Below are positions 1 through 55,202 of a DNA stretch of 55,202 nt, piece after piece. The position numbers and the translations under genes are program-made. This DNA comes from a bacterium (GTDB lineage: Bacteria > Patescibacteriota > Minisyncoccia > Minisyncoccales > GCA-002788555). The notes under the pieces were generated by a model. The model was not told the DNA's origin. It saw only the letters and a program-made list of their open reading frames with translations, and ran no database searches. The stretch lies in the NCBI GenBank assembly GCA_021158595.1, contig JAGGUF010000072.1, forward strand, positions 1 through 55,202, in the 5' to 3' direction. The number at the start of each line of letters is the position of its first letter. Positions within the stretch are counted from its first letter, which is position 1.

Positions 1-20
1 TCATTTTTCCTATATTTTTT

Positions 21-200
21 CCTTTCCCCACCTTAATCCTCCCCCTCCCAGAGGGAGGAGGAGGATTTGAAGAAATCCCTAATTTCCTTTTCTTTCCAAA
101 GGAAGGGAAAATTTGGGGAGATCCCTAATTTCCCTTTTTGGGAGGAATACCCCACCCTAATTTCCTCTCCCTTCTTAATAGGAAGGAAAACCCTCTTTCA
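21..200. repeat. Cluster of polypyrimidine/polypurine hairpin repeats (family core copy at 31-75); may be truncated by the window edge
   Basis: CCTTAATCCTCCCCCTCCC-AGAG-GGAGGAGGAGGATT, followed by two weaker Y/R hairpins (TTTCCTTTTCTTTCC-AAA-GGAAGGGAAAA; CCTCTCCCTTC-TTAATA-GGAAGGAAAA). Same core as at 4360, 41738 and 49242. Confidence 0.8.
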
Positions 201-251
201 TTGCTAAAATGTCAAAATGTTAGAATGTTAGAATGTTAGAATGCTTATATG

Positions 252-1379
252 CTAACTGCTAATGTGACTCTTGATACTCTCTATTATACCAATTCCAATA
301 AATAATGAAAGGAGACTTGAACCTCCATAACTTAAGAATGGCAAAGGAAGTCCAGTAATAGGAAGAATTCCAATATTCATTGCAATATTAATAAAGACCT
401 CTGCTCCCACCAATATCATAAATCCTGAGATCAATAGACGAGAGAAGTTATTTTTGCAATTTTTTGCTATTGTCAAAAGACGGAAGAAAAATAAGACAAA
501 CAAGAGAAATAAAACAAAGATTCCAAAAATGCCAAACATTTCTGCAAAGGTAGCGAATATAAAATCAGTATGGGCTTCAGGCAGAAATCCTAATTTGGCT
601 TGGGTCAACGGTTGGAAAGGTCCCTTTCCAAAAATCCCTCCCGAGCCTACGGCAATAATGGACTGTCTAATATGATAACCCGTTCCCTGGGGATCAAGAT
701 ATTCTCCTTCCGGATTAATATAGGGCTCAAGAAAGGTGGAAAATCGAGTCTTCTGCTCTTCTGTTAAGAATAGGTTCCAAATTAAAAACAGAGAAAACAG
801 ACCAATTACCATAATCATTAAGATATGCTTTTGCTTAATTCCAGAGGTAAGAAGAATTCCAAACCACAAAATTACAAGAATCATTGCTGAGCCAAAATCT
901 GGCTGAAAAAAGACCAAAAGAGAGGGAATAAAGGCATAAATAGCACTAAGAAAAATATGCCTTGCCTGATACATCTCTACATAACGCTGGGAGAAATATT
1001 TTGCAAAAAATAAAATAAAAATTATCTTGGTAATTTCTACCGGTTCGAACCTAAAACTGCCAAAAGAATACCAGGATCTTGTTCCTCTAATTTCCGAGGC
1101 AAAGAAAAAAAGCCCTGCTAAAAGCAAAACACAAAAAGAATATAAAACAAAGACAAAGGCTGAACTTTCCTTTAGGGCTTCTATATCTAAAAAGGAAAGA
1201 CAAAGGACAATAACAATTCCTATTAAGAGAAAAATTGTCTGATTACGAAAATAGACCCAATTCTCCCATGATAAAGAAAGACTATAGAGAACAACAAGTC
1301 CTAAAACAGTAATAAGAGTTGCTAAAACCAAAAGGATCCAATCTAACCTTTTTAGGTGAGAAGTAATTGACTTTCTCAT
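252..1379 (-). CDS. SEDS-family peptidoglycan polymerase (FtsW/RodA)
   Basis: 375-aa polytopic membrane ORF with the C-terminal SEDS signature LPITGLPLPFLSYGGSSLL. Its start overlaps (ATGA) the TGA stop of the upstream ORF. Confidence 0.85.
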   Translation of the reverse strand: MRKSITSHLKRLDWILLVLATLITVLGLVVLYSLSLSWENWVYFRNQTIFLLIGIVIVLCLSFLDIEALKESSAFVFVLYSFCVLLLAGLFFFASEIRGTRSWYSFGSFRFEPVEITKIIFILFFAKYFSQRYVEMYQARHIFLSAIYAFIPSLLVFFQPDFGSAMILVILWFGILLTSGIKQKHILMIMVIGLFSLFLIWNLFLTEEQKTRFSTFLEPYINPEGEYLDPQGTGYHIRQSIIAVGSGGIFGKGPFQPLTQAKLGFLPEAHTDFIFATFAEMFGIFGIFVLFLLFVLFFFRLLTIAKNCKNNFSRLLISGFMILVGAEVFINIAMNIGILPITGLPLPFLSYGGSSLLSLFIGIGIIESIKSHISS

Positions 1380-1807
1380 TGTCTTTCTTCGGCCCTTTGC
1401 CAGTTGATATTTGTAATTCTAAAATGAAAGGTTTTGCCAGGTTTTTCAATACTCAACTCCTCTTGGATTTTTTTCTCTTTATTTCCCTCCAGTTCACATT
1501 TTCCTTTCTTTTGGGTTAAGACCTCTCCCTTTTCATTTTTTATCTCTAAGATATAATCAACATTTTTGGCAATAAACCTTAAATTGGGATTTTTTATTTG
1601 AACAGAAACCTCATAGACAAAGGGAGGCTTTGAGTTTTTTGATTTCATTTGAATCTGAGGATCTGTAATCTGTAAACCTTCAATTTCTTCTAGTGGCTCT
1701 GGCTTTTTATAAAAAAACCAAAAAATGGCTGCAATGAGTAAAAGAAAAACCAAAAAAGAAAGGACAATATTTGTTTGTTTTATTTTTCTGCCAAAGGGAG
1801 TAAGCAT
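1376..1807 (-). CDS. Hypothetical membrane-anchored protein
   Basis: 143-aa ORF with a single N-terminal TM helix (IVLSFLVFLLLIAAIFWFFY). Translationally coupled to the SEDS gene. No recognisable domain. Confidence 0.5.
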   Translation of the reverse strand: MLTPFGRKIKQTNIVLSFLVFLLLIAAIFWFFYKKPEPLEEIEGLQITDPQIQMKSKNSKPPFVYEVSVQIKNPNLRFIAKNVDYILEIKNEKGEVLTQKKGKCELEGNKEKKIQEELSIEKPGKTFHFRITNINWQRAEERQ

Positions 1808-1809
1808 AT

Positions 1810-3474
1810 TTACTGAAGGGAATAGGTATCCTTAAGAGATCTTTCAATCTCAAAGGTTTTTTCTGTCCAGTTATCTGTTGCTGTTAGTTTCACCTTTTTA
1901 ATAATCTCTTGAGGAAGTTCTGTTGGGATAATTTTCAATTGGATAAGATACTCTTTAGAAAAATTAGAGGAGATGGTTCCAATATCTAAAACCAAGGTTT
2001 TTTTCTCTTGGTCAAAATTATATTTTACGCTTTGGGGAAAGAGTTTTTCTTCAAAAGAGACGCCTTCTGGAAGAGAGGTTTCTATCTTTACATTCTTTAA
2101 CTTATTTCCCTTATTTTCTATCTTAAAACCAACCACAAAAAGCCTTTCTCTTCCTACTTCCAAAACAGAATCAGAATTTCCAAAATCAAAGACATCTTTT
2201 GCCTGGTCTGGCAATGATTCTAAATCTGAATAAATCTTTTCATCAAAAGAAACCTTAGAAGATATCTTGGTCTGGAATTGCTTCTCAATGGTTCCAAAGG
2301 TAATTTTTTCTTTAATTACTGCATTTTCCTTTGAAAAGTCAGATTTTACTTTTACCTCAAACCCTACCATATCCTTTTCATAGGGACCAAGAGACAAAAG
2401 TTTAGGAAAGTTTTTATAAGAAAAGGTAACTGTTTTGCCCTCAACCATCCCTCCGGGGATTGCCTTAAGGGTGGAAAAGTCTAAAACATTACTTTCCAGT
2501 TCCACTTTTAAATTTAAATTTTTATAATAATTATCTCCCGTGTTTACAAATTCAATTATGTAATTTAACTTCTCTCCTGGAGAAGCAGCATAGTTGTATT
2601 CTCCATTTACCTTTCGAAAAACATCTAAGGTCGAAGTGGTAATTTTTAGTATCTTCTGAACAGAAGAAAGAGGAATAAATTCGTATAATCTCTCATCAAA
2701 TATACCAAACTCTGCCCTAAACAATTTTTCCTCCCCTACCTCTCCCTTAACCTTTCCTTTTATTTCTCTTTTTCCTGCCTCGTTTTCATTTAAACTTCCT
2801 AAATCAAAAACAAGTGAATTTTCTGTTCTCTTCTCATTCTCGGTTTCTTCTGAAACCTTTTCAAATCCCTCTGGTAAAAAAAGTCGCACCTGAACATTTT
2901 GTAAGGGAAAGGGAAAGCCAGATTGCCAGGTGAAAGAGATGGGAAACTCTTCTTCGGGATTTATTTCAGTAGGACAGTTCATAGAGAATAAAACAGAGGT
3001 TTCAGAAATCCGGGTAGAAAAAGAGGTTTGATTTTTAAACTGGGTAGAGAGTCCTTTGGGATTATAAATTAAGAATGCCTTGGCTTCTTTTACTTCCTCT
3101 TTTGTTCCAAAAATTATTCCTGAAAAACTCTCGCTCTTTTCTTTTCCTTTAGGAAGAATTTTAATTATTCTTTCTTCTCTTTTTTTAATCTTGCCATCCT
3201 TTGTAAAAACACCTGAAGGATACTCAAAGGTTAGATTGAGATTTTCAATGGAAACATTGCTTTGATTTTTTATATTTACAATCCAAGATATCTCCTTTCC
3301 AGAGGTTATCTCTTGGGGTCCTGAAATTTTAAGAATAATATCCTCCTTGGAGAAGGCATTTTGAAAAAAGAAAAAATAAAGGATAGCCCCTATCCCTACA
3401 ATTAGCAAAAATACAAAAAGGCCCAATGTCTCTTTTTTTGTCCAATGGATCTCTTGATGAAGATTCATATTCAA
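1810..3474 (-). CDS. Hypothetical large N-terminally anchored extracytoplasmic protein
   Basis: 554-aa ORF with an N-terminal TM helix followed by a long beta-rich sequence. Tightly packed with its neighbours. No motif recognised. Confidence 0.5.
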   Translation of the reverse strand: MNMNLHQEIHWTKKETLGLFVFLLIVGIGAILYFFFFQNAFSKEDIILKISGPQEITSGKEISWIVNIKNQSNVSIENLNLTFEYPSGVFTKDGKIKKREERIIKILPKGKEKSESFSGIIFGTKEEVKEAKAFLIYNPKGLSTQFKNQTSFSTRISETSVLFSMNCPTEINPEEEFPISFTWQSGFPFPLQNVQVRLFLPEGFEKVSEETENEKRTENSLVFDLGSLNENEAGKREIKGKVKGEVGEEKLFRAEFGIFDERLYEFIPLSSVQKILKITTSTLDVFRKVNGEYNYAASPGEKLNYIIEFVNTGDNYYKNLNLKVELESNVLDFSTLKAIPGGMVEGKTVTFSYKNFPKLLSLGPYEKDMVGFEVKVKSDFSKENAVIKEKITFGTIEKQFQTKISSKVSFDEKIYSDLESLPDQAKDVFDFGNSDSVLEVGRERLFVVGFKIENKGNKLKNVKIETSLPEGVSFEEKLFPQSVKYNFDQEKKTLVLDIGTISSNFSKEYLIQLKIIPTELPQEIIKKVKLTATDNWTEKTFEIERSLKDTYSLQ

Positions 3475-3482
3475 TTGTAAGA

Positions 3483-4247
3483 TTATACCACAAAAACTTC
3501 CTCTCCCAAAATCCAGGAAAGGAAAAATCTTGAAATTTCTTTTAACTCTCTTTCCTGAATAGGATTTATTCTTAGCCTTTTTAAAATCTCTTCTTTTTGA
3601 GAAATTATCAGTCTTAATACCTTAATACTGTCTCGAGAGATTTCTATGGCTTTTTTGTCTTTGTCTTTACACCTCTGGTCCAAAATCCCTCCTTCCCTGG
3701 CTGAGAAGAAGAATTTACCTGTTTTAATTTTACTCTCGCAGCCAAGACAATAATACAGTTCTGGCTTTAGGCCTAATAAAGAAACAAGGTTCCATTCAAA
3801 ATACCGTAAGATAAGAGAATAAATAGGAAAATTAAAAGAGTCAGAATCTGAAGGGTAACAGGGATAAAAAGAGAGGGTATTAAGGGTTTTTAAAAATAGA
3901 TTCCAGATTTTATTGTCTTTCTCCTGCCCTTTGAGTAATTTATCCATAAGGACAGCGATATAAAGCCCGGAGCGAAACTTCTTTATATTAGATTTAACAA
4001 CTGAAAAACTATTTTTTAAAATGGCATCGGTAGCGATATAAAAATTTTTGCCTTCAACAAACTCTACAGAGATGTAATTTAGAATCTGGAGACCACCTTT
4101 AAGTTTTGCCTTTATCTTCCTTATCCCTTTACCCAAAACCTCAATCTTCCCAAGGTCCTTGGTATAAAGAGTAAAAAGTTTATCTGCCTCACCAAGTTCT
4201 CTTTCTCTTATTACTATTGCCTCTGTTTTAGAAATTTGATGTTCCAT
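3483..4247 (-). CDS. recO: DNA repair protein RecO
   Basis: N-terminal OB-fold-like KTEAIVIRERELGEADKLFTLYTKDLGKIEVLGKGIRK; CxxC pair (YYCLGCESK); length 254 aa. Confidence 0.75.
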   Translation of the reverse strand: MEHQISKTEAIVIRERELGEADKLFTLYTKDLGKIEVLGKGIRKIKAKLKGGLQILNYISVEFVEGKNFYIATDAILKNSFSVVKSNIKKFRSGLYIAVLMDKLLKGQEKDNKIWNLFLKTLNTLSFYPCYPSDSDSFNFPIYSLILRYFEWNLVSLLGLKPELYYCLGCESKIKTGKFFFSAREGGILDQRCKDKDKKAIEISRDSIKVLRLIISQKEEILKRLRINPIQERELKEISRFFLSWILGEEVFVV

Positions 4248-4359
4248 ATTTTTAATAATATCACTCCACCCTCAATAAGAAAAGAGACTTATTTTGAATT
4301 TCTATAATTAAAAATTCTGGAATTGACTAAGGAGAATAAATAATGTTTAATAATAGAAT

Positions 4360-4488
4360 CCCCTCCCCCCTCCTTAATCCTCCCCCTCCCTGTGGGAGGG
4401 GGAGGATATAGGTGGGGGAGGGATTTCCCGCTCCACGCTCCACGCTTCAGGTAATTCTCAAACCCCTACCAAGTGGTTGGCAATTACA
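4360..4488. repeat. Hairpin-core repeat with extended flank (CACGCTTCAGG ... GGCAATTACA)
   Basis: Core 4360-4422: CCCCTCCCCCCTCCTTAATCCTCCCCCTCCC-TGTG-GGAGGGGGAGGATATAGGTGGGGGAGGG. The flank matches the reverse complement of 38248-38326. Confidence 0.85.
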
Positions 4489-4502
4489 GTATAGATTAAA
4501 AA

Positions 4503-5474
4503 ATGAAATCTAAAAAGAAAGAGAATCAATATGTAATTGGAGTTGATGCCGGAGCCACAAAAACTCTCAGTGGTTTGGCTAATTTAAATGGAAAAATTCT
4601 TGATCTTAAAGAAACCTCTTCTTCCAATCCGAGAAATGTAGGAATTAAAAAGGCTGCTGAAAATATCTCTTGTGGAATTAACAAATTATTAAGATTTAAT
4701 GCTGATAGGAAGGTAAAAAAGAAAATTGTCTCCATTTTTATTGGTCTTCCTGGTATAGCCGAAGAGTATAAAGATAGAAAGGATAAAATAACAAAAGAGA
4801 TATCCAAAAGATTACCGAAGGTTTTGAAGAATAAAATTATAGTAGAAAGTGACCAATTGGTGGCTTTCAGAGCAGCAACAGATGAAAAAAGAGGAATAGT
4901 GTTAATATCTGGTACAGGTTGCGTGGCTCATGGATGGGATGAGAAAAAGGAAGCGAAGTCAAGTGGATGGGGATACCTGGCTGATGAAGGCTCGGCTTTT
5001 TGGACAGGACAAAGGGTGCTTCAAGCAGTTCTAAAAGATCTTGATGGTCGAGGAGAAAAAACAAAACTAACCAAAGGTCTCTGCCAAAAACTCAAGGTAA
5101 AAACTCCTGAAGGATTGGTTAAAAGGGTTTATGAGAAAAATACAGTGGAAACAATCGCTTTGTTTTCTCTTATCTGCAACAAACTTTCTGCTCAGGATAA
5201 GGTAGCAAAAAACATTTTAAAAAAGGCTGGGTATGAAGCCAGTTTAGCGGCAAAAGTTGTCATCAAAAAATTAAATTTTCAAAGAAAAAAATTTCCTCTG
5301 GTATTAGCAGGAGGAATGTTTAACTCAGACATCTTTCTAAAGGCAGTTAAATTACATATAAGAAAAACTGCTCCCTTAGCAGACCTTATTGTTCTTAAGA
5401 AAAAGCCAATAATAGGTGCAATAAAATTAGCAATAGAATGTTTTACAAAGAGAAGAAGTAAGAATAAGTTGTAG
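4503..5474 (+). CDS. BadF/BadG/BcrA/BcrD-type ATPase (N-acetylglucosamine kinase-like)
   Basis: ASKHA-fold phosphate-1 motif VIGVDAGATKT and GTG motif LISGTGCVAHG; 323 aa. Confidence 0.55.
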   Translation: MKSKKKENQYVIGVDAGATKTLSGLANLNGKILDLKETSSSNPRNVGIKKAAENISCGINKLLRFNADRKVKKKIVSIFIGLPGIAEEYKDRKDKITKEISKRLPKVLKNKIIVESDQLVAFRAATDEKRGIVLISGTGCVAHGWDEKKEAKSSGWGYLADEGSAFWTGQRVLQAVLKDLDGRGEKTKLTKGLCQKLKVKTPEGLVKRVYEKNTVETIALFSLICNKLSAQDKVAKNILKKAGYEASLAAKVVIKKLNFQRKKFPLVLAGGMFNSDIFLKAVKLHIRKTAPLADLIVLKKKPIIGAIKLAIECFTKRRSKNKL

Positions 5475-5519
5475 TTGCCAACAAATCACTATCAACGAAA
5501 AGATAAGTTGAAGGATAAA

Positions 5520-5592
5520 GCCCTTGTAGTTCAATTGGATAGAACCTCTCCCTCCGGAGGAGAAAATGCAGGTTCAAGTCCTGCCAAGGGCA
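5520..5592 (+). tRNA. tRNA-Arg (anticodon CCG)
   Basis: Cloverleaf read by hand: acceptor GCCCTTG/CAAGGGC, D arm GTTC/GAAC, anticodon arm TCTCC-CTCCGGA-GGAGA, T arm GCAGG-TTCAAGT-CCTGC, discriminator A. Confidence 0.9.
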
Positions 5593-5620
5593 TATCTGGT
5601 TGACATCTATAGGTTCGGAC

Positions 5621-5648
5621 TTGACAAAATTTCTTAGAACATTAAAAT
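5621..5648 (+). promoter_or_regulatory. Putative sigma70-type promoter for secG
   Basis: TTGACA (5621-5626), 16-nt spacer, TAAAAT (5643-5648). Lies 60 nt upstream of the secG start. Confidence 0.4.
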
Positions 5649-5708
5649 ATTATCTTCTTATCCTCTGATCAAAAATTCCTTTTAGACCTTCGCCTACTGT
5701 TTTCATTT

Positions 5709-5924
5709 ATGGAGATTCTTTCCATTTTTCAGATAATTGTCTCTTTTTTGCTTATTGCCTCAATTCTCCTTCAGCAAAGAGGATCGGGTCTTTCTTCAGT
5801 ATTTGGAGGTAGCGGCGAAGGTGGGTATTTTCAGAAAAGAGGAATGGAAAAAATTCTTTTTAGAAGCACAATTTTTCTTTCAATTATTTTTTTCGCCTTG
5901 GCTATAGCAAACTTTGTTCTCTAA
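5709..5924 (+). CDS. secG: Preprotein translocase subunit SecG
   Basis: 71 aa with two TM helices and the typical LLQQRGSGLSSVFGGSG loop. Confidence 0.8.
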   Translation: MEILSIFQIIVSFLLIASILLQQRGSGLSSVFGGSGEGGYFQKRGMEKILFRSTIFLSIIFFALAIANFVL

Positions 5925-6020
5925 AAGAGAGGTTTTTAGAAGGAGAAAAATAATTTACTGTTAAGAAATATTAGAAGCCCAACTCAAAAACTAATTAAGA
6001 TAAGAGATTTCTTTGAGAGA

Positions 6021-7754
6021 TTGTTTTACCTTGAGAAATGGAAGAAAAACAAGAATAAGTGGCCGTCAAAAAGACAGTGGTTTTCTTTTTTCACTGTTAT
6101 TTCAAAAAGAGAAAAAACCCTCTTTTTTCTCTTTTTATTTTCAGGTATCCTCTCTTTAATTTTTTGGCATCATTTCTCTTATTTAGAGAATACTGAACTT
6201 CAACCAGCCGAGGGAGGAATTCTAAAAGAAGCAATAGTAGGACAACCTCAGTCTTTAAATCCTATTCTCTCCTTGCTAAATGATGCTGATAGAGACATTT
6301 CTGAACTTACCTTTGCCGGCCTTTTAAACTATGACAAAAATGGAAATTTGGTTTGCGATCTCTGTGAGAAATATGAAATAACTGATAAGGGAAAGGGTTT
6401 CGAATTTACCCTAAAGAAGAATCTTCTTTGGTCAGATAACAAAAAAATTACTGCTAACGATGTAGTCTTTACTATAGAAACTATTCAAAATCCAGAAATC
6501 CAGAGTCCTCTAAAACTCGTATGGAAAGATGTAAAGGTAGAAGCCATAAATGAAAGAAAGGTAAAATTTACCTTAGAAAATCCTTATCCTCTTTTTCTTA
6601 AAAATTTTACCTTAAAAATTATACCATCTCATATCTTCAAAGAAACCACACCCCAAGAATTTCCTACCATCTTAACAGAAAGGTTTGTTGCTTCAGGTCC
6701 ATTTAAAATAAAAAATATTGAGAAGGATAAAGAAAATAAAATTAAAAAAATCATCCTTGAAAGAAATCCAAACTATTATGGAAACTCACCATTCCTGGAA
6801 GGAATAGAAATAAGTTTTGTAAAGAACAAGAAAGAACTTTTGGGTATTAGAGAAGAGGAAACAAGTTTGTCTGGAATTTCAGCCGCAGAAAAAGAAGAAC
6901 TAAAAGAAGAGGATTTTAATTTTTATTCCTTTGCCCTTCCCCGGTCTTTTGCGCTATTTCTAAACCAACAAAATGAACTTCTTTCCAAAAAAGAGATAAG
7001 AGAAGCCCTGGCTTCAGCCACTAATAAAAAGGAAATTGTTGAGAAGGTTCTTTTAGGAGAAGGAAGAATAGTAGATGGTCCCTTTCTTAAAGAAAACAAA
7101 ATTGGAGGAGAAATAAAAAAATATGAGTTTAACTTAGAAAAAGCCAAAAAGATATTGGAAAATGCCGGCTGGAAGGATACTGACAATGATAACATTCGAG
7201 ACAAAACAATTAACGAAAAGAAGTTTTCTCTAAAATTCAACTTATTTTTGGTAAAACAACCAGAACTTGAAAAAACAGCAGAGATTATAGAAAAAGATTG
7301 GGAAAAAATAGGAGTTAAGATAAATATAAATCCTATGGAACCCCAAGAACTTCTCCAGGAACATATTGAAAAAAGAAACTATGATATCTTGCTTTTTGGT
7401 CAAGACATCTCAATCATTCCTGACCCCTATCCCTTTTGGGCTTCTTCCCAAAAGGAATATCCAGGTTTAAATCTGTCTTTATATCAAAACCCGGAGGTAG
7501 ATAAAATTTTAAAAAATGCTCGGACAGAAAACGATGAAAACAAAAGAAAAAAACTTCTTCAAGACTTCCAATTAAAACTTACCGAAGATATCCCCGCAAT
7601 TTTCCTTTATAGTCCAAATTATATTTATGCTGTAAGAAAAGAAATCAAAGGAATTGAAGGAAAATATATAAATGATATTTCAAAAAGATTTATAGGAATT
7701 GAAAATTGGTATATCAATGAAAAAAGGGTACCGAAGAAGAGTAACCAAAAATAA
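6021..7754 (+). CDS. ABC transporter substrate-binding protein, family 5 (peptide/nickel type)
   Basis: 577 aa with an N-terminal TM/signal anchor; family-5 SBP-like blocks (LNPILS..., NPNYYG, AGWKDTDNDNIRDK). The ORF opens with TTG, so the exact start is uncertain. Confidence 0.65.
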   Translation: MFYLEKWKKNKNKWPSKRQWFSFFTVISKREKTLFFLFLFSGILSLIFWHHFSYLENTELQPAEGGILKEAIVGQPQSLNPILSLLNDADRDISELTFAGLLNYDKNGNLVCDLCEKYEITDKGKGFEFTLKKNLLWSDNKKITANDVVFTIETIQNPEIQSPLKLVWKDVKVEAINERKVKFTLENPYPLFLKNFTLKIIPSHIFKETTPQEFPTILTERFVASGPFKIKNIEKDKENKIKKIILERNPNYYGNSPFLEGIEISFVKNKKELLGIREEETSLSGISAAEKEELKEEDFNFYSFALPRSFALFLNQQNELLSKKEIREALASATNKKEIVEKVLLGEGRIVDGPFLKENKIGGEIKKYEFNLEKAKKILENAGWKDTDNDNIRDKTINEKKFSLKFNLFLVKQPELEKTAEIIEKDWEKIGVKININPMEPQELLQEHIEKRNYDILLFGQDISIIPDPYPFWASSQKEYPGLNLSLYQNPEVDKILKNARTENDENKRKKLLQDFQLKLTEDIPAIFLYSPNYIYAVRKEIKGIEGKYINDISKRFIGIENWYINEKRVPKKSNQK

Positions 7755-7759
7755 CTCTT

Positions 7760-7843
7760 GCCGAAGTGGCGGAACTGGAAGACGCGACGGCTTCAGGAGC
7801 CGTTGGACGTAAGTCCTTAAGGGTTCGAATCCCTTCTTCGGCA
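7760..7843 (+). tRNA. tRNA-Leu (anticodon CAG), type II with long variable arm
   Basis: Acceptor GCCGAAG/CTTCGGC, anticodon arm ACGGC-TTCAGGA-GCCGT, long variable arm, T loop GGTTCGAATCC. Confidence 0.9.
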
Positions 7844-7914
7844 CATTCAAGAGTTCAGTAATATCAGCACAACAAATAATAAAACTTAGGATCTCTAAAA
7901 ATCTTTCTTGAAAT

Positions 7915-9615
7915 ATGAAGGGAGGTTTCAATTTTTCAGCAATACCAAGTCCCTCTACTCTTAAAATCATTCCCCTTGGAGGTCTGGATGAAATAGGGAA
8001 AAACATGACCCTCTTTGAATATGGAGGAAAGATTTTAATTGTTGATATGGGTTTGCAATTCCCTGATACGAAAATGCCTGGCATTGACTACATTATTCCT
8101 AATGTCTCTTATCTTCAAGGGAAAGAGGAAAACATTTTAGGGGTTATTTTTACTCATGGTCACTATGACCATATCGGCGCTATTCCTTATCTTATCCAAA
8201 AGATAGGAAATCCTCCTCTATTTGCCACTCCCCTAACCAAAGGAATCATTTTAAAACGTCAGGAAGATTTCCCTTCAGCGCTAAAACTCAATCTACATCA
8301 GATAAAAAGGGAAGATGAAATTTCTCTTCCTCCTTTTATTATCAAAACCTTTCCCCAAAATCATAACATTCCTGACAATATTGGGCTTTTAATCAAAACT
8401 CCTGTAGGAAATATTCTGCATACTGGTGATTTTAAATTTGACCTTACTCCTATTGCTGACAATCCTACCAATATTTCAAAGATAGCGAACCTCTGTCAGG
8501 AAGGAATTTTACTTTTGATGTCTGATTCTACCAATGCCGAGGTGCCGGGATTTAGTCTTTCTGAAAAAAATATCCAAGAAAATCTTGAAAAAATCTTTGA
8601 GAAAGCAAAAGGAAGAATCATTGCTGCTACATTTGCCTCTCTACTCTCTCGAATTCAAGAATTGATTAACCTGGCGGAGAAATTTAGAAGAAAGGTTATT
8701 ATCGAAGGCTATTCTATGAAATCTGATGTAGAAATTGGGGTTAAACTGGGATATATTAAGATAAAAAAAGACACATTAATTACCCCAAGAGAACTTCGCC
8801 ATCTTCCCGACAGAAAGATTTTAATCATCTGCACAGGCTCTCAGGGTGAGGGAGATGCAGTTTTAATGAAACTTTCACATAAGGAACATCCATTTATTTC
8901 TATTAAAAAGGGAGACTCTGTCATTCTCTCTTCTTCTGTAGTTCCTGGAAATGAGAGATCAGTTCAGGAGTTAAAAGATCTTTTGTCTTATCAGGGAGCA
9001 AGAATCTTTCACTCTCAAATGATGGACATTCATGCTACCGGTCATGCTCAAAGAGAGGAACTAAAAATGATGATAAACATTGCCAAGCCTAAATTTTTTA
9101 TGCCTATCCATGGCAGTCGTTATATGCGAGAAATTCATAAAGAGATTGCCTTAGATCTAAAAATTCCGGAAAAAAATATTATCATCGCCCAAAATGGGAG
9201 TATAATTGAATTGAGGAAAGACAGCATAAAGATTAGAAAAGAAAGAGTGCCAGCAGGTTATGTAATGGTTGATGGTCTCGGTGTAGGAGATGTGGGAGAG
9301 GTGGTGCTTCGCGACAGACAAATGATGGCTCAGGACGGAATGTTTGTAATCGTGGTAATAGTTGATGCCTCAACTGGCAAGGTGGCTCAGAGTCCTGATA
9401 TTATCTCTCGAGGATTTGTTTATCTTCGAGAATCAAAACAACTCCTGCGAGAGGTAAGAAAGAGGGTAATAAGACTGGTAGAAAAAATAACCGTCTCAAA
9501 ATATCCTGCAAACTTTACCTTTGTGAAAAATAAAATTAGAGAAGACTTAGGAGAGTTTCTCTTTAAAAAAACCTCAAGAAGACCAATGATATTACCTGTA
9601 GTGATAGAAGTCTAA
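7915..9615 (+). CDS. rnj: Ribonuclease J (MBL/beta-CASP)
   Basis: 566 aa; LKIIPLGGLDEIGKNMT start, HxHxDH motif (FTHGHYDHIG), beta-CASP and C-terminal domain length typical of RNase J. Confidence 0.85.
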   Translation: MKGGFNFSAIPSPSTLKIIPLGGLDEIGKNMTLFEYGGKILIVDMGLQFPDTKMPGIDYIIPNVSYLQGKEENILGVIFTHGHYDHIGAIPYLIQKIGNPPLFATPLTKGIILKRQEDFPSALKLNLHQIKREDEISLPPFIIKTFPQNHNIPDNIGLLIKTPVGNILHTGDFKFDLTPIADNPTNISKIANLCQEGILLLMSDSTNAEVPGFSLSEKNIQENLEKIFEKAKGRIIAATFASLLSRIQELINLAEKFRRKVIIEGYSMKSDVEIGVKLGYIKIKKDTLITPRELRHLPDRKILIICTGSQGEGDAVLMKLSHKEHPFISIKKGDSVILSSSVVPGNERSVQELKDLLSYQGARIFHSQMMDIHATGHAQREELKMMINIAKPKFFMPIHGSRYMREIHKEIALDLKIPEKNIIIAQNGSIIELRKDSIKIRKERVPAGYVMVDGLGVGDVGEVVLRDRQMMAQDGMFVIVVIVDASTGKVAQSPDIISRGFVYLRESKQLLREVRKRVIRLVEKITVSKYPANFTFVKNKIREDLGEFLFKKTSRRPMILPVVIEV

Positions 9616-9628
9616 ATTTCTAAAATCA

Positions 9629-9657
9629 TTGACTACTTAATCTCAGGTTGCTATAAT
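9629..9657 (+). promoter_or_regulatory. Near-consensus sigma70 promoter with extended -10, upstream of the rpsF operon
   Basis: TTGACT (9629-9634), 17-nt spacer, TGcTATAAT (-10 at 9652-9657). Transcription would run through the whole repeat element at 9676-9983. Confidence 0.55.
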
Positions 9658-9675
9658 GCTTTTTAATCAAATATG

Positions 9676-9983
9676 TGTACAGTTTCACCACATTGTTTAC
9701 AATACTTTTTACAATAATAAGGAATTTCCTCCCCTTCCTTAATCCTCCCCCTCCCTCTGGGAGGAGGAAGAAATTGAGGAGATCCTCCTTAATCCTCCCC
9801 CTCCCTTTGGGAGCGGCGAGGATATAGATGGGTTTCCTTTCAAATCCTCCCCCTCCCTTTGGGAGGGGGAGGAGATAGGTGGGGGAGGGAAAAATAAAAA
9901 TAAATATAGGAAAAGGCAAAAGTCAAATACAAAGATTAAAGAGAAATTTGTCCTAATTGTGAACAACGTGGTGAAACTTTACA
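9676..9983. mobile_element. MITE-like non-coding element: 28-bp terminal inverted repeats enclosing three tandem hairpin cores
   Basis: Left end TGTACAGTTTCACCACATTGTTTACAAT (9676-9703). Reverse complement of the right end is TGTAAAGTTTCACCACGTTGTTCACAAT (9956-9983); 25/28 identical. The interior holds three core units (9738-9898). No ORF with coding character. Confidence 0.7.
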
Positions 9984-9986
9984 AAT

Positions 9987-10385
9987 ATGGTTCAATACGA
10001 ATTATCTTTTCTCATTCCCAATTTACAGGAAAAAGAAAGAGAGAAGATCTTAAAAGAAATAGAAGAGAAGATTAAAAGTCTCCAAGGAAAACTTGAAGAA
10101 AGTTTTATTGAAAAGAAAATCTTTGCTTATCCAGTAAAAAAGTACCAAGAAGGATTCTTAGGAGTTTTTGCCTTCTCGCTTGAAAGCGATAGAATAAAAG
10201 AATTTCAGAATTTTTTAAGATCAAACCAAAAGATCTTAAGAGAAATCATAGAAAGAAAGAAGCCCTCACCCTTGCTGAAACGAGTCGCTAAAGAAAAAAA
10301 GGTGGTTCTTGCCAAAAAACCTGTTAAAAAACAGAAGGTGAAAATAGAAAAATTGGATGAAAAATTAAAAGAAATTTTAAGGTAA
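9987..10385 (+). CDS. rpsF: 30S ribosomal protein S6
   Basis: YELSFLIPN start; rpsF-ssb-rpsR gene order. Confidence 0.85.
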   Translation: MVQYELSFLIPNLQEKEREKILKEIEEKIKSLQGKLEESFIEKKIFAYPVKKYQEGFLGVFAFSLESDRIKEFQNFLRSNQKILREIIERKKPSPLLKRVAKEKKVVLAKKPVKKQKVKIEKLDEKLKEILR

Positions 10386-10390
10386 AAAAT

Positions 10391-10855
10391 ATGTATCTAA
10401 ATAAGATATTCATTTTAGGACATCTTACTCAGGATCCCCAAATAAGAAACCTACCATCCGGACAACTGGTAGCCAGTTTTGGGGTGGCTACTAATCGATT
10501 CTTTTATGATAAAAACAGACAGAAACAAAAACAGACCGAATTCCATAATATTGTTGCCTTCAACAGATGGGCTGAAATTGCTCAGCAATATTTAAGACAG
10601 GGTTCGATGGTTTTAATCGAAGGAAGGCTGCAAACCAGAAACTGGGAAGATAAAAATGGGGTCAAAAGATTTCGAACAGAAATTATTGTAGAAAACCTTC
10701 AACTTGGACCCAAGGCTCCGGTCTCTGTTCAAGAAGAAAAAGAAAACAAAGAAAAGACCAGTTTTCCTTCTTCAGAAAAAGAAAAAAAAGATGAGAAAGA
10801 AGAAATTCCTACTATTGAAGAAGAAGAAATAAATGTAAAAGATCTACCATTGTAG
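10391..10855 (+). CDS. ssb: Single-stranded DNA-binding protein
   Basis: OB-fold block LNKIFILGHLTQDPQIRNLPSG...FHNIVAF...LIEGRLQTRNWEDKNG and an acidic C-terminal tail. Confidence 0.9.
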   Translation: MYLNKIFILGHLTQDPQIRNLPSGQLVASFGVATNRFFYDKNRQKQKQTEFHNIVAFNRWAEIAQQYLRQGSMVLIEGRLQTRNWEDKNGVKRFRTEIIVENLQLGPKAPVSVQEEKENKEKTSFPSSEKEKKDEKEEIPTIEEEEINVKDLPL

Positions 10856-10864
10856 AAGAAGATT

Positions 10865-11056
10865 ATGTGTTATTTTTGCCAGCGGAACATCAAACAGATT
10901 GATTGGAGAAATGCAAAACTTCTCTCACGCTATCTTTCAGCCTCTGGGAAGATTAAACCCAGAAAAAAAACTGGGGTTTGTGCTAAACATCAACGGCAAT
11001 TAAAAAAAGCCATCAAAAAAGCACGAGAGATGGCTCTTTTACCTTATACAATGTAA
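10865..11056 (+). CDS. rpsR: 30S ribosomal protein S18
   Basis: CYFC...IDWRNAKLLSRYLSASGKIKPRKKTGVCAKHQRQLKKAIKKAREMALLPY. Confidence 0.9.
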   Translation: MCYFCQRNIKQIDWRNAKLLSRYLSASGKIKPRKKTGVCAKHQRQLKKAIKKAREMALLPYTM

Positions 11057-11067
11057 ATTAAAATAAA

Positions 11068-11979
11068 CTAATACTTATTAAGATACCTTTGGGTAGCGAA
11101 AAAACTGGAGATTAAACCGAGTAAAATTCCACCTCCCAACTGAATCAAAAGGAGCATTAGAACATTCTCCTCAAAGAAATTTCCTAATCCCAACTCTCCA
11201 AAAATCCCTAAATTGCCAGGAGAAAGGGCATTATCAATACCATAAAATAATAGAAAAGAAAGGATCCCAGCAAAAAGTCCAACCAAAATCCCTTGAATTA
11301 GAAAAGGACCTCGGACAAACCAGTTAGTGGCTCCAATCAACTTCATAATTGCAATCTCCTTTCTTCTAGAATAAATTGCCAATCTTATTGTATTAAAAGT
11401 AACTACAAAAGCAATAAAAATAAGAATGGAACTTATAATCAATCCGCCTGTCTTTATATTATCTGAGATTGAGAAAAGACGGTTAATAATTAACTGGTTT
11501 TGTCTATAATTTACCTTCTCAATGAAGTCCTTGTACTCTCCCTTTTCTAAGAAATTGGCTAATTTCTCATAAGCAGAGGAACTATCTGCTCTAATATTTA
11601 AAGAGGCTGGCAATGGATTTTTCCCTATCAGTTGTAGACTCTCAATTATTGAAGGATTATCTTTATGGGCCTTTTTAAAATTCTCAAGTGCCTCTTCTTT
11701 TGAGATGTACTCTACCTCTTTCACTTCTGGAAAATTTTCTATCTTCTTTTTAATCTTGGATATATCTTCTTCCTCTACATTCTCTTTAAAATATACACTT
11801 ATATCAGCCTTTTCTTGAAGGGTAGCCACTAAATTCTCACTCAATTTTTGTAAAACCAAGGTTCCCCCCACTAAGGTGAGAGCGATAAACATAATAAAAA
11901 TAGTGCCCAGGGAAACACCAATATTCCTTGATATCTCCTGCCATCCAAATTTAAAAACTCGAAAAAAATTAACAAACAT
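11068..11979 (-). CDS. ftsX: Cell division permease FtsX
   Basis: 303 aa with the topology TM - large periplasmic loop - 3 TM. Lies immediately downstream of ftsE. Confidence 0.8.
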   Translation of the reverse strand: MFVNFFRVFKFGWQEISRNIGVSLGTIFIMFIALTLVGGTLVLQKLSENLVATLQEKADISVYFKENVEEEDISKIKKKIENFPEVKEVEYISKEEALENFKKAHKDNPSIIESLQLIGKNPLPASLNIRADSSSAYEKLANFLEKGEYKDFIEKVNYRQNQLIINRLFSISDNIKTGGLIISSILIFIAFVVTFNTIRLAIYSRRKEIAIMKLIGATNWFVRGPFLIQGILVGLFAGILSFLLFYGIDNALSPGNLGIFGELGLGNFFEENVLMLLLIQLGGGILLGLISSFFATQRYLNKY

Positions 11980-11984
11980 AGATT

Positions 11985-12665
11985 TTATAAATAGTATCTC
12001 CCTTCCTTATCATCTCTTATTATCCTCCCCCTTTCTAAAACTACTACCCTCTTTCTAATTGTATTTACTATATCTCGATTATGGGTGGCTAAAACCACTG
12101 CTGTTCCTAACTGATTGATTTTTAAAAACAATTTTACTATCTCTTTTGTAGTAAAGATATCAAGATTTCCTGTAGGCTCATCAGCAAGTAGAACCTTTGG
12201 CTGACCCACAATTGCTCTTGCCAAAGCCACCCTTTGCTGTTCTCCTCCTGAGAGTTGATCAGGAAAGTTATTTGCCTTATCTGAAATTCCTACCAACTCC
12301 AAAGCCTGAGCCACAATTCTTCTGATTTCATTATCACTCTTTCCCAAAACCTCAAGGGCAAAGGCTACATTCTCATAAACTGTTTTTTGATCAAGAAGTT
12401 TATAATCCTGATAAACCATTCCAATCTTTCTCCGATGATATGGAAGGTAACTGGGACTCATTTTGCCCACATTAAGATTTTCAAAAAAAATATTTCCCTT
12501 GGTAGGTTTTTCATATCCCAAAATGAGACGGAGAAGGGTTGATTTTCCTGCTCCGGACCTTCCCAGAATAGATACAAACTCTCCTGAAGAGATTCCTAAA
12601 CTTATATCTGATAAGGCGATACAGTTTTTCGGATAAACCTTTGTCACATTATCGAAATAAATCAT
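11985..12665 (-). CDS. ftsE: Cell division ATP-binding protein FtsE
   Basis: Walker A GRSGAGKST, ABC signature LSGGEQQR, Walker B LLADEPT. Start moved to MIYFDNVTKVY (12665), which aligns with the usual FtsE N-terminus; the track ORF extends to 12689. Confidence 0.85.
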   Translation of the reverse strand: MIYFDNVTKVYPKNCIALSDISLGISSGEFVSILGRSGAGKSTLLRLILGYEKPTKGNIFFENLNVGKMSPSYLPYHRRKIGMVYQDYKLLDQKTVYENVAFALEVLGKSDNEIRRIVAQALELVGISDKANNFPDQLSGGEQQRVALARAIVGQPKVLLADEPTGNLDIFTTKEIVKLFLKINQLGTAVVLATHNRDIVNTIRKRVVVLERGRIIRDDKEGRYYL

Positions 12666-12696
12666 ATTGAGTTTTAATAAGAAATGCACTAATTCC

Positions 12697-13416
12697 CTAT
12701 TTTACAAATCTGTCCAGATCGCCCTCCAAAACCTTTTCCAAATTGGAGGTTTTAATATTTCTTCTATGATCTCTTACCATTTGATAGGGATGAAAAATAT
12801 AGGATCTGATCTGATTACCCCATTCAGCAATAGGAATAGTTCCCAGTTGGCTTTTAATCTTTTTTTCCTTCTCTTGCTGTTGTCTCTGAAGAAGTTTTGC
12901 CTGAAGAATTCTAAGAGCCTTTTTCTTATTCTCACCCTGAAGTCTTTCTGATTGACAAGAAACAGTAATACCCGTAGGAAGATGGGTAAGGCGAACCTTA
13001 CTCTCTCGACGATTAACATACTGACCTCCGGGACCTGAGGCTCTTAGGGTTTCAATTTTTAAATCTTCTTCTTTTATTTTCACCTTATCCTCTTTTATAT
13101 CTGGCAAAACCTCTACCAAGGCAAAACTGGTATGTCTCAGTCTTTTGGCTGAAAATGGTGAAATTCGAACCAATCTATGAACTCCATTCTCTCCTTTTAA
13201 AAGGCCGAATGCTCCCTTTCCCTTCACCTCCATTGTTATTGACTTTATTCCTCCCTCGCCATTGACCCTTGAAATCTCTTTTACCTTAAAATTCTTCTTT
13301 TGAAAGTATCTTTTATACATCCGCAGAAGGATTGACACCCAGTCCTCAGCATCCTTTCCTCCAGTACCAGCATAAATTGAGAAAATGGCATTTCCTTCAT
13401 CGTACTCACTTTTCAT
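12697..13416 (-). CDS. prfB: Peptide chain release factor 2 lacking the N-terminal domain 1
   Basis: SPF tripeptide (RISPFSAKRLRHTSF) and GGQ (RASGPGGQYVNRRES). MKSEYDEGNAIFSIYAGTGGKDAEDW aligns with E. coli RF2 from about residue 117. The ORF residues upstream of this Met overlap the tRNA-Thr gene. Confidence 0.8.
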   Translation of the reverse strand: MKSEYDEGNAIFSIYAGTGGKDAEDWVSILLRMYKRYFQKKNFKVKEISRVNGEGGIKSITMEVKGKGAFGLLKGENGVHRLVRISPFSAKRLRHTSFALVEVLPDIKEDKVKIKEEDLKIETLRASGPGGQYVNRRESKVRLTHLPTGITVSCQSERLQGENKKKALRILQAKLLQRQQQEKEKKIKSQLGTIPIAEWGNQIRSYIFHPYQMVRDHRRNIKTSNLEKVLEGDLDRFVK

Positions 13417-13458
13417 ACTTCTTCTTTTTATCAAAAAAAATAAGGTTTTGCAACCAGA

Positions 13459-13530
13459 AGCCGAGGAGAGGACTCGAACCTCCAACCTACGGTTTACGAT
13501 ACCGCTGCTCTACCATTGAGCTACCTCGGC
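13459..13530 (-). tRNA. tRNA-Thr (anticodon CGU)
   Basis: Minus-strand cloverleaf: acceptor GCCGAGG/CCTCGGC, D arm GCTC/GAGC, anticodon arm GCGGT-ATCGTAA-ACCGT, T arm GGAGG-TTCGAGT-CCTCT. Confidence 0.9.
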
Positions 13531-13538
13531 CTGAAACT

Positions 13539-14903
13539 CTATAATTGCACTTTCTGGCCATATTCTGGCACTTCTGCCTCTAATCCCAAATGATCTTTTA
13601 TCAATTGGGATAAACTTTCAGATGCCTTTTCTTCTCCCTGAACCACAAAAACTCTTTTCACCGTATGCTCATTTTTAATCAGGGCACTACTTTTTATATG
13701 ATAAAGCCAGCGGAAGAGAGCATTTCTGTCAGCATGAGCGGAATAACCCTCAATTGATTTTATCTGGGCTCGGACCGGTATCTTTTCTCCAAAGATTTCA
13801 ATTTCTTTTGCTCCATCCTGAATTTTTCTACCTCTTGTTCCTTCGGCTTGATAGGACACAAAAAGCAGACAATTTTTAGGATCAGGAAGATATCTCCTTT
13901 CATGATAAAGAATCCTTCCACTCGTAGACATTCCTGAGCCTGCAATAATAATTTTGGCTCCAGAAATAGCCTCTATTCTTTTTGACTGCTCAATTGTCTT
14001 TGTAAATACAAGTCGAGGAAACTCAAAAATTTCATCTCCAGATCTTAAGATATAAGAAGCCTCTTTGTTATAATACCTTTTATACTTCTTATAAATAGGA
14101 ATGGAGTCAATTGCCAAGGGACTATCAAGAAAAATGGAAACCTTAGGAATACGATGATTTTCTACTAACTCATTAAACTCATATAAAAGTTCCTGAGTTC
14201 TTTCTAAAGCAAAAGAAGGAATCATTAAAACCCCTCCTCTTCCTATTACCTCTTCTATTGTATCCTCAAGTAAATCTTTTCTTTTAAGAAGATCAGGATG
14301 GTTTCTATCACCATATGTAGACTCTATCAAGACATAATCCCCTGAAGAAGGAAATTCAGTCTGACGAAGTAAGGGAGTAGGCGAATTTCCAAGATCTCCA
14401 GAAAAAATAATTTTCTTTCCTTCAACAAAGACCTCTACAATGGCTGAGCCCAAAATATGCCCAGCATCAAGGAGTTTAAAAGATAAATCAGAGAAAACCA
14501 AGCGGTTAGGAATTTTTGTTCTCTTATGATACTCTACGGGTCTGAAAAGTCTAAAGGTTCTTTTCAGGTCTTTCCTTGAAAAAAGGGTTTCTTTTTGAAT
14601 GTTTAGTTCATCCTCAAGCATCAGTTTTGCTAAATCAAGGGTAGCCGGAGTAGCAAAAATGGGACCGGAAAATCCTTCTTTGACCAACCGGGGCAAACGA
14701 CCAATATGATCAATATGACTATGGGTGATTATTACAGCATCAATCTCCTTCGGATCATAAGGGAAAGGTTGAAAATTCTTCTTCACAATCTCTTCTTTTC
14801 CCTGAAAAAGACCACAATCAATTAAAATTTTATTGTTTGAGGTCTCTAAAAGATAGTTTGCCCCGGTAACAAATTTTGTTCCTCCAAAGAAAGATAAAAA
14901 CAT
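13539..14903 (-). CDS. MBL-fold beta-CASP nuclease (CPSF/Ysh1-like RNA-metabolising hydrolase)
   Basis: 454 aa; HxHxDH (ITHSHIDHIG), beta-CASP-length insert, C-terminal GYSAHAD motif. Confidence 0.75.
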   Translation of the reverse strand: MFLSFFGGTKFVTGANYLLETSNNKILIDCGLFQGKEEIVKKNFQPFPYDPKEIDAVIITHSHIDHIGRLPRLVKEGFSGPIFATPATLDLAKLMLEDELNIQKETLFSRKDLKRTFRLFRPVEYHKRTKIPNRLVFSDLSFKLLDAGHILGSAIVEVFVEGKKIIFSGDLGNSPTPLLRQTEFPSSGDYVLIESTYGDRNHPDLLKRKDLLEDTIEEVIGRGGVLMIPSFALERTQELLYEFNELVENHRIPKVSIFLDSPLAIDSIPIYKKYKRYYNKEASYILRSGDEIFEFPRLVFTKTIEQSKRIEAISGAKIIIAGSGMSTSGRILYHERRYLPDPKNCLLFVSYQAEGTRGRKIQDGAKEIEIFGEKIPVRAQIKSIEGYSAHADRNALFRWLYHIKSSALIKNEHTVKRVFVVQGEEKASESLSQLIKDHLGLEAEVPEYGQKVQL

Positions 14904-14910
14904 ATATTAA

Positions 14911-14938
14911 ATTTTACAAAACCCGCCCTGGGCGGGTT
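14911..14938 (-). terminator. Intrinsic terminator after rnpB
   Basis: Minus strand reads AACCCGCC-CAG-GGCGGGTT followed by TTTTGTAAAATTT. Starts 3 nt after the P1 3' strand of RNase P RNA. Confidence 0.6.
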
Positions 14939-14940
14939 AT

Positions 14941-15290
14941 GAGGGTAATTGTAAGCCGAATTCTGTCCCTCTTTGATAAAAGAGGTGGTAGTCATTTCTC
15001 TTGACCTGAAATTACTTTCAGGTTCAAGCCCTTGGATACCAGTTCCAAGGTTGCACCAAGCAGGGTTTACCACGAACTCTGATCTCTCAGAGCCGAGAGA
15101 GGTTTCACCTCTCACTTTTCACCTTTCTCTCGCTCCCATAGGAACGAGATAGTATAGTCTCTGTGGCACTTTCCCTACCCTCTCGGGTGGTGGGTGTTAC
15201 CCACTGCTTACTTCCGGGCTTATAGTCAGCCCGGGGTGTTCGGACTTTCCTCCCCCACCAATTAGGTGGAGGCGACTACCCATTACCCTC
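14941..15290 (-). ncRNA. rnpB: RNase P RNA, bacterial type A
   Basis: Minus strand starts GAGGGTAATGGGTAGTCGCC and contains GGAGGAAAGTCCGAAC (CR-I). It ends GACAGAATTCGGCTTACAATTACCCTC (CR-V, with the P1 3' strand pairing to the 5' end). Confidence 0.9.
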
Positions 15291-15298
15291 TTTCTATC

Positions 15299-16234
15299 TT
15301 ATTCATTTTTTAAATAAAAATCAAGTGTTTTTTGATACCTTTCTATAATCTTTTTTTCTGGAGAATCTGGATGAAGTTCAATCAATCTATCCTCTAAAAT
15401 CACTCTTCCATTTTTTACTCCATAAGGATAATTCTTCTCCTTTCTTCTTATTTGAATCTCCTTTAGTTTTTTCTCTACCCAGTCTCCAAACCTTCCAGAT
15501 AAAATTTTCTCTAAAAACTCTGCCAATCCTGACTTCTTTTCTATTCTAAATGGAGCCCTAAAACTCTTTCTCCAAAATAAAAGATACTTTCTCATCCAAT
15601 CCTGTTGTTCTCTAAATCTCTCAAAAACCCTTGATCGGTTAATTACTGGACGAAGATTTAGATAGGTATAAGCATTATAAATACTCGGAAAACGAATCTT
15701 TAAAGAATTCTCTGAAATATAATGATTCAAACATATCTTACCGGCTATTTTTTCAACTGTTCGTTTCTCCCCTATTATCTCAAGCAAAAAGGTTAAAAAA
15801 AATCTTACAGTAAAAATCCTGTAATCTCTGGTAACAATTAAAAGATCAATATCAGAGTTTTCATTTGAATTTGAAATAGCAAGAGAACCGGAAACAAAAA
15901 CTCCCTTTAAAAAAGGAGTGAGGTTTATAATCTTTAAGATCTTCTTTAACTTTTGCCAATTCTTTTTGGAAATCCTTTTCCTTCTTTCTCTTTCTCTGAC
16001 CAAGTCTTCTTTTCCTTTAAGAAAGTAAAATCCTCTCTTATTTTCGATAATTTTTTTAAAAAGAAGGTCTCTTAGACTCTTCTTAACCTCTCTTTCAAGA
16101 AACCTTATATCACCAGTATTTTCTAAACCTGTGATCTTCGGAAGATGATATAAAATTTCTTTTTCTTTTAATGGATAAGAAAAGAGATCAAAATAGACAA
16201 TTGTCTTTAAAATACCTTTTTCTATCTCATTCAT
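15299..16234 (-). CDS. Nucleotidyltransferase-domain protein (Pol-beta superfamily)
   Basis: GSLAISNSNENSDIDLLIV minimal NTase motif; 311 aa. ATGA overlap with the upstream ORF. Confidence 0.6.
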   Translation of the reverse strand: MNEIEKGILKTIVYFDLFSYPLKEKEILYHLPKITGLENTGDIRFLEREVKKSLRDLLFKKIIENKRGFYFLKGKEDLVRERERRKRISKKNWQKLKKILKIINLTPFLKGVFVSGSLAISNSNENSDIDLLIVTRDYRIFTVRFFLTFLLEIIGEKRTVEKIAGKICLNHYISENSLKIRFPSIYNAYTYLNLRPVINRSRVFERFREQQDWMRKYLLFWRKSFRAPFRIEKKSGLAEFLEKILSGRFGDWVEKKLKEIQIRRKEKNYPYGVKNGRVILEDRLIELHPDSPEKKIIERYQKTLDFYLKNE

Positions 16235-17802
16235 TGATAGATAATCTTGACAAAAATCCTGTCTTCCCTCTCTGGAATCTTACTTACCCAAAATGGCCAG
16301 AGTTTTAGGGTAGCATTCTCTATTTTCTCTTTCATATTTTCATCAACATATTTTTGAAAATCTTCACCCCTCATTCCTTTTATTGCCTTCTTGATCTGTT
16401 CACTTGTTATCTTCCAAGCCACCTTCTCCTTTCCTTCAAACTCAATTTCCATTATTCCGCTTTCAATATCATTTTTTAAAATTTTGTATTTAACCTGCTG
16501 AGTAGAAACCACCTCCTCAACCTCTATATTCTTTTTTATCTTACTTAAGAGAACATCGGCAATAATTTTCTGAAAGTCTTCCTCACTAAAACCTAAAAAT
16601 TTTGCAATGATTCTTTCTCTTCCCTTAAAAACCTGAGCGATATCTCCTGGATTTTTATCAAAGGTAATTTCCTCGTCAATTGAAATTCCATCCGCTAAGG
16701 ATTGAAAATTAGGAGAGACCTCTTTTAAGATCTCTTGCTTTGCCTGAGAAATCAGATCTTGTTTTAACTTCAGCAATTCTTCCTTTGCTCTATTGATATC
16801 TGCCTGAGTGACTACAGTGGCTGTGCCAATAAATCCACCTTTCATCTTTTCAGTGGATTTGGCATATATCTTATCGTAAAGACCAGTTCCCTTAAGCCCT
16901 GGAAGAGTAAAGCGACTAGGTCCAATATTATATTCCTCGCCAGCCTCAGTTGCCTCTACCTCAATTTCTACTGTGCCTGGATTTTCTTTACTACCTGCAG
17001 GAATGGATATCCAATCAGAACCTGCCGGTTGGCGAAAGACCTTTCCATCCTCGGTTTCAAAACGGGTATGAGGAAGAAATCTGTAGGGGCTTGATGTTTC
17101 GTTATAGATTGTAATCTTTCCCCTGGCTTTATCTACCCTCTTCTCCTTTCCTGTAGCCTTAAAGGTTCTCTCAATCTGTTTTGTTTTTTCTAACACTGTT
17201 CCTGGAAGAACCCTTCCCTTAACATCAAGATTAGCATCCTTTTCTACCTTAAATCTTCCAGAGAATTCTATCTCTTGACCTGCAGGAATAATAGTAACCT
17301 CTGCCTTCGGAAGCCAGAGCAGAGAAAATGCCACCCCTCCTGCTATACCTATAAAAACCAAACTGTAAATTACCAAAGAAAGGATTCTTTTTTTCTTAAC
17401 AGAGGTTTCTTGTTTGATGGCCTTTTCTTTTCCCTCTTGTTTTTTATTAACAGATAGAGTCAATGGACTCTCTTCTGTTTTTGGTAAGACATCTCTTATC
17501 CGGGGACGAAAACTTAACTCTCCTTTGGTAGAAAAAGTGCCTCCAATCAAAGAATCTTCTACCTCAATTCCGCAGTCTTCAGCCAATCTTCTATAATAGG
17601 AATCTGTTGAAAATATACTTAACTTCTTTCCTAAATCCTGAGCCTGCTTTTTTAAAATAGTAAGAGCCTTAATATTCCTAAGGTTCTTGTTTTCTTCAGG
17701 CAAAACCAAAATTACCTTTTCTCTTTTGGTCTTCTTTATCTTCTCTCTTACCTTTTCCAAGTCATCTGGGGGATCAATGTAGAAAATTTGAGGGTAGTCC
17801 AT
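16231..17802 (-). CDS. Hypothetical protein, single mid-protein TM helix
   Basis: 523 aa with coding-like composition and operon packing. No motif identified with confidence. Confidence 0.5.
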   Translation of the reverse strand: MDYPQIFYIDPPDDLEKVREKIKKTKREKVILVLPEENKNLRNIKALTILKKQAQDLGKKLSIFSTDSYYRRLAEDCGIEVEDSLIGGTFSTKGELSFRPRIRDVLPKTEESPLTLSVNKKQEGKEKAIKQETSVKKKRILSLVIYSLVFIGIAGGVAFSLLWLPKAEVTIIPAGQEIEFSGRFKVEKDANLDVKGRVLPGTVLEKTKQIERTFKATGKEKRVDKARGKITIYNETSSPYRFLPHTRFETEDGKVFRQPAGSDWISIPAGSKENPGTVEIEVEATEAGEEYNIGPSRFTLPGLKGTGLYDKIYAKSTEKMKGGFIGTATVVTQADINRAKEELLKLKQDLISQAKQEILKEVSPNFQSLADGISIDEEITFDKNPGDIAQVFKGRERIIAKFLGFSEEDFQKIIADVLLSKIKKNIEVEEVVSTQQVKYKILKNDIESGIMEIEFEGKEKVAWKITSEQIKKAIKGMRGEDFQKYVDENMKEKIENATLKLWPFWVSKIPEREDRIFVKIIYQ

Positions 17803-17834
17803 AACTTACTATTTTAACAAATTTTTTATTACTT

Positions 17835-18392
17835 TCAAAGAAGAAAAGAAATTTTTATATTAAGTTCTGAAAAGGTTCTCTTAATAATCTTATAAAATTT
17901 TTGAGGAAGATAAAGATTAACGATCTTGAGAAAAATCATTCTTCCTGGAACTCCAATTGGATTTTCAATTAATTGATGATCAACAATTATTTTTTTAATC
18001 TCAGCCTTTGCTAATATAAACTTCTCTTTATGAAATATGTTTTTTGCTTCTAAAAATGACTCCCGCTGGCAAGTCTCTATCATTTTTCCAAACTCAGAAG
18101 CAGTAATAGGTTTTTTAAAAAACCTTCGCAAAAAGTTCATTTCTTTCACTTTTCTTAGTCCAATCTCATTTCCTGTCTTTATAAAGGCGGAATAAAAGAT
18201 TGTCTTCTCTTTTTTCTCTAAAGATAAAATTAAGTCTTGAACTCTATTTTGAATGTCAACCTCCGAATGAGGATCATAGGGAACCTTAAAAAAATCCAGA
18301 AATTTTATGCTCTTATCTGAAGAGATAAAAGAACTCCCCTTTAAAAAAGAATTACCGAAATTAATTACCAAAAAAGGGTCTGGGTTTTCCAT
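17835..18392 (-). CDS. Hypothetical protein
   Basis: 185-aa ORF, first gene of the 18392->15299 run. The N-terminus FLVINFGNSFLKG faintly resembles an actin-like ATPase phosphate-1 loop, but this is not supportable. Confidence 0.4.
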   Translation of the reverse strand: MENPDPFLVINFGNSFLKGSSFISSDKSIKFLDFFKVPYDPHSEVDIQNRVQDLILSLEKKEKTIFYSAFIKTGNEIGLRKVKEMNFLRRFFKKPITASEFGKMIETCQRESFLEAKNIFHKEKFILAKAEIKKIIVDHQLIENPIGVPGRMIFLKIVNLYLPQKFYKIIKRTFSELNIKISFLL

Positions 18393-18413
18393 AATACTTT
18401 TGGAATTTTGAAT

Positions 18414-19511
18414 TTATTTTAGAATAGTATACTTCAACCTTCCCGAAGTCAAATCTTGCCATAAAATATGAATATTTCCTTTTTTGTCTATCAAAAGAGA
18501 GTGATCGCCAATCTTTCCCGAGGCAATGGTTCTGGTCTGCCAGGAATAACCGCTTTTCTTTGCTAGGTTAAGATTTTTACCCTGGATATAAAGAATAATT
18601 GGATTATCGCTTTTGTCTAAAGCAATTTCTGCTCTCTCGCTTCCCTTTTTGTCTATGATCTCTATCTCCCATCCTCCCTTAACCCTTTTGGCATATTTCA
18701 AACCATTTGATTGATCAAAATAACTAATATAAGGGATATCCTTTTTATCAAGAGAAATTGAATTCCAGCGTCCAATATCGGGACCAAAATCAACCACTTC
18801 TTTTTTCCATTTTTCTCCATTAAAGAAAATAAAAAGCAGGTTTTTATTTCCAAAATCAAAATAAGAAATGTAAGGATGTTGGTCCTTATCAAGAGCCAAA
18901 CTGTTCCACCAACCCACCCTTCCTCCATCTATTGTCTCTATATTCCATTTCTCGTTTATTTTCTTAGCATACATCAATCCCTTCAAAGGAGACCAAAAAC
19001 TGATATGGCAGATATTATTTCTATCAAATAGTAAATTGGAGGATAAAGCAGCGCTATTAAAAACTTTCTTTATCTCCCAACCTTTGTTAACCTTGGTGGC
19101 TAATTTTAAACAAAAACTGTTTCCTGTCTCAGATGGCTTAACAGGTTTTTGAAGATTACTGGGACTAATATAGAGAATATTGGGATTTCCTTTCTTATCA
19201 AAAGCAACAGAGGTTGCATTTCCGGGCAAAATATGAGAATCAACCACCTCTCTTTCCCAGTGATTTTTAATCTTGTGAGCAAAAATTAACTCTCCCCTTT
19301 CATTAATAAAACTTATTCCTAAGGCTCCTGAGGGAGAAATTGTCAGGGAATTTCCAAATCCTCCATCACCAACAATCTCTTCATTAGAAGAAATTGTAGA
19401 AGAGGCTAAAAGATAATTAAAGATAAATCCAAACCTTTCTCTAAAGACAAAGATAGCACCAATAAGAACAATAAGTAAGGTCAGAGTTATTATTTTTGAA
19501 TTATTTCTCAT
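18414..19511 (-). CDS. Hypothetical secreted/anchored repeat protein (beta-propeller-like)
   Basis: N-terminal TM helix, then about six repeats of ~45-50 aa sharing the pattern (N/H/I)P(x)I(L/S)Y...L.YAKK..G.W..E.ID. Confidence 0.5.
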   Translation of the reverse strand: MRNNSKIITLTLLIVLIGAIFVFRERFGFIFNYLLASSTISSNEEIVGDGGFGNSLTISPSGALGISFINERGELIFAHKIKNHWEREVVDSHILPGNATSVAFDKKGNPNILYISPSNLQKPVKPSETGNSFCLKLATKVNKGWEIKKVFNSAALSSNLLFDRNNICHISFWSPLKGLMYAKKINEKWNIETIDGGRVGWWNSLALDKDQHPYISYFDFGNKNLLFIFFNGEKWKKEVVDFGPDIGRWNSISLDKKDIPYISYFDQSNGLKYAKRVKGGWEIEIIDKKGSERAEIALDKSDNPIILYIQGKNLNLAKKSGYSWQTRTIASGKIGDHSLLIDKKGNIHILWQDLTSGRLKYTILK

Positions 19512-19523
19512 ATCTTTATGTAG

Positions 19524-20762
19524 TTATTTATGAATTATCACTGGGGTTCCAATATCAGCGAAATTATAAACATTTTGGGCCGCCCCCATTCCTACCCTTA
19601 CACAGCCATGGGAAACAGGAATTCCCAAATGCTCCTCTCCTTCCCTGTAGCCACCCGGCCAATAGGGAAGTTCATGAATATAATACCCATTGTAAAATCT
19701 TAAAGAATAGGGCATATAAAGTCCATATTGCACTGACCAATGATTTTTTTCTTTAGATAAAACTTGAAATCTTCCTGTTGGGGTCCGCATTCCTGGCTTA
19801 CCACTTGAGATAAGGTATTCAGCAGTTACTCTTCCCTTTTGATATAATCTCAGTCTTTGCTCTGATAAGTCAATATCAATAAATTTCTCTTTAGAAACTA
19901 ATTTAGGTTTAGACTTAGACCTTGGTCTGGGAGGAGATTGGGGTTCAAGTTTAAATTCTAATTCTCTCCCCAAAATCTCTATTTTATAATTCTTTCCTTC
20001 TTCAATTTTATTTGGCTTAAAAACAACCTGGGTTTGGGAGTTATCGAAGATAAACCTTCCTTCTAAATAAGGACTGATCCTAAGGTTTTCAGACAATCGC
20101 TTTTGACTAATGGGTTTGGTAAAAATCATTTTTATTTCCTTTTTGTCTTTATCAAAATACATCCTTTCTATTTTTGGTGATTCTATTCTAAAAGTAAGTT
20201 CTTTGTCCAAAATTTTAACATTATAATCCTTATCTTCTTCAATTAGGTATGGTTTAAAAATAATTTTTGTATTTGAGTCTAAAAATATATATTCTCCCTC
20301 CAGTTTTGGTTCTGTCTTAAATTTCTTGAAAAAATAATCTTGCTCGATTGGATCGAAAAATGTAATTTCAATCTTCCTTTTCTCTTCACTAAAGGTAATC
20401 TCTTTTGGCTTCGGGGAAGGAAGGAAAAAACTAAATTCTTTTTCAAAACATCTTATCTTATAGATTTTATCTCTTTCAATATTCTCTGGTAGAAACCGAA
20501 CCTTCTTATACCCTAAGATATGAAAGGGAGGATCTGGATTGTTTTCAAAAATAAATTTCCCCTCCAGTTTTGGAATAGTCTTTATATTCTTTAAAAAATA
20601 CCCTTTTGGGACAGGATATCTAAAAGAAAATGTCAGTTGTTTGGTTTGCTTGTCAAAACCTATTTCCACCCTTGTCTTTAGGGGTTCTAAATAAAAATGT
20701 TGAAAGGAAATGCCAGAGATTAAGATAATTATTATTCCCCAAAAGAGAATCCTTTGGGACAT
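19524..20762 (-). CDS. L,D-transpeptidase (YkuD domain) with three tandem ~85-aa N-terminal domains
   Basis: C-terminal catalytic motif IPVSHGCVRV. Three repeats are marked by P(K/Y)LEG.(F/Y)IF. Confidence 0.8.
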   Translation of the reverse strand: MSQRILFWGIIIILISGISFQHFYLEPLKTRVEIGFDKQTKQLTFSFRYPVPKGYFLKNIKTIPKLEGKFIFENNPDPPFHILGYKKVRFLPENIERDKIYKIRCFEKEFSFFLPSPKPKEITFSEEKRKIEITFFDPIEQDYFFKKFKTEPKLEGEYIFLDSNTKIIFKPYLIEEDKDYNVKILDKELTFRIESPKIERMYFDKDKKEIKMIFTKPISQKRLSENLRISPYLEGRFIFDNSQTQVVFKPNKIEEGKNYKIEILGRELEFKLEPQSPPRPRSKSKPKLVSKEKFIDIDLSEQRLRLYQKGRVTAEYLISSGKPGMRTPTGRFQVLSKEKNHWSVQYGLYMPYSLRFYNGYYIHELPYWPGGYREGEEHLGIPVSHGCVRVGMGAAQNVYNFADIGTPVIIHK

Positions 20763-20782
20763 AGATTAAAAGACAAATTGGC

Positions 20783-21361
20783 CTATCTTGTCAGGTTTAT
20801 TATGTAGGAAGTAATAAAAACCTCAATCACTGCTGCCAAAAACAAAAGTGGTAATAAGACCCTAAGAAAAAAAGTAAAGGACAAAAGGAACTCTTCTTTA
20901 ATCTTTCCTCTCTTAGTAAAAAGTCTGGTTCCAACCTCCTTTCCTATCTTCATTCCACTACTACAACATACAACCAAAACCGGAATCTCAATTATACCAT
21001 GAGGTAAAATTCCCATTAAGAAAACAGAAAGGGATAGACTCTGACAAGAAAGAAAAGTAAGAGCCCCTAAAATTCCACCATTAACAAGAAGGCAAAGAAA
21101 AGGGAAAATTCCCAAAATAGTTCCAAATAATAAAGCAGAAAATGTTGTAAGAGCATTATTTAAAAACACAATCAATAATTGTTTGAAAGGATTCATTTCA
21201 GTTATCGGTTCTAAAAATTCTTTAAAGGTTTCTAAAATCTCCTTTGTGTGGACAGGAAGGTTTCTGGCTATAAAATAGCCATTTAAAATAGCAAAAATAA
21301 AAACAAGAGAAGAAAACAAAATATAATGACGGAGGGAGAAAAGATAGGCCTTAAGATTCAT
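20783..21361 (-). CDS. SpoIIM-like integral membrane protein
   Basis: 192 aa with multiple TM helices; GILPHGIIEIPVLVV block typical of the SpoIIM/DUF95 family. Confidence 0.5.
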   Translation of the reverse strand: MNLKAYLFSLRHYILFSSLVFIFAILNGYFIARNLPVHTKEILETFKEFLEPITEMNPFKQLLIVFLNNALTTFSALLFGTILGIFPFLCLLVNGGILGALTFLSCQSLSLSVFLMGILPHGIIEIPVLVVCCSSGMKIGKEVGTRLFTKRGKIKEEFLLSFTFFLRVLLPLLFLAAVIEVFITSYIINLTR

Positions 21362-21906
21362 ATAAGTTTTCTTTTCTCCAAAATGGGTAAGATGGTTAAA
21401 ATTTTAAGATCTACCTTCATCTTTTTTGATTCTCTCTCAATAAAATCAACCAACTTTTTAATTGGCACCTTTATCACCTCTATTTCTTCTGAATCTTCCA
21501 AGACAGGTTTTTTTACAAACGTAACATCTTTGGCAAAGTAATAAACTACCTCCTGAGCAAAACCTCCAGGACTTATTGGACCTTTGATAATAGGAATTAT
21601 TCTTTCTGCCTTATATCCGGTCTCTTCTAAAAGTTCTCTTCTGGCTACCTCTTCTTCTCTTTCTCCTTTTTTATCTTGAAGTCCCGCTGGTAACTCTATT
21701 ACCCAGTCCTTAAATGGTACCCGATAAATCTTCTCAAGTAGGACCTCCTTATTTTTGGTTAAGGCAAAAATCACTACTGGAGGGCCAAAGTCTTTTCTCT
21801 CTACAAACTCCCAAAACTCCTTCTTTCCATTTTTGTTTATAAAATGGGTTATTTTGAGCATTAGATATTTCCCCTTAAATATTGTTTCTGTCTTTATGAT
21901 TTTCAT
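21358..21906 (-). CDS. NUDIX hydrolase (ADP-ribose pyrophosphatase-like)
   Basis: Nudix box GLQDKKGEREEEVARRELLEETGY. Confidence 0.8.
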   Translation of the reverse strand: MKIIKTETIFKGKYLMLKITHFINKNGKKEFWEFVERKDFGPPVVIFALTKNKEVLLEKIYRVPFKDWVIELPAGLQDKKGEREEEVARRELLEETGYKAERIIPIIKGPISPGGFAQEVVYYFAKDVTFVKKPVLEDSEEIEVIKVPIKKLVDFIERESKKMKVDLKILTILPILEKRKLI

Positions 21907-21927
21907 AGATTCTTATATGTGAGGTTT

Positions 21928-21996
21928 CCCTCCCCCACCTATATCCTCCCTCTCCCAGAGGGAGGGGGAGGATTAAGGAGGGGGTGAAACTGTACA
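21928..21996. repeat. Hairpin-core repeat (opposite orientation) plus partial terminal repeat
   Basis: CCCTCCCCCACCTATATCCTCCCTCTCCC-AGAG-GGAGGGGGAGGATTAAGGAGGGG, then GGTGAAACTGTACA (reverse complement of the 9676 terminal repeat start). Ends 1 nt before the stop codon of the 21998 gene. Confidence 0.8.
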
Positions 21997-21997
21997 G

Positions 21998-22747
21998 TTA
22001 TTCACTTACAACTTTTATTAAAGATACATCTGGCTTTTCATCAATCTTTATTAAAACCAGTGTATCACTTGAGGGAACTACTCTGCTTATCCAACATCCT
22101 GAATTAACTATGTGTTGTTTTTGATCAATCTTTGAGATATGAGAATGAGCCAGAACCATCCAACTTCCCTGGTCAGCCCTAATTGCCCTTCGGGCTATTT
22201 TTTCAAATGAACCAGGAACCAAAATACTTATCATTGTTGCTAAAAATCCATGCCTTAAAATATAATCCCCATGGAGTATATAAAAAGAGGCCTCTGGAGT
22301 TACCAACCTTAACATTCCCTTTACCACCAAAAATTCTACTCCATTGATCTCATATTCCAAGGTTTTTTCTAAATATGGATCATGATCATACAGGGCTGGA
22401 ATATATATTATCTTCTTAATTGAATCTTGGCTATTAATATTTAGTCTCTGCATTGCCTCTTGTAAAAAAACAGGCTCCATTTTTTCATTATGTTTTTTCT
22501 CAAAAAGGTCTCCATTGATGACTAAATAGTCAATTTTTTTCTCGTTTAAATAATTACCGATAAAGGTCAAGTCTCTTGAATTGCTATCTAAGTGGAGATC
22601 GGATATTACTCCAATATTACCAGAATTAACATATACACTATATTGAGAAATTCTCTCTTTATAAAGAAAGGGCAGTTCAAACCTCACAAATCCACCAATA
22701 AGCAAAAGAATAAAAACAGTGATGAAGAAATTCTTTCCAATAATCAT
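21998..22747 (-). CDS. Membrane-anchored metallophosphoesterase
   Basis: ISDLHLD and INGDLF motifs, later GD/H blocks (HGDYILRHG, AHSH); N-terminal TM helix. Confidence 0.65.
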   Translation of the reverse strand: MIIGKNFFITVFILLLIGGFVRFELPFLYKERISQYSVYVNSGNIGVISDLHLDSNSRDLTFIGNYLNEKKIDYLVINGDLFEKKHNEKMEPVFLQEAMQRLNINSQDSIKKIIYIPALYDHDPYLEKTLEYEINGVEFLVVKGMLRLVTPEASFYILHGDYILRHGFLATMISILVPGSFEKIARRAIRADQGSWMVLAHSHISKIDQKQHIVNSGCWISRVVPSSDTLVLIKIDEKPDVSLIKVVSE

Positions 22748-22842
22748 ATTTTAAAAATAAAAATACCTTCTCGAGCAACTTTGCTCGCTTAAAAAGAAAG
22801 GAACAGAATCCCAGTAATACACCTAAACAAGAAAGAATAAAA

Positions 22843-23877
22843 TCACTCTCCCATTCTCTTTTCTAATCTCTCTCCTGATTCCATTTTTTCAGGCTTTGCT
22901 ATAGGCAAGGGGGTCTGTTGCTTTTTCAATCCTTCTTTTGCTTCCTTGTTCGTCTCTTTTTGAATTTTTTTCTTCACCTCTTGAGGAACCTCTTCAGGTA
23001 TAACTACCTCTTGAAGACTCTTATCTGATGCTTCCTTTTCTTTAAAAGTCTCTACATTGTTTTCATAACTTTTTACTGAAGCCTCCATTGCCTTCTCAAT
23101 AGCAGGCTTTGCCTCAGGCGAAATCTTCTTATAAACCTCAGATAGAGTCTTTAAATGAGAGGTAGTGGCTTCTTTAGAAAGTTGCAATAAACTACTGACA
23201 TCCTTTCCTGAATTTTGAGCGATTTTGAGAATTTCCTTCTCAAATTCCTCTTGATCTTTAAACTCTTCTATGACTTTCTTTACCTCTTCTGTCTCTTTTT
23301 TCTCCGCTTTTTTCTTTGCCTTCTCTAGTCTATTCTCTGCCATTTTTAAATTGATTTTAGTCGCCTTTTCTGGATCTTGTTTGGCAAGTGCCTTTAATGC
23401 ACTTCTTTGACCCTTCATTGATGCCTCCTTTGCCTTAAGAACTGCCTGTTTTGCCTTATCTGGACACCTTTCTAATACCTGATCCAAAACAATAAAATGT
23501 CGGCCTGTACCTTCTGAGACAATCTCAGCCACCTTTGAAACATCCTTACCTTCTTCCTCAGCTTTATTTATTCTAGTCAAAGAGTTTTCTAATTGCTTCT
23601 GGTATCTCACCAAGGCCTTTTCTGCTGCCTCTGATTTCCCCTTCTCTACCATTGCCTTTAATTCAGCAATTCTTTCTGTGGCCAAGGTAGCGTATCTTTC
23701 CGCTTTTTTAATATCACCAAATGTAAAAAATGTTCCAATCTCCTCTGCAACTTCTTCCAACAAATAAAAAGGGCTATCCGGAGTTAATCCTGGATTTGGA
23801 AGTTCTGTCTGTTGAGCCCATCCATTTGTAAAGAATCCAAATAGGATAAAAATAGAGATAAGCAATGCCTTTCTCAT
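22843..23877 (-). CDS. Secreted coiled-coil protein (DUF5667-like N-terminus)
   Basis: Signal peptide MRKALLISIFILFGFFTNGWA, PDSPFYLLEE motif, long E/K/A-rich helical remainder. Confidence 0.5.
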   Translation of the reverse strand: MRKALLISIFILFGFFTNGWAQQTELPNPGLTPDSPFYLLEEVAEEIGTFFTFGDIKKAERYATLATERIAELKAMVEKGKSEAAEKALVRYQKQLENSLTRINKAEEEGKDVSKVAEIVSEGTGRHFIVLDQVLERCPDKAKQAVLKAKEASMKGQRSALKALAKQDPEKATKINLKMAENRLEKAKKKAEKKETEEVKKVIEEFKDQEEFEKEILKIAQNSGKDVSSLLQLSKEATTSHLKTLSEVYKKISPEAKPAIEKAMEASVKSYENNVETFKEKEASDKSLQEVVIPEEVPQEVKKKIQKETNKEAKEGLKKQQTPLPIAKPEKMESGERLEKRMGE

Positions 23878-23887
23878 AAAATATCTT

Positions 23888-24649
23888 CTATATTAATTGC
23901 CGACCTTTAAGCATTTCAGACAATGTTTTAGCATTTTTGGGAGCATAGCCATGGGCATCGTTATTAAAATAGCAGTAAACATCCAATTTTTGCTTTAGGT
24001 ATCTTCTAATCTTTCTGCTCAGATTTTTAAGTTCTTCTTCGGTATAATCTGAACTGAACAGAACCCTTGAGCCATGCATTCTTATATAGACAAAATTGCT
24101 GGTTATTACTTCTGCTTTAGGATAAGAAGGAGAATCAGCAATAACCCAGGTTATCTTATATTTTCTTAGGATATCATAGATTTTATTTTGACACCAATCG
24201 GGATGGCGAAACTCAAAAGCATATCGAAAAGACAAATCACTTTGAGCAGAAATGATTTTCAAAAAGTTTTTAAGGTTTTTTACATTTTTCTCAGTAGGAG
24301 AAAAACTGGGAGGGAGTTGAAATAAAAATGGTCCTAACTTCTCTTTTAATTGAACTGCTCTCTCTAAAAAAGTCCTCCAGGCACTCTTGCATTGAGAGAG
24401 TTTTTTAATGTGGGTAATAAACCTAGAGACCTTCACCGCAAAAATAAATCCCTCTGGTACTTTCTTTCTCCAATTGGAAAAGGTCTTTGCCGTAGGCAGG
24501 TGATAAAAGGGACTATTCAACTCTACCGTATTAAAACAAGAGGCGTAATATTGAAGTTGCTTTGCTTTTGGAAGATCCTTAGGATAAAATACTCCCTTTT
24601 CCCAATGGACATAAGAGTATCCACTGGTACCAATATATAGTTTGCTCAT
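23888..24649 (-). CDS. DUF72 family protein
   Basis: YIGTSGYSYVHWEKGVFYP N-terminal signature; 253 aa. Confidence 0.75.
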   Translation of the reverse strand: MSKLYIGTSGYSYVHWEKGVFYPKDLPKAKQLQYYASCFNTVELNSPFYHLPTAKTFSNWRKKVPEGFIFAVKVSRFITHIKKLSQCKSAWRTFLERAVQLKEKLGPFLFQLPPSFSPTEKNVKNLKNFLKIISAQSDLSFRYAFEFRHPDWCQNKIYDILRKYKITWVIADSPSYPKAEVITSNFVYIRMHGSRVLFSSDYTEEELKNLSRKIRRYLKQKLDVYCYFNNDAHGYAPKNAKTLSEMLKGRQLI

Positions 24650-24680
24650 AATTAGTATTTATTGGCAAAAGCCTTTTATT

Positions 24681-25532
24681 TTATTGTTCCTTCTTGCGAA
24701 AGACCACCTCTGTGTGAGGATAGGCCAACTCTACCTCTTTTTGAGAATTAATTTTTTCAAAAATTCTATAGGTAATCTCACTTGAAACCTCTTCTCTTCG
24801 AGAAGCAGGAACATAGTATCTGACAGTGACATCAATTCCATAAGAAGTGAACCAGGTGCGAACATATGGCTGAAAACCAATTCTATAACCCTTAAGCACT
24901 TCCTCTGCTGCTTCTTTGCCAATTTTCTTGGCTTTTTTAATATTGCTTTCAAAGGTAACAATAAATTTTACCTGATCCAAAATAAGTTCATTTTGCTTTG
25001 TGTAATTGATTATGTCTTGTTCAAACAACTTTGCATTGGGAATTAAAATCACTCTCCCAGAAGACTCTTCTGAAGCGATTGTTCCTCCAATTTCTCCAAT
25101 ATGAATATGGGTTAAGGTAATATCAACTACATCTCCTTTAACATTGCCAATTATTACCCTATCTCCAATCTCAAAAGGTCTTTTAATTACTACCATCAGC
25201 CAGGCAGCCACTCCTGTAATTGGTCTCTGAAGCGCCCAACCCAAAGCAGCAGAAAGAAGACCAGCGGTAATGCCAATTCCTGTTAAAGAACCAGTATAGG
25301 ATAAAATGGCAAAGATTATTAAAAGAGAAACCAAGGTATATTGAGCAACCCGGAAAAAAATCTTGACATTAGACTTCTCCTTCTTGCCCTTGGCTTTCTG
25401 AAGTAATCTTGTTTTGGTAAGGTTCAAAAACCAACTTAAAAGATAATACAAAACAAAAACACCAACAATTGTTCCTAAAATCTTGAAAAATAAACCTAAA
25501 TCAATAGTGTTTAAAAAATCAGAAATGCTCAT
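24681..25532 (-). CDS. Small-conductance mechanosensitive channel (MscS family)
   Basis: Three TM helices followed by the beta-domain block PFEIGDRVIIGNVKGDVVDITLTHIHI. Confidence 0.75.
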   Translation of the reverse strand: MSISDFLNTIDLGLFFKILGTIVGVFVLYYLLSWFLNLTKTRLLQKAKGKKEKSNVKIFFRVAQYTLVSLLIIFAILSYTGSLTGIGITAGLLSAALGWALQRPITGVAAWLMVVIKRPFEIGDRVIIGNVKGDVVDITLTHIHIGEIGGTIASEESSGRVILIPNAKLFEQDIINYTKQNELILDQVKFIVTFESNIKKAKKIGKEAAEEVLKGYRIGFQPYVRTWFTSYGIDVTVRYYVPASRREEVSSEITYRIFEKINSQKEVELAYPHTEVVFRKKEQ

Positions 25533-26697
25533 ATAATCTCCTTTGGGCTTCTTGTTTCTCTCGAATTGAAATTTTACTTTTTTTAATCCCTTTTTCCATA
25601 ATATCTAACAAATTATCGTAGATATCTTTTCTTACAAAAAATGGAGTTCCATCCTTTCCACCTACACAAAAGGAATACCTTGCTGGATCCTCATAAGAAG
25701 GTTTGGCTCCATAAATGACCTCAGAAACCAAACTTAAGGCTCTTATTGTCTTTGGACCTACTCCCTTTAAAGAAAGAAGTTGTTCGTAATTCCTTGGCTT
25801 TTGTTCACAGACCCGATATAAAATCTTCTTTAGGTATCTACTCTCTAAGAAATTTTCTAATACCACAGGATGCCAATAAAATTCTCTATTTTCTAAACGA
25901 AGAAGGGTAATTTTATTTTGTTTAAATCTCAAAGAAATCATTTTAGACAATTGAGAACTATGTCTTCTTAAAATCTGAATATCTTTTATCAGGCTTTGAT
26001 AGTTACCCTGAACCAATTCTGTTGTAACCTCTCGGTTTTTTTCACTTTGTTTTGCTACTAAATTTAAGGCAGGATTTTTTAATTGGGTGATAATACCACT
26101 ATGAGGTTCACAAACTAAATCAGTTATTTTTTCAGAATACCAATGATAACGTCGGGCTGTCTGATTGTAGACATTCATTCCCTGTTGAATTACTGCCCAG
26201 GAACCAATCTTCTTTTTAAAACCTTTTTGTGTTAAAGAAAAGAAAAAACTATGGTGATAAATCTGATAATTATCTTGCAAACAACAGGAGTCTATCTTGG
26301 CTGCCATTTTTGAATTGTAAATTAAGTTATTAACCTGTCCAGCAGGCAAACCCAAAACCCCACCCCAATTTTCAATCTCCTCTGGGGTCTGTCGAGAGGT
26401 CTTTCCTTTGCCTCCACAAATAAAAACTCCTAAATCTTTTTCTAATCCTTTCAGACCCTTCTTAAGGGCTCCGGTAGTAATGGTAGTAGTGCCACTACTA
26501 TTCCAATCCATTCCAATCACACAACTTAAGGCTTGAAACCATACGGGATCAGAAATCCTTTTCACAAACTCTTCTGGTCCATATTCTTCCACTATCACCT
26601 CTGTGATTTTACCTGCCAACCTTGCCATCCTCTCAAAAAGCCATTTGGGGCACCTTCCATAATCTAAACCAAAACTAACAATTCCTCTTTGGATCAT
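25519..26697 (-). CDS. DUF763-like protein with C-terminal helix-hairpin-helix
   Basis: 392 aa; N-terminal GLDYGRCPKWLFERM block recalled from DUF763 proteins; HhH-like LLSLKGVGPKTIRAL. Confidence 0.45.
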   Translation of the reverse strand: MIQRGIVSFGLDYGRCPKWLFERMARLAGKITEVIVEEYGPEEFVKRISDPVWFQALSCVIGMDWNSSGTTTITTGALKKGLKGLEKDLGVFICGGKGKTSRQTPEEIENWGGVLGLPAGQVNNLIYNSKMAAKIDSCCLQDNYQIYHHSFFFSLTQKGFKKKIGSWAVIQQGMNVYNQTARRYHWYSEKITDLVCEPHSGIITQLKNPALNLVAKQSEKNREVTTELVQGNYQSLIKDIQILRRHSSQLSKMISLRFKQNKITLLRLENREFYWHPVVLENFLESRYLKKILYRVCEQKPRNYEQLLSLKGVGPKTIRALSLVSEVIYGAKPSYEDPARYSFCVGGKDGTPFFVRKDIYDNLLDIMEKGIKKSKISIREKQEAQRRLYEHF

Positions 26698-26698
26698 A

Positions 26699-27610
26699 TT
26701 AAATAATCCTTTTTCTTCTTAAAAGAATAACAAAACCCAGCCAAATTACACCTATTATTCCCATCAGATAATAAAAGACCCAAGGATTTTTTTGAAATGG
26801 TAATAATACATTCATTCCATAAATTCCTGAAATGACTGTTGGAAGTTCAATAAAAATAGTAAATACAGTAAGAATAGTAATAGTCCGGTTTAATCTATGG
26901 CTTAATAAGATCACATAATACTCTCTCATATTAGAGATAAGTTTCAAAAATGATTTACATAGATTTAATCCCTGAGTACTTTCTTCAATAAGATTTTCTA
27001 TAATTTCTCTATCTTCTTCAAAAAATTCTATCTTTCGGATGATTCGTTCATACAACAAATTTATATGATGATAAGAAGAAACCAAGGTATTAAGAAAGTT
27101 CTCCTTCTCAAGTAAGGAATAAAGCATTTTTTCATCCATCTGGGGAGTTAACTGGTTCTGTTTATGGATATCTCTTACAATATCCGTAGTGACCTCCTGA
27201 AAATCTTTATCAATTAAAGAAAGTAGGTTTATGAGACATTTCAGTTTCTGAGTAGTAATAAATGCAACCTTTCCATCTAAAATTTTTCTTATGAAACCGG
27301 GTTCACTTCGTGAGAGAGTAAGAATAAAATCTTCCGCTATTACTATTAAATATGTTTCTATCTCTTTTCTTTCTTTTCCAGAAAAGATTTTGGTAAAAAC
27401 ATATATTTTATCCCTTACAAAATCCAAGCGAGGAACCTCATTTACATCTAAACCTGATTCTAAATTCCTTTTGTCTAATCTCATTTCCTTCACTAAATAT
27501 TTCAGTTCTTGAGAAGAGGGATTAACAACATTAATCCAGACCCCTACCTGAGGCTTGAGAACTCTTTTAATAAATTTATCTTGAATTGTTCGTTTAAAAA
27601 AGGAGATCAT
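26699..27610 (-). CDS. corA: Magnesium/cobalt transporter CorA
   Basis: GMN motif (YGMN) between two C-terminal TM helices; 303 aa. Confidence 0.8.
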   Translation of the reverse strand: MISFFKRTIQDKFIKRVLKPQVGVWINVVNPSSQELKYLVKEMRLDKRNLESGLDVNEVPRLDFVRDKIYVFTKIFSGKERKEIETYLIVIAEDFILTLSRSEPGFIRKILDGKVAFITTQKLKCLINLLSLIDKDFQEVTTDIVRDIHKQNQLTPQMDEKMLYSLLEKENFLNTLVSSYHHINLLYERIIRKIEFFEEDREIIENLIEESTQGLNLCKSFLKLISNMREYYVILLSHRLNRTITILTVFTIFIELPTVISGIYGMNVLLPFQKNPWVFYYLMGIIGVIWLGFVILLRRKRII

Positions 27611-27623
27611 ATTGTCAAAATAC

Positions 27624-29540
27624 CTAATCCCAAGATTCTTTCTCTATATCCCAAAAATCATCTTTTTCTTCCCTTATCTCATATAGATCCTGAGGGATCT
27701 CTCTTACAAATCTTGAGAGCATCACCCTTCTCTTTCCTCCTCCAAATCCTTTTTTATTTATGGGCGAAAACAGATAAAGACGATTTTTGGCTCGGGTTAG
27801 GGCTACATAAAAAAGTCTTCTTTCTTCCTCTATTGCTCCTTCCTCTAATGCTCTTCTATTAGGCAAATAATTTTCTAAAACATCCAGAATAATTACTGTA
27901 TCCCATTCTAAGCCCTTTGCCTGATGAATGGTAGACAAAATAACAAAATCATTGGTTTCTTTCATCTCTCCTCGAAAACTCTCATCTGAATGCACCTCAT
28001 CTAAAAAATGATTCAGACTTTTCTGACCAACGGCGAAGGATATTAAGGCTAAAACATCATCTACTCTTTCCCGACCATCTTTAAAATTCTCCAAAAGATA
28101 ATCTCTATAAAAGACATCTAAAATAATTTTAATCTTTTTATCAATTTCACTTTCTCTTCTAATTTTTAAAAGAAGATTTTTTAGACTTTTAAACTCTTTG
28201 TCTATAGAAGGAGGAAGAGAAATATTTGGAATTGTCTTTTCCTCTTTTATCTTAGAAATAATTTTATCTGCTGTCTTTACCCCAATACCTTGTTTTAAAA
28301 CCAAAATTCGTCTCCAGGATGATTCGTCAAGAATATTATTTTCAACTTTTAAAAAGGCTAATATATCTTTTATATGAGCCGTCTCAAAAAAGCGCAACCC
28401 TCCTCTTTTAATATAGGGAATATTTAAAGATGATAACTCCAATTCCAATTCTAATGACTCAAATCCCGCTCGGAATAAAACAGAGATTTGATTCAGAGGA
28501 ATACCTTCTTTGGTTAATCTCAAAATCTCATAGGCTATTCTTCGGGCTTGAACTCTTTCATCCGATACCATAAAAAGAATTGGTTTATTCCCTTTCTTTC
28601 CCGTTTTTAAATATTTTTCAAATTGATTGGAATTTCTTAAGATAACCTCAGTAGCAAAAGATAAAATCTCCTTGGTGGAACGATAATTTCTTTCTAATTT
28701 AAAAATCTTGCAATTAGGATATTCTTTAGGAAAATTCAAGATGTTGTTAATCTCTGCTCCCCGAAAAGAATAAATACTCTGAGCATCATCTCCTACCACC
28801 ATCAAATTTGGATTTCTTTTTTGAGTAATCTCTTTCAGAATTAAATACTGTAACCTATTAGTATCCTGAAATTCATCTACTAAAATAAATCTAAAGAGAT
28901 TCTGAAGTTCCCCTTTGATCTCTGGAAAATTTCTGACCAGATAGAGCCATTTCAAAAGTAGATCATCAAAACTTAAGGCATTGATCTCTCTTTTTCTTTC
29001 CTCAAGGTCTTTAATAATCTCCTTAATCTCTCCTATAGCATCTAAAAATTGGGGCCACTTTTCCGAGATAATTTCTTCTACTGATCTCTGAGTACTTGCA
29101 CTCAAACTTAGAATACTACTTAACAAATCTGGATTAGGGAAAATAGAATCTCTTAAGATTTGTTTTTCTTTTAATATCTGACGCAATAAGATCTTTTCGT
29201 CTTCTCTATCCAAAATAGTAAAATTTGACTTTCTTCCAATTTTTAAAGCATATCTACGCAAAATAAGATTTCCCACATGGTGAAAGGTGCCACCAGTTAA
29301 AGAAAAACTTCGGCCCAAGATCTGTTGGGTGCGCAGAATCATCTCTCTTGCTGCTTTGTTAGAAAATGTCAAAAGCAAAATGTTTTTAGGAGAAACACCC
29401 TGTTCGATCAGATAATTTACTCGATAGGTTAGGGTGCGAGTCTTACCCGAGCCAGCCCCTGCTAAAACCAGAATCGGCCCTTTAATGGTTCGAACTACCC
29501 TATATTGCTGTTCATTTAACTCTTTTCTATAATCAACCAT
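27624..29540 (-). CDS. UvrD/PcrA/Rep-family ATP-dependent DNA helicase
   Basis: LNEQQ, Walker A AGAGSGKT, DEFQDT, and motifs VGDDAQSIYSFRGA, TIHQAKGLEWD, YVALTRAK. Confidence 0.9.
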   Translation of the reverse strand: MVDYRKELNEQQYRVVRTIKGPILVLAGAGSGKTRTLTYRVNYLIEQGVSPKNILLLTFSNKAAREMILRTQQILGRSFSLTGGTFHHVGNLILRRYALKIGRKSNFTILDREDEKILLRQILKEKQILRDSIFPNPDLLSSILSLSASTQRSVEEIISEKWPQFLDAIGEIKEIIKDLEERKREINALSFDDLLLKWLYLVRNFPEIKGELQNLFRFILVDEFQDTNRLQYLILKEITQKRNPNLMVVGDDAQSIYSFRGAEINNILNFPKEYPNCKIFKLERNYRSTKEILSFATEVILRNSNQFEKYLKTGKKGNKPILFMVSDERVQARRIAYEILRLTKEGIPLNQISVLFRAGFESLELELELSSLNIPYIKRGGLRFFETAHIKDILAFLKVENNILDESSWRRILVLKQGIGVKTADKIISKIKEEKTIPNISLPPSIDKEFKSLKNLLLKIRRESEIDKKIKIILDVFYRDYLLENFKDGRERVDDVLALISFAVGQKSLNHFLDEVHSDESFRGEMKETNDFVILSTIHQAKGLEWDTVIILDVLENYLPNRRALEEGAIEEERRLFYVALTRAKNRLYLFSPINKKGFGGGKRRVMLSRFVREIPQDLYEIREEKDDFWDIEKESWD

Positions 29541-29555
29541 AATACACTTATCCTT

Positions 29556-31001
29556 CTAAAGTTTAGGGAACAATGGCTTCTCTCTCTTTCTTCCTTTTAT
29601 TTGATCTAATATCCTTTCAGAACTTTCAGGCAAAAAGACTTGAAGCATTTCAGCGATGTTTTTTAGGACTCTTAACAAATCACAAATTATTGATTGGTGC
29701 TTATTCAATTCTTCCCAGGGACGTTCCTTCTGAATTAATCTGTCACAAAAACTAATCAGGTTCCAGATCCAAACTAAACTCTCATTCAGTTTTAACTTTT
29801 GGAAGGACCTTTTGTAGTTCTGCCAGGTATTTTCTACCTCTTTTCTTAGGTTAACATTTTGAATTTGCTGAAGGGAAAGATTCTTTTCCCTAAGATATGA
29901 ATTGGTATTGATCTTCTCTGCCAAAGCAAGAATTCGAGAAACCAGGTTTCCTAAACCCTTGGGAAGATCAGCATTATATTTTTTAATCAGTTTCTGCCAA
30001 GAGATATCTCCATCCTGACCAAAAGGACAGGAAGAAAGCAATAGATAACGGGTTCCATCAACTCCAAATTTACCTATCATCTCTTCGGGCCAAATCACAT
30101 TTCCTAAAGACTTACTCATCTTTTGTCCTTCTATGGTAAAATAACCATGAACAAAAAGTCTTTTGGGAAGTGGAATCTCTAAAGCAAGAAGGAGACCTGG
30201 CCAAATAGTAGCATGAACCCTTATAATATCTTTTGACATTAACTGAACATCAGGAGGCCAAAACTCAGGAATATTCTTCGGATCTCCCTCCCAGCCAATA
30301 CCAGTAAGATAATTTAAAAAGGCATCTACCCAGACATAGGCAGTAAGCCTTTGGTCAAATGGTAATCTAATCCCCCATCTTACCCTTTGCCGTGAGATAG
30401 AAATATCTTTTAATCCTTGGCTTAAAAATTTTAAAACCTCATTTTTCCTTTGTTCTGGTTCTATCTTAAGTTCATCAGTTCTTATCTTCTCCTTTAAGAT
30501 ATTTTCAAATCGAGAAAGTCTAAAAAGATAACTTTCTTCCTCTATCAATTCCGGCTTAATTTGATGATCTGGACACTTACCATCCTTTAGATCACTTTCT
30601 GTTTTATATTGTTCACAACCTGGACAATAAAGGCCTTTGTAGATTCCTTTATAGATGAAATTTCTTTTATATAAGATCTCTAATGCCTTTTTCACTGCTT
30701 TTATGTGAGAAGGGTCAGTGGTTCTTATAAAATTATCATAAGAAATATTTAACTCTTCCCAAACCTTCTTAAACCTCTCTGAGTTTTCATCACAGAACTG
30801 TTGAGGACTTTTACCCACCTTCTGGGCTGCCTTCTCAATTTTCCCTCCATGCTCATCAGTACCAGTTAAGAAAAACACTTTCCAGCCTTGAACTCGATAA
30901 TAACGAGCCAACACGTCAGCAGCAATAGTAGTATAAGCATGGCCCAAATGAGGTCGGGCATTTACATAGTAAATTGGAGTAGTTATGTAAAATTTTTTCA
31001 T
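29556..31001 (-). CDS. metG: Methionyl-tRNA synthetase (short form, no C-terminal tRNA-binding domain)
   Basis: HLGH (PHLGHAYT), KMSKS, and one CxxC...C..H knuckle. Confidence 0.9.
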   Translation of the reverse strand: MKKFYITTPIYYVNARPHLGHAYTTIAADVLARYYRVQGWKVFFLTGTDEHGGKIEKAAQKVGKSPQQFCDENSERFKKVWEELNISYDNFIRTTDPSHIKAVKKALEILYKRNFIYKGIYKGLYCPGCEQYKTESDLKDGKCPDHQIKPELIEEESYLFRLSRFENILKEKIRTDELKIEPEQRKNEVLKFLSQGLKDISISRQRVRWGIRLPFDQRLTAYVWVDAFLNYLTGIGWEGDPKNIPEFWPPDVQLMSKDIIRVHATIWPGLLLALEIPLPKRLFVHGYFTIEGQKMSKSLGNVIWPEEMIGKFGVDGTRYLLLSSCPFGQDGDISWQKLIKKYNADLPKGLGNLVSRILALAEKINTNSYLREKNLSLQQIQNVNLRKEVENTWQNYKRSFQKLKLNESLVWIWNLISFCDRLIQKERPWEELNKHQSIICDLLRVLKNIAEMLQVFLPESSERILDQIKGRKREKPLFPKL

Positions 31002-31011
31002 ACTCTCATTA

Positions 31012-32256
31012 TTAGAAAAGGGTTTTCTGTTTTGGAAAAGAATCTTCTGCTTTTGAAAAAATCCTTATTTTTCCATAAACCCCATCATATCCAGGTTCTT
31101 TTATTACCTTGCCCTCTCTTACTCTAATTATTCCTTCCGCAATTTCCGGCAAGGTAGCAGTTTCTAAATCTTCTCTTTTTACATTTAATAAAATATTAAA
31201 CTCCGAATCAAATTTTTCAATGAGGTTTTGATATTCTTTTTTTACCTGATTGGCCGCTCTTCCCCTTCCTAAAACCTCAGCAATTATTTCTTCTAAGGGA
31301 ACCAGACTTTTAAAGGGAATAACTTCTTCTGGTTTAAAACCTTCTGGTCTATCGGCTAACTGCTCTACTCTGTTTAAAACTCCAATAGTTAAGGGCCTTC
31401 CGCAATTGGGGCAAATTCCATTATATTTTTTTGTTTCTTTGGGCGATAAACGAATATTGCATTCTCGATGACCATCATAATGATATTTGCCTTCTTCTGG
31501 ATAAAATTCAATGGTATATAAAAATTTCTGGGGGTCTTTTGTTTTTATCGCTTCAATAATTGCTGGATAACTCAATTCCGTATCAAAAACATTTGCTTCT
31601 CGACCTATATGAGATGGAGAATGGGCATCACTATTTGAGATTAAACTTAATCTCCGACCATCGGGAATCCGCCAAAGCATCTTAGGATCGGCGGAGAGCC
31701 CACTTTCCAAAGCATAAATATATTTTGAATAATCTTCAAAACATTCCTCAATTGAATCAAAACCTGACTTTGAACCAAAAATTCCGAACCAGGGAGTCAT
31801 CACGTGGGCTCCGACTACTAAACAATTCTCAGAAATATTTAAAATAATTTTTAACAATTCTTTAGCGTCTAAGCCTAAAATAGGTCTTCCATCTGCTTTT
31901 AAATTTCCAATCCAACCCAAGTGAGTATTAATCTTCTCCACTATCTCAAAAGAGGGAGCAAAAATTATAATGTGAATTTTTCGAATCTTGCCTTTTTTCG
32001 AATAAACACAACTAACTTCAGTAGTTAAAATAAAACGAGTTCCAGAATCTGATTTTTTCAACTTGAAAAGCCCAATTTCAGCCGGTTCCAATTTTTCTTT
32101 TAGGTTTTTAAACCATTCAGGATGAGTAAAATCGCCAGTGCTCAAAACTTTTATTCCTTTTATCTTTGCCCATTTATCCAAATTTTCCAAATCCATATTC
32201 TTACTAGTCGCCCGGGAATATTTTGAATGTAAATGAAAATCAGCAATAAATTTCAT
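31012..32256 (-). CDS. PHP-domain protein, endonuclease Q-like (TIGR00375-type)
   Basis: N-terminal ADFHLHSKYSRATS PHP motif, later HV/SD.H metal ligands, Zn-finger-like CPNCGRPLTIGVLNRV; 414 aa. Confidence 0.55.
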   Translation of the reverse strand: MKFIADFHLHSKYSRATSKNMDLENLDKWAKIKGIKVLSTGDFTHPEWFKNLKEKLEPAEIGLFKLKKSDSGTRFILTTEVSCVYSKKGKIRKIHIIIFAPSFEIVEKINTHLGWIGNLKADGRPILGLDAKELLKIILNISENCLVVGAHVMTPWFGIFGSKSGFDSIEECFEDYSKYIYALESGLSADPKMLWRIPDGRRLSLISNSDAHSPSHIGREANVFDTELSYPAIIEAIKTKDPQKFLYTIEFYPEEGKYHYDGHRECNIRLSPKETKKYNGICPNCGRPLTIGVLNRVEQLADRPEGFKPEEVIPFKSLVPLEEIIAEVLGRGRAANQVKKEYQNLIEKFDSEFNILLNVKREDLETATLPEIAEGIIRVREGKVIKEPGYDGVYGKIRIFSKAEDSFPKQKTLF

Positions 32257-32393
32257 ATTTAAAGTTCTAATTGATCAGCAATTTCTTGCAATGTTTAGTT
32301 TGTACTAATTTTCTTCAATTAAAAAACATAAAGTTGCCTTCTTCATAGAGTTTATCTTATCAAGAATTTTCTATTTTAGCAAACGAAAAAATT

Positions 32394-32427
32394 TAAAAAA
32401 ACCTCAAGACAATTAATTCCTCGAGGT
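32394..32427 (-). terminator. Weak intrinsic terminator after the MNT gene
   Basis: Minus strand: ACCTC...GAGGT stem followed by TTTTTTT. Confidence 0.35.
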
Positions 32428-32473
32428 CCTAAAAAGTTCAAGATGTGAAAAATTAATTTCTTTATAAATCTTT

Positions 32474-32818
32474 TTATATTTCAATAAATTCTTTTTTTAT
32501 AAATTTTTGATACCAATTTTGATATTCTTCTGGAGTGGTTAAATGGATTTCAAAGGGAGAAAAAATCCCTATTTTTTGCCAAATTTTAGCCTTAATGACT
32601 GATTTCTCTTTGGTGGTTAACTTTGGTGAAATAATAAGAATGTCAATATCTCTGGGAACCTCTTTTTTTCTTAAAATAGAACCAAAGATTAATACTCGGG
32701 TCTTGCCCAAAAGGTTCTCAACTTCTTTTTTAATAATCCTTGCCCAATGCAAATAATTTTGGAAATACTTTTTTTGAAACCTTTTTCTTTCTAATACAAT
32801 TTCTGTTAGTTGGCTCAT
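32474..32818 (-). CDS. MNT-type nucleotidyltransferase (antitoxin of a HEPN/MNT pair)
   Basis: GSILRKKEVPRDIDILII minimal NTase motif; 114 aa. ATGA overlap with the HEPN reading frame. Confidence 0.75.
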   Translation of the reverse strand: MSQLTEIVLERKRFQKKYFQNYLHWARIIKKEVENLLGKTRVLIFGSILRKKEVPRDIDILIISPKLTTKEKSVIKAKIWQKIGIFSPFEIHLTTPEEYQNWYQKFIKKEFIEI

Positions 32819-33194
32819 AAATTTTTCAGGAATTTTTTTAAATCTTTTGTAAATTTTTCCATTAATTTAACCTGAGATTCATTAAATTCAACTGGTAGAT
32901 AACGGGAGGTAATATAAGCCTCTTCTAAATCAGCTATTACTTGAATATTTTCCTTGCTAATTTTTTCTATTTCTTTTTCTTTATTGTAAGCCTTGCCTAA
33001 ATCAAATAAAAGTTCACGGAGACTGTAAGTTTTTGGAAAATCGGCAATTTTTAAAAAAGATAATATTTCAAATAAAGTTGACAGGCCTGCTCTAAATGAA
33101 AAGCAGCCAAAAACCATTGCTTTTTGGAAATATTGTATCTCGCATTTTCTAAAAATGCTCCGGCTTTTTCTTTGAGAAAATCAGCTTTAGCCAT
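32815..33194 (-). pseudogene. HEPN-domain toxin gene interrupted by a 1-nt frameshift in a T6/A5 run
   Basis: N-terminal 47 codons (33194->33054, MAKADFLKEKAGAFLENARYNISKKQWFLAAFHLEQACQLYLKYYLF) stop at TAA 33053-33051. The C-terminal part (KIADFPKTYSLRELL...EEAYITSRY) continues in the -1 frame to 32815. Restoring one T gives a continuous HEPN-like protein. Confidence 0.65.
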
Positions 33195-33253
33195 AGTTTA
33201 GTTTCTCCCTCACTTTAATCATACCAAAAATGATCCTTTTTGTTTAATAAATT

Positions 33254-34099
33254 TCATAGATAGCCAATACTTTTAAGATATTTCTTACTTTTTTTAAGAT
33301 CTCTTTTGGAATTCACTTCCAAAATAACTGGTCCCTGATAATTTATTTTTTCTAGTTCATTAAGAATGGAAATCAAATTTACCTCTCCTAATCCAAGTGG
33401 ATAATGAACAATAGGATCGCTGTAAACACCATCTGTTAAATGGATTTCTTTAATTTTCTTCCTAAATTTCCTTATAAAATCAAGAGGATCAACATCTGAT
33501 TCGAAAGCATGGACAGTATCAAGACACACCCCCACTCCCTCATTCACAAAAACCTCAAATTCTTCTGGCTTTTGAAAAAGAGGTTCATTACGAGGTAGGT
33601 TTTCAATAGATAATTCTATATTTTTTGTTTTACAATAATCAAAGATCTCAAGGATACTTCTTTTTGCGATCTCTCTTGTTTGCTTTTCCATTAATGAATA
33701 TATTTTGGGCATTGCCAAAAAACAACCGGGATGCATTACTAAACCATCTATCCCTATCTTCTGAGCCAGATCAATATGTTTTTTTGTCTCCTTAATAGCC
33801 TCTCTTCTTATTCCCTGATGAAAGGCAGAGATATTAATCTCTCCTATAGGAAGATGATAGGTAACCCTCTTAAAAGAAGAGATCTCTTTTTTTATCTTAT
33901 CACTAATTGGAAGGAGCAAATCAGCCGGAAAAACAGAGGTAGAGGTTAACTCTATTATTTCAAAACCACTTTTCCTAACAAAATTAACGAAATCTTTAAG
34001 CATATATAAATATGCTCTCTCTGAACTCTTCATCTCTGGATATTTATTACTCTCCTCTGAACACAAACGCATTGAAACCCCAAACCCTTTTATTTTCAT
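33254..34099 (-). CDS. Sugar phosphate isomerase/epimerase (xylose isomerase-like TIM barrel)
   Basis: 281 aa; HLP...MHPG...ENL...LDTVHA metal-ligand spacing typical of the AP-endonuclease-2/xylose-isomerase-like fold. Confidence 0.55.
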   Translation of the reverse strand: MKIKGFGVSMRLCSEESNKYPEMKSSERAYLYMLKDFVNFVRKSGFEIIELTSTSVFPADLLLPISDKIKKEISSFKRVTYHLPIGEINISAFHQGIRREAIKETKKHIDLAQKIGIDGLVMHPGCFLAMPKIYSLMEKQTREIAKRSILEIFDYCKTKNIELSIENLPRNEPLFQKPEEFEVFVNEGVGVCLDTVHAFESDVDPLDFIRKFRKKIKEIHLTDGVYSDPIVHYPLGLGEVNLISILNELEKINYQGPVILEVNSKRDLKKSKKYLKSIGYL

Positions 34100-34203
34100 T
34101 AAATAACTATACCACCTTAAAATAATATCTTCAATTTTTACTCTTTAACTTCAAGACAGATAGTTTTATAAAACTAAAGAAAACCTCTTTAGAATCTTTT
34201 TGT

Positions 34204-35331
34204 TTAAGAACAAACAAATGAGATTATTTCGTAAATCAATGCTCCAGTAAACATCAAACAAAGTAAATATAAAATTGGATCAGGAAGAGAAATTTTATAT
34301 TCTGGATTTCTATCTCCTCTTATCTTAGATTTCTTATATATCAAAGCCAAAATTACATCCTCAAATGCTCCAAAAACTATTCCAATAAAAGCCATTAAGG
34401 GCACAAAGGCCTTTACTCCTAAAACCAATGCCAAAAGAGGAACCACTATTACAAAAACAGTGGCAAGAAATCTTTTAATACCAAGATCATAAATCAAGCA
34501 GTCTCTTAAATAAATTCCCAACACCAAAAATGAGGTAGAGATGGTCATTACTCCAAAAATGGCCCCCACCAGAACAAAATCATCTCCTATCTCTTCTACC
34601 AGTCCCTTAATGGCTTCAGGTGAGGTAGAGGAACCACAGACCCCAACCACAGAAAAGGTAAAAATGATATAAAAGATTAAGGGAATAAGAGTGCCAATTA
34701 TAATTGCTTTTTTCAACTCATTTTCTCTATTTCTTAAAATTCTTCGTAAGGAAGGAATAGCAGTTGTTCCGCTCATAGCAAAAAGAATCACTCCATAAGG
34801 AAGAAAAGCCTTTTCTGGATGAAATCCTGAAAAGTTTTCCACTCTTATATAATCAAGAGAAACAAAAAAAATAGTTCCCAATGTTAAAATAAATAGAAAA
34901 AACATCAAGAGTTCAAATTGAGAGATACTCTTTAAACCAAGAATTATTCCTACAGAAAGAAAAAACCAAAAAAGGATGGCAAAAATTAGAAACTCTCCTT
35001 TAAAAATACTAGATAGAAATTCGCCTCCAGCAATAATATAGCAAATTAAAGAAGAGGAAATGCCAACGATTGTAGAAAAAAGAACAATATATTTTGCCCA
35101 ATTCCCTAAATAAAAACTAGCATACCCTGGTAAACGATAATCCTTTTCTGTTCGTAAAATAACCTCTGAAAACAAAAGATGTAAAAGCAAAGAAACACTT
35201 CCCAATAAAAAAAGATAAAAAATGCCAGGTAAAAATCCAACCTGGGAAATAACATAAGGAATACCAAAGATTCCTACTCCTACTATGCTTCCAACCAGAG
35301 TGGCTACAGCCAGAAACAATCGAATGTCCAT
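34204..35331 (-). CDS. Amino acid permease (Trp/Tyr-permease-like)
   Basis: 375 aa, about 11 TM helices; N-terminal GSIVGVGIFGIPY motif. Confidence 0.5.
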   Translation of the reverse strand: MDIRLFLAVATLVGSIVGVGIFGIPYVISQVGFLPGIFYLFLLGSVSLLLHLLFSEVILRTEKDYRLPGYASFYLGNWAKYIVLFSTIVGISSSLICYIIAGGEFLSSIFKGEFLIFAILFWFFLSVGIILGLKSISQFELLMFFLFILTLGTIFFVSLDYIRVENFSGFHPEKAFLPYGVILFAMSGTTAIPSLRRILRNRENELKKAIIIGTLIPLIFYIIFTFSVVGVCGSSTSPEAIKGLVEEIGDDFVLVGAIFGVMTISTSFLVLGIYLRDCLIYDLGIKRFLATVFVIVVPLLALVLGVKAFVPLMAFIGIVFGAFEDVILALIYKKSKIRGDRNPEYKISLPDPILYLLCLMFTGALIYEIISFVCS

Positions 35332-35334
35332 ATC

Positions 35335-35793
35335 TCATTTCTCATCTTCTTTATTTCCTATCTTTACTTCTCTCATGCCTGCTAAAATTATAATCATTAA
35401 TAAAGTCGTAATCAGGGCTAAATAATAATACCCACATCCTACTGCCATTCCTAAGGCTCCTGTTGACCAAATAGCAGAAGCAGTAGTTAAACCCTCAAGG
35501 TGAGAGTGACGAAGAACAATTACCCCGGCCCCTAAGAATCCAATTCCCACTACAATTCCCGCTGCTATTCTGGAAGGATCAACGCTTCCACCAATTTCCA
35601 AAAATCCATGCCTTGAGAGGATGGTAAAAACGCAGGCTCCTATGGAGGTAAGGGCAAAGGTTCTCATTCCTGCTTCTTTTCCAATATATTCTCTCTCTAT
35701 CCCCACCAAGGCACCTAAAAAACCTGCTAGAAGAATCTGAAGAAATAAACGAATTTCAGGAATAAATAATAAATCCATATCTTCAACAAACAA
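35335..35793 (-). CDS. MgtC/SapB family membrane protein
   Basis: LLAGFLGALVGIEREYIGKEAGMRTFALTSIG signature. Confidence 0.75.
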   Translation of the reverse strand: MFVEDMDLLFIPEIRLFLQILLAGFLGALVGIEREYIGKEAGMRTFALTSIGACVFTILSRHGFLEIGGSVDPSRIAAGIVVGIGFLGAGVIVLRHSHLEGLTTASAIWSTGALGMAVGCGYYYLALITTLLMIIILAGMREVKIGNKEDEK

Positions 35794-35815
35794 CCTCCAA
35801 CTTAATCCTCAGTTG

Positions 35816-36076
35816 TTAGTTGTTGGTTAGTTTATATATCTCCCATCCTTGTTTAACCTTTTGATCCACCTTTAGTCCTATCTCTTCTCCTTTCTTTGCT
35901 TCTTTTATATTTTTATGCTCTACCTGCATTGATTCGACCGTTTGTTCAAATTCTCTCTCCCCCTTTTTAAGTCTAATCCTATCACCAACCTTCAGGGTAT
36001 CTTCTAATTTCACTACTGCCACCCCTACCTTTGGAAAATAATGGGTAATTTTGCCCACTAATTTTTCCTCCTCCAT
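35816..36076 (-). CDS. Small EF-Tu-domain-2-like beta-barrel protein
   Basis: 86 aa; GKITHYFPKVGVAVVKLEDTLKVGDRIRL...GEEIGLKV pattern. Confidence 0.45.
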   Translation of the reverse strand: MEEEKLVGKITHYFPKVGVAVVKLEDTLKVGDRIRLKKGEREFEQTVESMQVEHKNIKEAKKGEEIGLKVDQKVKQGWEIYKLTNN

Positions 36077-36089
36077 AACATACGATTTC

Positions 36090-36647
36090 TTAAAAAGGAC
36101 TAATGACCTTTTTTTCTTTTTTGACCAAAATTAGAAGTTTCTCTACTAATTCTTTAGGATCTTTACTATAGACCACTCTTCCTGGACCCCTATGACCTCT
36201 TTTAATTATTTCTCTTATCAGATCCGCTGTGCCTCCGGTTCCTATTAATACCCCAATTGGTTTATTATCTTCAAAGGCAATGGTAAATTCATTCAATGTG
36301 CCTATCCTTCCACAAATGACAATAACTGCATCAGAGGACCTGGTCATTAAGAGATTTCTCCCTGCATAATTAAAACCAGTATAGACAATTACATCAAAAT
36401 AATCAGTAGGAAGTTTGTAGGTTTTAATATGAGATTTTTCTGAGGCAGCAGGAGAAAAACCTATAGAGACTCCTCCTTCTTCTTTCGCTCCAATGGCTGC
36501 CCAATAGGGAATACCAGTAGTGGCTCCTGTAATTAAAACCCCATTATGCCGAACAATTTCTCTCCCAACCTCTTTGGACAATTCTAAGGCTTTCTTTGCA
36601 CAATGATTGGTCTCGGCTGCTCCAGAAACACAAATTTTGTATTTCAT
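36090..36647 (-). CDS. LOG/TIGR00725-like Rossmann protein
   Basis: ICVSGAA..., GATTGIPYWA, and CGRIGTLNEF (PGGxGTxxE-like) motifs. Confidence 0.55.
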   Translation of the reverse strand: MKYKICVSGAAETNHCAKKALELSKEVGREIVRHNGVLITGATTGIPYWAAIGAKEEGGVSIGFSPAASEKSHIKTYKLPTDYFDVIVYTGFNYAGRNLLMTRSSDAVIVICGRIGTLNEFTIAFEDNKPIGVLIGTGGTADLIREIIKRGHRGPGRVVYSKDPKELVEKLLILVKKEKKVISPF

Positions 36648-36755
36648 AATAAACTTGATTTAATCCTGATAATTTCCTGCTTTTTCTAATTGGAAATTAT
36701 ATAACAAAACGAACTTGTATTGCAAGAAAAAAATAAATATGATAAGATAACCTAA

Positions 36756-36910
36756 TAAAGTTTCAGCACATTTAACCCCTCTTTGTATTCCTCCCCTTAA
36801 AAAGGGGGAGGAAATTGAGGTGTGGTATTCTCCTAAAAGAGAAAATAAGGACCCTCTCCAAATCCTCCCCCTCTCTCTGGGAGAGGAGGATTAAGGTGGG
36901 GGAGGAAAAG
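36756..36910. repeat. Repeat cluster: partial terminal repeat plus two Y/R hairpins
   Basis: TAAAGTTTCAGCACATTT (36756-36773) resembles the 9676 terminal repeat. Hairpins: CCTCCCC-TTAAAAA-GGGGAGG (36790-36811) and AATCCTCCCCCTCTC-TCT-GGGAGAGGAGGATT (36861-36892). Lies upstream of rpsT. Confidence 0.7.
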
Positions 36911-36950
36911 GTCAAATACACACCAAAGATACTGTAAATAAATCTTATTT

Positions 36951-37256
36951 ATGCCAATTACCAAATCTGCAAAAAAGGCTTTAAGGAAAGATATTAAAAG
37001 ACATAAGAGAAATCTTGCCTGGAAAAAGAAGATAAAAAGTCTCCAAAAGGAGATTAAAAAATTGCTTGAAAAGAAAGAAATTGAAAAGGCAAAAAAACTA
37101 CTACCGCAATTTTATAAAATTGTTGATAAGGCAGCAAAGAACAATGTGATAAAGAAAAATACTGCCGCCCGAAAGAAGTCTCGACTATCAAGATTAATTA
37201 CCCAATATACCAGAGAAAACAAAGTCTCAAAGTCAAACAAGACTACTCCTAAGTAG
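36951..37256 (+). CDS. rpsT: 30S ribosomal protein S20
   Basis: MPITKSAKKALRKDIKRHKRNL start; basic 101-aa helical protein. Confidence 0.85.
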   Translation: MPITKSAKKALRKDIKRHKRNLAWKKKIKSLQKEIKKLLEKKEIEKAKKLLPQFYKIVDKAAKNNVIKKNTAARKKSRLSRLITQYTRENKVSKSNKTTPK

Positions 37257-37272
37257 TTAATAGATTTTCTTT

Positions 37273-38235
37273 TTGCTCTCTTTTCTTCTCTTTATGGTTC
37301 TCTTCCTTTACGGCTCTGATACCTTCCGCTCCAAGAAAAAACTTCAAGAGATAATTAACAGATATCACTCAAAGTATAAGAGTGGCCTCAATTTTTGCAA
37401 AATTGAAGGTACCCCAGAAGGATTTGAAAAACTTAAGGAAAGAATTGAGACCATCTCAATGTTTAAAGAAAAAAAACTAATTATTTTCAAAAATGTATTC
37501 TCAACTCCAACCTATTTGCAAGAAAAAATTGAAAAATATCTTATTGAAAAAAACATTTTCAAAGACGAAAATCTAATACTGATCTTCTTTGAGGAAAGAG
37601 GGGTTCAAAAACCAAATAGACTTTTTAAATTGCTTATTAAAAAATCTTTTAAAAAACAAGAGTTTAAAGAACTACCTATATGGAAATTAAAGATTTTCAT
37701 CAGAAAATATTGGAATTGTAAAATTGATGATAGGGCAATTGAAAAATTGATATTCTTTTGTAACAGTAATCTTTGGGAGATAGACAAGGAACTCCAAAAA
37801 ATAATTGCTTTTAAAAAAGGGGAAAGAATTGAGGAGAAAGATGTAGAAAACCTATCTCAAGGAAAAATTGATACAAATATCTTTGAAACCACAGAAGCCA
37901 TTTCTCGAAAGAATAAGAAAAAGGCTTTGGCTCTGATTGCAAACCATCTTGAAAAAGGAGAAAATGAAATAAGAATCTTATCGATGATGGTTTTTCAATT
38001 CCGAAATATATTGAAAATAAAAAGTTTAATGGAACAAAAAAAGAATTTAACTCAAATCCAAAAACTTTCCGGACTTCATCCCTTTATAGTGAAAAAAACA
38101 TTTCCACTCGTCCAAAACTTTTCTATTGAGGAATTAAAAAAAATTTATAAAAAACTTTTAGAACTTGATTTTAAAATAAAAACTGGAAGAATTGAACCTA
38201 AAACAGGAATTGAAATGTTTATCGCAGAACTCTAA
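37273..38235 (+). CDS. holA: DNA polymerase III subunit delta
   Basis: 320 aa. Position after rpsT and a clamp-loader delta-like layout (YGSDTF..., C-terminal helical domain). Weak motif evidence. Confidence 0.55.
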   Translation: MLSFLLFMVLFLYGSDTFRSKKKLQEIINRYHSKYKSGLNFCKIEGTPEGFEKLKERIETISMFKEKKLIIFKNVFSTPTYLQEKIEKYLIEKNIFKDENLILIFFEERGVQKPNRLFKLLIKKSFKKQEFKELPIWKLKIFIRKYWNCKIDDRAIEKLIFFCNSNLWEIDKELQKIIAFKKGERIEEKDVENLSQGKIDTNIFETTEAISRKNKKKALALIANHLEKGENEIRILSMMVFQFRNILKIKSLMEQKKNLTQIQKLSGLHPFIVKKTFPLVQNFSIEELKKIYKKLLELDFKIKTGRIEPKTGIEMFIAEL

Positions 38236-38247
38236 ATCCAAATTGTT

Positions 38248-38470
38248 TGTAATTGCCCACATCTTGATAAGGATCTGGGATTGCCTGAAGCGTGAAACGC
38301 AAATTTCCAAAATTAAATCTCAAATTCCCCCACCTATATCCTCCCCCTTCCAGAGGGAGGGGGAGGATTAAGGAGGGGATCCTAAATCCCAAACGTTTGG
38401 AATTTGGAATTTCGTTCGCCCAGCCCTACTTTTGGAACAAAAGTGGGGCTGGGTTTCGGATTTCTCCCCC
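38248..38470. repeat. Composite repeat: GGCAATTACA/CACGCTTCAGG flank (inverted), hairpin core, AT-rich units, GGGGCTGGG hairpin
   Basis: Core 38327-38378: CCCCCACCTATATCCTCCCCCTTCC-AGAG-GGAGGGGGAGGATTAAGGAGGGG. Hairpin 38419-38453: CCCAGCCCTACTTTTG-GAAC-AAAAGTGGGGCTGGG. Fills the holA/acyP convergent spacer. Confidence 0.85.
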
Positions 38471-38472
38471 TA

Positions 38473-38745
38473 TTAATATCTTATCTGAAAACCATCAAAT
38501 TCACCTGTAGGCTTTTCCCATTTGATATCAATCTCTTCCACCTCGGCAATAGGAGGTCCTTCTTTTGCCCATTGGATTATTTTGTTAACCTTCTCCTCTT
38601 CTCCCTCAAAAACTGCCTCTACTCTTCCATCAGGAAGATTTCTTACCCAGCCAGAAATTCCCAGTTCCATTGCCTTCTCATAAGTGCCTTGGCGAAAAAA
38701 TACTCCCTGAACTCTACCTTTAATAAAAACATGGGCCCTTCTCAT
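38473..38745 (-). CDS. acyP: Acylphosphatase
   Basis: VKGRVQGVFFRQGTYEKAMELGISGWVRNLPDGRVE signature; 90 aa. Confidence 0.9.
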   Translation of the reverse strand: MRRAHVFIKGRVQGVFFRQGTYEKAMELGISGWVRNLPDGRVEAVFEGEEEKVNKIIQWAKEGPPIAEVEEIDIKWEKPTGEFDGFQIRY

Positions 38746-38775
38746 AGATCAACTTAAAATAAAAATCTTCTTCTT

Positions 38776-41250
38776 TTAGTATCCATACTTAGGCCAGCAA
38801 CATTTTTTATACTTCTTACCGGAACCACAAGGACAGGGATCATTCCGACCTACCTTCTTTTTAGGTAGGGTATGGGTTTTATAGATGAGACTTTCATCTT
38901 TTGTTGTATCTTTAGGTACAAACTGAATTTTAAGAATAGTATCTACAACCCGCCTCTCAAAGTCTCTCATTAATCTCTGAAACATCTTATGACCCTGAAT
39001 TCTATAGGCAACCAAGGGATCAATTTGACCATAGGCTTTGAGTTGGACACTCTCTCGTAAAAATTCCATATCTTCCAAGTGTTCCATCCATAAAAGATCT
39101 AATGTTCGAAGCAAAATAATTTTCTCTAATTTTCTCAAATTCTGTTTTCCTATCTTCTTCTCTTTTTCTTCATAGTCTTTTCTTGAATAACCCTGTCTTT
39201 CTATCATTTCTAACACCAAAGATTTTTTCTCTGGAAATTCATATCTTTCAAGTATCTCCCTTCTCTTTTTATAAATCTTCTCTCTCTGTTTATTTAAAAC
39301 ATCATCAAAATCCAATAAATGCTTTCTCATATCAAAGTTATATCCTTCCACTTTTGCCTGAGCGGATTCAATTGCCTGAGAGACTATTTTATTTTCAATA
39401 GGAACATTCTCGGGAAAATTAAATCTTTCAAGAATTGCCTTTATTCTTTCTCCTCCAAAGATCCGTACTATATCATCCTCTAAAGAGACAAAAAATTGAG
39501 AAACTCCAGGATCACCCTGTCTTCCTGCTCTTCCCCGAAGTTGATTATCAATTCTTCGCGATTCGTGTCTTTCGGTGCCAATAACACAGAGCCCCCCTAA
39601 TCTTTTTACCTCCTCTGCCTCTTTTTTATCAGGAGGATTTCCTCCTAATATTATATCCACCCCTCGGCCAGCCATATTGGTAGCAATAGTAACTGCTTTT
39701 AATCTTCCAGCCTGAGCAATAATTGCTCCTTCCTTTTCATGATGTTTGGCATTCAAAATCTGATGAGGAATTCCCTCTCTCTCAAGTAATTTTCCTAAAT
39801 ATTCATTTTTCTCAATACTTGTGGTTCCTACCAAAACTGGCTGAGATCTCCGATATCTCTTTTTCACTTCCTCCACTACTGCCCTAAACTTTGCCTTTTC
39901 CGTAGTATAAACCTTATCCGGTAAATCCTTTCTTATCATTGGAAGATTAGTAGGAACAATAACTACCTCTAAGTTGTATACCTTTAAAAACTCCTCTGCG
40001 GAAGTGGCCGCTGTTCCTGTCATCCCTGCTAATTTTTTATACATCCTAAAATAATTTTGAAAGGTTATGGTAGCCAAGGTTCTTGATTCTGGCTGAATCT
40101 CCACCCCTTCCTTTGCTTCAATTGCCTGATGAAGTCCTCCAGACCATCTTCTTCCTGGCATCAATCTTCCGGTAAATTCGTCTACTATAATGACCCTTCC
40201 ATCTTTTACTACATAGTCTCTGTCTTTTTTGAAAAGAGTTTGAGCCCTTAGAGATTGTTCTAAATAATGTAGATATTTCATTCCTCGGTCTGTGTAAATA
40301 TTGTCCACTCCTAAAATTTTTTCCACATTATTAATTCCCTTCTCTGTAAGGGTAACTACTCTTCTTTTCTCATCGATTTGATAATCCCTGTTAGGATCTA
40401 ATCTGGGAATAATTTTAGCAAATTCAATGTACCATCTTGAGGACTCTGTATCAGGGACAGAAATAATTAAAGGAGTTCGTGCCTCGTCAATTAAAATTGA
40501 ATCAACCTCATCTACAATGGCATAATAAAATCCTCTCTGGACCTGATCCTTTAGATCATAAACCATATTATCTCGCAGATAATCAAAACCAAACTCGTTA
40601 TTGGTTCCATAGGTAATGTCTGCCAAATAAGCCTCTTTTCGGGAACAGGGTCTTAAGAAATCTTCTACTACCTTAAAGGAACCCAACTCATCTCTTATTC
40701 TATCTTTTTCTTCAGGTGGTTTTTTGTAATTAGGATCGTATAAAAATGCTTGCTCATGATTTAGACATCCTATGGTAAGCCCTAACAGATGATAGATCTG
40801 ACCCATCCAGACCGTATCTCTTCGGGCTAAATAGTCATTGACAGTAACCAGATGGCAACCCTTTCCGGCTAAAGCATTAAGATAAAGAGGAAGGGTAGCG
40901 GCTAATGTTTTTCCTTCCCCTGTTTTCATTTCAGCAATCTTCCCTTGATGCAACACAATCCCACCCATTAACTGAACATCAAAATGACGTTGATGCAGAG
41001 TCCTCTTTGCTGCTTCTCGAACTAAGGCAAAAGCCTCTGGGAGAACATCATTAAGACATTTTTTTAAGTCAGCCTCAGAATTTGAAACCTCCCTTAATCT
41101 CTTTTTAAATATCTCGGTCTTTTCTCTAAGTTTCTCATTAGAAAAAGACTCGAAGGTAACTTCGAGGCTATTTATTTTATCCACAATTGGCTGAATACTT
41201 TTTAGGTATCTTTTATTTGAATCACCAAAAATCTTATCAAGGAAGGACAT
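38776..41250 (-). CDS. secA: Preprotein translocase ATPase SecA
   Basis: MKTGEGKTL Walker [29 protein letters not shown]; C-terminal zinc finger [13 protein letters not shown]. Confidence 0.95.
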
Positions 41251-41268
41251 AATATCTCAAAGAAGAAA

Positions 41269-41571
41269 TTAATACTTGCTTTTGTATTGTTTTAATTCTC
41301 TTTGAAGTAGATCCTTTGCCTCATTAATAGCCAAATAAATATCATCTCTTTTTGCCTCCACTCTTATAAGTTTTTTAGGTAAAACCATATTCACTTCTGC
41401 CCGGAAGATTTTTCCTTTTCTGTGATGTCGAGTTGTTTTTTCTATTTCCACATAAACCTCCGGAGGAAATTTGGTATTAATAAACTTCTGACAACTGCCA
41501 ATCTTGTCTCTGATATAATCTTTGAGGTTTCTGGTTAAAGTGATATTAGTACCTTTAATATTTATTGTCAT
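41269..41571 (-). CDS. hpf: Ribosome hibernation factor (short HPF/RaiA)
   Basis: 100 aa; IKGTNITLTRNLKDYIRDKI...AEVNM...IYLAINEAKDLLQRELKQYK pattern. Confidence 0.8.
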   Translation of the reverse strand: MTINIKGTNITLTRNLKDYIRDKIGSCQKFINTKFPPEVYVEIEKTTRHHRKGKIFRAEVNMVLPKKLIRVEAKRDDIYLAINEAKDLLQRELKQYKSKY

Positions 41572-41614
41572 ATAAATCTCAAAATTACAATCTAAAATGC
41601 AAAATAAAACAAAT

Positions 41615-41863
41615 CTTAAATGTTAGATGTCAAATCTCAAATCCATATGTCAAATCTCAAATCTAAATACAGTAAAGAAAAATCCGAAATTCTAAATCCT
41701 AATGTTTCAAATTTTAAACGTTTGGGATTTCGGATTTCCCTTCCCCTCCTTAATCCTCCCCCTCCCTCTGGGAGGGGGAGGATATAGGTGGGGGAGGGAA
41801 AATCCCAAATCCTAAATTCTAAACGTTTGAGATTTGGAACAAAAGTGGGGCTGGGTTTCGGAT
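41615..41863. repeat. Composite repeat: tandem ATGTCAAATCTCAAATC units, hairpin core, AT-rich units, half GGGGCTGGG module
   Basis: 17-nt direct repeat at 41627-41643 and 41647-41663. Core 41738-41798: CCCTTCCCCTCCTTAATCCTCCCCCTCCC-TCTG-GGAGGGGGAGGATATAGGTGGGGGAGGG. GGAACAAAAGTGGGGCTGGGTTTCGGAT at 41836-41863. Confidence 0.85.
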
Positions 41864-41944
41864 GGGCAGGTTGATTATCAAAGTGGTTAGATACTACATT
41901 TTAGCAAACAATAAGCCTTTAGTAAACTCAAGGATCCTTCTGAT

Positions 41945-41980
41945 AAAAAACCAGCACCAATATATTGGTGCTGGTTTTTT
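41945..41980. terminator. Bidirectional intrinsic terminator
   Basis: AAAAAACCAGCACCAATATATTGGTGCTGGTTTTTT: perfect stem CCAGCACCAATA/TATTGGTGCTGG (12 bp; 14 bp counting the flanking A-T pairs) flanked by an A-run and a T-run. Confidence 0.75.
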
Positions 41981-41994
41981 AAGACAAAGAATCC

Positions 41995-42075
41995 TTATCT
42001 TTTCTTTCTTTTTCTTGAACTCTTTTTCTTTGTGCTCTTACTTTTCTTTGTCTTTCTTGTTTTCTTTTTAGCCAT
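41995..42075 (-). CDS. Candidate 26-aa highly basic micro-protein
   Basis: ATG GCT AAA AAG ... AGA TAA gives MAKKKTRKTKKSKSTKKKSSRKRKKR. The strong terminator begins ~15 nt after the stop. Below the ORF-track length cut-off. Confidence 0.3.
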   Translation of the reverse strand: MAKKKTRKTKKSKSTKKKSSRKRKKR

Positions 42076-42185
42076 TTTTCTGCCTGCCCTAATCAGCAGG
42101 TTTTTTTAGAAGCAGTAAATAGTCGGCCTCCACTATTTACTTTTATAGATTATAAACTTTTAAAGAACCAAATGCAATATTTATT

Positions 42186-43145
42186 TTAAAAAATTATTAT
42201 CTCTTCTTCAAGTTGAATACCAAACTTATCTCTTACTTTCTGTTTTATTAAACTTATCAGAATCATTACATCCTCTGCTGTCGCTTTTCCCGTATTTATA
42301 ATAAAGTTTGAATGCTTTTTAGAAATTTGGGCTCCTCCAATTTTTTTTTCTTTTAGACCACAACTATCTATAAGATAAGCAGCAGGTATTTCTTTTCGGT
42401 TCTGAAACTGTTTCAAATCAGGAAATTTCTCTAATAAGGAAGGACGGCAACGGGAAAATGGGATGTTTTTAAATATGCTTCCTATGGAAGGATATTCCAG
42501 AGGCTGATGAACTTTTCGATAAAGAAGATTTTCTTTTATTTTGCTCTCTATTCTACTTTTTTTCTCCTTTTTAAGTTCCAACTCTACTTCAACAATTATA
42601 TAACTTTTATTATTCTTAAACAAGGAACTTCGATAAGAAAATTGACAATCTTCATTACTAAAGGTTTTAGTTTCTAATCCATTTTTTGAAACCTTCAGAA
42701 TCTTTACCTTCTTCACTATATCTTTGACCTCTTTTCCAAAAGCACCAGCATTATTACATACCGCTCCTCCAATAGTTCCTGGAATTCCAACCATCCACTC
42801 AAGACCAGTTAACGATTCTTTCAAAGAAAACTGAACCAGCCGCTCTAATCGCGTTCCCGCACCAGCATAAAGAGTTTCAAATTTTAAGTTGTTATTTGTG
42901 TGTCTAATATAGGATATTGCACACCTTATTACCAATTCCTTACACTCTTTGGCTAAAAATAAAATGTTACTTCCTCCTCCTAAAACAAAAAATGGAATAT
43001 CTTTTTTATAGGACCAATTTATTGCCTCAATCAATTGAGAAATATTTCTCACTTCTACAAAATACCTTGCCTTGCCTCCTATCCGGAAAGTAGAGTAATC
43101 TTTTAAAAGAACATTTTTTTTAATTTCTATTTTTCCATTTTTCAT
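42186..43145 (-). CDS. murB: UDP-N-acetylenolpyruvoylglucosamine reductase
   Basis: FAD-binding TFRIGGKARYF, GGGSNIL, and C-terminal GGAQISKKHSNFIIN block. Confidence 0.9.
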   Translation of the reverse strand: MKNGKIEIKKNVLLKDYSTFRIGGKARYFVEVRNISQLIEAINWSYKKDIPFFVLGGGSNILFLAKECKELVIRCAISYIRHTNNNLKFETLYAGAGTRLERLVQFSLKESLTGLEWMVGIPGTIGGAVCNNAGAFGKEVKDIVKKVKILKVSKNGLETKTFSNEDCQFSYRSSLFKNNKSYIIVEVELELKKEKKSRIESKIKENLLYRKVHQPLEYPSIGSIFKNIPFSRCRPSLLEKFPDLKQFQNRKEIPAAYLIDSCGLKEKKIGGAQISKKHSNFIINTGKATAEDVMILISLIKQKVRDKFGIQLEEEIIIF

Positions 43146-43249
43146 TCTAATAATGGACTTGGCGAGTTACTCCAATGCTAAAGTGTTTTGTGAGTGCTAA
43201 CCGCCAAGTCCAATTCTATTTTATAATTTATAAAAAGAAAATTCAAGCC

Positions 43250-43330
43250 AAAAAGCAAAAAGCCTTGGAAAATTCCAAGACTCTTTGCCCACTTTAGCGG
43301 AGTCCTTCGATTTCTCTCCGGAGCACTCAC
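43250..43330 (-). ncRNA. Candidate short leader transcript / attenuator upstream of murB
   Basis: Begins ~7 nt after the promoter -10. Ends at hairpin CTTGGA-ATTT-TCCAAG followed by GCTTTTTGCTTTTT. Carries two segments complementary to the loop of the 43155-43211 hairpin. Confidence 0.3.
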
Positions 43331-43336
43331 ACCTTT

Positions 43337-43365
43337 ATATTAGCAAAACAAATTATAAATGTCAA
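43337..43365 (-). promoter_or_regulatory. Sigma70-type promoter (minus strand) upstream of murB
   Basis: Minus strand: TTGACA (43365-43360), 17-nt spacer, TAATAT (43342-43337). Confidence 0.5.
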
Positions 43366-43489
43366 TAGTTTCAGGTAATAAGTATAGGTCCAAGCAATTC
43401 GCTAATAAACCCCTTCATTTCTTTCCAAGGAAAGAGATAAGATAGAAGGAATTTACTTTCACACCTCACTCCTTTTTAGAAGCACAGAT

Positions 43490-43837
43490 CTAATTATTTT
43501 TTACAATTTTATACCAGTCTCGAAAGCAATAGATACCCTGAAAGGTTAATCCTCCTAAAAAACCAAGAAAAAAATGAGGCAAAGAAGAATAAATACCAGA
43601 AACAAAAATAAAAATAACAGAAAGATAAGACAGAAACCAATGATGTAAGTGTAATCTCCATCTACCTAAAGAAATAATAAGCGATTTTATCCTTCCCCTC
43701 ACACCTGTTCTTTTTCCTGAACAATATTTAGCACTAAGATAACCTGCTAATATCCCTAAACAAAACAAAAAAGAAACAAAATAGCCAGAAAGTGTTAAAG
43801 ATATTGGAAAAATAGCCTTTTTTAGAAACCTCCACAT
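43490..43837 (-). CDS. Hypothetical small membrane protein
   Basis: 115 aa with three to four hydrophobic helices. No recognisable motif. Confidence 0.45.
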   Translation of the reverse strand: MWRFLKKAIFPISLTLSGYFVSFLFCLGILAGYLSAKYCSGKRTGVRGRIKSLIISLGRWRLHLHHWFLSYLSVIFIFVSGIYSSLPHFFLGFLGGLTFQGIYCFRDWYKIVKNN

Positions 43838-43885
43838 ATGTCCAATAAATCATCTTCTCTTTCTAAGAAGTCTCATTTCCCAAGG

Positions 43886-45148
43886 TTATTTATGGACTAT
43901 AGCAATTGGAGGCAAGGATAACTTATGAATATTATTTTCCTTTCTTTGAATAATTGCCTCAATTTTCCTCAGAGGAATATTTGCCAAACGTGAAATTTCT
44001 TCCTTTTTAAAACCTTGGCTTAAAAGTTTAAGCACTGTATCTAAATTCTGATAATCAAGCCCTAATTCTTTTTGGTCTGTCTGATCCGACCAAAGAGCAG
44101 CAGTAGGAGGAATCTCTATTATTTCTTTCGGTACCTTTAGTCTCTTTGCCATTTCTATTATTTCTGTCTTATACAGATCTCCGATAGGTTCAATATCCAC
44201 TCCTCCATCTCCAAATTTGGTAAAATATCCAATTTCCCTCTCTGTTCTATTGGTGGTGCCAATAACAAGAAGATTATATAAATTGGCAAAATAATATAAA
44301 ACTGTCATTCTTAACCTTGGTTTTAGATTTCCCTTAGAGATCTTTCCTTTTAAAGATCCATTAGCCTTGGGAAGGATTTTTAAAAGTTTTTTATAAATAT
44401 CTCCGAGATAAATTTTTTTGATTTTATGTTTTAGTTTTTTCTCTAAAAGAGAAAGGTTCTTTTCAAAAACACAATCTTTCACAAATGGCAACCATAGAAA
44501 AAATACTTTTTTGCCCAAGGCCCTTTTAGTTAAAATTGCTACTACTGAAGAATCAACTCCTCCTGAAACTCCCATTATGCCTCCCTTTGCCTTGGCCTCT
44601 TTTACCCTTTTTTTAATAAAATCAACAATTCTTTTCTCTGGTAAAACTTTTAAAAATCTTATTCTCTTTTCACCCTCCACCTCCTTTAAAAAAGAGAAAA
44701 CTGGCTTAGGAACTAAATTCTTCCATTCCTTCCTTTTATTTATTTTCTCTCTTATTTGGGTAGCAGATAATCTATTAAAAAAGAGAGGATGAGGTCTCAC
44801 CTGAACCCCAAATTTTTCAAAACATCTCTTTGTCCAGGGATTTTGAGTAAAAACTATTACTTTGTTTTGATTTAATCTTGTTATCTCCAAAATCTTTCTT
44901 GCCCATAAGAAATCATCAAAAAAATCTGGGATTCCATAAATCTTGTAATTTCTAATTCCTGCAGTTAAAAGGGAGTCTTCTATCATTTTCTTTCTTTCTT
45001 TAAAAGAAAATGGATTATCCTTTGTGGAAAACTCTTGAATACTTCCTATGACAAGTGATATCTTTTTCTGTTTATTAAGAATCCACCTTATAGCCTCAAG
45101 GTGCCCCTTATGAAAAGGCTGGAATCTTCCGATAAATATGGCAGACAT
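43886..45148 (-). CDS. Fusion protein: NadM-type nicotinamide-nucleotide adenylyltransferase + NH3-dependent NAD+ synthetase (NadE)
   Basis: N-terminal GRFQPFHKGH and SATQIR motifs (archaeal-type NMNAT, ~165 aa). C-terminal PP-loop GVSGGVDSSV and NadE blocks (GTTNRTEREIGYFTKFGDGG, DLYKTEI). Confidence 0.75.
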   Translation of the reverse strand: MSAIFIGRFQPFHKGHLEAIRWILNKQKKISLVIGSIQEFSTKDNPFSFKERKKMIEDSLLTAGIRNYKIYGIPDFFDDFLWARKILEITRLNQNKVIVFTQNPWTKRCFEKFGVQVRPHPLFFNRLSATQIREKINKRKEWKNLVPKPVFSFLKEVEGEKRIRFLKVLPEKRIVDFIKKRVKEAKAKGGIMGVSGGVDSSVVAILTKRALGKKVFFLWLPFVKDCVFEKNLSLLEKKLKHKIKKIYLGDIYKKLLKILPKANGSLKGKISKGNLKPRLRMTVLYYFANLYNLLVIGTTNRTEREIGYFTKFGDGGVDIEPIGDLYKTEIIEMAKRLKVPKEIIEIPPTAALWSDQTDQKELGLDYQNLDTVLKLLSQGFKKEEISRLANIPLRKIEAIIQRKENNIHKLSLPPIAIVHK

Positions 45149-45172
45149 ATTAAAAAATCTTCCTTTCCTTCT

Positions 45173-46129
45173 TTAACCTGGATTTAAACTCGACCATTTG
45201 CCACAACGGTCCCCCCAACGGGCTACTACCTTTCCGTCAATTCTTGCTTCAATAACCTCGCAGCGATTAGGGCACCCGTTACACTGAAAAGAGGTGCATT
45301 TTATATCCTTATCAGCCACATCAAAACCCAAAAATTTGGTCTTTTTAGGAGAATTTTCTTTAACCAATAAAGCCACTCCAAAGGCTCCCATTACCTTGTT
45401 GTATTTCGGAACAATAATTTTCTCTCCCAATTCTTCCTCAAAGGCTTTCCTCATTCCTACATTTTCTGAAACTCCTCCTTGAAAGACAATAGGAGGTTTT
45501 ATATTTTTCCCTCTTGCCACATTGCTTAAAAAATTCCTGGCTAATCCTTGGCAGAGTCCAGCCACAATATCTTCAATTTTGTGACCAATTTGCTGTTTGT
45601 GAATCATATCAGACTCTGCAAAGACGGTGCATCTACTTGAAATGGTAGTCGGATTTTTAGATTTTAATGCCAACTCTCCAAATTTTTCTATAGGGATTTT
45701 CAATCTTTGGGCTTGATTATCGAGAAAAGAACCAGTACCGGCGGCACAGATTAAATTCATAGCAAAATCAACGACTACTCCGTTTTCCAAAATAATAACC
45801 TTTGAATCCTGGCCCCCAATCTCAATCACTGTTCTCACATCAGGTACAAAAAAAGAAGCCCCTTTAGCGTGAGCCGTAATTTCATTTTTTACCAAATCTG
45901 CTCCGGTAATCACTCCTACCAATTGTCTGGCAGATCCGGTTGCGCCTACTCCTTTTATCTCTGCTCCCTTAGGCATTTTCTCCCTTAGAAGTTTTAGTCC
46001 TTTTTTGACTGCCTTTATAGGATCTCCTTCAGTACGGATATAAAGAGAAAACAAAACATTTGCCTTCTCGTCAATTAAGACAAAGTTAGTAGAGATAGAG
46101 CCAACATCAATACCCAAATAGGTTTTCAT
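45173..46129 (-). CDS. BcrA/BadF/HgdC-type ATPase (activase-like) with C-terminal Cys-rich extension
   Basis: LGIDVGSISTNFVLID and AAGTGSFLD ASKHA motifs; C-terminal CTSFQCNGCPNRCEV...CGKW. Confidence 0.55.
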   Translation of the reverse strand: MKTYLGIDVGSISTNFVLIDEKANVLFSLYIRTEGDPIKAVKKGLKLLREKMPKGAEIKGVGATGSARQLVGVITGADLVKNEITAHAKGASFFVPDVRTVIEIGGQDSKVIILENGVVVDFAMNLICAAGTGSFLDNQAQRLKIPIEKFGELALKSKNPTTISSRCTVFAESDMIHKQQIGHKIEDIVAGLCQGLARNFLSNVARGKNIKPPIVFQGGVSENVGMRKAFEEELGEKIIVPKYNKVMGAFGVALLVKENSPKKTKFLGFDVADKDIKCTSFQCNGCPNRCEVIEARIDGKVVARWGDRCGKWSSLNPG

Positions 46130-46135
46130 AAAAAA

Positions 46136-46384
46136 CTAAAATGATTTTAGAGTAACTAAAACGTTTACCTCTTTGGGATTAACCTCTAAAATTCCTCTTT
46201 CAATCTCAAAAGAAACTTCCTTTTGTTTTTCAGTTTTAACTCTTATCTTTCCTTGCCTTAAAGGAGTAATCAAGGGAGCATGATTTTGTAAAACAGAAAT
46301 CTCTCCTGTAGTTGAAGGAAAGATCACAGATGAAAATCCATTCTGATACAAAACCCTATCTGAAGAAAAAATATTTAACCTCAT
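46136..46384 (-). CDS. atpC: ATP synthase epsilon subunit, beta-sandwich domain only
   Basis: 82 aa; ISVLQNHAPLITPL..G.IRV...GILEV pattern. The protein ends where the C-terminal helical hairpin would start. Confidence 0.75.
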   Translation of the reverse strand: MRLNIFSSDRVLYQNGFSSVIFPSTTGEISVLQNHAPLITPLRQGKIRVKTEKQKEVSFEIERGILEVNPKEVNVLVTLKSF

Positions 46385-46397
46385 ATTCGTCCAGATT

Positions 46398-46496
46398 CCC
46401 CACCTATATCCTCAAGGGAGGATTAAAGAGGAAAAGAGATTCCTTTTATTGTAATTATTGTAAAAAGTATTGTAAACAATAGGGTGAAAGTTTACA
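46398..46496. repeat. Degenerate repeat copy with one intact terminal repeat (atpD/atpC spacer)
   Basis: Core remnant CCCCACCTATATCCTC-AAG-GGAGGATTAAAGAGG. The reverse complement of 46469-46496 is TGTAAACTTTCACCCTATTGTTTACAAT, about 24/28 identical to 9676-9703. Ends 1 nt before the atpD stop codon. Confidence 0.75.
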
Positions 46497-46497
46497 A

Positions 46498-48149
<1,652 letters not shown>

Positions 48150-48201
48150 GATTTAATCTAGTATGGTTTGAGGATTTTCCTCCTCTTCTCCTTTTGATTT
48201 A

Positions 48202-49116
48202 TCATTGCAGTGCTTCTTTCGCAGTAGTAATTTCTGTTACCTCAGAAGTAATTTGAGCCTGCCGGGCCTTGTTCTCTTCTAATTTCAAATTTTCCATAAT
48301 CCTTTCAATATTCTCTGAGGCTGATTTCATTGCCATCATTCGGGCGGAATGCTCAGAAGCATTTGCTTCTAAAATCAAATGATAAATAAGAAATTCAACT
48401 AGTTGAGGAACCAAACTTTCAAAAATCAGTTCAAAAGAGGGTTCAAGAATATAATCAATGGTTCTTTCTTTCTTCTCTTCAGTCTCTGAATCAGATCTTC
48501 TCTTTTGTCTTAACTGATAATTTCTCAACATCTCTTCAATCTCTCTCAATTTTAAAGGAAGAATTTGTATTTTTGTAGGTTTTTGATAAAAAGTGGAAAT
48601 AAAATCTGGATAAAAAAACAAAATCTTTCTAAATCTTCCTTGCTTGAAATATCTGATTAAAAGATCAGCAATAGGCTTTATCTCCTCAAGTTCTCCATAA
48701 TCGCCAATTCCTGAAAACTCTATCAAAACCTTGTAATCTTTTTTTCTAAAATACTTAATGGCCTTTTTGCCTATTGCCATAATCTCAATTTCCCTTTCTT
48801 CCTTTATCTCTCTCTCAAAAAAACCTAAGATGTTTCGATTATAAGCACCGCAGAAGCCTTTATCTGAAGTAACCACCACTGCCAAGATAACATTGCCCTT
48901 GCCCTCCTTAAAAAAGATAGACCTTTTCTGAATTTCTTCTTCATACCGAGAAAGATTTTTTAGAATTTTTAGAGCGGTTTGGGTAAAGGGTCGGGAATTC
49001 AAGGCTAACTCTTGGGCTTTCTTCATTTTTATCGCTGAAATCACCTCAATGGCTTTGGTAATCTCAAAGATATTCCCAATAGAAGATATTTTTCTTTTAA
49101 TCTCTTTCTGCTTCAT
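48202..49116 (-). CDS. atpG: ATP synthase F1 gamma subunit
   Basis: MKQKEIKRKISSIGNIFEITKAIEVISAIKMKKAQ start, C-terminal ITSEVTEITTAKEAL; operon position. Confidence 0.9.
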   Translation of the reverse strand: MKQKEIKRKISSIGNIFEITKAIEVISAIKMKKAQELALNSRPFTQTALKILKNLSRYEEEIQKRSIFFKEGKGNVILAVVVTSDKGFCGAYNRNILGFFEREIKEEREIEIMAIGKKAIKYFRKKDYKVLIEFSGIGDYGELEEIKPIADLLIRYFKQGRFRKILFFYPDFISTFYQKPTKIQILPLKLREIEEMLRNYQLRQKRRSDSETEEKKERTIDYILEPSFELIFESLVPQLVEFLIYHLILEANASEHSARMMAMKSASENIERIMENLKLEENKARQAQITSEVTEITTAKEALQ

Positions 49117-49145
49117 ATCAAAATTTTATTTGATATGGAATTGCT

Positions 49146-49353
49146 AACCAATAAGGTTATATCCAAGATGAAAGTTGACACCTTTTTACCATCTTACATA
49201 TTATGGACAAAACTGGAAATATTTCCAATGTTTTTAATAATCCCTCCCCCTCCTTAATCCTCCCCCTCCCTTTGGGAGGGGGAGGATATAGGTGGGAGAG
49301 GGAAATCTTCCTCTATTAACTGTTAACTTTTATTTTGCATTCAACCAATAAGG
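49146..49353. repeat. Repeat copy flanked by 11-bp direct repeats (atpA/atpG spacer)
   Basis: AACCAATAAGG at 49146-49156 and 49343-49353. Core 49242-49302: CCCTCCCCCTCCTTAATCCTCCCCCTCCC-TTTG-GGAGGGGGAGGATATAGGTGGGAGAGGG. Confidence 0.75.
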
Positions 49354-49367
49354 ATTAAGAGATAGCC

Positions 49368-50891
49368 TTATCCCGTAGGTGATGAATTGGTTAGATTGAT
49401 ATATCTCCTTCTTACCTCTTCTATTGCTTTTCTTAAATCTTCCTCTGTTTCTTTATCCAAATCTTTTGTCTCTCTTATTTTTCTCAAAATATCAGGCTTC
49501 TGATTCTCTAAATAAAGAAATAGATCTCTCTCAAATCTTTTCACCTGGTCTAATTTTATCTTGTCCAAAAAGCCCCTTGTGCCAGCAAAAATAATAGCGA
49601 CCTGCTTTTCAAAAGGTAAGGGAGTACCTCTTTCTTGTTTTAAAATCTCTCTTAATCGTTTTCCTCTTTCTAATCTCTTCCTTGTTTCTTCATCCACCTC
49701 CTCCGCAAATCCCAAAAACCGCTCTAATTCCTGAAATTGAGCAATCTCCAGTTTTAGTTTTCCTGCCACCTTCTTCATTGCTTTGGTTTGAGCATTGGAA
49801 CCTACTCTGGAAACAGAAAGACCAATATTCACTTCTGGTCTTTGGCCGGATAAACGCAATTCTGTGTCCATTATAATCTGCCCATCACAAATAGAAATTA
49901 AATTGGTAGGAATATAAGCAGTAACATCCCCTGCCTGGGTTTGAAGAATAGGAAAAGCAGTCATAGAACCCCCTCCCTTCTCTTTGCTTAATTTTCCTGC
50001 TCTTTCTAAAAGTCTTGAATGTAAATAAAAAATATCTCCAGGATAAGCCTCTCTTCCGGGAGGTCTTCTTAAGATTAAAGATATCTCTCTCCAGGCATAG
50101 GCGTGTCTTCCTAACTCATCATAGACAATTAATACATCCTTGCCTTTATCCATAAAATACTCACCCATAGCACATCCAGCATAAGGAGCAAGATACCAAA
50201 GTGAGGATGGATCTGAAGCAGAGGCACAAACCACAATAGTGTAATCGGTCGCTTTGTGCTTTTTCAAGGTCTTAATAATTCTTGCCACTTCCATCCTTTT
50301 ATACCCTATTGCCACATAAATACATACAGGTCTTTTGGGTTCATTTTTTTGATTTATAATAGCATCAATGGCTAAACCTGTCCTGTCTGTGATATTGTCT
50401 CCCAAAATTAGTTCCCTTTGACCTCTACCAATAGGAATTAAGGCATCCAATACCTTTATCCCGGTATGCAAAGGAAAATTTACCGGTTCCCTCTCAATCA
50501 CTGAAGGTGCTATTCTCTCTATAGGATAAAACTCTTTGTAAGAAACATCTCCTTTGCCATCTATCGGCTTTCCCAAAGGATTAACTACTCTTCCTATAAG
50601 GACTTCTCCCACAGGCACAGAGAGGATCTTATTTGTTCTCTTTACAATATCCCCTTCTTTCAGTTTTGAGTAGTCACCAAAAACTATTGCTCCTACCTCA
50701 TCTCTTTCTAAATTAACAGCCAAACCCAAAATCTTCTCTTTAAACTCCAAGACCTCCATTGATTTTACATTTTTCAAACCAGAGATCTTTACTATCCCAT
50801 CCTTTACCTCCAAAACCTCCCCTATCTCTTCTACCTTGACCTCTGTAGCCAGTCTATCAATTTCTTTTTTTAAATACTCTGCAATTTCCAT
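49368..50891 (-). CDS. atpA: ATP synthase F1 alpha subunit
   Basis: Degenerate alpha-subunit P-loop region RGQRELILGDNITDRTGLAIDAI, SRLLERAGKL, GGGSMTAFPILQTQAGDVTAYIPTN; 507 aa. Confidence 0.9.
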   Translation of the reverse strand: MEIAEYLKKEIDRLATEVKVEEIGEVLEVKDGIVKISGLKNVKSMEVLEFKEKILGLAVNLERDEVGAIVFGDYSKLKEGDIVKRTNKILSVPVGEVLIGRVVNPLGKPIDGKGDVSYKEFYPIERIAPSVIEREPVNFPLHTGIKVLDALIPIGRGQRELILGDNITDRTGLAIDAIINQKNEPKRPVCIYVAIGYKRMEVARIIKTLKKHKATDYTIVVCASASDPSSLWYLAPYAGCAMGEYFMDKGKDVLIVYDELGRHAYAWREISLILRRPPGREAYPGDIFYLHSRLLERAGKLSKEKGGGSMTAFPILQTQAGDVTAYIPTNLISICDGQIIMDTELRLSGQRPEVNIGLSVSRVGSNAQTKAMKKVAGKLKLEIAQFQELERFLGFAEEVDEETRKRLERGKRLREILKQERGTPLPFEKQVAIIFAGTRGFLDKIKLDQVKRFERDLFLYLENQKPDILRKIRETKDLDKETEEDLRKAIEEVRRRYINLTNSSPTG

Positions 50892-50915
50892 AGTGGATTG
50901 TAGATTGTTGGTTGT

Positions 50916-51314
50916 TTAGTTGTAGGTTGTAAGTTCTTCTTCTACCTTTTGAAGCAAACCTCTAATTGAGGCATCTATTAAAAAATTTTCTGTCTTTATA
51001 ATAAATCCCCCAAGAATATCTTTGTTTATTTTCATCTCTGTCATTTGAGATTCTTGAAAAACATCCCTGAAGGTTGTTTTTATTTTTTCTAAAACTTCTC
51101 TATCAGGCTCTCTGGCAAAAACCAAGATTCCCTTTTTTCTTTTTAAATACCTTTGATAGGCCTTCAAAATCCGAGGCAAAAGATAAAGTTTCCTTTTTCT
51201 TCTTAAAACCTCTATCATATCTTTTATCATCCTTTCCTTTCTCCACTCTTCTTTCTCTTTTGCTGCCTTATCTAAAATTTTTATGCATTTTTCAACTTGA
51301 TCTTCCATACTCAT
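50916..51314 (-). CDS. atpH: ATP synthase delta (OSCP) subunit, shortened
   Basis: 132 aa. C-terminal block DILGGFIIKTENFLIDASIRGLLQKV matches the delta C-terminus. Overlaps atpF by 23 nt. Confidence 0.7.
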   Translation of the reverse strand: MSMEDQVEKCIKILDKAAKEKEEWRKERMIKDMIEVLRRKRKLYLLPRILKAYQRYLKRKKGILVFAREPDREVLEKIKTTFRDVFQESQMTEMKINKDILGGFIIKTENFLIDASIRGLLQKVEEELTTYN

Positions 51315-51828
51315 TTTGAAATTTCATTAATATCTGTTCAATTAAGTTTTTATCTTTTTTCTTATCAAGTTTCTTCTTTAAAATTTCCTCTGTCAATATG
51401 ATACTTGTTTTTATTGCCTCTTTTTCTATTCTCTTCCTTATCTCTTCCTTTTTTCTCGCAGCCTCCTCCATAGCCTCTTTAATTATTCTCTCTCTCTCTT
51501 TCTCTCCTTCAGAAATAATCTTCTCTGAAAGCCCCTTCCCCTTCTCCTCTGCCGCTTTGGCTATCTGAATGGCTTTCTCTCTAGCATTGTCCAAAATTCT
51601 TTTTTCTTTCTCTCTTATCTTCTTAATTTTTTTCTCTATCTCCTCTGAATTTCTAATTCCCTGTTCAATTTTACTTCTTCTCTTCTCCAAAAGAGACAAA
51701 AATGGAGTATAAACAAATCTCTTTAAAAGATATAAAAGAATAGCAAAGTTAATAATCTGCCCTAATAAAATTTTCCAATCAATTCCAATTTTACCCATAT
51801 CTAATAAACTCCTTTTAATATCTAACAA
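51292..51828 (-). CDS. atpF: ATP synthase Fo b subunit
   Basis: Single N-terminal TM helix followed by a long E/K/R-rich helix; operon position. Confidence 0.8.
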   Translation of the reverse strand: MLDIKRSLLDMGKIGIDWKILLGQIINFAILLYLLKRFVYTPFLSLLEKRRSKIEQGIRNSEEIEKKIKKIREKEKRILDNAREKAIQIAKAAEEKGKGLSEKIISEGEKERERIIKEAMEEAARKKEEIRKRIEKEAIKTSIILTEEILKKKLDKKKDKNLIEQILMKFQNEYGRSS

Positions 51829-51848
51829 ACTAAAAATTTATAAATCCA

Positions 51849-52076
51849 CTAAACAAATTTAATAACAAGAGCCACTACCAAGGCATAGATTGCCACAGCC
51901 TCAGCAAAGGCAATTGCCAATATCATTCCCGTCTGAATCTTGCTTGAGGCTTCAGGGTTTCTACCCATTGCCTTTAGTCCCTCTTTTCCAATAAGACCAA
52001 TAGCAAGAGCCGGTATCATTGTGCCTATGGCAATGGTTAAAGCAGTAGCTATGTTTTTGACAACTTCAGCATCCAT
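51849..52076 (-). CDS. atpE: ATP synthase Fo c subunit
   Basis: 75-aa hairpin; GRNPE loop and carboxylate helix AFAEAVAIYALVVAL. Confidence 0.9.
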   Translation of the reverse strand: MDAEVVKNIATALTIAIGTMIPALAIGLIGKEGLKAMGRNPEASSKIQTGMILAIAFAEAVAIYALVVALVIKFV

Positions 52077-52079
52077 ATT

Positions 52080-52832
52080 TTATTTTTCACCCAAATCTTG
52101 AGACCTTGAATTTGCGACCTTTTGTTGTTGAGAATGCTCTGTGGCGCTAGTATAAAAAATGACTACCAGAGAAGAAAAGATAAGAGCCTGTATAAACCCC
52201 ACAATAATTTCTAATGCCAAAAATGGTAGAGGAACAAAATAGGCAATCAAAAAGGAACTAATTATCAAAAGCACCTCTCCGGCAAATATATTCCCAAACA
52301 ACCGAAAGGCAAGAGAAAAACACTTGGTAATCTCACTTATCCCTTCTAAAATGCCTACAAAAAAGAGAATAGGATTCTTGAAATTTAAAAATCTTTTAGA
52401 ATAGGTAAAAAAGCCTAATCGTTTAAGAGAAAGGATATTTATAAAAATAATAGAGAAAAGAGCCAAGCCAAGAGTAAGATTTAAATCAGAGGTTGGAGCC
52501 CGCAAAAAATGAAAAACTCCCAATCCTGGAAGCAATTCTACATAGTTACAAAAAAGAATAAGAATAAAAAGAGTAGCGGCTATAGGAAAAATCTCTTTGG
52601 TCTTTTTTCTATCACGGGTAATAGAATCAATGAAATTAAAAATAGACTCCAAAATCCATTCAGCAAAATTTTGGAGTCTGGAAGGAATAAACTTCCTATT
52701 TTTAAAAACAAAATAGAAAACAGCAAAAATAAGAATCTCAATAATGAGACTCAAAAGAAAGGTGTTTGTTATATCAAAACCAAAGAGCCCAAATAGTTTC
52801 TCTCCAGAAATAGTAATATCAGGCATCCCCAT
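52080..52832 (-). CDS. atpB: ATP synthase Fo a subunit
   Basis: Polytopic; conserved Arg helix SLAFRLFGNIFAGE. Confidence 0.9.
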   Translation of the reverse strand: MGMPDITISGEKLFGLFGFDITNTFLLSLIIEILIFAVFYFVFKNRKFIPSRLQNFAEWILESIFNFIDSITRDRKKTKEIFPIAATLFILILFCNYVELLPGLGVFHFLRAPTSDLNLTLGLALFSIIFINILSLKRLGFFTYSKRFLNFKNPILFFVGILEGISEITKCFSLAFRLFGNIFAGEVLLIISSFLIAYFVPLPFLALEIIVGFIQALIFSSLVVIFYTSATEHSQQQKVANSRSQDLGEK

Positions 52833-52944
52833 ATAATAGATATAAAGAAGTTTTTGTTCTTATTTTAGAGATTAAAAATCTCAATACCTTGTATTATTCT
52901 TTCTGCTAAAAATTATATACCTTTTTACCTATCTCTGTCAAGAT

Positions 52945-53053
52945 CCCTCCCTCACCTCTCTCCTCCCCCTTCCCAGAGGGAGGAGGATTGGGGAGGATCT
53001 CCTCAGTTATCCTCCCCCTCCCTTTGGGAGGGGGAGGACTAAGGAGGGGTGGG
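52945..53053. repeat. Two adjacent hairpin-core repeats upstream of the atp operon
   Basis: 52945-52996: CCCTCCCTCACCTCTCTCCTCCCCCTTCCC-AGAG-GGAGGAGGATTGGGGAGG. 53009-53053: ATCCTCCCCCTCCC-TTTG-GGAGGGGGAGGACTAAGGAGGGGTGGG. Confidence 0.85.
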
Positions 53054-53137
53054 AGAATATCAGATCTTACCAAACTCTTTATTTAGCCAATGGATGATCT
53101 TTAACTGTACCCTATGTACCCGACGAGTTCTACCCCC

Positions 53138-53166
53138 TTGACAAGATTTTGGTGATATGCTATAAT
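53138..53166 (+). promoter_or_regulatory. Perfect consensus sigma70 promoter with extended -10
   Basis: TTGACA (53138-53143), 17-nt spacer, TGcTATAAT (-10 at 53161-53166). Confidence 0.7.
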
Positions 53167-53170
53167 GTAG

Positions 53171-53534
53171 ACGGAAAAATAAAGGAGGCTTTGAAAATTA
53201 AAGCGTATGGGCCAGATTGACCTCGCTCCTTAAGATTTAAGAGCAGGGTCGGTCAGCCCTCGCTATTATTAGTAATGAGTGCCTCCCAGCCCCACCTTTT
53301 GGCTGAAGATTTTAGCCAAAAGTGGGGCTGGGTGCACTCCTTACTAAAGGAGTAATAGCACTTTTACAAAGGCACTCAAAGGGGAAGGAGAGAATAATTC
53401 TCTGTGGCCAAGGATTGCTTATCAATATACAAAATGGTAAGTAATCCTCGGCCACAGAGATTTGCAATTTCAGTGATTCAATGACGAAAAAAAATGGGCC
53501 AATAAAAATAAAAGTTAGGAGGTGAAAAGAAAAA
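53171..53534 (+). ncRNA. Candidate structured RNA / long 5' leader
   Basis: No credible ORF. Three long hairpins: H1 53209-53259 (with G-U pairs that only work on the + strand), H2 53271-53345 (contains the GGGGCTGGG repeat hairpin 53285-53332), H3 53399-53460. Confidence 0.4.
53399..53460 (+). promoter_or_regulatory. Long hairpin following a conserved AGCAC box (unit 1)
   Basis: TCTCTGTGGCC/GGCCACAGAGA plus AGGATT/AATCCT. The loop contains TTATCAAT...TGGTA. Box AGCACTTTTACAAAGGCACTCAAAGGGGAAGGAGA at 53357-53391. Confidence 0.55.
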
Positions 53535-53894
53535 ATGGAGGAAGAAATGAAAGAGGAAAAAAAGGAAAGGCCATCGCATCCTCCAAGGGAAGAATTCCTT
53601 GCTGTGAAGACAGCGAGGGAACTGATAAAGAAGAGAAGTGAAGAGATACAGAAAATACGAGAGAGACAATCGAAAGCAACCAAGTTTTTGGTCGCCCTCG
53701 ATGATATTCGTCAAGAACTACAAGTAAACTTCATTAAATTTACGTTCCAAGACGGAACAATGATTATCAGGGATGTAGACGAAAAGCGGTTCTACATACA
53801 AAAGGGGAACGAAAGAAAAGAGATTGACGTTCAGAAGGACTATGACCTCGTGCTCCATCTAGCGAAGCAGAAAGTATTACAGGTTGAAGGATAG
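53535..53894 (+). CDS. Hypothetical protein (orphan, E/K/R-rich)
   Basis: 119 aa. A strong Shine-Dalgarno AGGAGGTGA sits 9 nt upstream, unlike most genes in the window. Composition is visibly GC-richer than the neighbouring genes. Confidence 0.6.
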   Translation: MEEEMKEEKKERPSHPPREEFLAVKTARELIKKRSEEIQKIRERQSKATKFLVALDDIRQELQVNFIKFTFQDGTMIIRDVDEKRFYIQKGNERKEIDVQKDYDLVLHLAKQKVLQVEG

Positions 53895-54037
53895 AAATAA
53901 AACACCTTTTATTTTTTCTCCTTCCTTCCTTTTTTCAGTCCATAAATTGAGTTTGTGGATTGAAAAAAGCCCTCAACCTTAAGGGTTGAGGGGAAAAGCA
54001 CCTTAAAAAGGCACTCAAAGAGGAAGGAGAAGGAGAA

Positions 54038-54092
54038 TTCACATCACCCGAATTGTTTATCAATTTTTGGTAGATAGTTCGGGTGATGTGAA
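54038..54092 (+). promoter_or_regulatory. Perfect 15-bp hairpin occluding the ribosome-binding site of the next ORF (unit 2)
   Basis: TTCACATCACCCGAA / TTCGGGTGATGTGAA. The 3' arm contains GGTGAT (SD-like) and ends 2 nt before the ATG at 54095. The loop contains TTATCAAT...TGGTA. Box AGCACCTTAAAAAGGCACTCAAAGAGGAAGGAGA at 53997-54030. Confidence 0.6.
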
Positions 54093-54094
54093 AA

Positions 54095-54970
54095 ATGAAT
54101 ATAATAAAGAAAAAAAAGGTGGTGAAGGTACAGCTGAAGGGACAGGGCACGGGCTATAGTGCCCTGGACAAGGAATTCATAAGGTTCATAGAGGAAAGAG
54201 GCATCACTCCGCTCCGCAGAGAATCAGGCCTCATTCGCCATACCTCCTGGCAGTACGAGACATACGTGTTCGGAAAAAGGTACTTCCAGAAATTCGAGGA
54301 AGACCTCAGGAAGGTGCTGGATGAGCGAGAAAAAGAGCTGAATATTAGAAGAGAAGTAGATTTTTATATAGAACAACTTTTCAGTTATGTAATCAGGTAT
54401 GCAAGAAGAGAAGGGATAGGCAATGAAGAAGAAATTGAGAAAGAAATCAAGGAATGGGGACTTAGTCCCCTTACGATAAAAATCATCAAATTACTCAGTG
54501 AATATCCAGAGGAAGCGGCGGATGATATAGTGGCAAAGATAGTGAAGCGAGCGATAGCAGAGGGAAAATACAAAAAAAATGAGGACTGGGAGGTCGCCCT
54601 ATGCGGGCGACGATGGAGTTTCGTAGAAGATGAACATTGGATTTACAAGGTAATTAAAGAGGATTGCCGGAAGGAAATTCTTCCAAAGTACCAAGAATTC
54701 AGAAGGTATCTTGGAGATTTCTATTTTGGCAGCGAACTTTCCTCCGCCTCCATCGATGAGCAGAAAGAAGCGTTGAAAAGATGGGGAGAAGCAGCCAAAA
54801 AGCTTAGAGAAGTGCTCGGAAAGTCCGTGGGCATTTACCCAGATTGCATTTATCTGGGTAAATGTAGTGAGGAAAATCTAAAAAAAGCCAGAGAGGCGGT
54901 GAAAGTCTTTGGGATGTCAGTAATACCAATGCCCCAGTACAAAGACCAGTTTATCGTAGTAATCCAGTAA
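54095..54970 (+). CDS. Hypothetical protein (orphan)
   Basis: 291-aa ORF with C/G-ending codons (CTG, GGC, CGC, GCC, TAC) that are rare elsewhere in the window. No motif recognised. Confidence 0.6.
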   Translation: MNIIKKKKVVKVQLKGQGTGYSALDKEFIRFIEERGITPLRRESGLIRHTSWQYETYVFGKRYFQKFEEDLRKVLDEREKELNIRREVDFYIEQLFSYVIRYARREGIGNEEEIEKEIKEWGLSPLTIKIIKLLSEYPEEAADDIVAKIVKRAIAEGKYKKNEDWEVALCGRRWSFVEDEHWIYKVIKEDCRKEILPKYQEFRRYLGDFYFGSELSSASIDEQKEALKRWGEAAKKLREVLGKSVGIYPDCIYLGKCSEENLKKAREAVKVFGMSVIPMPQYKDQFIVVIQ

Positions 54971-55060
54971 TCCCTTCTCCTTCCCTTTTTTCCCTTTTTC
55001 TAGCGGACAAAAATTTGTCAATTAGAAAAAGGAAAATAGCACTTTAAAAAATTCAAAATT

Positions 55061-55150
55061 CCTCCTGCTGATTAAGATTCTAAGAATCGCGAATTTACAC
55101 AAATATAAACACGAATTTTCGCGAATTTTAGAGTTTTAATCAGCAGGAGG
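55061..55150 (+). promoter_or_regulatory. Perfect 15-bp outer hairpin ending at an ATG (unit 3)
   Basis: CCTCCTGCTGATTAA / TTAATCAGCAGGAGG enclose an inner TCGCGA-containing repeat pair. The 5' arm carries anti-SD-like CCTCC and the 3' arm AGGAGG. AGCACTTTAAAAAA box at 55038. Confidence 0.55.
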
Positions 55151-55202
55151 ATGAAACTTCTGCTGAGGAGGAGAAAGATGAGAGAAGGAGAAGGAAGAAA
55201 AA
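55151..55202 (+). CDS. Partial ORF running off the window end
   Basis: ATG at 55151 and an in-frame ATG at 55178. The latter is preceded by GAGGAGGA at 5-nt spacing and is the more likely start. Only 17 codons are visible. Confidence 0.25.
   Translation, partial: MKLLLRRRKMREGEGRK

Follow-up and report, generated by a model that had tools for sequence, protein, structure and literature searches.

A 61-nt hairpin recurs between the genes of a 55,202-nt bacterial contig (hereafter, the window), and it probably forms the core of a family of small mobile elements, non-coding and non-autonomous, that has expanded in a narrow uncultivated lineage. The nearest named homologues are all from Patescibacteria, and the host is probably an uncultivated, Paceibacterota-like member of this group with a plausibly streamlined genome (coding density of the window, 89%). 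Patescibacteria and similar ultra-small bacteria are usually called streamlined, with little repetitive or mobile DNA. In this 55-kb contig, one modular repeat family makes up a third of the intergenic DNA, is active enough to vary between 97%-identical strains, and is tolerated within the ATP synthase operon as well as in a ribosomal protein operon leader.

Structure of the hairpin unit and its placement between genes

In the unit, a loop of 3 nt separates a pyrimidine arm from a purine arm. Of the 29 positions in the full stem, about 26 form pairs and three (3/29) are conserved non-pairs; among 34 distinct copies drawn from several genomes, 32-33 preserve the mismatch positions. Base-pair covariation among the units was not above that of shuffled controls. 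The predicted fold energy is -58 kcal/mol as RNA and -31 kcal/mol as DNA. When up to one mismatch is allowed, the core CCTCCCCCTCCC is found 24 times, compared with 0.38 occurrences expected by chance, and a 65-nt repeat family is present in 12 copies. A covariance model, R1, run with filters off and a cut-off of E<0.01, matched 16 units (Table 1) that cover 11/11 of the loci listed in a preliminary description of the window, and outside these loci it matched nothing but unrelated CCCAGCCCC hairpins. The repeat family proposed there is therefore real. Its example sequence at 4360-4422 had been quoted correctly, the doublets (47983-48093, 52945-53053) and the triple (9738-9898) are as claimed, and both orientations were seen among the R1 matches. 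The loop had been given as 3-4 nt and is 3 nt in most copies. The units are GC-rich, as had been stated (0.43-0.68, against ~0.35 for the window), and the reusable modules hold up as well, namely the AAATCYNAAATYC units, the CCCAGCCCC...GGGGCTGGG hairpin, the CACGCTTCAGG...GGCAATTACA flank and the 28-nt terminal repeat. Units are found as singles, inverted doublets and tandem arrays, to which several reusable end modules are attached.

Table 1. Features of the repeat family in the window, with positions counted from its first nucleotide.
Feature	Position	Strand	Details
Hairpin unit downstream of ftsW/rodA	22-76		outer purine arm replaced; R1 41.2 bits, E=1e-7
Decayed array, three short pyrimidine/purine hairpins	77-200		sequence reading
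Full 61-nt unit	4362-4422	+	divergent recO / BadF-type ATPase spacer; R1 85.9 bits
End module B (CACGCTTCAGG...GGCAATTACAG)	4427-4489	+	inverted copy 38248-38300
Target-site duplication, left copy, AATATG	9670-9675	+	
Miniature transposable element (MITE), 308 nt	9676-9983	+	rpsF leader; assigned from its ends and target site
Target-site duplication, right copy, AATATG	9984-9989	+	ATG 9987-9989 is the rpsF start codon
Unit fused to outer 14 nt of an inverted end of the 9676-9983 type (GGTGAAACTGTACA)	21928-21997	-	R1 80 bits
Two units	36773-36906		short variant 36773-36825, plus 36848-36906; divergent SLOG / rpsT spacer
Composite	38248-38470		convergent holA / acylphosphatase spacer
Composite	41615-41863		upstream of hpf (S30AE)
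Truncated element	46393-46497	-	between atpD and atpC
Composite	47857-48149		between atpG and atpD
Candidate second MITE	49146-49353		between atpA and atpG
Inverted doublet	52945-53054		3 nt upstream of atpB promoter -35 box
R1 units, first eight	22-76, 4362-4422, 9738-9776, 9777-9838, 9843-9876, 21928-21988, 36773-36825, 36848-36906		
R1 units, last eight	38323-38383, 41738-41798, 46393-46438, 47988-48037, 48034-48093, 49242-49302, 52945-52997, 52998-53054		

The surviving copies are found only between genes. Intergenic DNA is 10.6% of the window and contains 16/16 units, in line with the confinement claimed earlier; the chance of 11 independent loci all being intergenic is ~2e-11. Together, the eleven loci span 2022 nt, or 35% of the intergenic DNA. 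The reported contact of element ends with start or stop codons (9983/9987, 21996/21998, 46496/46498) can be seen directly in the sequence. Divergent, convergent and tandem spacers all carry units in either orientation, and relative to transcription there is no bias (4 sense, 7 antisense).

Both arms are homopurine-homopyrimidine tracts, mirror-like and with runs of G3-G5, and metagenome contigs often end at units. Such features could reflect non-B DNA (cruciform, H-DNA triplex, G-quadruplex or i-motif) selected for a structural role in the chromosome, or a low-complexity assembly artefact, but we find this explanation hardly credible: the hairpin competes strongly even as DNA, and an artefact is excluded, since assemblies made independently from different samples place the same copies at identical positions. 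The arms also contain TAAGGAGG (purine) and CCTCCTTA (pyrimidine), so the units could mimic Shine-Dalgarno and anti-Shine-Dalgarno sequences and serve as ribosome decoys or switches in a genome whose translation initiates without Shine-Dalgarno sites. Only 13/53 core genes of the window have even a loose 4-nt purine match upstream, canonical GGAGG is rare, and in one relative (L156) a purine arm stands alone directly upstream of the atpC start codon. However, the two motifs follow trivially from a (CCTCCC)n / (GGGAGG)n composition, and units also occupy untranscribed positions in both orientations. Moreover, the hairpin-free genomes L152 and L153 are equally devoid of Shine-Dalgarno sites, so their absence does not track the repeats, and a ribosomal role of this kind appears extremely improbable.

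Two further candidates were rejected. An intrinsic (Rho-independent) terminator does not fit, as no unit is followed by a T/U run or was called terminator-like and one element lies inside the essential rpsF operon leader; a genuine bidirectional terminator is present in the window at 41944-41981. A CRISPR array does not fit either, since the spacing is irregular (50 nt to 17 kb) and adjacent units abut directly.

Composite elements and insertion in the rpsF leader

The element in the rpsF leader has 28-nt inverted repeats at its ends (9676-9703 and 9956-9983; 25/28 positions matching), and its interior holds three hairpin units (9738-9776, 9777-9838, 9843-9892) followed by an A-rich right part. 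The 6-bp AATATG duplication is perfect and directly adjoins both ends, and the rpsF promoter (9629-9657) lies upstream of the insertion. Strain L163, which is 97% identical to the window over 14 kb, lacks the element and has an exact empty site, in which ...TCAAATATG runs directly into GTTCAA... with a single AATATG. The inverted ends, the target duplication and the empty site in a near-identical strain together show that this element has transposed. It is shorter than ~400 bp and carries no transposase gene, the sole ORF spanning it being a spurious 97-codon reading of the hairpins. Judged from these sequence features, it is a true MITE, and the full transposition signature is thereby available for one composite. 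An 85% relative, L161, has the rpsF-leader insertion with one hairpin instead of three (206 nt). With L163 empty and L161 filled, a precise loss, repeated insertion at the same site or recombination between strains is needed. The element is also present at other sites in L041 and L026; its ends are common to L161, L026 and L041, and L041 6225-6304, which lies at a different site, matches its right part with 96% identity.

In the decayed array at the start of the window, two of the three hairpins are preceded by a ATCCCTAATTTCC linker and the third by CCCTAATTTCC; R1 gives only a weak match there (72-123), and L026 has a similar array of ~9 units. The inverted end of the 21928-21997 element adjoins the stop codon of the 21998-22747 gene, and its unit has an orthologous copy in L161 (17468-17527). 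An end akin to module B, ...GGTTAGCAATTACA, was found in L151. The holA / acylphosphatase composite is made up of the inverted module B, a minus-strand unit (38323-38383; orthologue at L151 9623-9683) and a CCCAGCCCC...GGGGCTGGG hairpin (38419-38461). Upstream of hpf, a plus-strand unit (41738-41798) lies between AT-rich AAATCYNAAATYC units, with half a CCCAGCCCC module at 41833-41863.

In the atp operon, the truncated element consists of an inverted end with its subterminal part (46454-46497), the end adjoining the atpD stop codon, and of a hairpin (46393-46438) whose inner stem is deleted. The atpG-atpD composite is an inverted doublet (47988-48037 on the minus strand, 48034-48093 on the plus strand) with AT-rich modules on either side; the outermost arms of the doublet are complementary and its predicted fold reaches -85 kcal/mol. 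In the candidate second MITE, imperfect inverted ends (49155-49181 and 49320-49346; 19/27 matching) enclose a unit (49242-49302), with the direct repeat AACCAATAAGG (49146-49156, 49343-49353) on either side of the whole. This candidate contains an 11/12 sigma-70-like site (49175-49204, plus strand), and its right module recurs in L038, L020, L017 and L067; no empty site for it was seen in the compared relatives. The doublet upstream of atpB stands between the atpB promoter (12/12 consensus, 52941-52912, minus strand) and a divergent promoter (53138-53166). Its position just upstream of the atpB promoter hints that some copies act on DNA or are no more than tolerated passengers. The atp spacers measure 113-351 nt in the window and -20 to 263 nt in outgroups.

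Variation between strains and distribution among genomes

Three assemblies that are 99.7-99.8% identical to the window (L001-L003) reproduce the copies in place, and copies are also carried by L151, L156, L157 and L161 from other samples. Comparison of orthologous spacers, proposed in the preliminary description as a check, revealed both presence/absence and unit-number polymorphism between strains. L156 and L157 encode identical AtpG, yet they differ by a clean 51-nt indel of one unit. The spacer downstream of NadE is 48 nt long without a unit in the window and ~197 nt long with two units in L151. At the hpf-upstream site, a 49-nt indel relative to the window gives L151 a doublet, while the corresponding spacers of the relatives L073, L075 and L078 (~46-400 nt) contain no unit. 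Internal unit count ranges from 1 in L161 and 3 in the window to ~9 in L026. A ~225-nt block that includes the atpG-atpD doublet is absent from L156, and units are partially deleted in the SLOG / rpsT spacer of L151, where a single copy without its purine arm is left, and in the atpD-atpC spacer of L156.

Further copies, the other expectation raised beforehand, were located in five or more additional uncultivated genomes. MAGs with just 25-71% protein identity to the window contain near-identical units, mismatch positions included, and end modules are common to different genomes. On the other hand, no units were found in relatives at 48-79% protein identity (>1.2 Mb). The 80 SecA-anchored loci, totalling 1.08 Mb, have none, nor do L152-L155, L158-L160 and L164, and this distribution speaks for a recent gain of the family in the lineage of the window.

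These comparisons bear on the possibility that the units are host-selected cis-regulatory sequences (attenuators, promoter insulators, mRNA-stabilising caps or protein-binding sites) whose mobility is incidental. In agreement with such a role, the unit sequence is almost invariant despite strongly diverged proteins, units lie between atp cistrons and beside strong promoters, and the atpA-atpG spacer element is, on a by-eye reading of the alignment, ~95% conserved between the window and L156/L157, whereas the genes are 86-91% identical. Nevertheless, we consider this role very unlikely: presence varies between 97%-identical strains and between strains with identical AtpG, unit positions differ among orthologous neighbourhoods, all spacer types are occupied in either orientation, many copies are visibly decaying, and close relatives live without units. 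Conservation of the unit above the expectation of neutral decay could still imply a host-level function rather than selfish spread.

Proposed mobility and comparison with known systems

Comparison of strains shows two processes. In the first, whole composites with inverted ends move into AT-rich intergenic sites, where ~6 bp are duplicated, and this must be the work of an enzyme supplied in trans. The ~450 kb of sequence surrounding the copies yielded no transposase with matching ends, no RAYT and no multi-copy gene, no gene family recurs next to units, and no partner insertion sequence with ends of the 9676-9983 type was found in 155 loci, plasmids or phages. In the second, the number of 50-61-nt units changes locally, singles giving rise to inverted doublets and to arrays of 3 to ~9, with partial deletions; slippage or unequal recombination may be responsible, as the indels lie between direct repeats. 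Many copies would be co-transcribed with the flanking genes and form RNA hairpins of -40 to -58 kcal/mol with no U tail. These are unlikely to be efficient terminators and would most likely serve as exoribonuclease barriers and pause or processing points that alter the stability of mRNA segments, most likely a role like that of REP, SMAG and Correia elements.

An empty site is available for one composite only, and stand-alone units have no target duplication, two points that count against the preferred reading. The stand-alone units also lack inverted ends, which would be compatible with a REP/REPIN-type system, in which the unit itself is mobile, a domesticated HUH tyrosine transposase (RAYT, IS200/IS605-like) copying its folded single strand, and in which the inverted-end composites would be occasional carriers only. 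In size the units, which are GC-rich imperfect palindromes, match REP sequences; they are extragenic and present in many copies as singles and inverted doublets. Within a doublet, the outer arms CCCCCACCTATAT and ATATAGGTGGGGG are complementary to each other, as they are in REPINs, and the persistence of the non-pairs would be expected if a protein recognised the folded strand. However, a phmmer search with E. coli RayT in ~450 kb around the copies gave no match better than E=0.34, and a scan for the HUH...Y motif returned a single ORF, in a 59%-GC locus where the core match lacks the family's outer arms. The 5' flanks of ~80 copies share no tetranucleotide such as GTAG, and the inverted ends and 6-bp duplication of the one proven event are not products of IS200/IS605-type enzymes. 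A REP/REPIN-type origin, including the carrier role of the composites, is thus unlikely. We are similarly doubtful that the hairpin is a self-propagating or host-adopted module recognised in its folded form by a dedicated protein common to several ultra-small lineages, a reading that draws on the conservation of the mismatches across genomes of 25-71% identity, their resolution in inverted doublets and the persistence of units in essential operons. If true, it would mean a new hairpin-based system, either a partnership like that of REPIN and RAYT or an RNA punctuation of operons without Shine-Dalgarno initiation.

On the preferred reading as a module of non-autonomous mobile elements, the elements offer a handle for tracing the enzyme that moves them. 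Unit number, changing in ~50-nt steps, is a possible high-resolution strain marker, and the units could account for the particular points at which assemblies of these genomes break. They also provide a natural test of how very stable hairpins affect operon expression in organisms not yet cultured.

The family had been described as unnamed, and this is borne out by the searches. At the gathering score, an Rfam scan of the window reported only RNase P RNA and three tRNAs and no repeat locus; when 52800-55202 was rescanned at an E-value threshold, the atpB-upstream doublet gave only sub-threshold, microRNA-like chance matches. No match was found in phage contigs, plasmids or phages, and a literature search by sequence string returned nothing relevant. 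The likeness to REP/BIME, BOX or Correia elements suggested at the same time, as a modular intergenic family, is supported by the transposition signature and the variation in unit number.

The BOX elements of Streptococcus pneumoniae (boxA-boxB(n)-boxC) are likewise modular, non-coding, non-autonomous and intergenic, with terminal modules around variable tandem internal units and stable folds; they are thought to be mobilised in trans and are transcribed (PMC3184786). The Rfam and literature string searches gave no sign of sequence similarity, and only the A-B(n)-C architecture appears common to both. The internal unit here is a 29-position pyrimidine/purine hairpin that can also stand alone or be combined with several alternative end modules, and the host belongs to an uncultivated CPR-like lineage. 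The RAYT-associated REP, BIME and REPIN sequences of Proteobacteria are also GC-rich imperfect palindromes (21-65 nt), extragenic, single or clustered (including inverted doublets), found within operons and conserved in their imperfections. Their roles in mRNA stability are known (PMC3184786) and are the model for the function suggested above. They differ from the present family, whose arms are strictly homopyrimidine and homopurine, which has neither a RAYT within the ~450 kb searched nor a GTAG-like 5' motif, and whose mobility event shows inverted ends and a target duplication.

The Correia elements (MITEs of Neisseria), RUP, ERIC and Nezha similarly measure 100-400 bp, have terminal inverted repeats, target duplications and long stem-loop folds, lack a transposase gene and insert next to genes. 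Correia elements duplicate the dinucleotide TA, whereas the duplication here is 6 bp (AATATG). The inverted ends are unrelated in sequence to those of Correia and the other MITEs, and GC-rich hairpins in an expandable array make up the interior. Some bacterial MITEs carry promoter-like sequences (PMC3184786), as is the case here. We conclude that the family is a previously undescribed relative of the MITE, REP-BIME and BOX elements.

Copies, structure and placement of the hairpin repeats

The window comprises one whole contig (55,202 nt) of a bacterial chromosome, with a GC content of ~35%. The core sequence CCTCCCCCTCCC occurs in it 24 times at ≤1 mismatch, against 0.38 occurrences expected, and a repeat search of the window returned a 65-nt family with 12 copies. 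A covariance model of the hairpin unit, R1, was built from 34 distinct full-length copies and run over the window with filters off (E<0.01). It matched 16 units, which fall in exactly the eleven loci listed in the preliminary description. The intergenic confinement proposed there held for all 16 units, and every additional module it reported proved real. As intergenic DNA makes up 10.6% of the window, the chance of eleven independent loci all landing there is about 2 × 10−11. Together the loci total 2022 nt, or 35% of the window's intergenic DNA, and they occupy divergent, convergent and tandem spacers alike. An assembly artefact was excluded, as other assemblies of the same strain reproduce the copies at 99.7–99.8% identity. 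Orthologous copies are also found on contigs of relatives from other samples.

Features of the window, with the gene context of the hairpin copies as assigned by Pfam
Feature	Position (strand)	Context or remarks
Copy		Adjoins ftsW/rodA
Copy		recO / BadF-type ATPase spacer
Copy (composite element)	9676-9983	rnj (RNase J) / rpsF spacer; RNase J encoded next door
Copy		Phosphoesterase / NUDIX gene spacer
Copy		SLOG gene / rpsT spacer
Copy		holA / acylphosphatase spacer
Copy		Upstream of hpf
Copy		F-type ATP synthase operon, atpA/atpG spacer (251 nt)
Copy		F-type ATP synthase operon, atpG/atpD spacer (351 nt)
Copy		F-type ATP synthase operon, atpD/atpC spacer (113 nt)
Copy (inverted doublet)	52945-53054	Just upstream of atpB promoter
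Inverted doublet	47988-48093	
Candidate second element	49146-49353	
Truncated copies ending against stop codons	21997, 46497	Same end as composite
rpsF promoter	9629-9657	TTGACT-17-TATAAT, extended -10
rpsF-ssb-rpsR cluster	9987-11056	No rplI (ribosomal protein L9) after; next gene on opposite strand
RNase P RNA, class A	14936-15291 (-)	
tRNA genes Arg-CCG, Leu-CAG, Thr-CGT	5520-5592, 7760-7844, 13457-13531	
Bidirectional terminator	41944-41981	Perfect, 38 nt
26-codon ORF	41995-42075 (-)	Very basic peptide MAKKKTRKTKKSKSTKKKSSRKRKKR
BadF/BcrAD-type ATPase	45173-46129	318 aa, without intein/Hint domains
Sigma-70 promoter	53138-53166 (+)	12-of-12 consensus, extended -10
Promoter and structured stretch	53138-53340 (+)	168-nt stretch, -83 kcal/mol, z = -7.8
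Pieces of the stretch's 3' hairpin	38419-38461, 41833-41863	
Foreign-looking segment	53340-55202	GC 0.41-0.43, opposite GC skew

The full unit is 61 nt long. It consists, in order, of an outer pyrimidine arm CCCTCCCCCTCC, TTAAT, the inner arm CCTCCCCCTCCC and a 3-nt loop, followed by GGGAGGGGGAGG, ATATA and GGTGGGGGAGGG. Predicted folding energies of a single unit are −58 kcal/mol (RNA) and −31 kcal/mol (DNA), with z near −5. Since a pyrimidine arm is followed by a purine arm, the two strands look the same, and orientation is visible only through mismatches; stem columns 10/52 are unpaired in 32 of the 34 aligned copies, and columns 14/48 and 15/47 in 33. In the inverted doublets each unit's outermost arm complements that of its partner, which removes the single-unit mismatch and allows both units to fold together into a single long structure (−85 kcal/mol). 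Base-pair covariation in the unit alignment was not above that of shuffled controls, and the invariance of the inner stem arises by construction because exact identity to it was the criterion by which loci in other genomes were picked out. The end modules of the family are TGTAMAGTTTCACC..., GGTTGAATGCAAAAT... and TGTAATTGCC.... The window lacks a second subfamily of hairpins, TCTCCCCCCTTCCC-TTT-GGGAAGGGGGGAGA, most copies of which are followed by TTAAGAG. This subfamily was seen in six of the compared loci (L-numbers, from relatives or repeat-bearing genomes), namely L004, L007, L009, L026, L047 and L065, and stands beside the main family in CALGBJ01 and the 4484_213 MAG.

Mobility and turnover

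The composite in the rpsF leader has 28-nt inverted ends matching at 25 of 28 positions, and a perfect AATATG directly abuts it on both sides; the rpsF start codon is the ATG of the right-hand copy. L163, which shares 97% identity with the window across 14 kb (99% for RNase J), carries the exact predicted empty site ...TAATCAAATATG|GTTCAATAC... in a 57-nt spacer, and no hairpin unit was found anywhere in its 15.5 kb. At ~85% DNA identity, L161 has an element at the same rpsF site, of 206 nt with one hairpin instead of three, and its left target duplication is mutated. Elements of the same type occupy different sites in the MAG that bears the label Omnitrophica 4484_213, as the right part at 96% identity (L041) and as the left end followed by about nine hairpins (L026). 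Comparison of these alleles shows that at least one composite has transposed, and the evidence for recent activity of the family is unusually clear. The candidate second element is bounded by imperfect inverted ends, carries an 11-nt direct repeat at its flanks, and has a right module that is shared with three other genomes; an empty site for it was not seen. Clean empty sites for stand-alone units were also considered and were rejected, as the sites proved to hold differently deleted copies.

Unit number varies as well. L156 and L157 encode identical AtpG, and their atpA-atpG spacers differ solely by a clean 51-nt indel, exactly one unit, flanked by direct repeats. Upstream of hpf, one 49-nt unit indel separates the window from L151 (SecA 90% identical), and the spacer downstream of NadE measures 48 nt without a unit in the window and ~197 nt with two units in L151. 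A block of ~225 nt between atpG and atpD, including the doublet there, is present in the window and missing from L156. The two lineages retain differently deleted remnants both in the rpsT spacer and where atpD meets atpC. These comparisons show that unit number changes in a slippage-type manner.

No partner gene was recognized in ~450 kb around the copies. A RAYT or IS200-like partner was sought there by phmmer with E. coli RayT and by a motif scan, both with a negative outcome. Neither a transposase nor a recurrent neighbour or multi-copy gene was found in the ~450 kb, a weak test confined to that sequence.

Distribution and neighbouring features

Rfam scans, gathering and permissive, gave no relevant match to the units; phage contigs, plasmids and phages gave no match, and literature searches by sequence string and by topic found no description of these repeats. 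When 185,579 species genomes were scanned for exact matches, the matches listed that have the family's outer arms were in low-GC MAGs: CALGBJ01, AUK069, AUK048, AUK056, AUK254, Omnitrophica 4484_213, several labelled Saccharibacteria, and single Paceibacterota and Parcubacteria MAGs. Among the matches listed, repeat-bearing MAGs are labelled Omnitrophica 4484_213, Saccharibacteria, Paceibacterota or 'bacterium'; the 4484-213 label has been treated as an Omnitrophota class (PMC10066038). The GC-rich matches listed have no such outer arms and look like chance. Proteins of the window are only 25–71% identical to those of the repeat-bearing MAGs, while units are up to 94–98% identical. No unit was found in 80 SecA-anchored metagenome loci (48–71% identity, 1.08 Mb), in L152-L155 (73–75% identity), in L158-L160 (AtpG 66–67%) or in L164. 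The distribution is patchy, as copies are numerous in CALGBJ01 despite a SecA identity of only 68%. Spacing of the atp genes in the AtpG outgroups ranges from overlap to 263 nt. For SecA, AtpG and RNase J, every one of the closest named homologues is from Patescibacteria (Nealsonbacteria, Paceibacterota, Parcubacteria, Minisyncoccales and Portnoybacteria). The window's lineage is usually regarded as poor in such mobile repeat elements.

Other features were noted in the window. The 168-nt structured stretch terminates in a CCCAGCCCC...GGGGCTGGG hairpin. Rfam gave no match to it and the loci compared contained no homologue, so we consider that it may be a small RNA gene. In the segment after it, plus-strand ORFs have no Pfam match and, unlike the rest of the window, the ORFs have strong Shine-Dalgarno sites (AGGAGGTG); a box AGCACTTTWAAAAGGCACTCAAAG precedes two of them and a shorter version, AGCACTTTAAAAAA, a third. 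This segment looks like an integrated foreign element beginning right after the candidate RNA gene. In L156 (3022-3621) and L157 (1908-2507) the same position, upstream of the atp operon, is occupied by a gene for a 199-aa protein that matches TFIIB in Pfam. Such a protein is unusual for a bacterium. Downstream of atpC, the BadF/BcrAD-type ATPase of these 89% relatives (L156 11412-12785, L157 10349-11722) has 457 aa with intein and Hint matches, and its length contrast with the window is one of intein presence or absence; in L158 a different neighbouring gene carries an intein. DNA around the 26-codon ORF is 88% conserved in L151, the bidirectional terminator comes after it, and a comparable short ORF rich in lysine occupies this spacer in L073.

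Likely effects on RNA and relation to known repeats

The rpsF promoter lies upstream of the insertion, and therefore the leader of the rpsF-ssb-rpsR mRNA should carry three very stable hairpins; in the empty-site allele of L163 the leader would be only ~10 nt. Hairpins should also lie between the cistrons of the atp mRNA. With hairpins so placed in both mRNAs, efficient termination is unlikely. A reading of the units as terminators was rejected because no T tail follows them, none being called terminator-like, and because one element lies within the rpsF leader; the window's textbook bidirectional terminator lies at 41944-41981. The doublet beside atpB lies 3 nt from the -35 box and is probably untranscribed, which fits passengers tolerated wherever harmless. 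Unit orientation showed no bias relative to transcription, leaving RNA-level strand selection without support; a rough hand tally of pair types in the 34-copy alignment gave roughly equal numbers of U.G and other non-pair changes.

The resemblance of the units to Shine-Dalgarno or anti-Shine-Dalgarno sequences is striking in a genome in which only 13 of 53 core genes of the window show even a loose 4-nt purine match upstream and canonical GGAGG is rare. As the main explanation, mimicry of such sites was discarded, since relatives that have no hairpins (L152, L153) are likewise mostly without them. The upstream regions of the core genes are AT-rich, and the 16S 3' end is absent from the loci compared.

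On the model of the REP, SMAG and Correia elements described in PMC3184786, the units would most probably change the stability or processing of mRNA segments. We conclude that the hairpin repeats are a real, previously undescribed family of a known kind, that of MITE, BOX or REP-BIME-like repeats.

Follow-up and report, generated by a model that had tools for sequence, protein, structure and literature searches.

A probable MITE related to IS481-type insertion sequences at the start codon of rpsF in a Parcubacteria genome

Genes and features of the rpsF leader

The window, by which we mean the whole stretch of DNA that was analysed (55,202 nt, GCA_021158595.1 JAGGUF010000072.1:1-55202, with a G+C content of 35%), comes from a bacterium that is placed in the Parcubacteria/Paceibacterota group by its S6 homologues. 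The gene for ribosomal protein S6, rpsF, is followed by ssb and rpsR and is separated from the upstream RNase J gene by a spacer of 371 nt. Nearly the entire untranslated leader of the rpsF operon consists of one element, and the features of the region are as follows.

7915-9615: RNase J gene (rnj), upstream of rpsF (Pfam)
9629-9657, + strand: sigma-70-type promoter TTGACT-N17-TGcTATAAT, 11/12 consensus positions plus an upstream TG
9670-9675, no strand: left target-site duplication AATATG, read in the sequence
9676-9983, + strand: probable non-autonomous element (MITE), 308 bp, no coding capacity (repeat, alignment and profile searches)
9676-9703, + strand: left terminal inverted repeat TGTACAGTTTCACCACATTGTTTACAAT, equivalent to the transposase-upstream end of the IS described below
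9704-9727, + strand: left subterminal arm ACTTTTTACAATAATAAGGAATTT, common to a partial copy (46454-46489) and to the L020 copy
9728-9889, + strand: three GC-rich hairpin units, belonging to a dispersed intergenic palindrome family
9725-9739 and 9877-9891, + strand: outer arms of the hairpin array (repeat search)
9744-9770, 9794-9820 and 9846-9872, + strand: inner hairpins of the units (repeat search)
9890-9955, + strand: right subterminal arm, similar to an arm in L015/L024 and conserved in the sister lineage
9956-9983, - strand: right terminal inverted repeat, reverse complement TGTAAAGTTTCACCACGTTGTTCACAAT, pairs with the left repeat
9984-9989, no strand: right target-site duplication AATATG, holding the rpsF start codon (9987-9989), read in the sequence
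9987-10385, + strand: rpsF, S6 (Pfam Ribosomal_S6)
10391-10855, + strand: ssb, SSB (Pfam SSB)
10865-11056, + strand: rpsR, S18 (Pfam Ribosomal_S18)
9987-11056, + strand: operon rpsF-ssb-rpsR behind the element leader (Pfam)

Much of this layout had been described in a first-pass annotation of the same DNA, and on closer analysis it held. The near-consensus promoter that was proposed at 9629-9657 has TTGACT and TATAAT separated by 17 nt, an upstream TG and 11 of 12 matched positions. It belongs to the chromosome and not to the element, and its counterpart in the sister lineage (the only close relative, see below) differs by one base in the spacer. The 28-bp terminal inverted repeats at 9676-9703 (+) and 9956-9983 (-) are identical at 25 of 28 positions, and none of 100 shuffled sequences gave a pair as good; a repeat finder stretches them to 33 nt (9671-9703 and 9956-9988). 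The right end of the element falls at 9983, 3 nt before the rpsF ATG at 9987, and the three interior hairpin cores begin at 9741, 9791 and 9843. The statement that the window holds no transposase was also borne out, as tblastn with the transposase of the partner IS gave zero matches. The open reading frames listed within the element are translations of the hairpin repeats.

The rpsF start site has no Shine-Dalgarno sequence. This motif is absent at most of the 51 gene starts that were examined in the window, and several window genes have a TGnTAnAAT box 6-8 nt 5' of the start codon. Sequence reading and a promoter scan gave no convincing promoter facing rpsF within the right arm. The scan found weak candidates only, namely the left end itself, where the terminal repeat doubles as a weak promoter (TGTACA-N16-TACAAT, 9 of 12 positions), and an antisense TTGACT-18-TATTTT at 9926-9897.

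The three hairpin units are spaced 50-52 nt apart, the middle one is degenerate, and Tandem Repeats Finder did not call them as an array. They are homopurine/homopyrimidine in composition (CCTCCCCCTCCC / GGGAGGGGGAGG). Their cores belong to a larger intergenic repeat family that is found in about 11 spacers of the window and also occurs without the terminal repeats; free-standing units that lack the 28-nt motif are present in about 10 other spacers. The palindromes are strictly intergenic, occur in both orientations as single units or short arrays, and are present in most of the longer spacers of the window. A literature search for the palindrome sequence returned nothing relevant. The number of units in the rpsF leader also varies, with three in the window and two (L008) or one (L007) in contigs of the sister lineage.

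Insertion site, autonomous partner and copies

A mobile-element origin had already been suggested in the first-pass annotation, which proposed looking for a target-site duplication, comparing the rnj-rpsF spacer in relatives, and searching for full-length copies and for an autonomous partner with the same ends. The search for a duplication was successful. A perfect 6-bp direct repeat, AATATG (6/6), that was absent from the earlier description lies directly outside both ends of the element; in the window, six of six positions match at this fixed spacing with an empirical probability of 7.7e-4. The rpsF start codon is part of the right copy. An 8-bp duplication (CAAATATG) was rejected, since it is matched only in the window, its 'CA' is part of the terminal repeat and other copies support 6 bp. 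In the sister lineage the left flank reads AAAAAG, so that the duplication is only 4/6, which suggests that the left, non-functional copy decayed there and the copy with the start codon was kept. The ATG of the left AATATG opens an upstream open reading frame of 14 codons; we dropped this candidate because the corresponding codon in the sister lineage is AAG and the frame is absent there.

When the element and one AATATG are removed, the reconstructed pre-insertion site reads TGCTATAAT-GCTTTTTAATCAAAT-ATG. The ATG is then located 15 nt after the -10 box and has no Shine-Dalgarno sequence. Such a short start fits this genome, because its genes mostly start without a Shine-Dalgarno motif and, in several cases, close behind a TGnTAnAAT box. 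The sequence to be expected of an empty allele is TATAATGCTTTTTAATCAAATATGGTT.

The only close relative is a sister lineage with an S6 that is 89% identical (L007, L008/L034, L009 and L010), and its DNA aligns collinearly with that of the window for 10.7 kb, with an identity of about 85-86%. It is filled at the same site: the promoter, both ends and both arms are present, with the one (L007) or two (L008) hairpin units mentioned above. By this comparison, the insertion predates the split from the sister lineage. The more distant relatives, in which S6 is 46-60% identical, do not carry the element. Their rpsF lies 15-48 nt after ychF, mostly in a different synteny (ychF-rpsF), and the element is absent upstream of rpsF in L011, L039 and L043. 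It is also absent in L042 (S6 57% identical), which has a free-standing promoter of like build, TTGACG-17-TGCTATAAT, and a 39-nt AT-rich leader, ...TTAATCAATAACCCAATATG, that ends in AATATG. In sequence this leader resembles the reconstructed empty site, and L042 is too distant for it to count as a strict empty allele. Close relatives gave no strict empty site, and rpsF leaders free of the element are first met at 46-60% S6 identity.

An autonomous partner with the same ends was found in related metagenomes, in organisms other than the host. The terminus TGTAAAGTTTCACCTCTTTGTTAACAAT adjoins the 3' end of a gene that reads into it in L026, L027, L032 and L037 (metagenomes) and in L016 (genomes). 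A complete copy of this IS, 1055 bp with a single 314-aa open reading frame, is located in L027 (931-1985). Its ends match those of the window element at 24 of 28 (left) and 25 of 28 (right) positions, and the 6 bp duplicated on its two sides, CATATT, read AATATG on the opposite strand. In L037 the IS end abuts AATATG, and the same IS end stands beside other flanks in L026, L037, L016 and L032. A second IS, in L046, is 1058 bp long with the duplication AGTAAT (6/6). Those in L047 and L050 are 1054 bp long and their flanks have no clean duplication; their end upstream of the transposase carries TGTACAG and their opposite end TGTAAAG, an asymmetry also seen in the window element. The ends of the L047 IS match the element at 22 of 28 (left) and 24 of 28 (right) positions. 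The IS copies thus measure 1054-1058 bp, their ends read TGTA...TACA, and the transposase stop codon lies inside the terminal motif.

The L027 transposase matches Pfam rve and rve_3. With the NCBIfam IS481 model (NF033577) it scores 189.2 bits (E 1.1e-55, 273 of 284 profile positions), and the next-best family, IS3, reaches 44 bits. The partner has a single rve-type DDE open reading frame, a length of about 1 kb, TG...CA ends and a short duplication, all as in IS481 elements. Because 189 bits is below the curated cut-off of 224, the partner is, judged from its sequence, IS481-like and on a divergent branch rather than a certified IS481 member. At least 195 homologues of the transposase were found at E <= 1e-20, and one NCBI entry among them is named Patescibacteria. 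Their contigs mostly measure about 1.05-1.4 kb, hardly more than the IS itself, and such short contigs are what a multicopy element should produce. The 55-kb window, which is what was covered of the host genome, yielded no copy of the partner IS. A resident IS of the host lineage would be expected to have ends reading TGTACAGTTTCACC....

The rpsF element is the only complete copy in the 55-kb window. Partial copies of the terminal repeat had been listed at three other places, and we searched for them with a profile built from 17 termini. The copies at 46469-46496 (E 2.5e-5) and 21983-21996 (E 0.04) were recovered. The third, at 36756-36772 ahead of rpsT, is weak by profile alone (E 1.2), and its assignment is supported by the neighbouring similarity to the right arm. 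The larger features to which these termini belong are the following.

46410-46496, - strand: partial copy with left terminal repeat, left arm and degenerate hairpin (profile E 2.5e-5)
21925-21997, - strand: partial copy, the first 14 nt of the terminal repeat fused to one hairpin unit (profile E 0.04)
36753-36950, + strand: degenerate copy upstream of rpsT (S20) with a terminal-repeat remnant, hairpins and a right-arm-like tail (profile E 1.2, weak)

The left arm is 94% identical over 36 nt to the part of the first copy at 46454-46489. This copy begins where an ATP-synthase beta-type gene ends, right after its stop codon, the second also begins right after a stop codon, and the third has no right terminal repeat.

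Complete small copies are present at unrelated sites in other genomes. An exact-match search for the terminus in GTDB genomes gave three loci only, and a search of metagenome contigs gave 21 loci. The L020 copy has two hairpins and the duplication AATAGG (6/6), which includes the stop codon of the neighbouring gene. The L019/L033 copy is about 100 nt long with a 5/6 duplication, and the L035/L017 copy is 129 nt long with a different GC-rich hairpin and no duplication. The L038 copy, of about 350 nt and without a clear duplication, ends 4 nt before the ATG of a putative open reading frame that runs off the contig. In L015/L024 the right arm and right terminal repeat are 89% identical over 82 nt to those of the window, and the release-factor-like protein encoded there, which matches window positions 12697-13485, is only 49% identical. 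From this difference we conclude that the element family has moved between distant lineages. Copies typically start directly at a stop or start codon, and gene boundaries are probably where insertions survive in genomes as compact as these.

The ends that match at 25 of 28 positions, the perfect AATATG duplication, the partner IS and the dispersed copies together strongly support a MITE. We therefore consider it very probable that 9676-9983 is a MITE derived from an IS481-type IS widespread in Patescibacteria and inserted on the rpsF start codon. It has what is expected of such an element: 308 bp without a transposase, terminal repeats, a duplication, ends shared with an IS, and multiple copies. 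The earlier suggestion of a mobile origin is in this way supported by the duplication, the partner, the dispersed copies and the absence from distant relatives. The accompanying claim that the terminal repeat is the terminus of a repeat family, and not part of a locus-specific leader, agrees with the finding that the same ends bound an IS and small elements at unrelated loci.

The leader transcript and its conservation

In the preferred account, a DDE transposase acting in trans would have inserted the element into the AATATG that holds the rpsF start codon. Before the insertion, rpsF would have started about 15 nt after the -10 box with a very short leader lacking a Shine-Dalgarno sequence, as is typical of this genome. 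The insertion would have duplicated 6 bp, of which the right copy still provides the start codon while the left one lies stranded upstream, and after the lineages split the internal hairpin units would have changed in number (1, 2 and 3). The only strong promoter, at 9629-9657, would then transcribe through the element; we infer this read-through because no convincing promoter facing rpsF is found in the right arm.

The predicted fold of the leader has an energy of -153 kcal/mol (z = -10.4) with both ends paired. A 28-bp stem beside the start codon had been suggested from the sequence, and the fold agrees with it: the end helix is about 28 bp long with 26 of 28 pairs, including one G-U pair (read from the sequence), and the pairing of the ends is predicted in both the window and the sister lineage. 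The energy needed to open the region from -18 to +12 around the AUG was computed as follows.

Full leader: 24.6 kcal/mol
Reconstructed empty site: 2.1 kcal/mol
Transcript from about 9710, without the left end: 6.8 kcal/mol
RNA cut within the helix: 6.5 kcal/mol

In the transcript, the helix formed by the ends would close over the hairpins and reach the AUG, raising the opening cost from about 2 to about 25 kcal/mol. According to these models, the paired ends probably mask this start, which has no Shine-Dalgarno sequence, strongly enough that processing or an internal transcription start is needed. Because the operon is essential, the masking must be relieved. In the scenario that we prefer, a double-strand-specific RNase would cut the helix, as for Correia elements, and restore a short leader. 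As a second choice, some transcripts may start in the left end, at the weak promoter TGTACA-16-TACAAT, and so escape the helix. No RNase III signature motif was found in the window. Transcription through the element, the helix in vivo, its processing and an effect on expression are all inferred from these predictions. Since most window genes lack a Shine-Dalgarno sequence, the 28-bp helix at this start can be regarded as a natural experiment on initiation versus structure.

It is possible, but in our view unlikely, that the element has become a selected regulatory leader of rpsF-ssb-rpsR. Such exaptation is compatible with a MITE origin and competes only with the reading that the element is a tolerated passenger. 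The helix might shield the 5' end of the mRNA from RNase J, which is encoded immediately upstream, or it might set the output of S6, SSB and S18 through regulated cleavage. In favour of exaptation, the helix starts about 10 nt from the predicted start of the transcript, and neither lineage has lost the element from its place ahead of essential genes. We compared the window with the sister lineage (L008). Identity is 49/52 for the left terminal repeat and arm, 83/88 for the right arm and repeat, and 57/60 for the promoter segment. The arms are thus about 94% conserved, compared to 77% in two other spacers (binomial p = 3e-8 against 77%), so that both the arms and the promoter segment exceed the identity of the other spacers. 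In the same comparison, third positions of conserved codons are 70-82%, tRNAs 94-95% and RNase P RNA 91% identical.

This signal is real, but it is not confined to the element. A sliding window shows a conserved patch at about 9486-10142 that takes in the last 130 nt of rnj, the element and the first 130 nt of rpsF. Within the first 130 nt of rpsF identity reaches 98.7%, synonymous sites included, and no other stretch in the 10.7 kb is as conserved as the patch. As the patch runs into both flanking genes, we did not credit the element with selection on its arms. A recent recombination tract explains the patch at least as well as selection does, and for this reason we do not take the patch as proof of co-option. 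Conservation is lowest in the hairpin segment of the element, which is 84% identical with unit-sized indels and whose units vary in number. Compensatory changes in the helix were also considered and set aside: the differences are too few, and those seen are not compensatory, as the right terminal repeats of the window and the sister lineage each have their own mismatch. The upstream open reading frame is not conserved either.

A further-reaching version, which we regard as quite doubtful, would make the element a domesticated leader in a genome of largely leaderless style that lacks Shine-Dalgarno sequences, in which the end helix gates translation and/or decay by RNase J/RNase III and the palindrome number tunes output between strains. 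The palindromes themselves would then be a new self-propagating class of repeats in CPR bacteria.

Other explanations and known systems

Two explanations that dispense with a mobile unit were also weighed against the MITE. The 28-nt motif could be a conserved promoter or operator of Patescibacteria (TGTACA-N16-TACAAT), with two sites placed around independent palindromes. Although the motif is rated as a weak promoter by the scan (9/12), is often found at gene boundaries and is missing from the hairpin units of about 10 other spacers, this explanation is very unlikely. The motif occurs as inverted pairs at the fixed ends of transposase units of 1054-1058 bp, with the stop codon inside it and 6-bp duplications outside, the copies agree past the 28 nt, in the subterminal arms, and elsewhere the inverted pairs enclose unrelated hairpins (L035, L019).

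S6:S18-binding leaders ahead of rpsF are known in other bacteria. That the window has a dedicated, locus-specific ribosomal protein leader of this kind, for example an S6:S18 autoregulatory one, whose long-range helix merely resembles transposon ends, is hardly credible: its position before rpsF, its high degree of structure and its conservation in the sister lineage would fit, but the same 28-nt ends bound a transposase-encoding IS and small elements at unrelated loci, a 6-bp duplication flanks the element, distant relatives have no such leader, and no Rfam leader family was matched even permissively. With Rfam, the whole window gave no family at gathering thresholds, and at a permissive threshold (E <= 5) the leader matched no ribosomal leader or other bacterial family; its permissive matches were generic hairpins (miRNA-type) only, far under the cut-offs. 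The first-pass annotation had named the picture that would speak for a dedicated leader: related genomes would all share the sequence, with compensatory changes, and other loci would have no copies. This picture was not found.

Returning to the MITE, its closest functional parallel would be the Correia elements (CREE / NEMIS, Neisseria), which are also small and non-coding, have terminal repeats of about 26-28 nt, lie next to genes and are co-transcribed. Correia elements duplicate TA, whereas the window element makes a 6-bp duplication. It is also longer (308 bp), has an identifiable autonomous IS481-type relative, and is filled by GC-rich palindromes in a variable array, which are found independently in the genome too. 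Its host is a Parcubacteria genome poor in Shine-Dalgarno sequences, and RNase III cleavage is here predicted by analogy. The paired ends of Correia elements are a substrate of RNase III, and promoter elements can be present in these ends (PMC2649163, PMC10969869). By this analogy, the window element may work most like Correia and other co-transcribed MITEs.

The likeness to the IS481 family runs through the partner, with its length of about 1.05 kb, single open reading frame of about 314 aa, rve-type DDE domain, TG...CA ends and 6-bp duplications; the window element differs in having no transposase, and the partner scores under the curated cut-off. The interior units recall REP / BIME sequences in being short, imperfect palindromes that are strictly intergenic and occur in both orientations, singly or in short arrays. 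Unlike these, they are homopurine/homopyrimidine and embedded between IS-type ends, and no RAYT-type transposase was seen. The pneumococcal RUP is another non-autonomous element whose terminal repeats match an IS family, and it stems from a different IS family than the window element. RUP lacks an internal variable hairpin array, and the partner of the window element is known from other genomes. RUP is an intergenic MITE derived from IS630-Spn1, its ends match those of a resident IS, and it is presumed to be mobilised in trans (PMC3049150).

The type of event is already known; what is new is a clean example of it, a MITE placed on the start codon of an essential gene in a very small genome of the Parcubacteria. 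Three features set it apart: the insertion lies exactly at this codon, it was kept through a lineage split, and it carries a variable array of palindromes that also fill most spacers. CPR bacteria have tiny, compact genomes and are hard to culture, and little is known about their mobile DNA and gene regulation. In the literature searched, we found no description of this IS branch, or of MITEs or IS481 elements, in the candidate phyla radiation/Patescibacteria. The locus reveals an IS481-like family with miniature derivatives that are spread across Patescibacteria.

There is also a practical side. A contig of the same species (L001), in which at least six units are joined to the window's 49.2-kb region, was set aside as a probable mis-join through the repeat. 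All contigs with an identical S6 terminate inside the leader, from which we conclude that metagenomic assemblies break off here at the repeat; the repeat also gives rise to spurious open reading frame calls.

Repeats in the spacers

About 11 spacers of the window contain a GC-rich nested palindrome of approximately 60 nt, which has the form CCCTCCCCnCTCC-TTAAT-CCTCCCCCTCCC-TnTG-GGAGGGGGAGG-ATAT-AGGTGGGGGAGGG and is found in either orientation, singly or in groups of two or three. Many of these palindromes are bordered by AT-rich low-complexity repeats of short period.

13-73, GC-rich palindrome
201-251, AT-rich repeat
4361-4423, GC-rich palindrome
9725-9891, GC-rich palindrome site inside the rpsF leader
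21925-21984, GC-rich palindrome
36853-36905, GC-rich palindrome
38326-38382, GC-rich palindrome
41572-41700, AT-rich repeat
41735-41800, GC-rich palindrome
47851-47990, AT-rich repeat
47986-48095, GC-rich palindrome
48100-48160, AT-rich repeat
49242-49305, GC-rich palindrome
52941-53056, GC-rich palindrome

The AT-rich repeats include iterations of TGTTAGAA and the variants AAATCTCAAAT and TAAATTCTAAAT; similar repeats (TTGCATATTGCATATT) likewise border the IS481-like insertion sequence of a metagenome contig (L027). Around most of the palindrome sites in the window, transposon ends are absent. Among the loci examined, the palindromes are abundant only in the lineage of the window and its sister lineage. 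Judging from the runs of G on its purine strand, the palindrome could form G-quadruplexes.

The rpsF leader in related contigs

All six of the contigs examined (of seven on record) that carry an S6 identical to that of the window end within the rpsF leader. In one of them, L001, at least six hairpin units are fused to sequence of the window's 49.2-kb region, and a spurious 141-aa gene call spans the hairpin array. The leader repeat is responsible for assembly breaks, false gene calls and what are probably mis-joins.

In a 10.7-kb alignment with L008, a contig of the sister lineage, conservation is highest at 9486-10142, where identity is 94 to 99% versus a mean of 87%. The 3' end of rnj, all of the leader, and rpsF up to its nucleotide 130 fall within this patch, and its synonymous sites are also conserved. 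The patch represents a recombination tract or else a stretch under unusual constraint.

Gene starts and candidate genes

Among the 51 gene starts listed for the window (such as those at 3474, 17802, 12689, 14903, and 34099 on the minus strand), most lack a Shine-Dalgarno motif, and at several the start codon follows an extended -10 box, TGnTAnAAT, by a mere 6 to 8 nt. This spacing suggests that leaderless or near-leaderless mRNAs are widespread.

Two further regions were noted.

41990-42075, minus strand, small ORF
53138-53166, consensus promoter TTGACA-17-TGCTATAAT
~53279-53341, long near-perfect hairpin
~53400-53459, long near-perfect hairpin

The ORF, read by eye, would encode a very basic peptide, MAKKKTRKTKKSKSTKKKSSRKRKKR, and lies in a spacer of 614 nt bounded by 41571 and 42186, adjoined by hairpin sequences of terminator-like appearance; it may represent either a small ribosomal-type protein or a chance reading frame. 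Roughly 300 nt of noncoding sequence, with the two hairpins, come after the promoter, and the region 53138-53460, for which every Rfam family scored well short of threshold, may be an unannotated structured RNA.

Follow-up and report, generated by a model that had tools for sequence, protein, structure and literature searches.

Class I release factors (RFs) make contact with RF3 and with the stalk region around L11 through their domain 1. To our knowledge, this domain is present in essentially all bacteria studied, and its role beyond the contacts with RF3 and the L11 stalk is unsettled. The RF2 gene, prfB, typically, though not universally, contains a programmed +1 frameshift at CTT TGA. In the laboratory, RF1 and RF2 of Escherichia coli have been truncated to domains 2 to 4. 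According to the account given in PMC1586002, such engineered deletions of domain 1 (Mora et al. 2003, Mol Microbiol 50:1467) kept codon-specific release, and nothing but the interaction with RF3 was lost, RF3 no longer being stimulated; a reviewer quoted in PMC1586002 adds that these truncations work in vivo only with slow growth. PrfH (RFH; TIGR03072) is a class I RF homolog that naturally has no domain 1. It retains the GGQ motif, and its decoding motif is altered; an RtcB-like partner gene is invariably found upstream of it, and normal RF1 and RF2 occur beside it. Full-text searches of the literature outside subscription journals yielded no description of an RF1 or RF2 that naturally lacks domain 1.

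Analysis of the window (the whole stretch of 55,202 nucleotides under study), which comes from a bacterium of the Patescibacteria/Parcubacteria type with a tiny genome, revealed a prfB gene for a protein of 239 aa counted from its ATG (Table 1). The stop-to-stop frame comprises 270 aa, and its upstream part crosses a tRNA-Thr(CGU) gene, as an earlier reading of the DNA without database searches (the sequence-only reading) had recognized. The first Met assigned there, at 13416, was retained, and the gene does begin shortly after the tRNA; the tRNA coordinates of 13459-13530 and the gap of 43 nt were replaced by 13457-13531 and a measured 40 nt. A TTG codon at 13485 was rejected as the prfB start because it lies within the tRNA and the starts of homologs give it no support. 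Downstream of prfB, the true start of ftsE is likely the ATG near position 12665. Beyond the tRNA, the gene for a protein of the MBL-fold/beta-CASP type ends at 13539 and leaves no space for domain 1 or for the short upstream frame of a frameshifted prfB (ORF0), which agrees with the previous statement that a different gene there leaves no room for a missing piece or a frameshift site. Reading of the stretch from the tRNA to the ATG likewise revealed neither ORF0 nor a CTT-TGA shift site.

Table 1. Features of the prfB locus in the window
Feature	Position	Strand	Basis or remark
prfB, RF2 without domain 1	12697..13416	-	239 aa and TAG stop; domains 2, 3 and 4 only
SPF tripeptide (residues 86-88), RF2-type "anticodon" for UGA/UAA	13153..13161	-	sequence reading
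GGQ catalytic motif (residues 130-132)	13021..13029	-	sequence reading
tRNA-Thr(CGU), directly upstream of prfB	13457..13531	-	tRNA search
Spacer between tRNA and ATG, 40 nt	13417..13456	-	alignment with 94%-identical relative
MBL-fold/beta-CASP (RNase J-like) gene, 454 aa, upstream bound of the locus	13539..14903	-	Pfam families of the ortholog in L033
ftsE (ABC ATPase), directly downstream of prfB	11985..12689	-	ORF reading, ortholog synteny
ftsX, downstream of ftsE	11068..11979	-	ORF reading, ortholog synteny

Alignment of the 40-nt spacer with that of a 94%-identical relative revealed that TTGCAAA and TTTTTTTTGATAAA are kept. A scan with consensus promoters called nothing in the spacer, and the idea that it may act as a promoter with a very short leader is speculation based on these letters. 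Of 93 related loci, 56 carry a tRNA-Thr(CGU) gene directly ahead of prfB and in the same orientation, irrespective of whether RF2 is full-length or short. Thus, this tRNA gene is an ancestral neighbor of prfB in this group, and the conserved linkage suggests co-transcription or shared signals.

The deduced protein was compared with Pfam families, solved structures and a structural model. The Pfam family PCRF was matched only at profile positions 94-194 of 194, which represent its C-terminal half, and the RF-1 (GGQ) domain was complete. In a phmmer search against the PDB, residues 3-238 aligned with residues 121-357 of E. coli RF2 and with residues 106-336 of Thermus thermophilus RF2, at 42 to 48% identity to the solved RF2s. 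Since the alignment to the E. coli protein starts only at residue 121, Met1 corresponds to approximately residue 119, rather than 117 as estimated before. The protein therefore lacks domain 1, its helical N-terminal part (about 115 residues; the first half of PCRF), and the earlier description was right on this point. The AlphaFold2 model (mean pLDDT, 80.7; pTM, 0.77) superposed on free RF2 of T. thermophilus (2ihr) and of E. coli (1gqe) with a TM score of 0.86 over approximately 237 to 244 columns, in agreement with the fold of domains 2 to 4. The SPF and GGQ motifs that had been noticed at first sight were both found again, and the HTSF and switch-loop residues of canonical RF2 are present as well. 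At the tip of helix alpha5, the short RF2 carries Asp (GGKDA), whereas the model RF2s carry Glu (GGTEA); Asp at this position also occurs in the full-length RF2 of the same family.

A protein composed of domains 2 to 4 might be a specialized rescue or quality-control factor derived from RF2, of the PrfH or ArfB type, instead of a general UGA/UAA terminator. The architecture of PrfH, which likewise consists of these domains without domain 1 (PMC1586002), speaks for this interpretation, as does the score of 345.2 bits against the NCBIfam prfB model (TIGR00020), which is below the equivalog cut-off of 370. This shortfall results from about 110 N-terminal profile positions that are left unmatched. 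Nevertheless, prfB was the top profile (positions 110-349 of 353), followed by prfA with 229.5 bits, PrfH with 108.8 bits (cut-off, 166.65) and ArfB (NF006718) with 41.4 bits (cut-off, 100; residues 110-144 matched only), so that the profile comparison proposed in the sequence-only reading gave RF2 as the best family and no reassignment to PrfH. In contrast to the ArfB type, which combines a GGQ domain with a basic tail, the short RF2 retains decoding domains 2 and 4, and its SPF motif is canonical and not the altered motif of PrfH. No RtcB-like gene is present upstream; the neighbors are tRNA-Thr, the MBL/beta-CASP gene and ftsEX. The order tRNA-Thr-prfB-ftsE-ftsX is common to the short RF2 and to the full-length members of the family, and the gene nests among full-length prfB orthologs with this synteny, in a clade with the RF2 of a relative (G002) that has kept the frameshift and a shortened domain 1 (95% SH-aLRT). 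Moreover, PrfH accompanies a normal RF2, whereas the short RF2 replaces it and is the sole RF2-type gene of a genome in which about 21% of the long ORFs stop at TGA. Profile score, synteny, tree and predicted fold indicate that the ORF is RF2 and an ortholog of full-length prfB; a rescue factor, which had been listed among the explanations before, is highly improbable.

According to another of these explanations, the gene is split, with the coding sequence of domain 1 at another site of the genome, from which the domain would be provided in trans or through unconventional joining. A small gene could indeed have been missed, because the assembly (G000; 652,614 bp; 35.8% G+C) consists of 81 contigs and is 86.8% complete. 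Within this assembly, however, no match to the N-terminal half of PCRF or prfB was obtained at an E value of 10 or less apart from RF1, and tblastn with domain-1 peptides of family members recovered only the N terminus of RF1 itself at an E value of 0.01 or less. The sister genomes with a short RF2, which are 87 to 97% complete, gave just two RF hits and no stand-alone domain 1, and the intermediate forms in the family (described below) point to gradual erosion and not to a split; we regard a split gene as just as improbable as a rescue factor. Least probable of all, with only a trace of likelihood, is an error of assembly or annotation, or a gene that suffered a chance deletion and is now decaying. 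The source is a fragmented metagenome-assembled genome, and the branches of the short forms are slightly longer (median root-to-tip distance, 4.71 versus 4.35, of which the outgroup branch accounts for 3.64 in each), which may be a lineage effect, the full-length family members being long-branched too. On the other hand, the closest homolog (P0001; 94% identical, 242 aa) occurs in three independent assemblies (ENA, JGI and NCBI) with identical synteny (MBL/beta-CASP, tRNA, prfB, ftsE, ftsX and then S18/SSB/S6 on the opposite strand). Comparison with this 94%-identical ortholog yielded a dN of 0.032 and a dS of 0.805 (dN/dS, 0.04), with 74 of 93 substitutions at third codon positions. When 27 short RF2 proteins (238 to 257 aa) were aligned, SPF, RHTSF, GGQYVN and the switch-loop pattern W-G-x-Q-x-R-S-Y proved invariant. 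Short forms with stop codons directly upstream were also found in the sister genomes G003, G005 and G007, and short forms occur in several genera and in at least three separate clades. As judged from these sequence comparisons, prfB is intact and under strong purifying selection.

Neither a second prfB nor a separate domain-1 ORF, neither relaxed constraint nor an assembly deletion, and no affiliation with PrfH was thus found; the sequence-only reading had named each of these as something to look for. The remaining explanation, a naturally minimal RF2, is favored by the gene being the sole RF2, by the dN/dS of 0.04, by the invariant motifs and by the recurrence of the short form in relatives. 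We estimate a probability of roughly 85% that the ORF is the working RF2 of the organism in this naturally minimal form. It resembles the engineered E. coli mutants in having domains 2 to 4 only; those are laboratory truncations, whereas the short RF2 has evolved naturally, is selected and is the only RF2 in the cell.

The genome contains two class I RF genes, namely, the short RF2 gene and, on contig C17, a gene for a full-length RF1 of 350 aa that carries PET and GGQ. No second prfB was found in this 86.8% complete assembly. The stop codons of its 412 ORFs of at least 150 aa are TAA (247), TGA (89; about 21%) and TAG (76). In the window, TGA closes 8 of 40 ORFs of this size, and the next in-frame stop follows 0 to 24 codons later. 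The TGA codons at 1376-1378 and 16231-16233, cited earlier as evidence that UGA is a stop, were identified as minus-strand stops of frames of 151 aa and 523 aa, respectively. A tRNA with a UCA anticodon was not found in the genome. According to these genome searches, the short RF2 is the only candidate for reading UGA in this organism.

Several further observations were made in the same genome. ARAGORN called two tRNA-Pyl(CUA) genes and one tRNA-Stop(UUA) gene (C2, 3454-3530; C25, 214-286 on the minus strand; C35, 4680-4750; loci L036, L037 and L038). These candidate suppressor tRNAs were discarded because they lie in a palindromic repeat and have no Rfam tRNA match. The surrounding element is a repeated G/C-rich palindrome (GGGAGG/CCTCCC) of about 150 nt with the sequence GGGAGGGGGAGGA ... 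TCCTCCCCCTCCC, and the three calls are probably false positives inside a dispersed hairpin repeat. PrmC/HemK, the methyltransferase of the GGQ glutamine (TIGR03534), was not detected above the cut-off in the genome (best match, 28 bits). Ribosomal protein L11 is missing from the assembly as well; loss of L11 was rejected because 37 of 41 relatives have the protein, those with a short RF2 among them, and its absence is probably an assembly gap.

To follow the short form through the family, eight genomes were searched. The RF2 genes of seven of them, including that of the window, were read directly; the eighth (G001) contained RF2 fragments only. G004 encodes a full-length RF2 via the +1 frameshift, with ORF0 MVELKKEKIENIQQEIRFLAESL ending in CTT TGA A. 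In G002 and G006, the frameshift is kept (ORF0 ends in ...LQDHL CTT TGA A and ...LLGDCL CTT TGA C, respectively), and domain 1 is shortened to approximately 83 to 87 residues ahead of AGxGG. In the genome of the window (G000), G003, G005 and G007, ORF0, the shift site and domain 1 are all lacking; the ATG in these four genomes is located 15 to 20 residues before AGTGG, and stop codons are present immediately upstream. The distance from the tRNA to AGxGG amounts to approximately 440 to 460 nt in the full-length genes versus approximately 90 to 190 nt in the short ones. This shrinkage indicates that the deletion took the segment between the fixed tRNA and domain 2, including the frameshift site. 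RF1 is full-length in the window's family, and RF2 is the short factor. Thus, the family displays a graded series from full-length RF2 with the frameshift, through a shortened domain 1 with the frameshift, to RF2 with neither. The classical autoregulation of RF2 by frameshifting was discarded together with domain 1, since without ORF0 and the CTT-TGA site RF2 synthesis is no longer autoregulated by the efficiency of UGA termination.

A census of RF2 genes was compiled from 80 related loci, with names such as Nealsonbacteria, Minisyncoccales, Portnoybacteria and Paceibacterota, together with additional loci. With duplicates and cases at contig edges removed, 88 RF2 genes were left. They comprised 71 full-length, 7 shortened and 10 domain-1-less forms, where G002 is counted in the full-length bin because the script overestimated its ORF0, although direct reading classified it as shortened. 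All 71 full-length RF2 genes use the +1 frameshift, mostly at CTT TGA. In L081, ORF0 ends in ...KDCF, with TTT TGA replacing CTT TGA. In L040 and L089, for which the frameshift assignments were corrected by eye, it ends in ...EDCL, and the Leu codon preceding the stop is not CTT. A quick IQ-TREE analysis of the region comprising domains 2 to 4, with RF1 as the root, requires at least three independent complete losses of domain 1 among the 88 related RF2 genes. These losses are located in the family of the window (95% SH-aLRT), in a Portnoybacteria-like clade (97%) and in L061, which is paired with a shortened form (97%).

The distribution in the class was determined in an even sample of 71 genomes with at least 85% completeness. 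RF2 was scored as short if the match started at prfB profile position 93 or later, and RF1 was scored as short if the RF1-type paralog started at profile position 84 or later. A short RF2 was found in 13 of the 71 genomes and a short RF1 in approximately 29. The survey of related genomes suggested in the sequence-only reading therefore revealed the same truncation in sister genomes and across the class; that reading had seen a truncation in a single gene correctly and had missed its class-wide spread, the loss in RF1 and the frameshift of the relatives. In many genomes of the order and class (e.g., L025 to L030), RF1, recognizable by its PxT motif, is without domain 1 while RF2 is full-length. 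Translation of six short RF1 genes of the order gave frames of 246 to 265 aa that start just ahead of IIEIRAGxGG. These domain-1-less RF1 proteins share the deletion boundary of the short RF2, which is located immediately ahead of the AGxGG strand in domain 2. In contrast to the short RF2, they are paralogs for UAA/UAG, and no frameshift site disappeared with their domain 1, as RF1 does not have one. Outside this class, RF2 of the phylum is full-length in nearly all cases, and a short RF1 is rare.

In the order sample, a short RF2 was combined with a full-length RF1 and vice versa. The rule that one full-length RF is always kept was nevertheless contradicted by the class sample. In G047, G061 and G070, the profile search placed both RFs in open frames of 242 to 278 aa, which are too short for domain 1. 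G053, G082, G089 and G091 also showed a late start in both profiles, some of their open frames being longer. Judged by these profile matches, several genomes of the class appear to have two short RFs. Two genomes of the order deviated in another way. G025 (100% complete) gave no RF1-type hit; its matches were to RF2 only and fell into two frames (profile positions 10-65 and 95-352). G010 (92% complete) gave one full-length hit, which was RF1-like (232 bits to the prfB model), and a second hit of 68 residues. These two genomes may have lost a release factor or may represent misses of the first-look filter.

Canonical RF2 also differs from the short RF2 in that the latter belongs to a lineage without RF3. 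The search for prfC (RF3) gave no match above the cut-off in any of approximately 180 Patescibacteria (41 genomes from the order, 71 from the class and 71 from the phylum); EF-G proteins were the best matches of the prfC profile, at about 200 bits. The controls, Bacillus subtilis and Thermus, were also without RF3. Both of these bacteria keep domain 1. The proposal that the loss of RF3 explains the deletion was rejected because RF3 is missing phylum-wide, yet other classes keep a full-length RF2, so that the loss can only be permissive and cannot by itself account for a class-specific pattern. Since domain 1 is also retained without RF3 in B. subtilis and Thermus, loss of RF3 alone is insufficient, which implies that domain 1 has another role that is dispensable or replaced here. 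Most likely, RF3 was lost early in the Patescibacteria, which would have removed the best-documented task of domain 1, and the remaining role of the domain then became dispensable in this class, so that deletions would have been tolerated repeatedly.

For the short RF2 itself, we infer catalytic activity, codon specificity and RF3-independent turnover. Translation would begin at an ordinary ATG 40 nt past tRNA-Thr. The product, which is predicted to keep GGQ domain 3 and the decoding superdomain formed by domains 2 and 4 with SPF, and to be without helical domain 1, would enter the A site of the ribosome when UGA or UAA is there. The stop codon would be recognized by SPF, the tip of helix alpha5 and the His and Thr residues of HTSF. 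The factor would then open, and GGQ in the peptidyl-transferase center would hydrolyze the peptidyl-tRNA in the same manner as in canonical RF2. Finally, it would depart from the ribosome spontaneously, as expected in a lineage without RF3, the recycling action of which works through domain 1.

What is new here is the series within one family in which the frameshift and the domain are lost jointly, a hint of genomes with two short RFs, and the absence of RF3 throughout the phylum with the deletion concentrated in one class. The genes represent natural, selected domain-1-less RF2s, together with orthologs from the same family that show intermediate steps. They provide a matched natural trio (full, shortened, none) for testing the contributions of domain 1 and of the frameshift, and are of moderate interest for researchers of translation termination. 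Annotation is also concerned, because pipelines label these genes "PCRF domain-containing protein"; RF2 can then seem absent, and a reassignment of the stop codon can be wrongly inferred. The repeated, class-specific loss of domain 1 from RF2, from RF1 and sometimes from both could also mean that termination has been rewired in this class, which we consider unlikely, if less so than the alternative origins of the gene weighed above. In that case, the factor-binding region (L11, L7/L12 stalk) might have changed, or an unrecognized factor might do the recruitment or release job of domain 1, and the short RFs would be the hallmark of a separate and simpler termination cycle in bacteria. The short RF2 shows how far the termination machinery has been reduced in ultra-small bacteria.

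Follow-up and report, generated by a model that had tools for sequence, protein, structure and literature searches.

Results

The right end of the window (the whole 55,202-nucleotide stretch of DNA that was analysed) carries a promoter, a structured leader and a series of genes set in long, structured spacers (Table 1). The locus continues beyond the window end in two other assemblies, L006 and L001, and the full gene order read from other assemblies is promoter, structured leader, ORF1, ORF2, ORF3, a DHH/DHHA1 gene (ORF4) and a terminator. ORF3 and the DHH gene are joined by TGAAATG, a junction of translational coupling. ORF1 and ORF2 are orphans. As the original prediction from the DNA alone had stated, neither contains a recognisable domain (no match in Pfam, PHROG, PADLOC or NCBIfam), and neither has a homologue among 5.8 billion clusters beyond its own near-identical copies. 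For ORF2, an exhaustive HMMER scan of 1.84 billion representatives also returned only such copies, and its single-sequence AlphaFold2 model was unusable (pLDDT 45). ORF1 shows no indels across strain variants. A known defence system was considered and rejected, as ORF1-4 had no PADLOC match; in the related locus L080, an AAA+ cargo protein gave P-loop-level matches only.

Table 1. Features of the island in the window and, for the last two rows, in the assembly L006.
Feature	Position	Strand	Remark
Head promoter, TTGACA-N17-TGcTATAAT	53138..53166	+	12/12 consensus, extended -10
Structured 5' leader	53170..53356	+	Hairpins about 53186-53206, 53209-53259, 53262-53359
Box 1, AGCACTTTTACAAA-GGCACTCAAAG	53357..53381	+	BoxA-like element and second conserved half; nhmmer profile match; 2 mismatches to GYTCTTTRANA
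Purine tract R1 (GGGGAAGGAGAGAA), SD-like	53381..53394	+	Complementary to pyrimidine tracts after ORF1 and ORF2
Long hairpin D4, 29-bp arms, 86% complementary	53396..53462	+	Homologue and same SD directly before DHH in L094
Shine-Dalgarno of ORF1, AGGAGGTGA	53517..53525	+	Anti-SD duplex -11.5 kcal/mol
ORF1, 119 aa, orphan	53535..53894	+	No family match
Pyrimidine tract Y (TTCTCCTTCCTTCCTTTTTT) after ORF1 stop	53916..53935	+	Pairs with purine tracts
Hairpin A2 (TTTTTTCAGTCCATAAA / TTTGTGGATTGAAAAAAG)	53930..53969	+	Same module at L089 4287, L086 1733
Small GC hairpin C (CCCTCAACC-TTAAG-GGTTGAGGG)	53970..53992	+	boxB-like position
Box 2, AGCACCTTAAAAA-GGCACTCAAAG	53997..54020	+	Box profile match
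Purine tract R2 (AGGAAGGAGAAGGAGAA)	54021..54037	+	Pairs with pyrimidine tracts
Long hairpin D1 (CATCACCCGAA.../...TTCGGGTGATG)	54038..54092	+	Ends 2 nt before ATG, buries GGTGATG
ORF2, 291 aa, orphan	54095..54970	+	No family match
Pyrimidine tract Y after ORF2 stop	54973..55000	+	Pairs with purine tracts
Hairpin A (CTAGCGGAC.../...GTCAATTAG)	54995..55030	+	Conserved internal loop
Box 3, AGCACTTTAAAAAATTCAAAA (GCACTTTAAAA)	55038..55058	+	1 mismatch to GYTCTTTRANA
Long hairpin D3 (TTCCTCCTGCTGATTAAG.../...TTAATCAGCAGGAGGA)	55059..55151	+	Base conserved: L089 7149, L086 about 1786-2020
ORF3 start, 90 aa, Cys-rich, cut by window end	55178..55202	+	Continues L006 7147-7419
DHH/DHHA1 gene (ORF4)	L006 7421-8356		Downstream of ORF3
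Terminator hairpin	L006 about 8368-8415		After DHH/DHHA1 gene

The composition of the island is foreign to its surroundings. GC content in 1-kb steps is 0.41-0.43 at 53-55 kb and 0.28-0.40 elsewhere in the window, and GC3 of ORF1-4 (0.467, 0.476, 0.538 and 0.587) lies more than 6 sd from the mean of the 39 resident ORFs (0.291, sd 0.028, maximum 0.334), which confirms the predicted compositional shift. The claim that ORF1 has a full Shine-Dalgarno (SD) sequence and that most residents lack a clear one also holds: the duplex with the anti-SD is -11.5 to -11.9 kcal/mol for ORF1, ORF3 and ORF4, whereas the resident mean is -2.4 kcal/mol, and an SD core, even a 4-mer, precedes only 10/39 resident ORFs when the first ATG, a crude choice, is taken as the start codon. 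The host bacterium is uncultivated, AT-rich and poor in SDs, and probably belongs to the Patescibacteria (candidate phyla radiation, CPR). A chimeric join near 53.1 kb, raised as a concern, is excluded, since the junction between the adjoining REP-like repeats and the island is crossed at 99-99.9% identity by five assemblies obtained independently from different samples (L002, L006, L007, L008 and L009), two of which (L002 and L006) contain the atp operon as well.

The head promoter fully merits its earlier description as textbook, and over 32 nt it is 91% identical to the head promoter of a related array (L089 1839-1867). Promoters with at least 11/12 matches occur at array heads only, L089 has three of this head type, and most spacers are free of sigma-70-like sites. 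What had been called a long structured RNA is in fact the 5' leader. Its structure stands (53170-53534, MFE -145.6 kcal/mol, z = -11.8), but it belongs to no Rfam family, and neither its sequence nor its hairpins are conserved in other arrays, except for the last small hairpin (CTCCTTA..AAGGAG, 53337-53352). At gathering score, Rfam gave nothing within 52800-55202, with miRNA-hairpin matches sub-threshold only; matches across the window were RNase P and three tRNAs, all outside the island.

Each gene is embedded in a recurring intergenic scaffold, and at least eight other metagenomic loci (L089, L086/L087, L080, L082, L088, L091, L092/93 and L094) reuse this grammar around unrelated cargo. A spacer runs from a pyrimidine tract and/or terminator-like hairpin through one or two short hairpins, a box and a purine tract to a long hairpin of 25-34 bp that abuts or buries the ribosome-binding site. 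The elements originally listed were all found at, or within a few bases of, the positions first given. However, the long hairpins are not perfect, as had been claimed (their arms are 85-88% complementary, with G·U pairs), and the GGGAGGG palindromes at 52940-53060 lie outside the module and belong to a genome-wide REP-like repeat with 32 matches in the window.

Relative to shuffled sequences, the spacers IGR2 and IGR3 fold with z = -13.6 and z = -11.0, and those of related arrays range from z = -4.6 to z = -11.6; the values of most host spacers lie in the range -2.4 to +0.8. The purine tract R1 forms duplexes of -24 to -25 kcal/mol with the pyrimidine tracts, against -13.6±4.5 for the shuffled control, and purine and pyrimidine tracts pair generically, without partner specificity. 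The hairpins recur as separate modules. Five aligned homologues of hairpin A share a conserved base, and the apical stem is swapped for different self-pairing sequences. In L089, L086, L092 and L088, a type-C hairpin precedes the box by 3-6 nt. D3 homologues always precede the gene before DHH (L089, L086), and D4 with its SD stands before ORF1 in the window and before DHH in L094. D1 has six homologues, placed before five unrelated ORFs. In their alignment 94.7% of cells are paired, compensatory changes are seen in 7/25 pairs, and the plus strand has 21 G·U cells that would be A·C on the other; the covariation score exceeds that of 500/500 shuffles, and in slid controls no more than 48% of cells are paired. 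As judged from these alignments, the G·U pairs and compensatory changes show that the hairpins are structures of the sense RNA.

The box consists of a single-stranded, conserved G(C/T)(A/T)C-TT-A-A followed by GCACUCAAA. Its profile matches the 55-kb window only at 53351, 53992 and 55031, with none outside the island, in agreement with the predicted repeated cassette layout; all matches fall in array loci, always on the coding strand. In sequence, the box resembles BoxA, the NusB/NusE antitermination signal, with the published consensus GYTCTTTAANA in which C4 and T6 are critical (PMC5725501). We relaxed this to GYTCTTTRANA, with R at position 8. Box slots lie 0-3 mismatches from the relaxed form, and 0.26% of positions reach two or fewer. 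C4, T6 and T7 never vary, but most boxes have A at position 3, giving GCAC and not GYTC. Canonical GTTCTTT variants fill the slot in four loci, among them GTTCTTTGAAAA in L092 and GTTCTTTTACAA in L088, and include an allele of box 1 itself: L008/L009, strains about 99% identical, carry GTTCTTTTACAA where the window has GCACTTTTACAA. In the AT-rich window, GYTCTTTAANA with at most one mismatch is not enriched (29 observed, 29.4 expected). The boxes lie downstream of consensus promoters and are unpaired or weakly paired in MFE folds, with a hairpin ending 3-6 nt upstream. In L089 one box is ~25 nt downstream of a sigma-70 promoter, and so lies within the transcript. Neither the window nor any of the other loci retrieved contains an rRNA gene.

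The related loci, all from short metagenomic contigs, carry unrelated cargo genes that are not conserved between arrays; the L089 array alone holds 12 ORFs. All arrays with a visible 3' end terminate at the same DHH gene. The three with visible chromosomal flanks occupy three different neighbourhoods: the atp operon and a CYTH gene, tRNAs and prfB, and two small unannotated minus-strand genes and a membrane gene. An 11-12-nt match links a tRNA 3' end to the right end of the island in L089/L094 (chance about 0.05). No recombinase domain was found among the precomputed Pfam hits for the called genes of L006, L001, L089 (whole island and flanks) and L086.

ORF4 is the only enzyme recognised in the island and, on its AlphaFold2 model (pLDDT 95.7), is a stand-alone DHH/DHHA1 phosphodiesterase with a fold like that of PggH and NrnA. 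The top Foldseek matches were PggH, PAP phosphatase, the GdpP catalytic domain, TM1595 and NrnA, and the two-domain DHH and DHHA1 fold aligned over its full length, with probability 1.00, to PggH, PAP phosphatase, GdpP, NrnA and RecJ. Motifs I-III (DxD, D, DHH) are all present, with H14, D16, D18, D63, D90, H91 and H92 invariant in 38 relatives. The Pfam PF01368 score is 16.0 bits, below the 28.1 cut-off, and some relatives carry a precomputed PF01368 match. GGGH is the substrate-binding motif of DHHA1. The ORF4 consensus contains no GGGH, and has a conserved C-terminal block, LPSGAPFRVS, with invariant S282 and G283. By its modelled structure, ORF4 resembles a nanoRNase or dinucleotide phosphodiesterase.

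Discussion

We describe an array of orphan genes and RNA modules which, with moderate confidence, we take to be a horizontally acquired, foreign gene-cassette island of ~3.3 kb, with 53138-55202 of the window as its 5' half. Acquisition is argued by GC3 and SD usage foreign to the host, by neighbourhoods that differ, by cargo that is not conserved and by modules confined to the island within the window, which together support the original proposal of an acquired, window-truncated unit with its own regulatory logic. Mobility of the island may be inferred from the non-synteny and the tRNA 3'-end match only. We found no published description of such a gene-cassette array.

Under the expression model we propose, the consensus sigma-70 promoter would drive the structured leader and four genes, each held in a modular scaffold acting on the sense RNA. 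The BoxA-type box would load a NusB/NusE antitermination complex, and its re-seeding in every spacer might allow polymerase to cross long, untranslated, terminator-rich spacers. The long hairpins and purine/pyrimidine helices may serve as processing and stability elements of the RNase III type and as translation gates. Recombination between the shared modules may shuffle cargo, much as PeSL cassettes may do in T4-type phages. Nus complexes of the rrn type act much more strongly against Rho-dependent than against intrinsic termination. Hairpin-plus-U-run terminators nevertheless occur in several spacers, and their crossing is left unexplained by the BoxA reading.

The box could instead be read by a dedicated sigma factor or a phage-type RNA polymerase as its promoter, making every cassette its own transcription unit in the order terminator hairpin, box promoter, purine-rich 5' UTR and ORF. 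Many spacers do place a GC hairpin and T-run just 5' of the box, most lack a sigma-70-like promoter, and the GGGAAGGAGA after the box resembles the T3/T7 promoter ...CACTAAAGGGAGA. However, some boxes are internal to transcripts, at about 25 to 190 nt past the consensus sigma-70 promoters of array heads, the spacing from CACTCAAA to the G-run varies from 1 to 7 nt, canonical BoxA-like variants fill the slot, and the complete L089 island encodes no RNA polymerase or sigma factor. We regard this reading as rather improbable.

The orphan ORFs, strong SDs, consensus promoter, terminator-like hairpins and foreign composition would also suit a phage or plasmid remnant, such as a PeSL-type hyperplastic region left in the chromosome, and regulatory cassettes flanking ORFans have a precedent in PeSL (PMC2839356). 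Nevertheless, the viral option left open by the original prediction is unlikely, and phage or plasmid identity was rejected: there were no significant PHROG matches, IMG/VR, INPHARED and PLSDB contain no relative of the DHH family, and the box pattern gave only 11 single, chance-level matches in IMG/VR. The complete 8-kb L089 island lacks structural, replication and integration genes, and housekeeping genes lie on both flanks.

Small orphan cassettes between conserved imperfect palindromes, behind one head promoter (53138-53166) and with cargo varying between genomes, likewise recall an integron-like array, in which attC-like sites folded as single-stranded DNA would be moved by a tyrosine recombinase encoded elsewhere. 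We rejected this as very unlikely. No intI-like gene adjoins any array, and the GTTRRRY core (R') and RYYYAAC inverse core (R'') are absent throughout 53101-55202. Furthermore, the hairpins lie 5' of ORFs and include the SD, their G·U pairs fit sense RNA, and each spacer holds several module types instead of one attC.

A conventional operon for a nanoRNase-type DHH enzyme, inherited vertically and with composition and structure reflecting expression level only, is already disfavoured and highly improbable. DHH relatives at 31-52% identity do occur as single genes in housekeeping surroundings in Patescibacteria and other genomes, but GC3 in the island exceeds that of resident genes by more than 6 sd, each genome with visible flanks has a different neighbourhood, the upstream genes are not conserved, and the modules are limited to the clade with DHH at least 57% identical.

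More tentatively, the acquired island may represent an undescribed, integrase-less cassette platform of Patescibacteria-like bacteria, a reading we consider possible but doubtful. Its miniature rrn-style units, one for each foreign gene (a boxB-like hairpin, a BoxA-like element, a purine 'leader' strand, the gene and a pyrimidine 'trailer' strand) would borrow the host's Nus and double-strand RNA processing machinery, so that SD-dependent cargo could be expressed in a host that hardly uses SDs. The shared modules would serve as recombination handles, shuffling cargo before a conserved Zn-ribbon/DHH phosphodiesterase pair.

Little is understood of genome plasticity in CPR/Patescibacteria, and, to our knowledge, descriptions of their mobile elements cover few types. 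The locus reveals a recurring way to carry and express orphan genes, in which unrelated genes are plugged into a fixed RNA 'socket'. If the BoxA reading is true, Nus-factor antitermination, so far described in rRNA operons, lambdoid phages, suhB and CRISPR arrays, would extend to horizontally acquired protein-coding cassettes, and the GCAC and GTTC boxes would form a natural allelic series for testing BoxA recognition. The modules are specific sequence tags by which further arrays and their cargo can be retrieved from metagenomes, and a defined target for biochemistry is offered by the conserved DHH/DHHA1 enzyme and the variable Zn-ribbon protein paired with it.

Among known systems, the rrn and lambda nut signals share with the island the order of a hairpin, a single-stranded GYTCTTT-A-A-like box and the 5' strand of a long-range helix, with the complementary strand just after the enclosed gene and the signal repeated inside the operon. 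In rrn operons, the order is boxB-boxA-boxC, with boxC the leader strand of the leader-trailer helix (PMC10250234), and the E. coli rrsH leader was read for comparison with the box order. Like the rrn helix, the long duplexes of the island are suited to RNase III. In contrast, the island encloses protein genes, its box is usually GCAC and not GYTC, and the distance from box to purine strand is 10-15 nt compared with 18-19 nt between boxA and boxC in enterobacteria.

ORF4 shares its two-domain fold and the invariant HxDxD, D and DHH motifs with stand-alone DHH/DHHA1 phosphodiesterases (PggH 7d62, NrnA, the GdpP catalytic domain and archaeal PAP phosphatase 8a8k). It differs from them in its ~14% identity, in a conserved PSGAPFR that probably takes the place of GGGH, and in the variable small protein, often Cys-rich or Zn-ribbon, coupled or fused upstream. 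Chromosomal integrons (e.g. Vibrio VCR arrays) similarly combine a head promoter, tandem small orphan cassettes, conserved structured repeats and differing cargo, but the island has no integrase or attC cores, and its repeats are predicted sense-strand RNA carrying translation signals.

In T4-type phages, the mobile regulatory cassettes called PeSL (Arbiol et al. 2010, PMC2839356; Comeau et al. 2014, PMC4122927) are conserved composite motifs with stem-loops that flank ORFans in hyperplastic regions, and recombination between motifs has been proposed to shuffle modules. As in PeSL, the same motif flanks unrelated ORFans in the island (D1 before five, D4 and its SD before ORF1 or DHH). However, PeSL is one short unit, a sigma-70 early promoter and a terminator stem-loop, in phage genomes, whereas the island spacers span 200-400 nt and contain at least five module types; terminator-like stem-loops are present, mostly with no sigma-70 promoter beside them. 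The flanks examined hold the atp operon, tRNAs and prfB, with neither phage genes nor relatives in IMG/VR or INPHARED. Unlike PeSL, the island arrays reside in bacterial chromosomes and, wherever the 3' end is visible, lead to the DHH gene.

Results

Reading 52400-55202, at the end of the window, revealed every element that the original prediction had listed, and its proposed shift in composition was borne out by calculation: GC content per kilobase ranges from 0.28 to 0.40 over 1-53 kb and reaches 0.41-0.43 over the final two kilobases. The two orphan genes of the island, ORF1 and ORF2, use many G/C-ending codons, as described (GC3 0.467 and 0.476, against a resident mean of 0.291, sd 0.028 and maximum 0.334, in 39 ORFs of at least 150 aa). 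The textbook promoter, TTGACA-N17-TGcTATAAT, matches the consensus at 12 of 12 positions and has an extended -10; the atp operon has its own 12/12 promoter on the opposite strand. The full Shine-Dalgarno (SD) sequence of ORF1 is AGGAGGTGA (anti-SD duplex -11.5 kcal/mol), while a 4-mer SD core lies upstream of just 10 of the 39 resident ORFs (mean duplex -2.4), figures that are rough because starts were taken as the first ATG. The long structured RNA was also confirmed, with z scores against dinucleotide shuffles of -11.8 for the leader and -13.6 and -11.0 for the spacers. The GGGAGGGGGAGGA palindromes at 52940-53060, ahead of the module, are copies of a genome-wide REP-like sequence and lie outside it. 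The full palindrome, TCCTCCCCCTCCC-N3-GGGAGGGGGAGGA, is present at 12 or more intergenic sites, with 32 matches to its arms where about 2 would be expected, and metagenome assemblies of this genome tend to end at these repeats.

The window is the whole NCBI MAG contig. An assembly chimera near 53.1 kb is excluded because the REP repeat and the island are spanned by five assemblies obtained independently from different samples (L002, L006, L007, L008 and L009; 99-99.9% identity); L002 and L006 also hold the atp operon. The module is indeed truncated by the window, and two contigs, L006 and L001, continue the locus past 55202. They encode ORF3 (90 aa, Cys-rich, 52.7% GC) and ORF4 (311 aa, 51% GC, GC3 0.587), the stop codon of the former overlapping the start codon of the latter (TGAAATG); 3' of ORF4 come two hairpins, the first with a T-run, then REP repeats and, on the opposite strand, a CYTH gene. 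The whole island therefore spans about 3.3 kb. In L001, a ribosomal-protein S8/methyltransferase context meets the island precisely where hairpin D4 begins. Mis-assembly or a second copy is the probable cause, because the island part of L001 is the L008/L009 strain variant, found there with a normal leader. Strain variants carry indels in the spacers and none in ORF1 or ORF2, which fits real coding regions. ORF1 and ORF4 are nearly invariant between strains, ORF3 has 19 substitutions in 273 nt (10 synonymous, 9 not), and ORF2 contains a 60-nt patch of clustered changes.

Positions of features in the window and in related metagenomic contigs
Feature	Contig	Position	Remark
Island	window, L006	window 53138 to ~L006 8470
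Island promoter	window	53138-53166
atp operon promoter	window	52941-52912	opposite strand
Box profile matches	window	53351; 53992; 55031
ORF1	window	53535-53894
Hairpin D1	window	54038-54092
ORF2	window	54095-54970
ORF2 variable patch	L001	7390-7450
ORF3	L006	7147-7419
S8/methyltransferase context	L001	5662-6320	joined at window 53394
REP-like sites	window	37-65; 4378-4406; 9727-9873; 21944-21972; 36863-36906; 38339-38367; 41754-41782; 48014-48077; 49242-49286; 52961-53038
tRNA-Arg-CCG	window	5520-5592
tRNA-Leu-CAG	window	7760-7844
tRNA-Thr-CGT	window	13457-13531
RNase P RNA, bacterial class A	window	14936-15291	minus strand
Tiny basic ORF	window	41996-42073	minus strand
Promoter of tiny ORF	window	42140-42170	minus strand
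Tandem 22-nt units	L079	~540-1000
ORFs with ACAAGGATGGG module and N-terminal peptide	L089	3268-3330; 4375-4440; 5592-5650
ORFs with ACAAGGATGGG module and N-terminal peptide	L086	2069-2245
ORFs with ACAAGGATGGG module and N-terminal peptide	L087	58-1203
ORFs with ACAAGGATGGG module and N-terminal peptide	L088	430-540
35-38-aa peptide	L089	1553-1669	..VATGGGLYHNSQEA..
35-38-aa peptide	L086	3730-3837	..VATFGGFFGSSEEA..
AATCTCTCTCC, tRNA 3' end	L089	774-784
AATCTCTCTCC, island right end	L089	8902-8912
AAATCTCTCTCC, right end	L094	~1437-1450

The closest relative of ORF4, a DHH protein with 67% identity, is encoded on L089 (L011 extended) as the last of twelve plus-strand ORFs that extend over 8 kb, with spacers of 150-400 nt; the run begins directly after two tRNA genes and stops before prfB. 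The repeated cassette layout noted in the window recurs here, as the L089 spacers are made of the same pieces. A spacer starts with a pyrimidine tract and hairpin A (CTAGCGGAC..GTCAATTAG) or A2, or alternatively with a terminator-like hairpin T (GGAGGAAG..CCTTCCTCC plus a T-run) followed by hairpin B (TTTTTAAG..TTTAAAAATG). The other pieces are hairpin C (short, GC; frequent, not in all spacers), a conserved single-stranded box (AGCACATTGAAAAGCACTCAAA), a purine tract (GGGAAGGAGAA) and, immediately 5' of the start codon, a long hairpin of type D1-D4 or E. A DNA-pattern scan of metagenome contigs, together with contigs of DHH relatives at 57-64% identity, yielded further arrays with the same grammar (L080, L082, L086/L087, L088, L091, L092/L093 and L094). 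A profile of 16 boxes matches in array loci only, always on the coding strand, and just three times in the window. A short unrelated contig, L079 (Ga0210040_10089113), carries more than 20 tandem copies of a 22-nt unit, GCACATTGAAAGCGCATTCAAA, that resembles two head-to-tail box halves.

Patterns of base change show that the spacer structures act on the sense RNA. Across six D1 sequences, 94.7% of cells are paired and 7 of 25 pairs are changed on both sides; the covariation score exceeds 500 of 500 shuffles, and register-shifted controls are at most 48% paired. D1 contains 21 G·U cells, each of which would turn into an A·C mismatch if the other strand were transcribed, and D3, D4 and B, judged by eye, have the same bias. 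Folding z scores are -4.6 to -11.6 for spacers of other arrays and -2.4 to +0.8 for most host spacers, with two exceptions (-5.4 and -6.0). The 3' arms of D hairpins hold SD-like sequences (GGTGATG, GAGGAGGTAA, AGGAGGA), paired to anti-SD-like 5' arms (CATCACC, TTACCTCC, TCCTCCT). The purine tract, itself strongly SD-like, ends at the foot of the D hairpin, a few bases from the ATG with the hairpin closed. No partner specificity was found between purine and pyrimidine tracts.

The modules recur with different genes. D1 precedes five unrelated ORFs in five places, and D4 with a AGGAGGTGAAAAG SD stands 5' of ORF1 in the window and of the DHH gene in L094. D3 always precedes whichever gene is coupled to DHH: ORF3 in the window locus, in L089 a gene for a protein of 208 aa, and in L086 one for a Zn-ribbon protein of 58 aa; L087 has the Zn-ribbon protein as part of a fusion with DHH. 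The three arrays with visible flanks lie in different neighborhoods, namely atp/CYTH for the window locus, tRNA/prfB for L089 and, for L086, two small minus-strand genes lacking annotation on one side and a membrane gene on the other. Besides many orphans, the cargo includes a small membrane protein with two helices, an ATPase of the AAA+ type (AAA_5), a protein with a segment resembling polyprenyl synthetase and a weak match to radical SAM; defence models gave no convincing match to array cargo. A 5' UTR module, ACAAGGATGGG-loop-CCC-TAGGAGA, and an N-terminal peptide, M-x-D-x-x-G-D-R-E-N-G-Q, are common to several cassette ORFs; L087 and L088 have such a leader fused to the DHH protein, plus the Zn ribbon in L087. 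Two related 35-38-aa cassette peptides form a small family within the arrays.

ORF4 is predicted to be a stand-alone DHH/DHHA1 phosphodiesterase, because motifs I-III (H14, D16, D18, D63, D90, H91, H92) are kept in 38 aligned relatives and its AlphaFold2 model on that alignment (pLDDT 95.7) matches in Foldseek, against the PDB, PggH (a pGpG phosphodiesterase), an archaeal PAP phosphatase, the GdpP catalytic domain, TM1595, NrnA and RecJ, all at probability 1.0 and ~14% identity. Pfam DHH is sub-threshold, and the family's conserved C-terminal block does not show the usual GGGH motif. ORF4 has relatives in 57 clusters, nearly all without a name; the alignment took 38 of these. The best match to the DHH profile in the genome collection has 46% identity, with no box at any matched locus, and relatives at 52% identity or below (Patescibacteria, Peregrinibacteria, Saccharibacteria, some archaea) lack the modules.

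Neither ORF1 nor ORF2 had been assigned a domain, and Pfam, PHROGs, PADLOC and NCBIfam are empty for both. A PDB sequence search gave nothing meaningful; ORF2 has a low-complexity match to designed armadillo repeats (E = 2e-5). In 5.8 billion clusters, both retrieve only their own near-identical copies, and exhaustive HMMER of ORF2 on 1.84 billion representatives returned itself and one repeat-like match at 4e-7. Its single-sequence AlphaFold2 model (pLDDT 45) is unusable. By these searches, both are true orphans.

Rfam and ARAGORN matches in the window are RNase P RNA and three tRNA genes, nothing else; on the island, Rfam with gathering and E-value thresholds gave only spurious miRNA-hairpin matches. 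Elsewhere in the window, a tiny, extremely basic ORF (MAKKKTRKTKKSKSTKKKSSRKRKKR) has a terminator hairpin and its own TTGCAT-N17-TATAAT promoter.

Discussion

The finding is real and its earlier interpretation essentially right; we infer the mobility and mechanism of the island. Our analysis adds its full extent, its anchor enzyme, the array family, the RNA-level nature of the repeats, and a testable antitermination and processing model.

The box is tentatively read, by analogy, as a BoxA-type antitermination element, which we consider plausible though short of probable. Slot sequences follow G(C/T)(A/T)C-N-TT-N-A-N-A, with 0-3 mismatches from GYTCTTTRANA; this is the published gamma-proteobacterial BoxA consensus GYTCTTTAANA (PMC5725501) relaxed at position 8. 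Positions with 2 or fewer mismatches to it make up just 0.26% of these loci. C4, T6 and T7 are invariant, and mutating C4 and T6 kills BoxA function at suhB (PMC5725501). Canonical forms occupy the slot in L092 (GTTCTTTGAAAA and GTTCTTTTGAAAA) and L088 (GTTCTTTTACAA); among strains ~99% identical, the slot reads GTTCTTTTACAA in L008/L009 and GCACTTTTACAA in the window and L007. A hairpin lies 3-6 nt upstream of the box and the purine strand downstream, with the strand's complement directly after the next stop codon, the same order as boxB-boxA-boxC of rrn units. There, boxC supplies the leader strand of a leader-trailer helix of 25-40 bp, which boxA, bound by NusB, keeps close to the polymerase (PMC10250234). 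The E. coli rrsH leader has TGCTCTTTAACAA, 22 nt, then GGGCACTCGAAG, where the window has GCACTTTTACAAA followed directly by GGCACTCAAAG; the second of these likenesses, to the E. coli boxC-like GGCACTCRAAG, is post hoc. Against a BoxA identity, the AT-rich window has no excess of BoxA-like 11-mers and box position 3 is mostly A. rRNA genes, which could supply the lineage's own boxA, are absent from all related loci. Complexes of the rrn type handle Rho-dependent termination better than intrinsic. That the box is instead a promoter for a dedicated polymerase or sigma factor seems unlikely, given that sigma-70 transcripts contain boxes 25-190 nt from their starts and that a gene for such a polymerase is absent; a T7/T3-type promoter was set aside because of this location and the variable spacing.

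Downstream of the box, the D hairpin may hide a ribosome-binding site for as long as the hairpin is neither cleaved nor melted. Alternatively, it may place the upstream SD-like tract beside the start codon, in the manner of phage T4 genes 25 and 38, where a hairpin places an SD-like tract near the start codon.

Differing neighborhoods, composition and SD signals argue that the island was acquired and that cargo is exchanged between modules held in common. The proposal of a horizontally acquired unit is supported, and the unit may also be mobile. No recombinase domain occurs among precomputed Pfam matches of the array loci. AATCTCTCTCC is present at the 3' end of the tRNA next to the L089 island and recurs at the right end of the island, and the motif is conserved at the corresponding position of L094 (AAATCTCTCTCC). 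It may represent an att-like core or a chance match, and is the only hint of site-specific insertion, a weak one because the chance expectation is ~0.05. A viral or plasmid unit, the other option raised, is not favored: the DHH family has no relative in IMG/VR, INPHARED or PLSDB, and the box pattern has 11 single matches in IMG/VR, about the number expected by chance.

No prior description of such arrays was found in the literature searched, nor did looking up the source samples (SRR14000031-36, JGI 3300016457) by accession turn up any publication. The island matches no recognised defence system, and an integron was rejected on the absence of intI and of the attC cores GTTRRRY and RYYYAAC. Nor is it a PeSL region proper, as there is no sigma-70 promoter per spacer and it is not in a phage. 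By analogy, the array would shuffle cargo much as the PeSL-type 'mobile regulatory cassette' regions of T4-type phages do, its closest parallel in this respect; for transcription it would act like an rrn/nut unit, provided that the BoxA reading holds.

Follow-up and report, generated by a model that had tools for sequence, protein, structure and literature searches.

Genes and promoters at the locus

The interval that we study, 53138-53534, sits in a 702-nt gap between atpB and a 119-aa open reading frame, ORF1, whose start lies at 53535 (Table 1; the window is the whole 55,202-nt stretch of DNA analysed here). ORF1 is the first gene of a predicted four-gene operon, followed by ORF2 (291 aa), the Cys-rich ORF3 (90 aa) and ORF4 (311 aa). 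Beyond the end of the window we follow the locus in conspecific contigs (L001-L010), which are 97.6-99.8% identical; in them a GGAGGAAGG/CCTTCCTCC hairpin and a T-run lie 3' of ORF4, and this hairpin is kept in two related contigs, L223 and L222. The GC content of the island formed by the operon is 44%, that of the window genome 34.9%. Scans of ORF1-4 against Pfam, PHROGs, PADLOC and NCBIfam return a weak DHH match for ORF4 and nothing else, and an AlphaFold2 model of ORF2 has a pLDDT of 45, which makes it unusable. For ORF1 and ORF2 we find no homologue in a set of 5.8 billion proteins or in an exhaustive set of 1.84 billion, and because both are orphans, orthologous leaders are unreachable through them. 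On the other side of the gap, the closest relative of atpB among 185,579 GTDB species representatives is 45% identical, and the top matches are all Patescibacteria/CPR MAGs; this relative is too far diverged for an empty site to be obtained through atpB synteny, and the atp operon is absent from the metagenome loci examined.

The gap holds two divergent promoters. The initial annotation had called the + strand promoter a perfect consensus, and we agree: it scores 12/12 and carries an extended -10. Sites of the form TTGACA-N16-18-TATAAT are rare, with 7 in the 671 kb of the window and related genomes, and two of these seven stand back to back within this single intergenic region. The one facing the other way presumably serves the atp operon, and between the two, outside the transcript, lies a degenerate copy of a MITE-like repeat. 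The sequence of the + strand promoter is conserved in two other organisms, represented by contigs L223 and L175. In L223, which comes from another Patescibacteria species, 27 of 29 positions are identical (L223 1839-1867) and the first ~30 transcribed nucleotides are kept along with the promoter. The element just upstream, at 53106-53131, is also found 5' of the -35 box in L175 and 5' of a retron promoter in L119.

Transcription would start at about 53171-53174, which places the SD-like AAAGGAGG close to the 5' end of the RNA. Its counterpart in L223 is weakened to AAAGAAAG, a partial conservation, and it is possible that this tract acts as a 5' stabiliser of the STAB-SD kind. Downstream, we find no second + strand promoter from 53166 to ORF1 or within the operon, and no intrinsic terminator with a U-tract after H1, H2 or H3 or elsewhere before ORF4 ends; the only terminator-like site, a weak one of 5 bp, lies at 53245-53260.

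Table 1. Features of the locus, with positions in the window unless a contig is named (strand "." where the feature has no orientation).
Feature	Position	Strand	Basis or details
atpB	52080-52832	-	Pfam ATP-synt_A
Divergent perfect sigma-70 promoter, TTGACA-18-TATAAT	52912-52941	-	Promoter scan
MITE-like repeat, degenerate copy	52945-53093	.	Two D1 palindromes CCTCCCCCTCCC..GGGAGGGGGAGG and right-end-like TACCAAACTCTTTATTTAGCCAATGG
Promoter-upstream element, TGTACCC-TA-TGTACCC-GACGAGTTCT	53106-53131	+	Repeat comparison
Sigma-70 promoter: TTGACA 53138-53143, 17-nt spacer with extended -10 TG, TATAAT 53161-53166	53138-53166	+	12/12 score
SD-like AAAGGAGG	53181-53188	+	~10 nt from inferred 5' end; without usable start codon
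H0, small hairpin	53188-53204	+	7 pairs, -5.3 kcal/mol
H1, imperfect palindrome	53209-53259	+	21 pairs, -25.5 kcal/mol
H2	53271-53345	+	33 pairs, -53.1 kcal/mol; outer stem AGTAATGAGTGC/GCACTCCTTACT
H2 core, REP-like palindrome CCCAGCnnCACTTTTG..CAAAAGTGnnGCTGGG	53285-53332	.	Family alignment
Module 1 hpA, ACTCCTT-ACTA-AAGGAGT	53336-53353	+	Fold
Module 1 box AGCACTTTTACAAA and purine-rich SD-like tract GGCACTCAAAGGGGAAGGAGA	53357-53391	+	Repeat search
H3, the hpB of module 1	53395-53464	+	28 pairs, -41.4 kcal/mol
ORF1, with RBS AGGAGGTG (53517-53524)	53535-53894	+	119 aa, orphan
Module 2	53939-54092	+	Spacer hairpin TCCATAAA..TTTGTGGA; hpA 53970-53992; box 53997-54030; hpB 54038-54092
ORF2	54095-54970	+	291 aa, orphan
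Module 3	55038-55202	+	Box 55038-55051; hpB 55060-55151 (TTCCTCCTGCTG../..CAGCAGGAGGA); then ORF3 start
ORF3	Start 55178, runs off window	+	90 aa; seen complete in L001
ORF3, DHH-like ORF4 and terminator	L001 7147-8420		Same-species contig

Folding and signal content of the leader

The 363 nt from 53172 to 53534 fold to -145.6 kcal/mol, compared with -87.8 +/- 4.9 kcal/mol for shuffled sequences (z = -11.8), and the three long, very stable helices that had been reported are present, with 21, 33 and 28 pairs in H1, H2 and H3. The reverse complement is also strongly folded (z = -10), and because the minus strand folds almost equally well, we read the helices as DNA palindromes. The G-U pairs of H1 had been taken as an argument for an RNA read from the + strand; this argument is weak, with three G-U pairs on either strand and stabilities of -25.5 (+) and -23.7 (-) kcal/mol. 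H2 behaves similarly (-53.1 and -50.1 kcal/mol), so that within the leader a clear strand asymmetry is limited to H3 (-41.4 on the + strand, -36.9 on the minus strand) and is negligible for H1 and H2. The + strand is likewise favoured in the other module hairpins described below, at -37.7 versus -24.6 kcal/mol for the hairpin before ORF2, a paralogue of H3, and -50.5 versus -41.4 kcal/mol for the remaining one.

That the leader is non-coding holds up: the listing of open reading frames contains no small ORF with an RBS. The frames had been given as 8-26 codons long, and one is longer, a GTG frame of 40 codons (53322-53444) that begins within the H2 stem and is likewise without an RBS. The initial annotation had also not recognised the interval as a named Rfam family, which an Rfam search bears out; at the gathering threshold the whole window yields only RNase P and three tRNAs, all elsewhere, and at E <= 10 the region 52800-55202 gives only sub-threshold matches to generic miRNA-type hairpins on both strands. 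We reject attenuation, either by a terminator or through a leader peptide, since no U-tract follows H1-H3 and no small ORF has an RBS. Among five strains that cover the leader, H1-H3 are invariant and 53469-53500 varies, at a divergence of ~1%; the strains of L001-L010 are too close to one another for covariation in H1-H3 to be assessed.

H1 and H2 are palindromes confined to this lineage

How much of this structure is particular to the locus? A repeat search finds no second copy of H1, and neither H1 nor H2 has distant homologues that we could find; in the homologous leader of L223 the two do not align. Copies of the H2 core elsewhere have a CCTCGCYCC palindrome family as a neighbour, with which H1 has just 13 nt (GACCTCGCTCCTT-like) in common; a kinship between H1 and this family is suggestive at most.

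H2 is composite. Its outer stem, AGTAATGAGTGC/GCACTCCTTACT, is unique to this locus, and the 3' arm of that stem overlaps the small hairpin at 53336-53353, making the two mutually alternative structures. Its core, CCCAGCCCCAC..GTGGGGCTGGG, is a dispersed repeat. The initial annotation had pointed to two further copies of this core in the window: the one at 38419-38453, between convergent genes, is a full hairpin, and the one at 41836-41856 is merely a 3' half. In all, the window contributes 2.5 copies to the family, and 11 other loci contribute 12 full hairpins, drawn from 605 kb of related CPR contigs that were fetched by a metagenome scan with the commonest repeat of this genome, and the core is present at 13 or more other intergenic places in related genomes. 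In an alignment of 14 sequences, 97.6% of cells are paired and six pairs are changed on both sides, including exchanges among CCC/GGG, ACC/GGT and CTC/GAG, a result that no shuffle out of 500 equals. When ORFs of 90 aa or more are counted, each of the 17 copies that we examined is intergenic, and the frames that overlap copies are spurious. Copies are embedded in mosaics of other repeats. By its dispersed copies and its restriction to extragenic positions, the H2 core is a REP-like extragenic palindrome, and H2 as a whole is, judged on sequence, such an element with a local outer stem around it.

A recurring module precedes ORF1, ORF2 and ORF3

H3, in contrast, is part of a module found several times in the operon. 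The module consists of a small hairpin (hpA), an AGCAC box, a purine-rich SD-like tract and a long hairpin (hpB), and its first copy spans 53336-53464. The consensus of the box is AGCAC(A/T)TT(G/A)AAAA(GCACTCAAA); its 14-nt form AGCACYTTWAMAAA has just three copies in the window, at 53357, 53997 and 55038, all of them 5' of a long hairpin and an ORF, and a 21-mer, GGCACTCAAAGRGGAAGGAGA, follows the first two boxes (2 occurrences, 0 expected). Neither inspection nor a scan matches the box to sigma-70 or sigma-54, so we reject it as a promoter, and none of the three modules contains a + strand promoter-like site scoring 9/12 or better. In a terminator scan the small hairpin at 53970-53992 is a hit on the minus strand only.

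The long hairpins change in sequence and keep their pairing. H3 has paralogues in the hairpin before ORF2, with which it has the loop motif TTATCAAT in common, and in two hairpins of L223. Between H3 and the ORF2 hairpin 6 of the 11 outer pairs are changed on both sides with pairing kept; the inner stem, compared among H3 and the L223 orthologues of the ORF2 and ORF3 hairpins, adds four more compensatory pairs, and three inner-stem G-U pairs are conserved among the hairpin orthologues. Small hairpins of 6-12 bp, differing in sequence each time, precede all 14 clear copies of the box; these structures come from single-sequence folds, since MAFFT misaligned them and there is no RNAalifold consensus, and the alignment of the module-3 hairpins is also poor.

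The position of the module relative to the start codon differs between the genes. In module 2 the 3' arm of hpB, GGGTGATG, is likely the SD of ORF2, and the SD region of that gene is paired with probability 1.0. The RBS of ORF1, AGGAGGTG, is open (P(paired) = 0.14), with H3 ending 70 nt before the ATG and ~50 nt before the RBS. Such pairing of the SD holds for only about 12 of the array genes examined, 22 in all. Upstream regions of 80 nt average -25.3 kcal/mol in array genes, compared with -12.3 kcal/mol in 50 genes from elsewhere in the window (p = 2e-7), and the median pairing probability of the SD region is 0.85 versus 0.51 (p = 0.005).

Homologous arrays in other Patescibacteria

A homologue of ORF4 with 67% identity ends an array of 13 same-strand ORFs in L223, which lies between tRNA-Gly/tRNA-Thr and a release-factor gene and whose proteins have no Pfam matches. 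The promoter that agrees with that of the window at 27 of 29 positions stands at the head of this array. Here the box, in the form AGCACATTGAAAAGCACTCAAATAAAGGGAAGGAGAAAA, stands with small and long hairpins before most of the ORFs (8-11 of them). The 5' arm of the long hairpin carries an anti-SD (ACCTCC, ACCTTC, CATCACC) and the 3' arm the SD (GGAGGT, GAGGT, GGTGATG), and the hairpins usually stop 0-7 nt short of the ATG. Orthologues of the ORF2 and ORF3 hairpins of the window are found among them. In the leader of this array, three long hairpins that are not homologous to H1 and H2 occupy the same place. Copies of the module also occur in L222, L156, L221, L224 and L225, and in L221 a single DHH gene is arranged as promoter, box, hairpin and ATG. 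The more distant DHH homologues of L224-L226 (44-48% identical) lie in ordinary contexts, with scattered module-like hairpins only. Altogether the module family is based on ~8 loci from ~6 organisms. In IMG/VR we find no relative of ORF2, no box and no module that would indicate a viral origin; nine 16-mer matches to the H2 arm in that database are at chance level.

Gene content differs between related loci. In L156 the spacer that follows ORF1 runs straight into the ORF3 hairpin, after which comes the right flank of the island; ORF2-4 are missing. In L006 a methyltransferase ORF is joined to the island at the 5' foot of H3 (window 53394), its last 16 codons being the H3 arm; judging from the contig, this junction may be either a real recombination or a chimeric assembly. 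Homologous ORFs can have non-homologous hairpins (L222_1467 and L223_4022), and homologous hairpins also precede unrelated ORFs. These comparisons suggest that the modules, as repeats on either side of orphan ORFs, are what allows the ORFs to be shuffled. Searches on both strands for the attC core pair R''/R' (RYYYAAC...GTTRRRY) give 0 in the 3.6-kb island and 0 in the 8.2-kb L223 array, compared with 0.7-1.6 in shuffles, and no integrase or recombinase is called in the ~2 kb beyond the right edge of the island (in L006) or across the whole of the L222 and L223 contigs.

Interpretation of the leader and competing explanations

We interpret 53138-53534 as the promoter and ~363-nt 5' leader of a four-gene CPR accessory operon, mosaic in structure and with a module that acts in cis, and consider this reading probable. 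No intrinsic terminator or other + strand promoter lies between 53166 and ORF1, and a large leader, one of the possibilities raised at the outset, fits best. The idea of one coherent RNA of about 360 nt is not supported: the region is indeed non-coding and highly structured, but it is a mosaic, with a dispersed repeat in the core of H2, H1 and H2 absent from L223, and H3 drawn from a repeated module. On this model evolutionary retention would extend only to the promoter, to ~30 nt at the start of the transcript and to the module at 53336-53464, with H1 and H2 as lineage-specific palindromes.

As a working mechanism, we propose that the operon would be transcribed as one mRNA, from the promoter at 53138-53166 to the terminator after ORF4, on which the modules would act in cis, gating translation initiation or marking a processing or stabilising site for each cistron; the same repeats could double as recombination substrates that shuffle ORFs. 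That the module acts on mRNA, as a translational gate, a processing or stabilising site, or both, seems the most likely reading because of its coding-strand G-U bias, its anti-SD/SD content and its fixed distance to the ATG. The proposed translational role does not apply to the H3 copy, because the RBS of ORF1 is open and unsequestered; lying some 50 nt downstream in open sequence, this RBS would leave H3 uncoupled from ORF1. The free purine tract could be a ribosome standby site, and H1 and H2 are probably just generic 5' structure (stabilisers or insulators) or neutral repeat insertions.

Being near-perfect palindromes, all three helices might have a role at the level of DNA. The modules, H1 and H2 would then be recombination or mobility sites of a cassette array, acting as single-stranded or cruciform DNA, and the promoter at its head would express captured ORFs. 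Much about the locus has this look: same-strand orphan ORFs follow one strong promoter, the L223 array adjoins tRNA-Gly and tRNA-Thr, the island differs in GC from its genome (44% versus 35%), hairpins and ORFs are shuffled relative to one another, and the stems vary in sequence with pairing kept, as in attC. The gene content of relatives also changes exactly at module borders (the loss of ORF2-4 in L156, the break at the foot of H3 in L006), although L006 may be a chimeric assembly. We nevertheless judge this explanation unlikely, given the absence of attC core pairs from either array, the absence of a called recombinase from the stretches examined around three arrays, a box that is not promoter-like (unlike those of PeSLs, discussed below), and the anti-SD/SD at the stem base, fixed site by the ATG and conserved G-U pairs, which point to an RNA of the coding strand. 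A broader proposal is that the module is a hitherto undescribed, portable Patescibacteria cassette, serving both as post-transcriptional control for each cistron and as the recombination unit that assembles and reshuffles orphan arrays behind a conserved promoter; we put this forward tentatively, as rather improbable.

Two further explanations concern the helices themselves, and to each we give very little weight. H1-H3 could form one functional RNA, acting in trans or as a leader that senses a ligand or protein. Such a riboregulator would suit the strength of the promoter, the extreme z-score of the fold, the lack of an ORF and the ability of the 3' arm of the H2 outer stem to form instead the small hairpin at 53336-53353; it is made highly doubtful by the absence of a terminator before ORF1, by Rfam, which gives no match at the gathering threshold and only generic hairpins on both strands in E-value mode, and by the origin of the parts, since H1 and H2 are not kept in the sole homologous leader available (L223), the H2 core is a repeat of selfish type at many unrelated intergenic sites, and H3 does not belong to a unique fold but copies an intercistronic module. 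At the other extreme, H1 and H2 could be functionless palindromic repeats, MITE-like or REP-like, that have piled up in a tolerant gap between divergent promoters, only the promoter and module being of consequence. A degenerate MITE-like element is indeed already present in that intergenic region, other copies of the H2 core sit within simple-repeat mosaics, both helices are missing from L223 and their strand asymmetry is negligible. What makes this, too, quite improbable is the L223 leader, in which three long non-homologous hairpins in the same place suggest that structure as such is retained; the invariance of H1-H3 in five strains that differ at 53469-53500 points weakly the same way, at a divergence of ~1%.

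Relation to known systems

The H2 core resembles the REP/BIME elements of enterobacteria and pseudomonads in being a near-perfect palindrome of 32-48 nt that is dispersed, intergenic and often clustered, with arms that co-vary. It differs in its unrelated sequence, in its Patescibacteria host, and in that the copy studied here lies in a 5' leader inside an extra stem, not at a 3' end or between cistrons. Transcribed REP/BIME elements act as mRNA stabilisers or insulators.

For the module, one comparison is with the long hairpins that sequester an SD or are processed by RNase III between cistrons, such as those of phage T7 early mRNA and the lambda N leader. In both, long, near-perfect stems stand just ahead of the start codons of a polycistronic mRNA, and the 3' arm contains the SD, here in part of the array genes; the module, as predicted from sequence, differs in having a conserved box 5' of the stem and another SD-like tract that is free. 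In its setting, the array recalls an integron, with one strong promoter at its head in a Pc-like position, promoterless same-strand orphan ORFs, imperfect palindromes, varied in sequence, between the ORFs, and a variable cassette content. We reject an integron attC reading, however, as the core sites (RYYYAAC/GTTRRRY) are absent from the island and the L223 array; in addition, no integrase or attI is seen in the stretches examined near the arrays, and the hairpins carry SD/anti-SD with a conserved single-stranded box upstream. A third comparison is with the PeSLs of T4-type phages, mobile regulatory cassettes in which conserved motifs and stem-loops lie between small orphan genes of hyperplastic regions, where recombination shuffles, deletes and inserts ORFs; a PeSL combines a sigma-70 promoter with a terminator stem-loop (PMC2839356, PMC4122927). 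As with PeSLs, the module repeats flank orphan ORFs, and shuffling is inferred by comparison; unlike them, the module has no promoter or coding-strand terminator signal, places an SD-sequestering hairpin by the ATG, belongs to a bacterial chromosome and has no copy among the viral contigs of IMG/VR.

Patescibacteria have large fractions of orphan genes, and their gene regulation is poorly understood. Taken by itself, the 360-nt interval is an unusually long, structured 5' leader made partly of selfish palindromes, of value for annotation and not a new class of RNA; the new part is the recurring module that precedes cistrons in CPR orphan-gene arrays. If confirmed, the module would offer a handle on the regulation of accessory genes in reduced, episymbiotic bacteria with few transcription factors, would show how new genes enter positions ready for expression, and would provide a searchable motif for such arrays in metagenomes. 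Were the broader proposal of a portable cassette true, the arrays would be a platform for gene capture like an integron or PeSL region, without attC or a dedicated integrase.

Two smaller likenesses concern the 5' end of the transcript and the promoter. In Bacillus thuringiensis, the cry3A mRNA is stabilised at its 5' end by STAB-SD (PMC4113751). The SD-like AAAGGAGG may be comparable, as it stands near the predicted start of a long leader and has no start codon within reach; a homologue of RNase J is present in the related CPR contig L226, and the difference lies in the L223 orthologue, which is weakened to AAAGAAAG. We reject a retron reading of the leader, since ORF1-4 have no RT match (Pfam, PADLOC, NCBIfam) and the leader has only local hairpins and no a1/a2 stem, in contrast to the 12-bp closing stem of the L119 retron. 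What the two loci have in common is the motif upstream of the promoter, CGAGTTCT-N5-8-TTGAC, preceded by TGTACCCTATGTACCC, which in L119 drives the retron's RT and its ncRNA, itself without a match in Rfam.

Strain variation ahead of ORF1 and another left context of the island

In three contigs of the same species (L003, L004 and L006), the segment between the third leader helix, H3, and ORF1 differs from the window at 53469-53500, where TTTCAGTGATTCAATGACG is replaced by GGAAGTGTGCAGTGGAGGT plus three extra A's. The change removes stop codons and thereby opens the frame from an ATG in the loop of H3 through ORF1, and the extended ORF1 is called as 154-164 aa; part of H3 may be coding in these strains. 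L006 also carries the island in another left context (see table), in which a methyltransferase ORF stands between a ribosomal-protein operon (through S8) and the island; H3 supplies, with its 5' arm and its loop, the last 16 codons and the stop codon of the methyltransferase ORF. This junction comes either from recombination at the foot of the hairpin or, if the assembly is chimeric, from a false join at a repeat.

Coordinates of features in the window and in other contigs
Feature	Sequence	Positions	Strand	Remark
ORF4, DHH-like	L001 (same species)	7421-8356		just past window end
Palindrome sites, first half	window	20-84, 4361-4425, 9726-9892, 21927-21991, 36846-36910		CCTCCCCCTCCC-NNN-GGGAGGGGGAGG
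Palindrome sites, second half	window	38322-38386, 41737-41801, 47981-48096, 49241-49305, 52961-53057		CCTCCCCCTCCC-NNN-GGGAGGGGGAGG
AT-rich motif stretches	window	38380-38420, 41600-41730, 41800-41840		intergenic
Island in other left context	L006	5662-6330		equals window 53394 onward
Retron	L119	1311-2809	minus	related CPR contig

DHH-like phosphoesterases and the hairpin before each box

ORF4 and P0004-P0060 are DHH-like phosphoesterases of ~300 aa with the motifs HGDLDG and DHH; their family is widespread in Patescibacteria, one member being annotated in a single source as NrnB/cAMP-cGMP phosphodiesterase-like. At their 3' end, the orphan arrays have the gene of a DHH-like phosphoesterase as the sole conserved one, and in L006 and L008 an indel leaves this gene fused to or overlapping with ORF3.

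The small hairpin before each box (AGCAC) has an A-run on its 5' side and no U-run after it (window 53963-53996; spacers of the homologous arrays L223 and L222), which gives it an intrinsic-terminator score for the antisense strand only, as at 53992..53970 plus TTTTTT. The small hairpin may stop antisense transcription before it enters the array.

Repeats and a retron

The palindrome CCTCCCCCTCCC-NNN-GGGAGGGGGAGG, present in 12 copies in the 55 kb of the window, is the core of a MITE-like element of ~160-200 nt that has GTACTATCCAATCAATTCGGTAAC / TACCAAATTGGTTAGCAATTAC as its terminal inverted repeats and is flanked by TTAT-rich sequence. In related CPR metagenome contigs (L100-L219) the element occurs in dozens of copies, and it is a frequent break point of assemblies. 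Short, tandem-like, intergenic AT-rich motifs (aaatctcaaatc, tttggaatttgg and ttcggattt) flank palindromic units, together forming composite BIME-like mosaics.

The L119 retron combines an ncRNA of ~130 nt (12-bp closing stem) with a 354-aa retron-type RT whose best matches are retron RT III-A/II-A and St85. Direct repeats of ~80 nt lie on both sides, and a TFIIB-repeat protein gene lies downstream. The retron's promoter and that of the structured leader have in common the upstream motif TGTACCCTATGTACCCGACGAGTTCT-N8-TTGAC.
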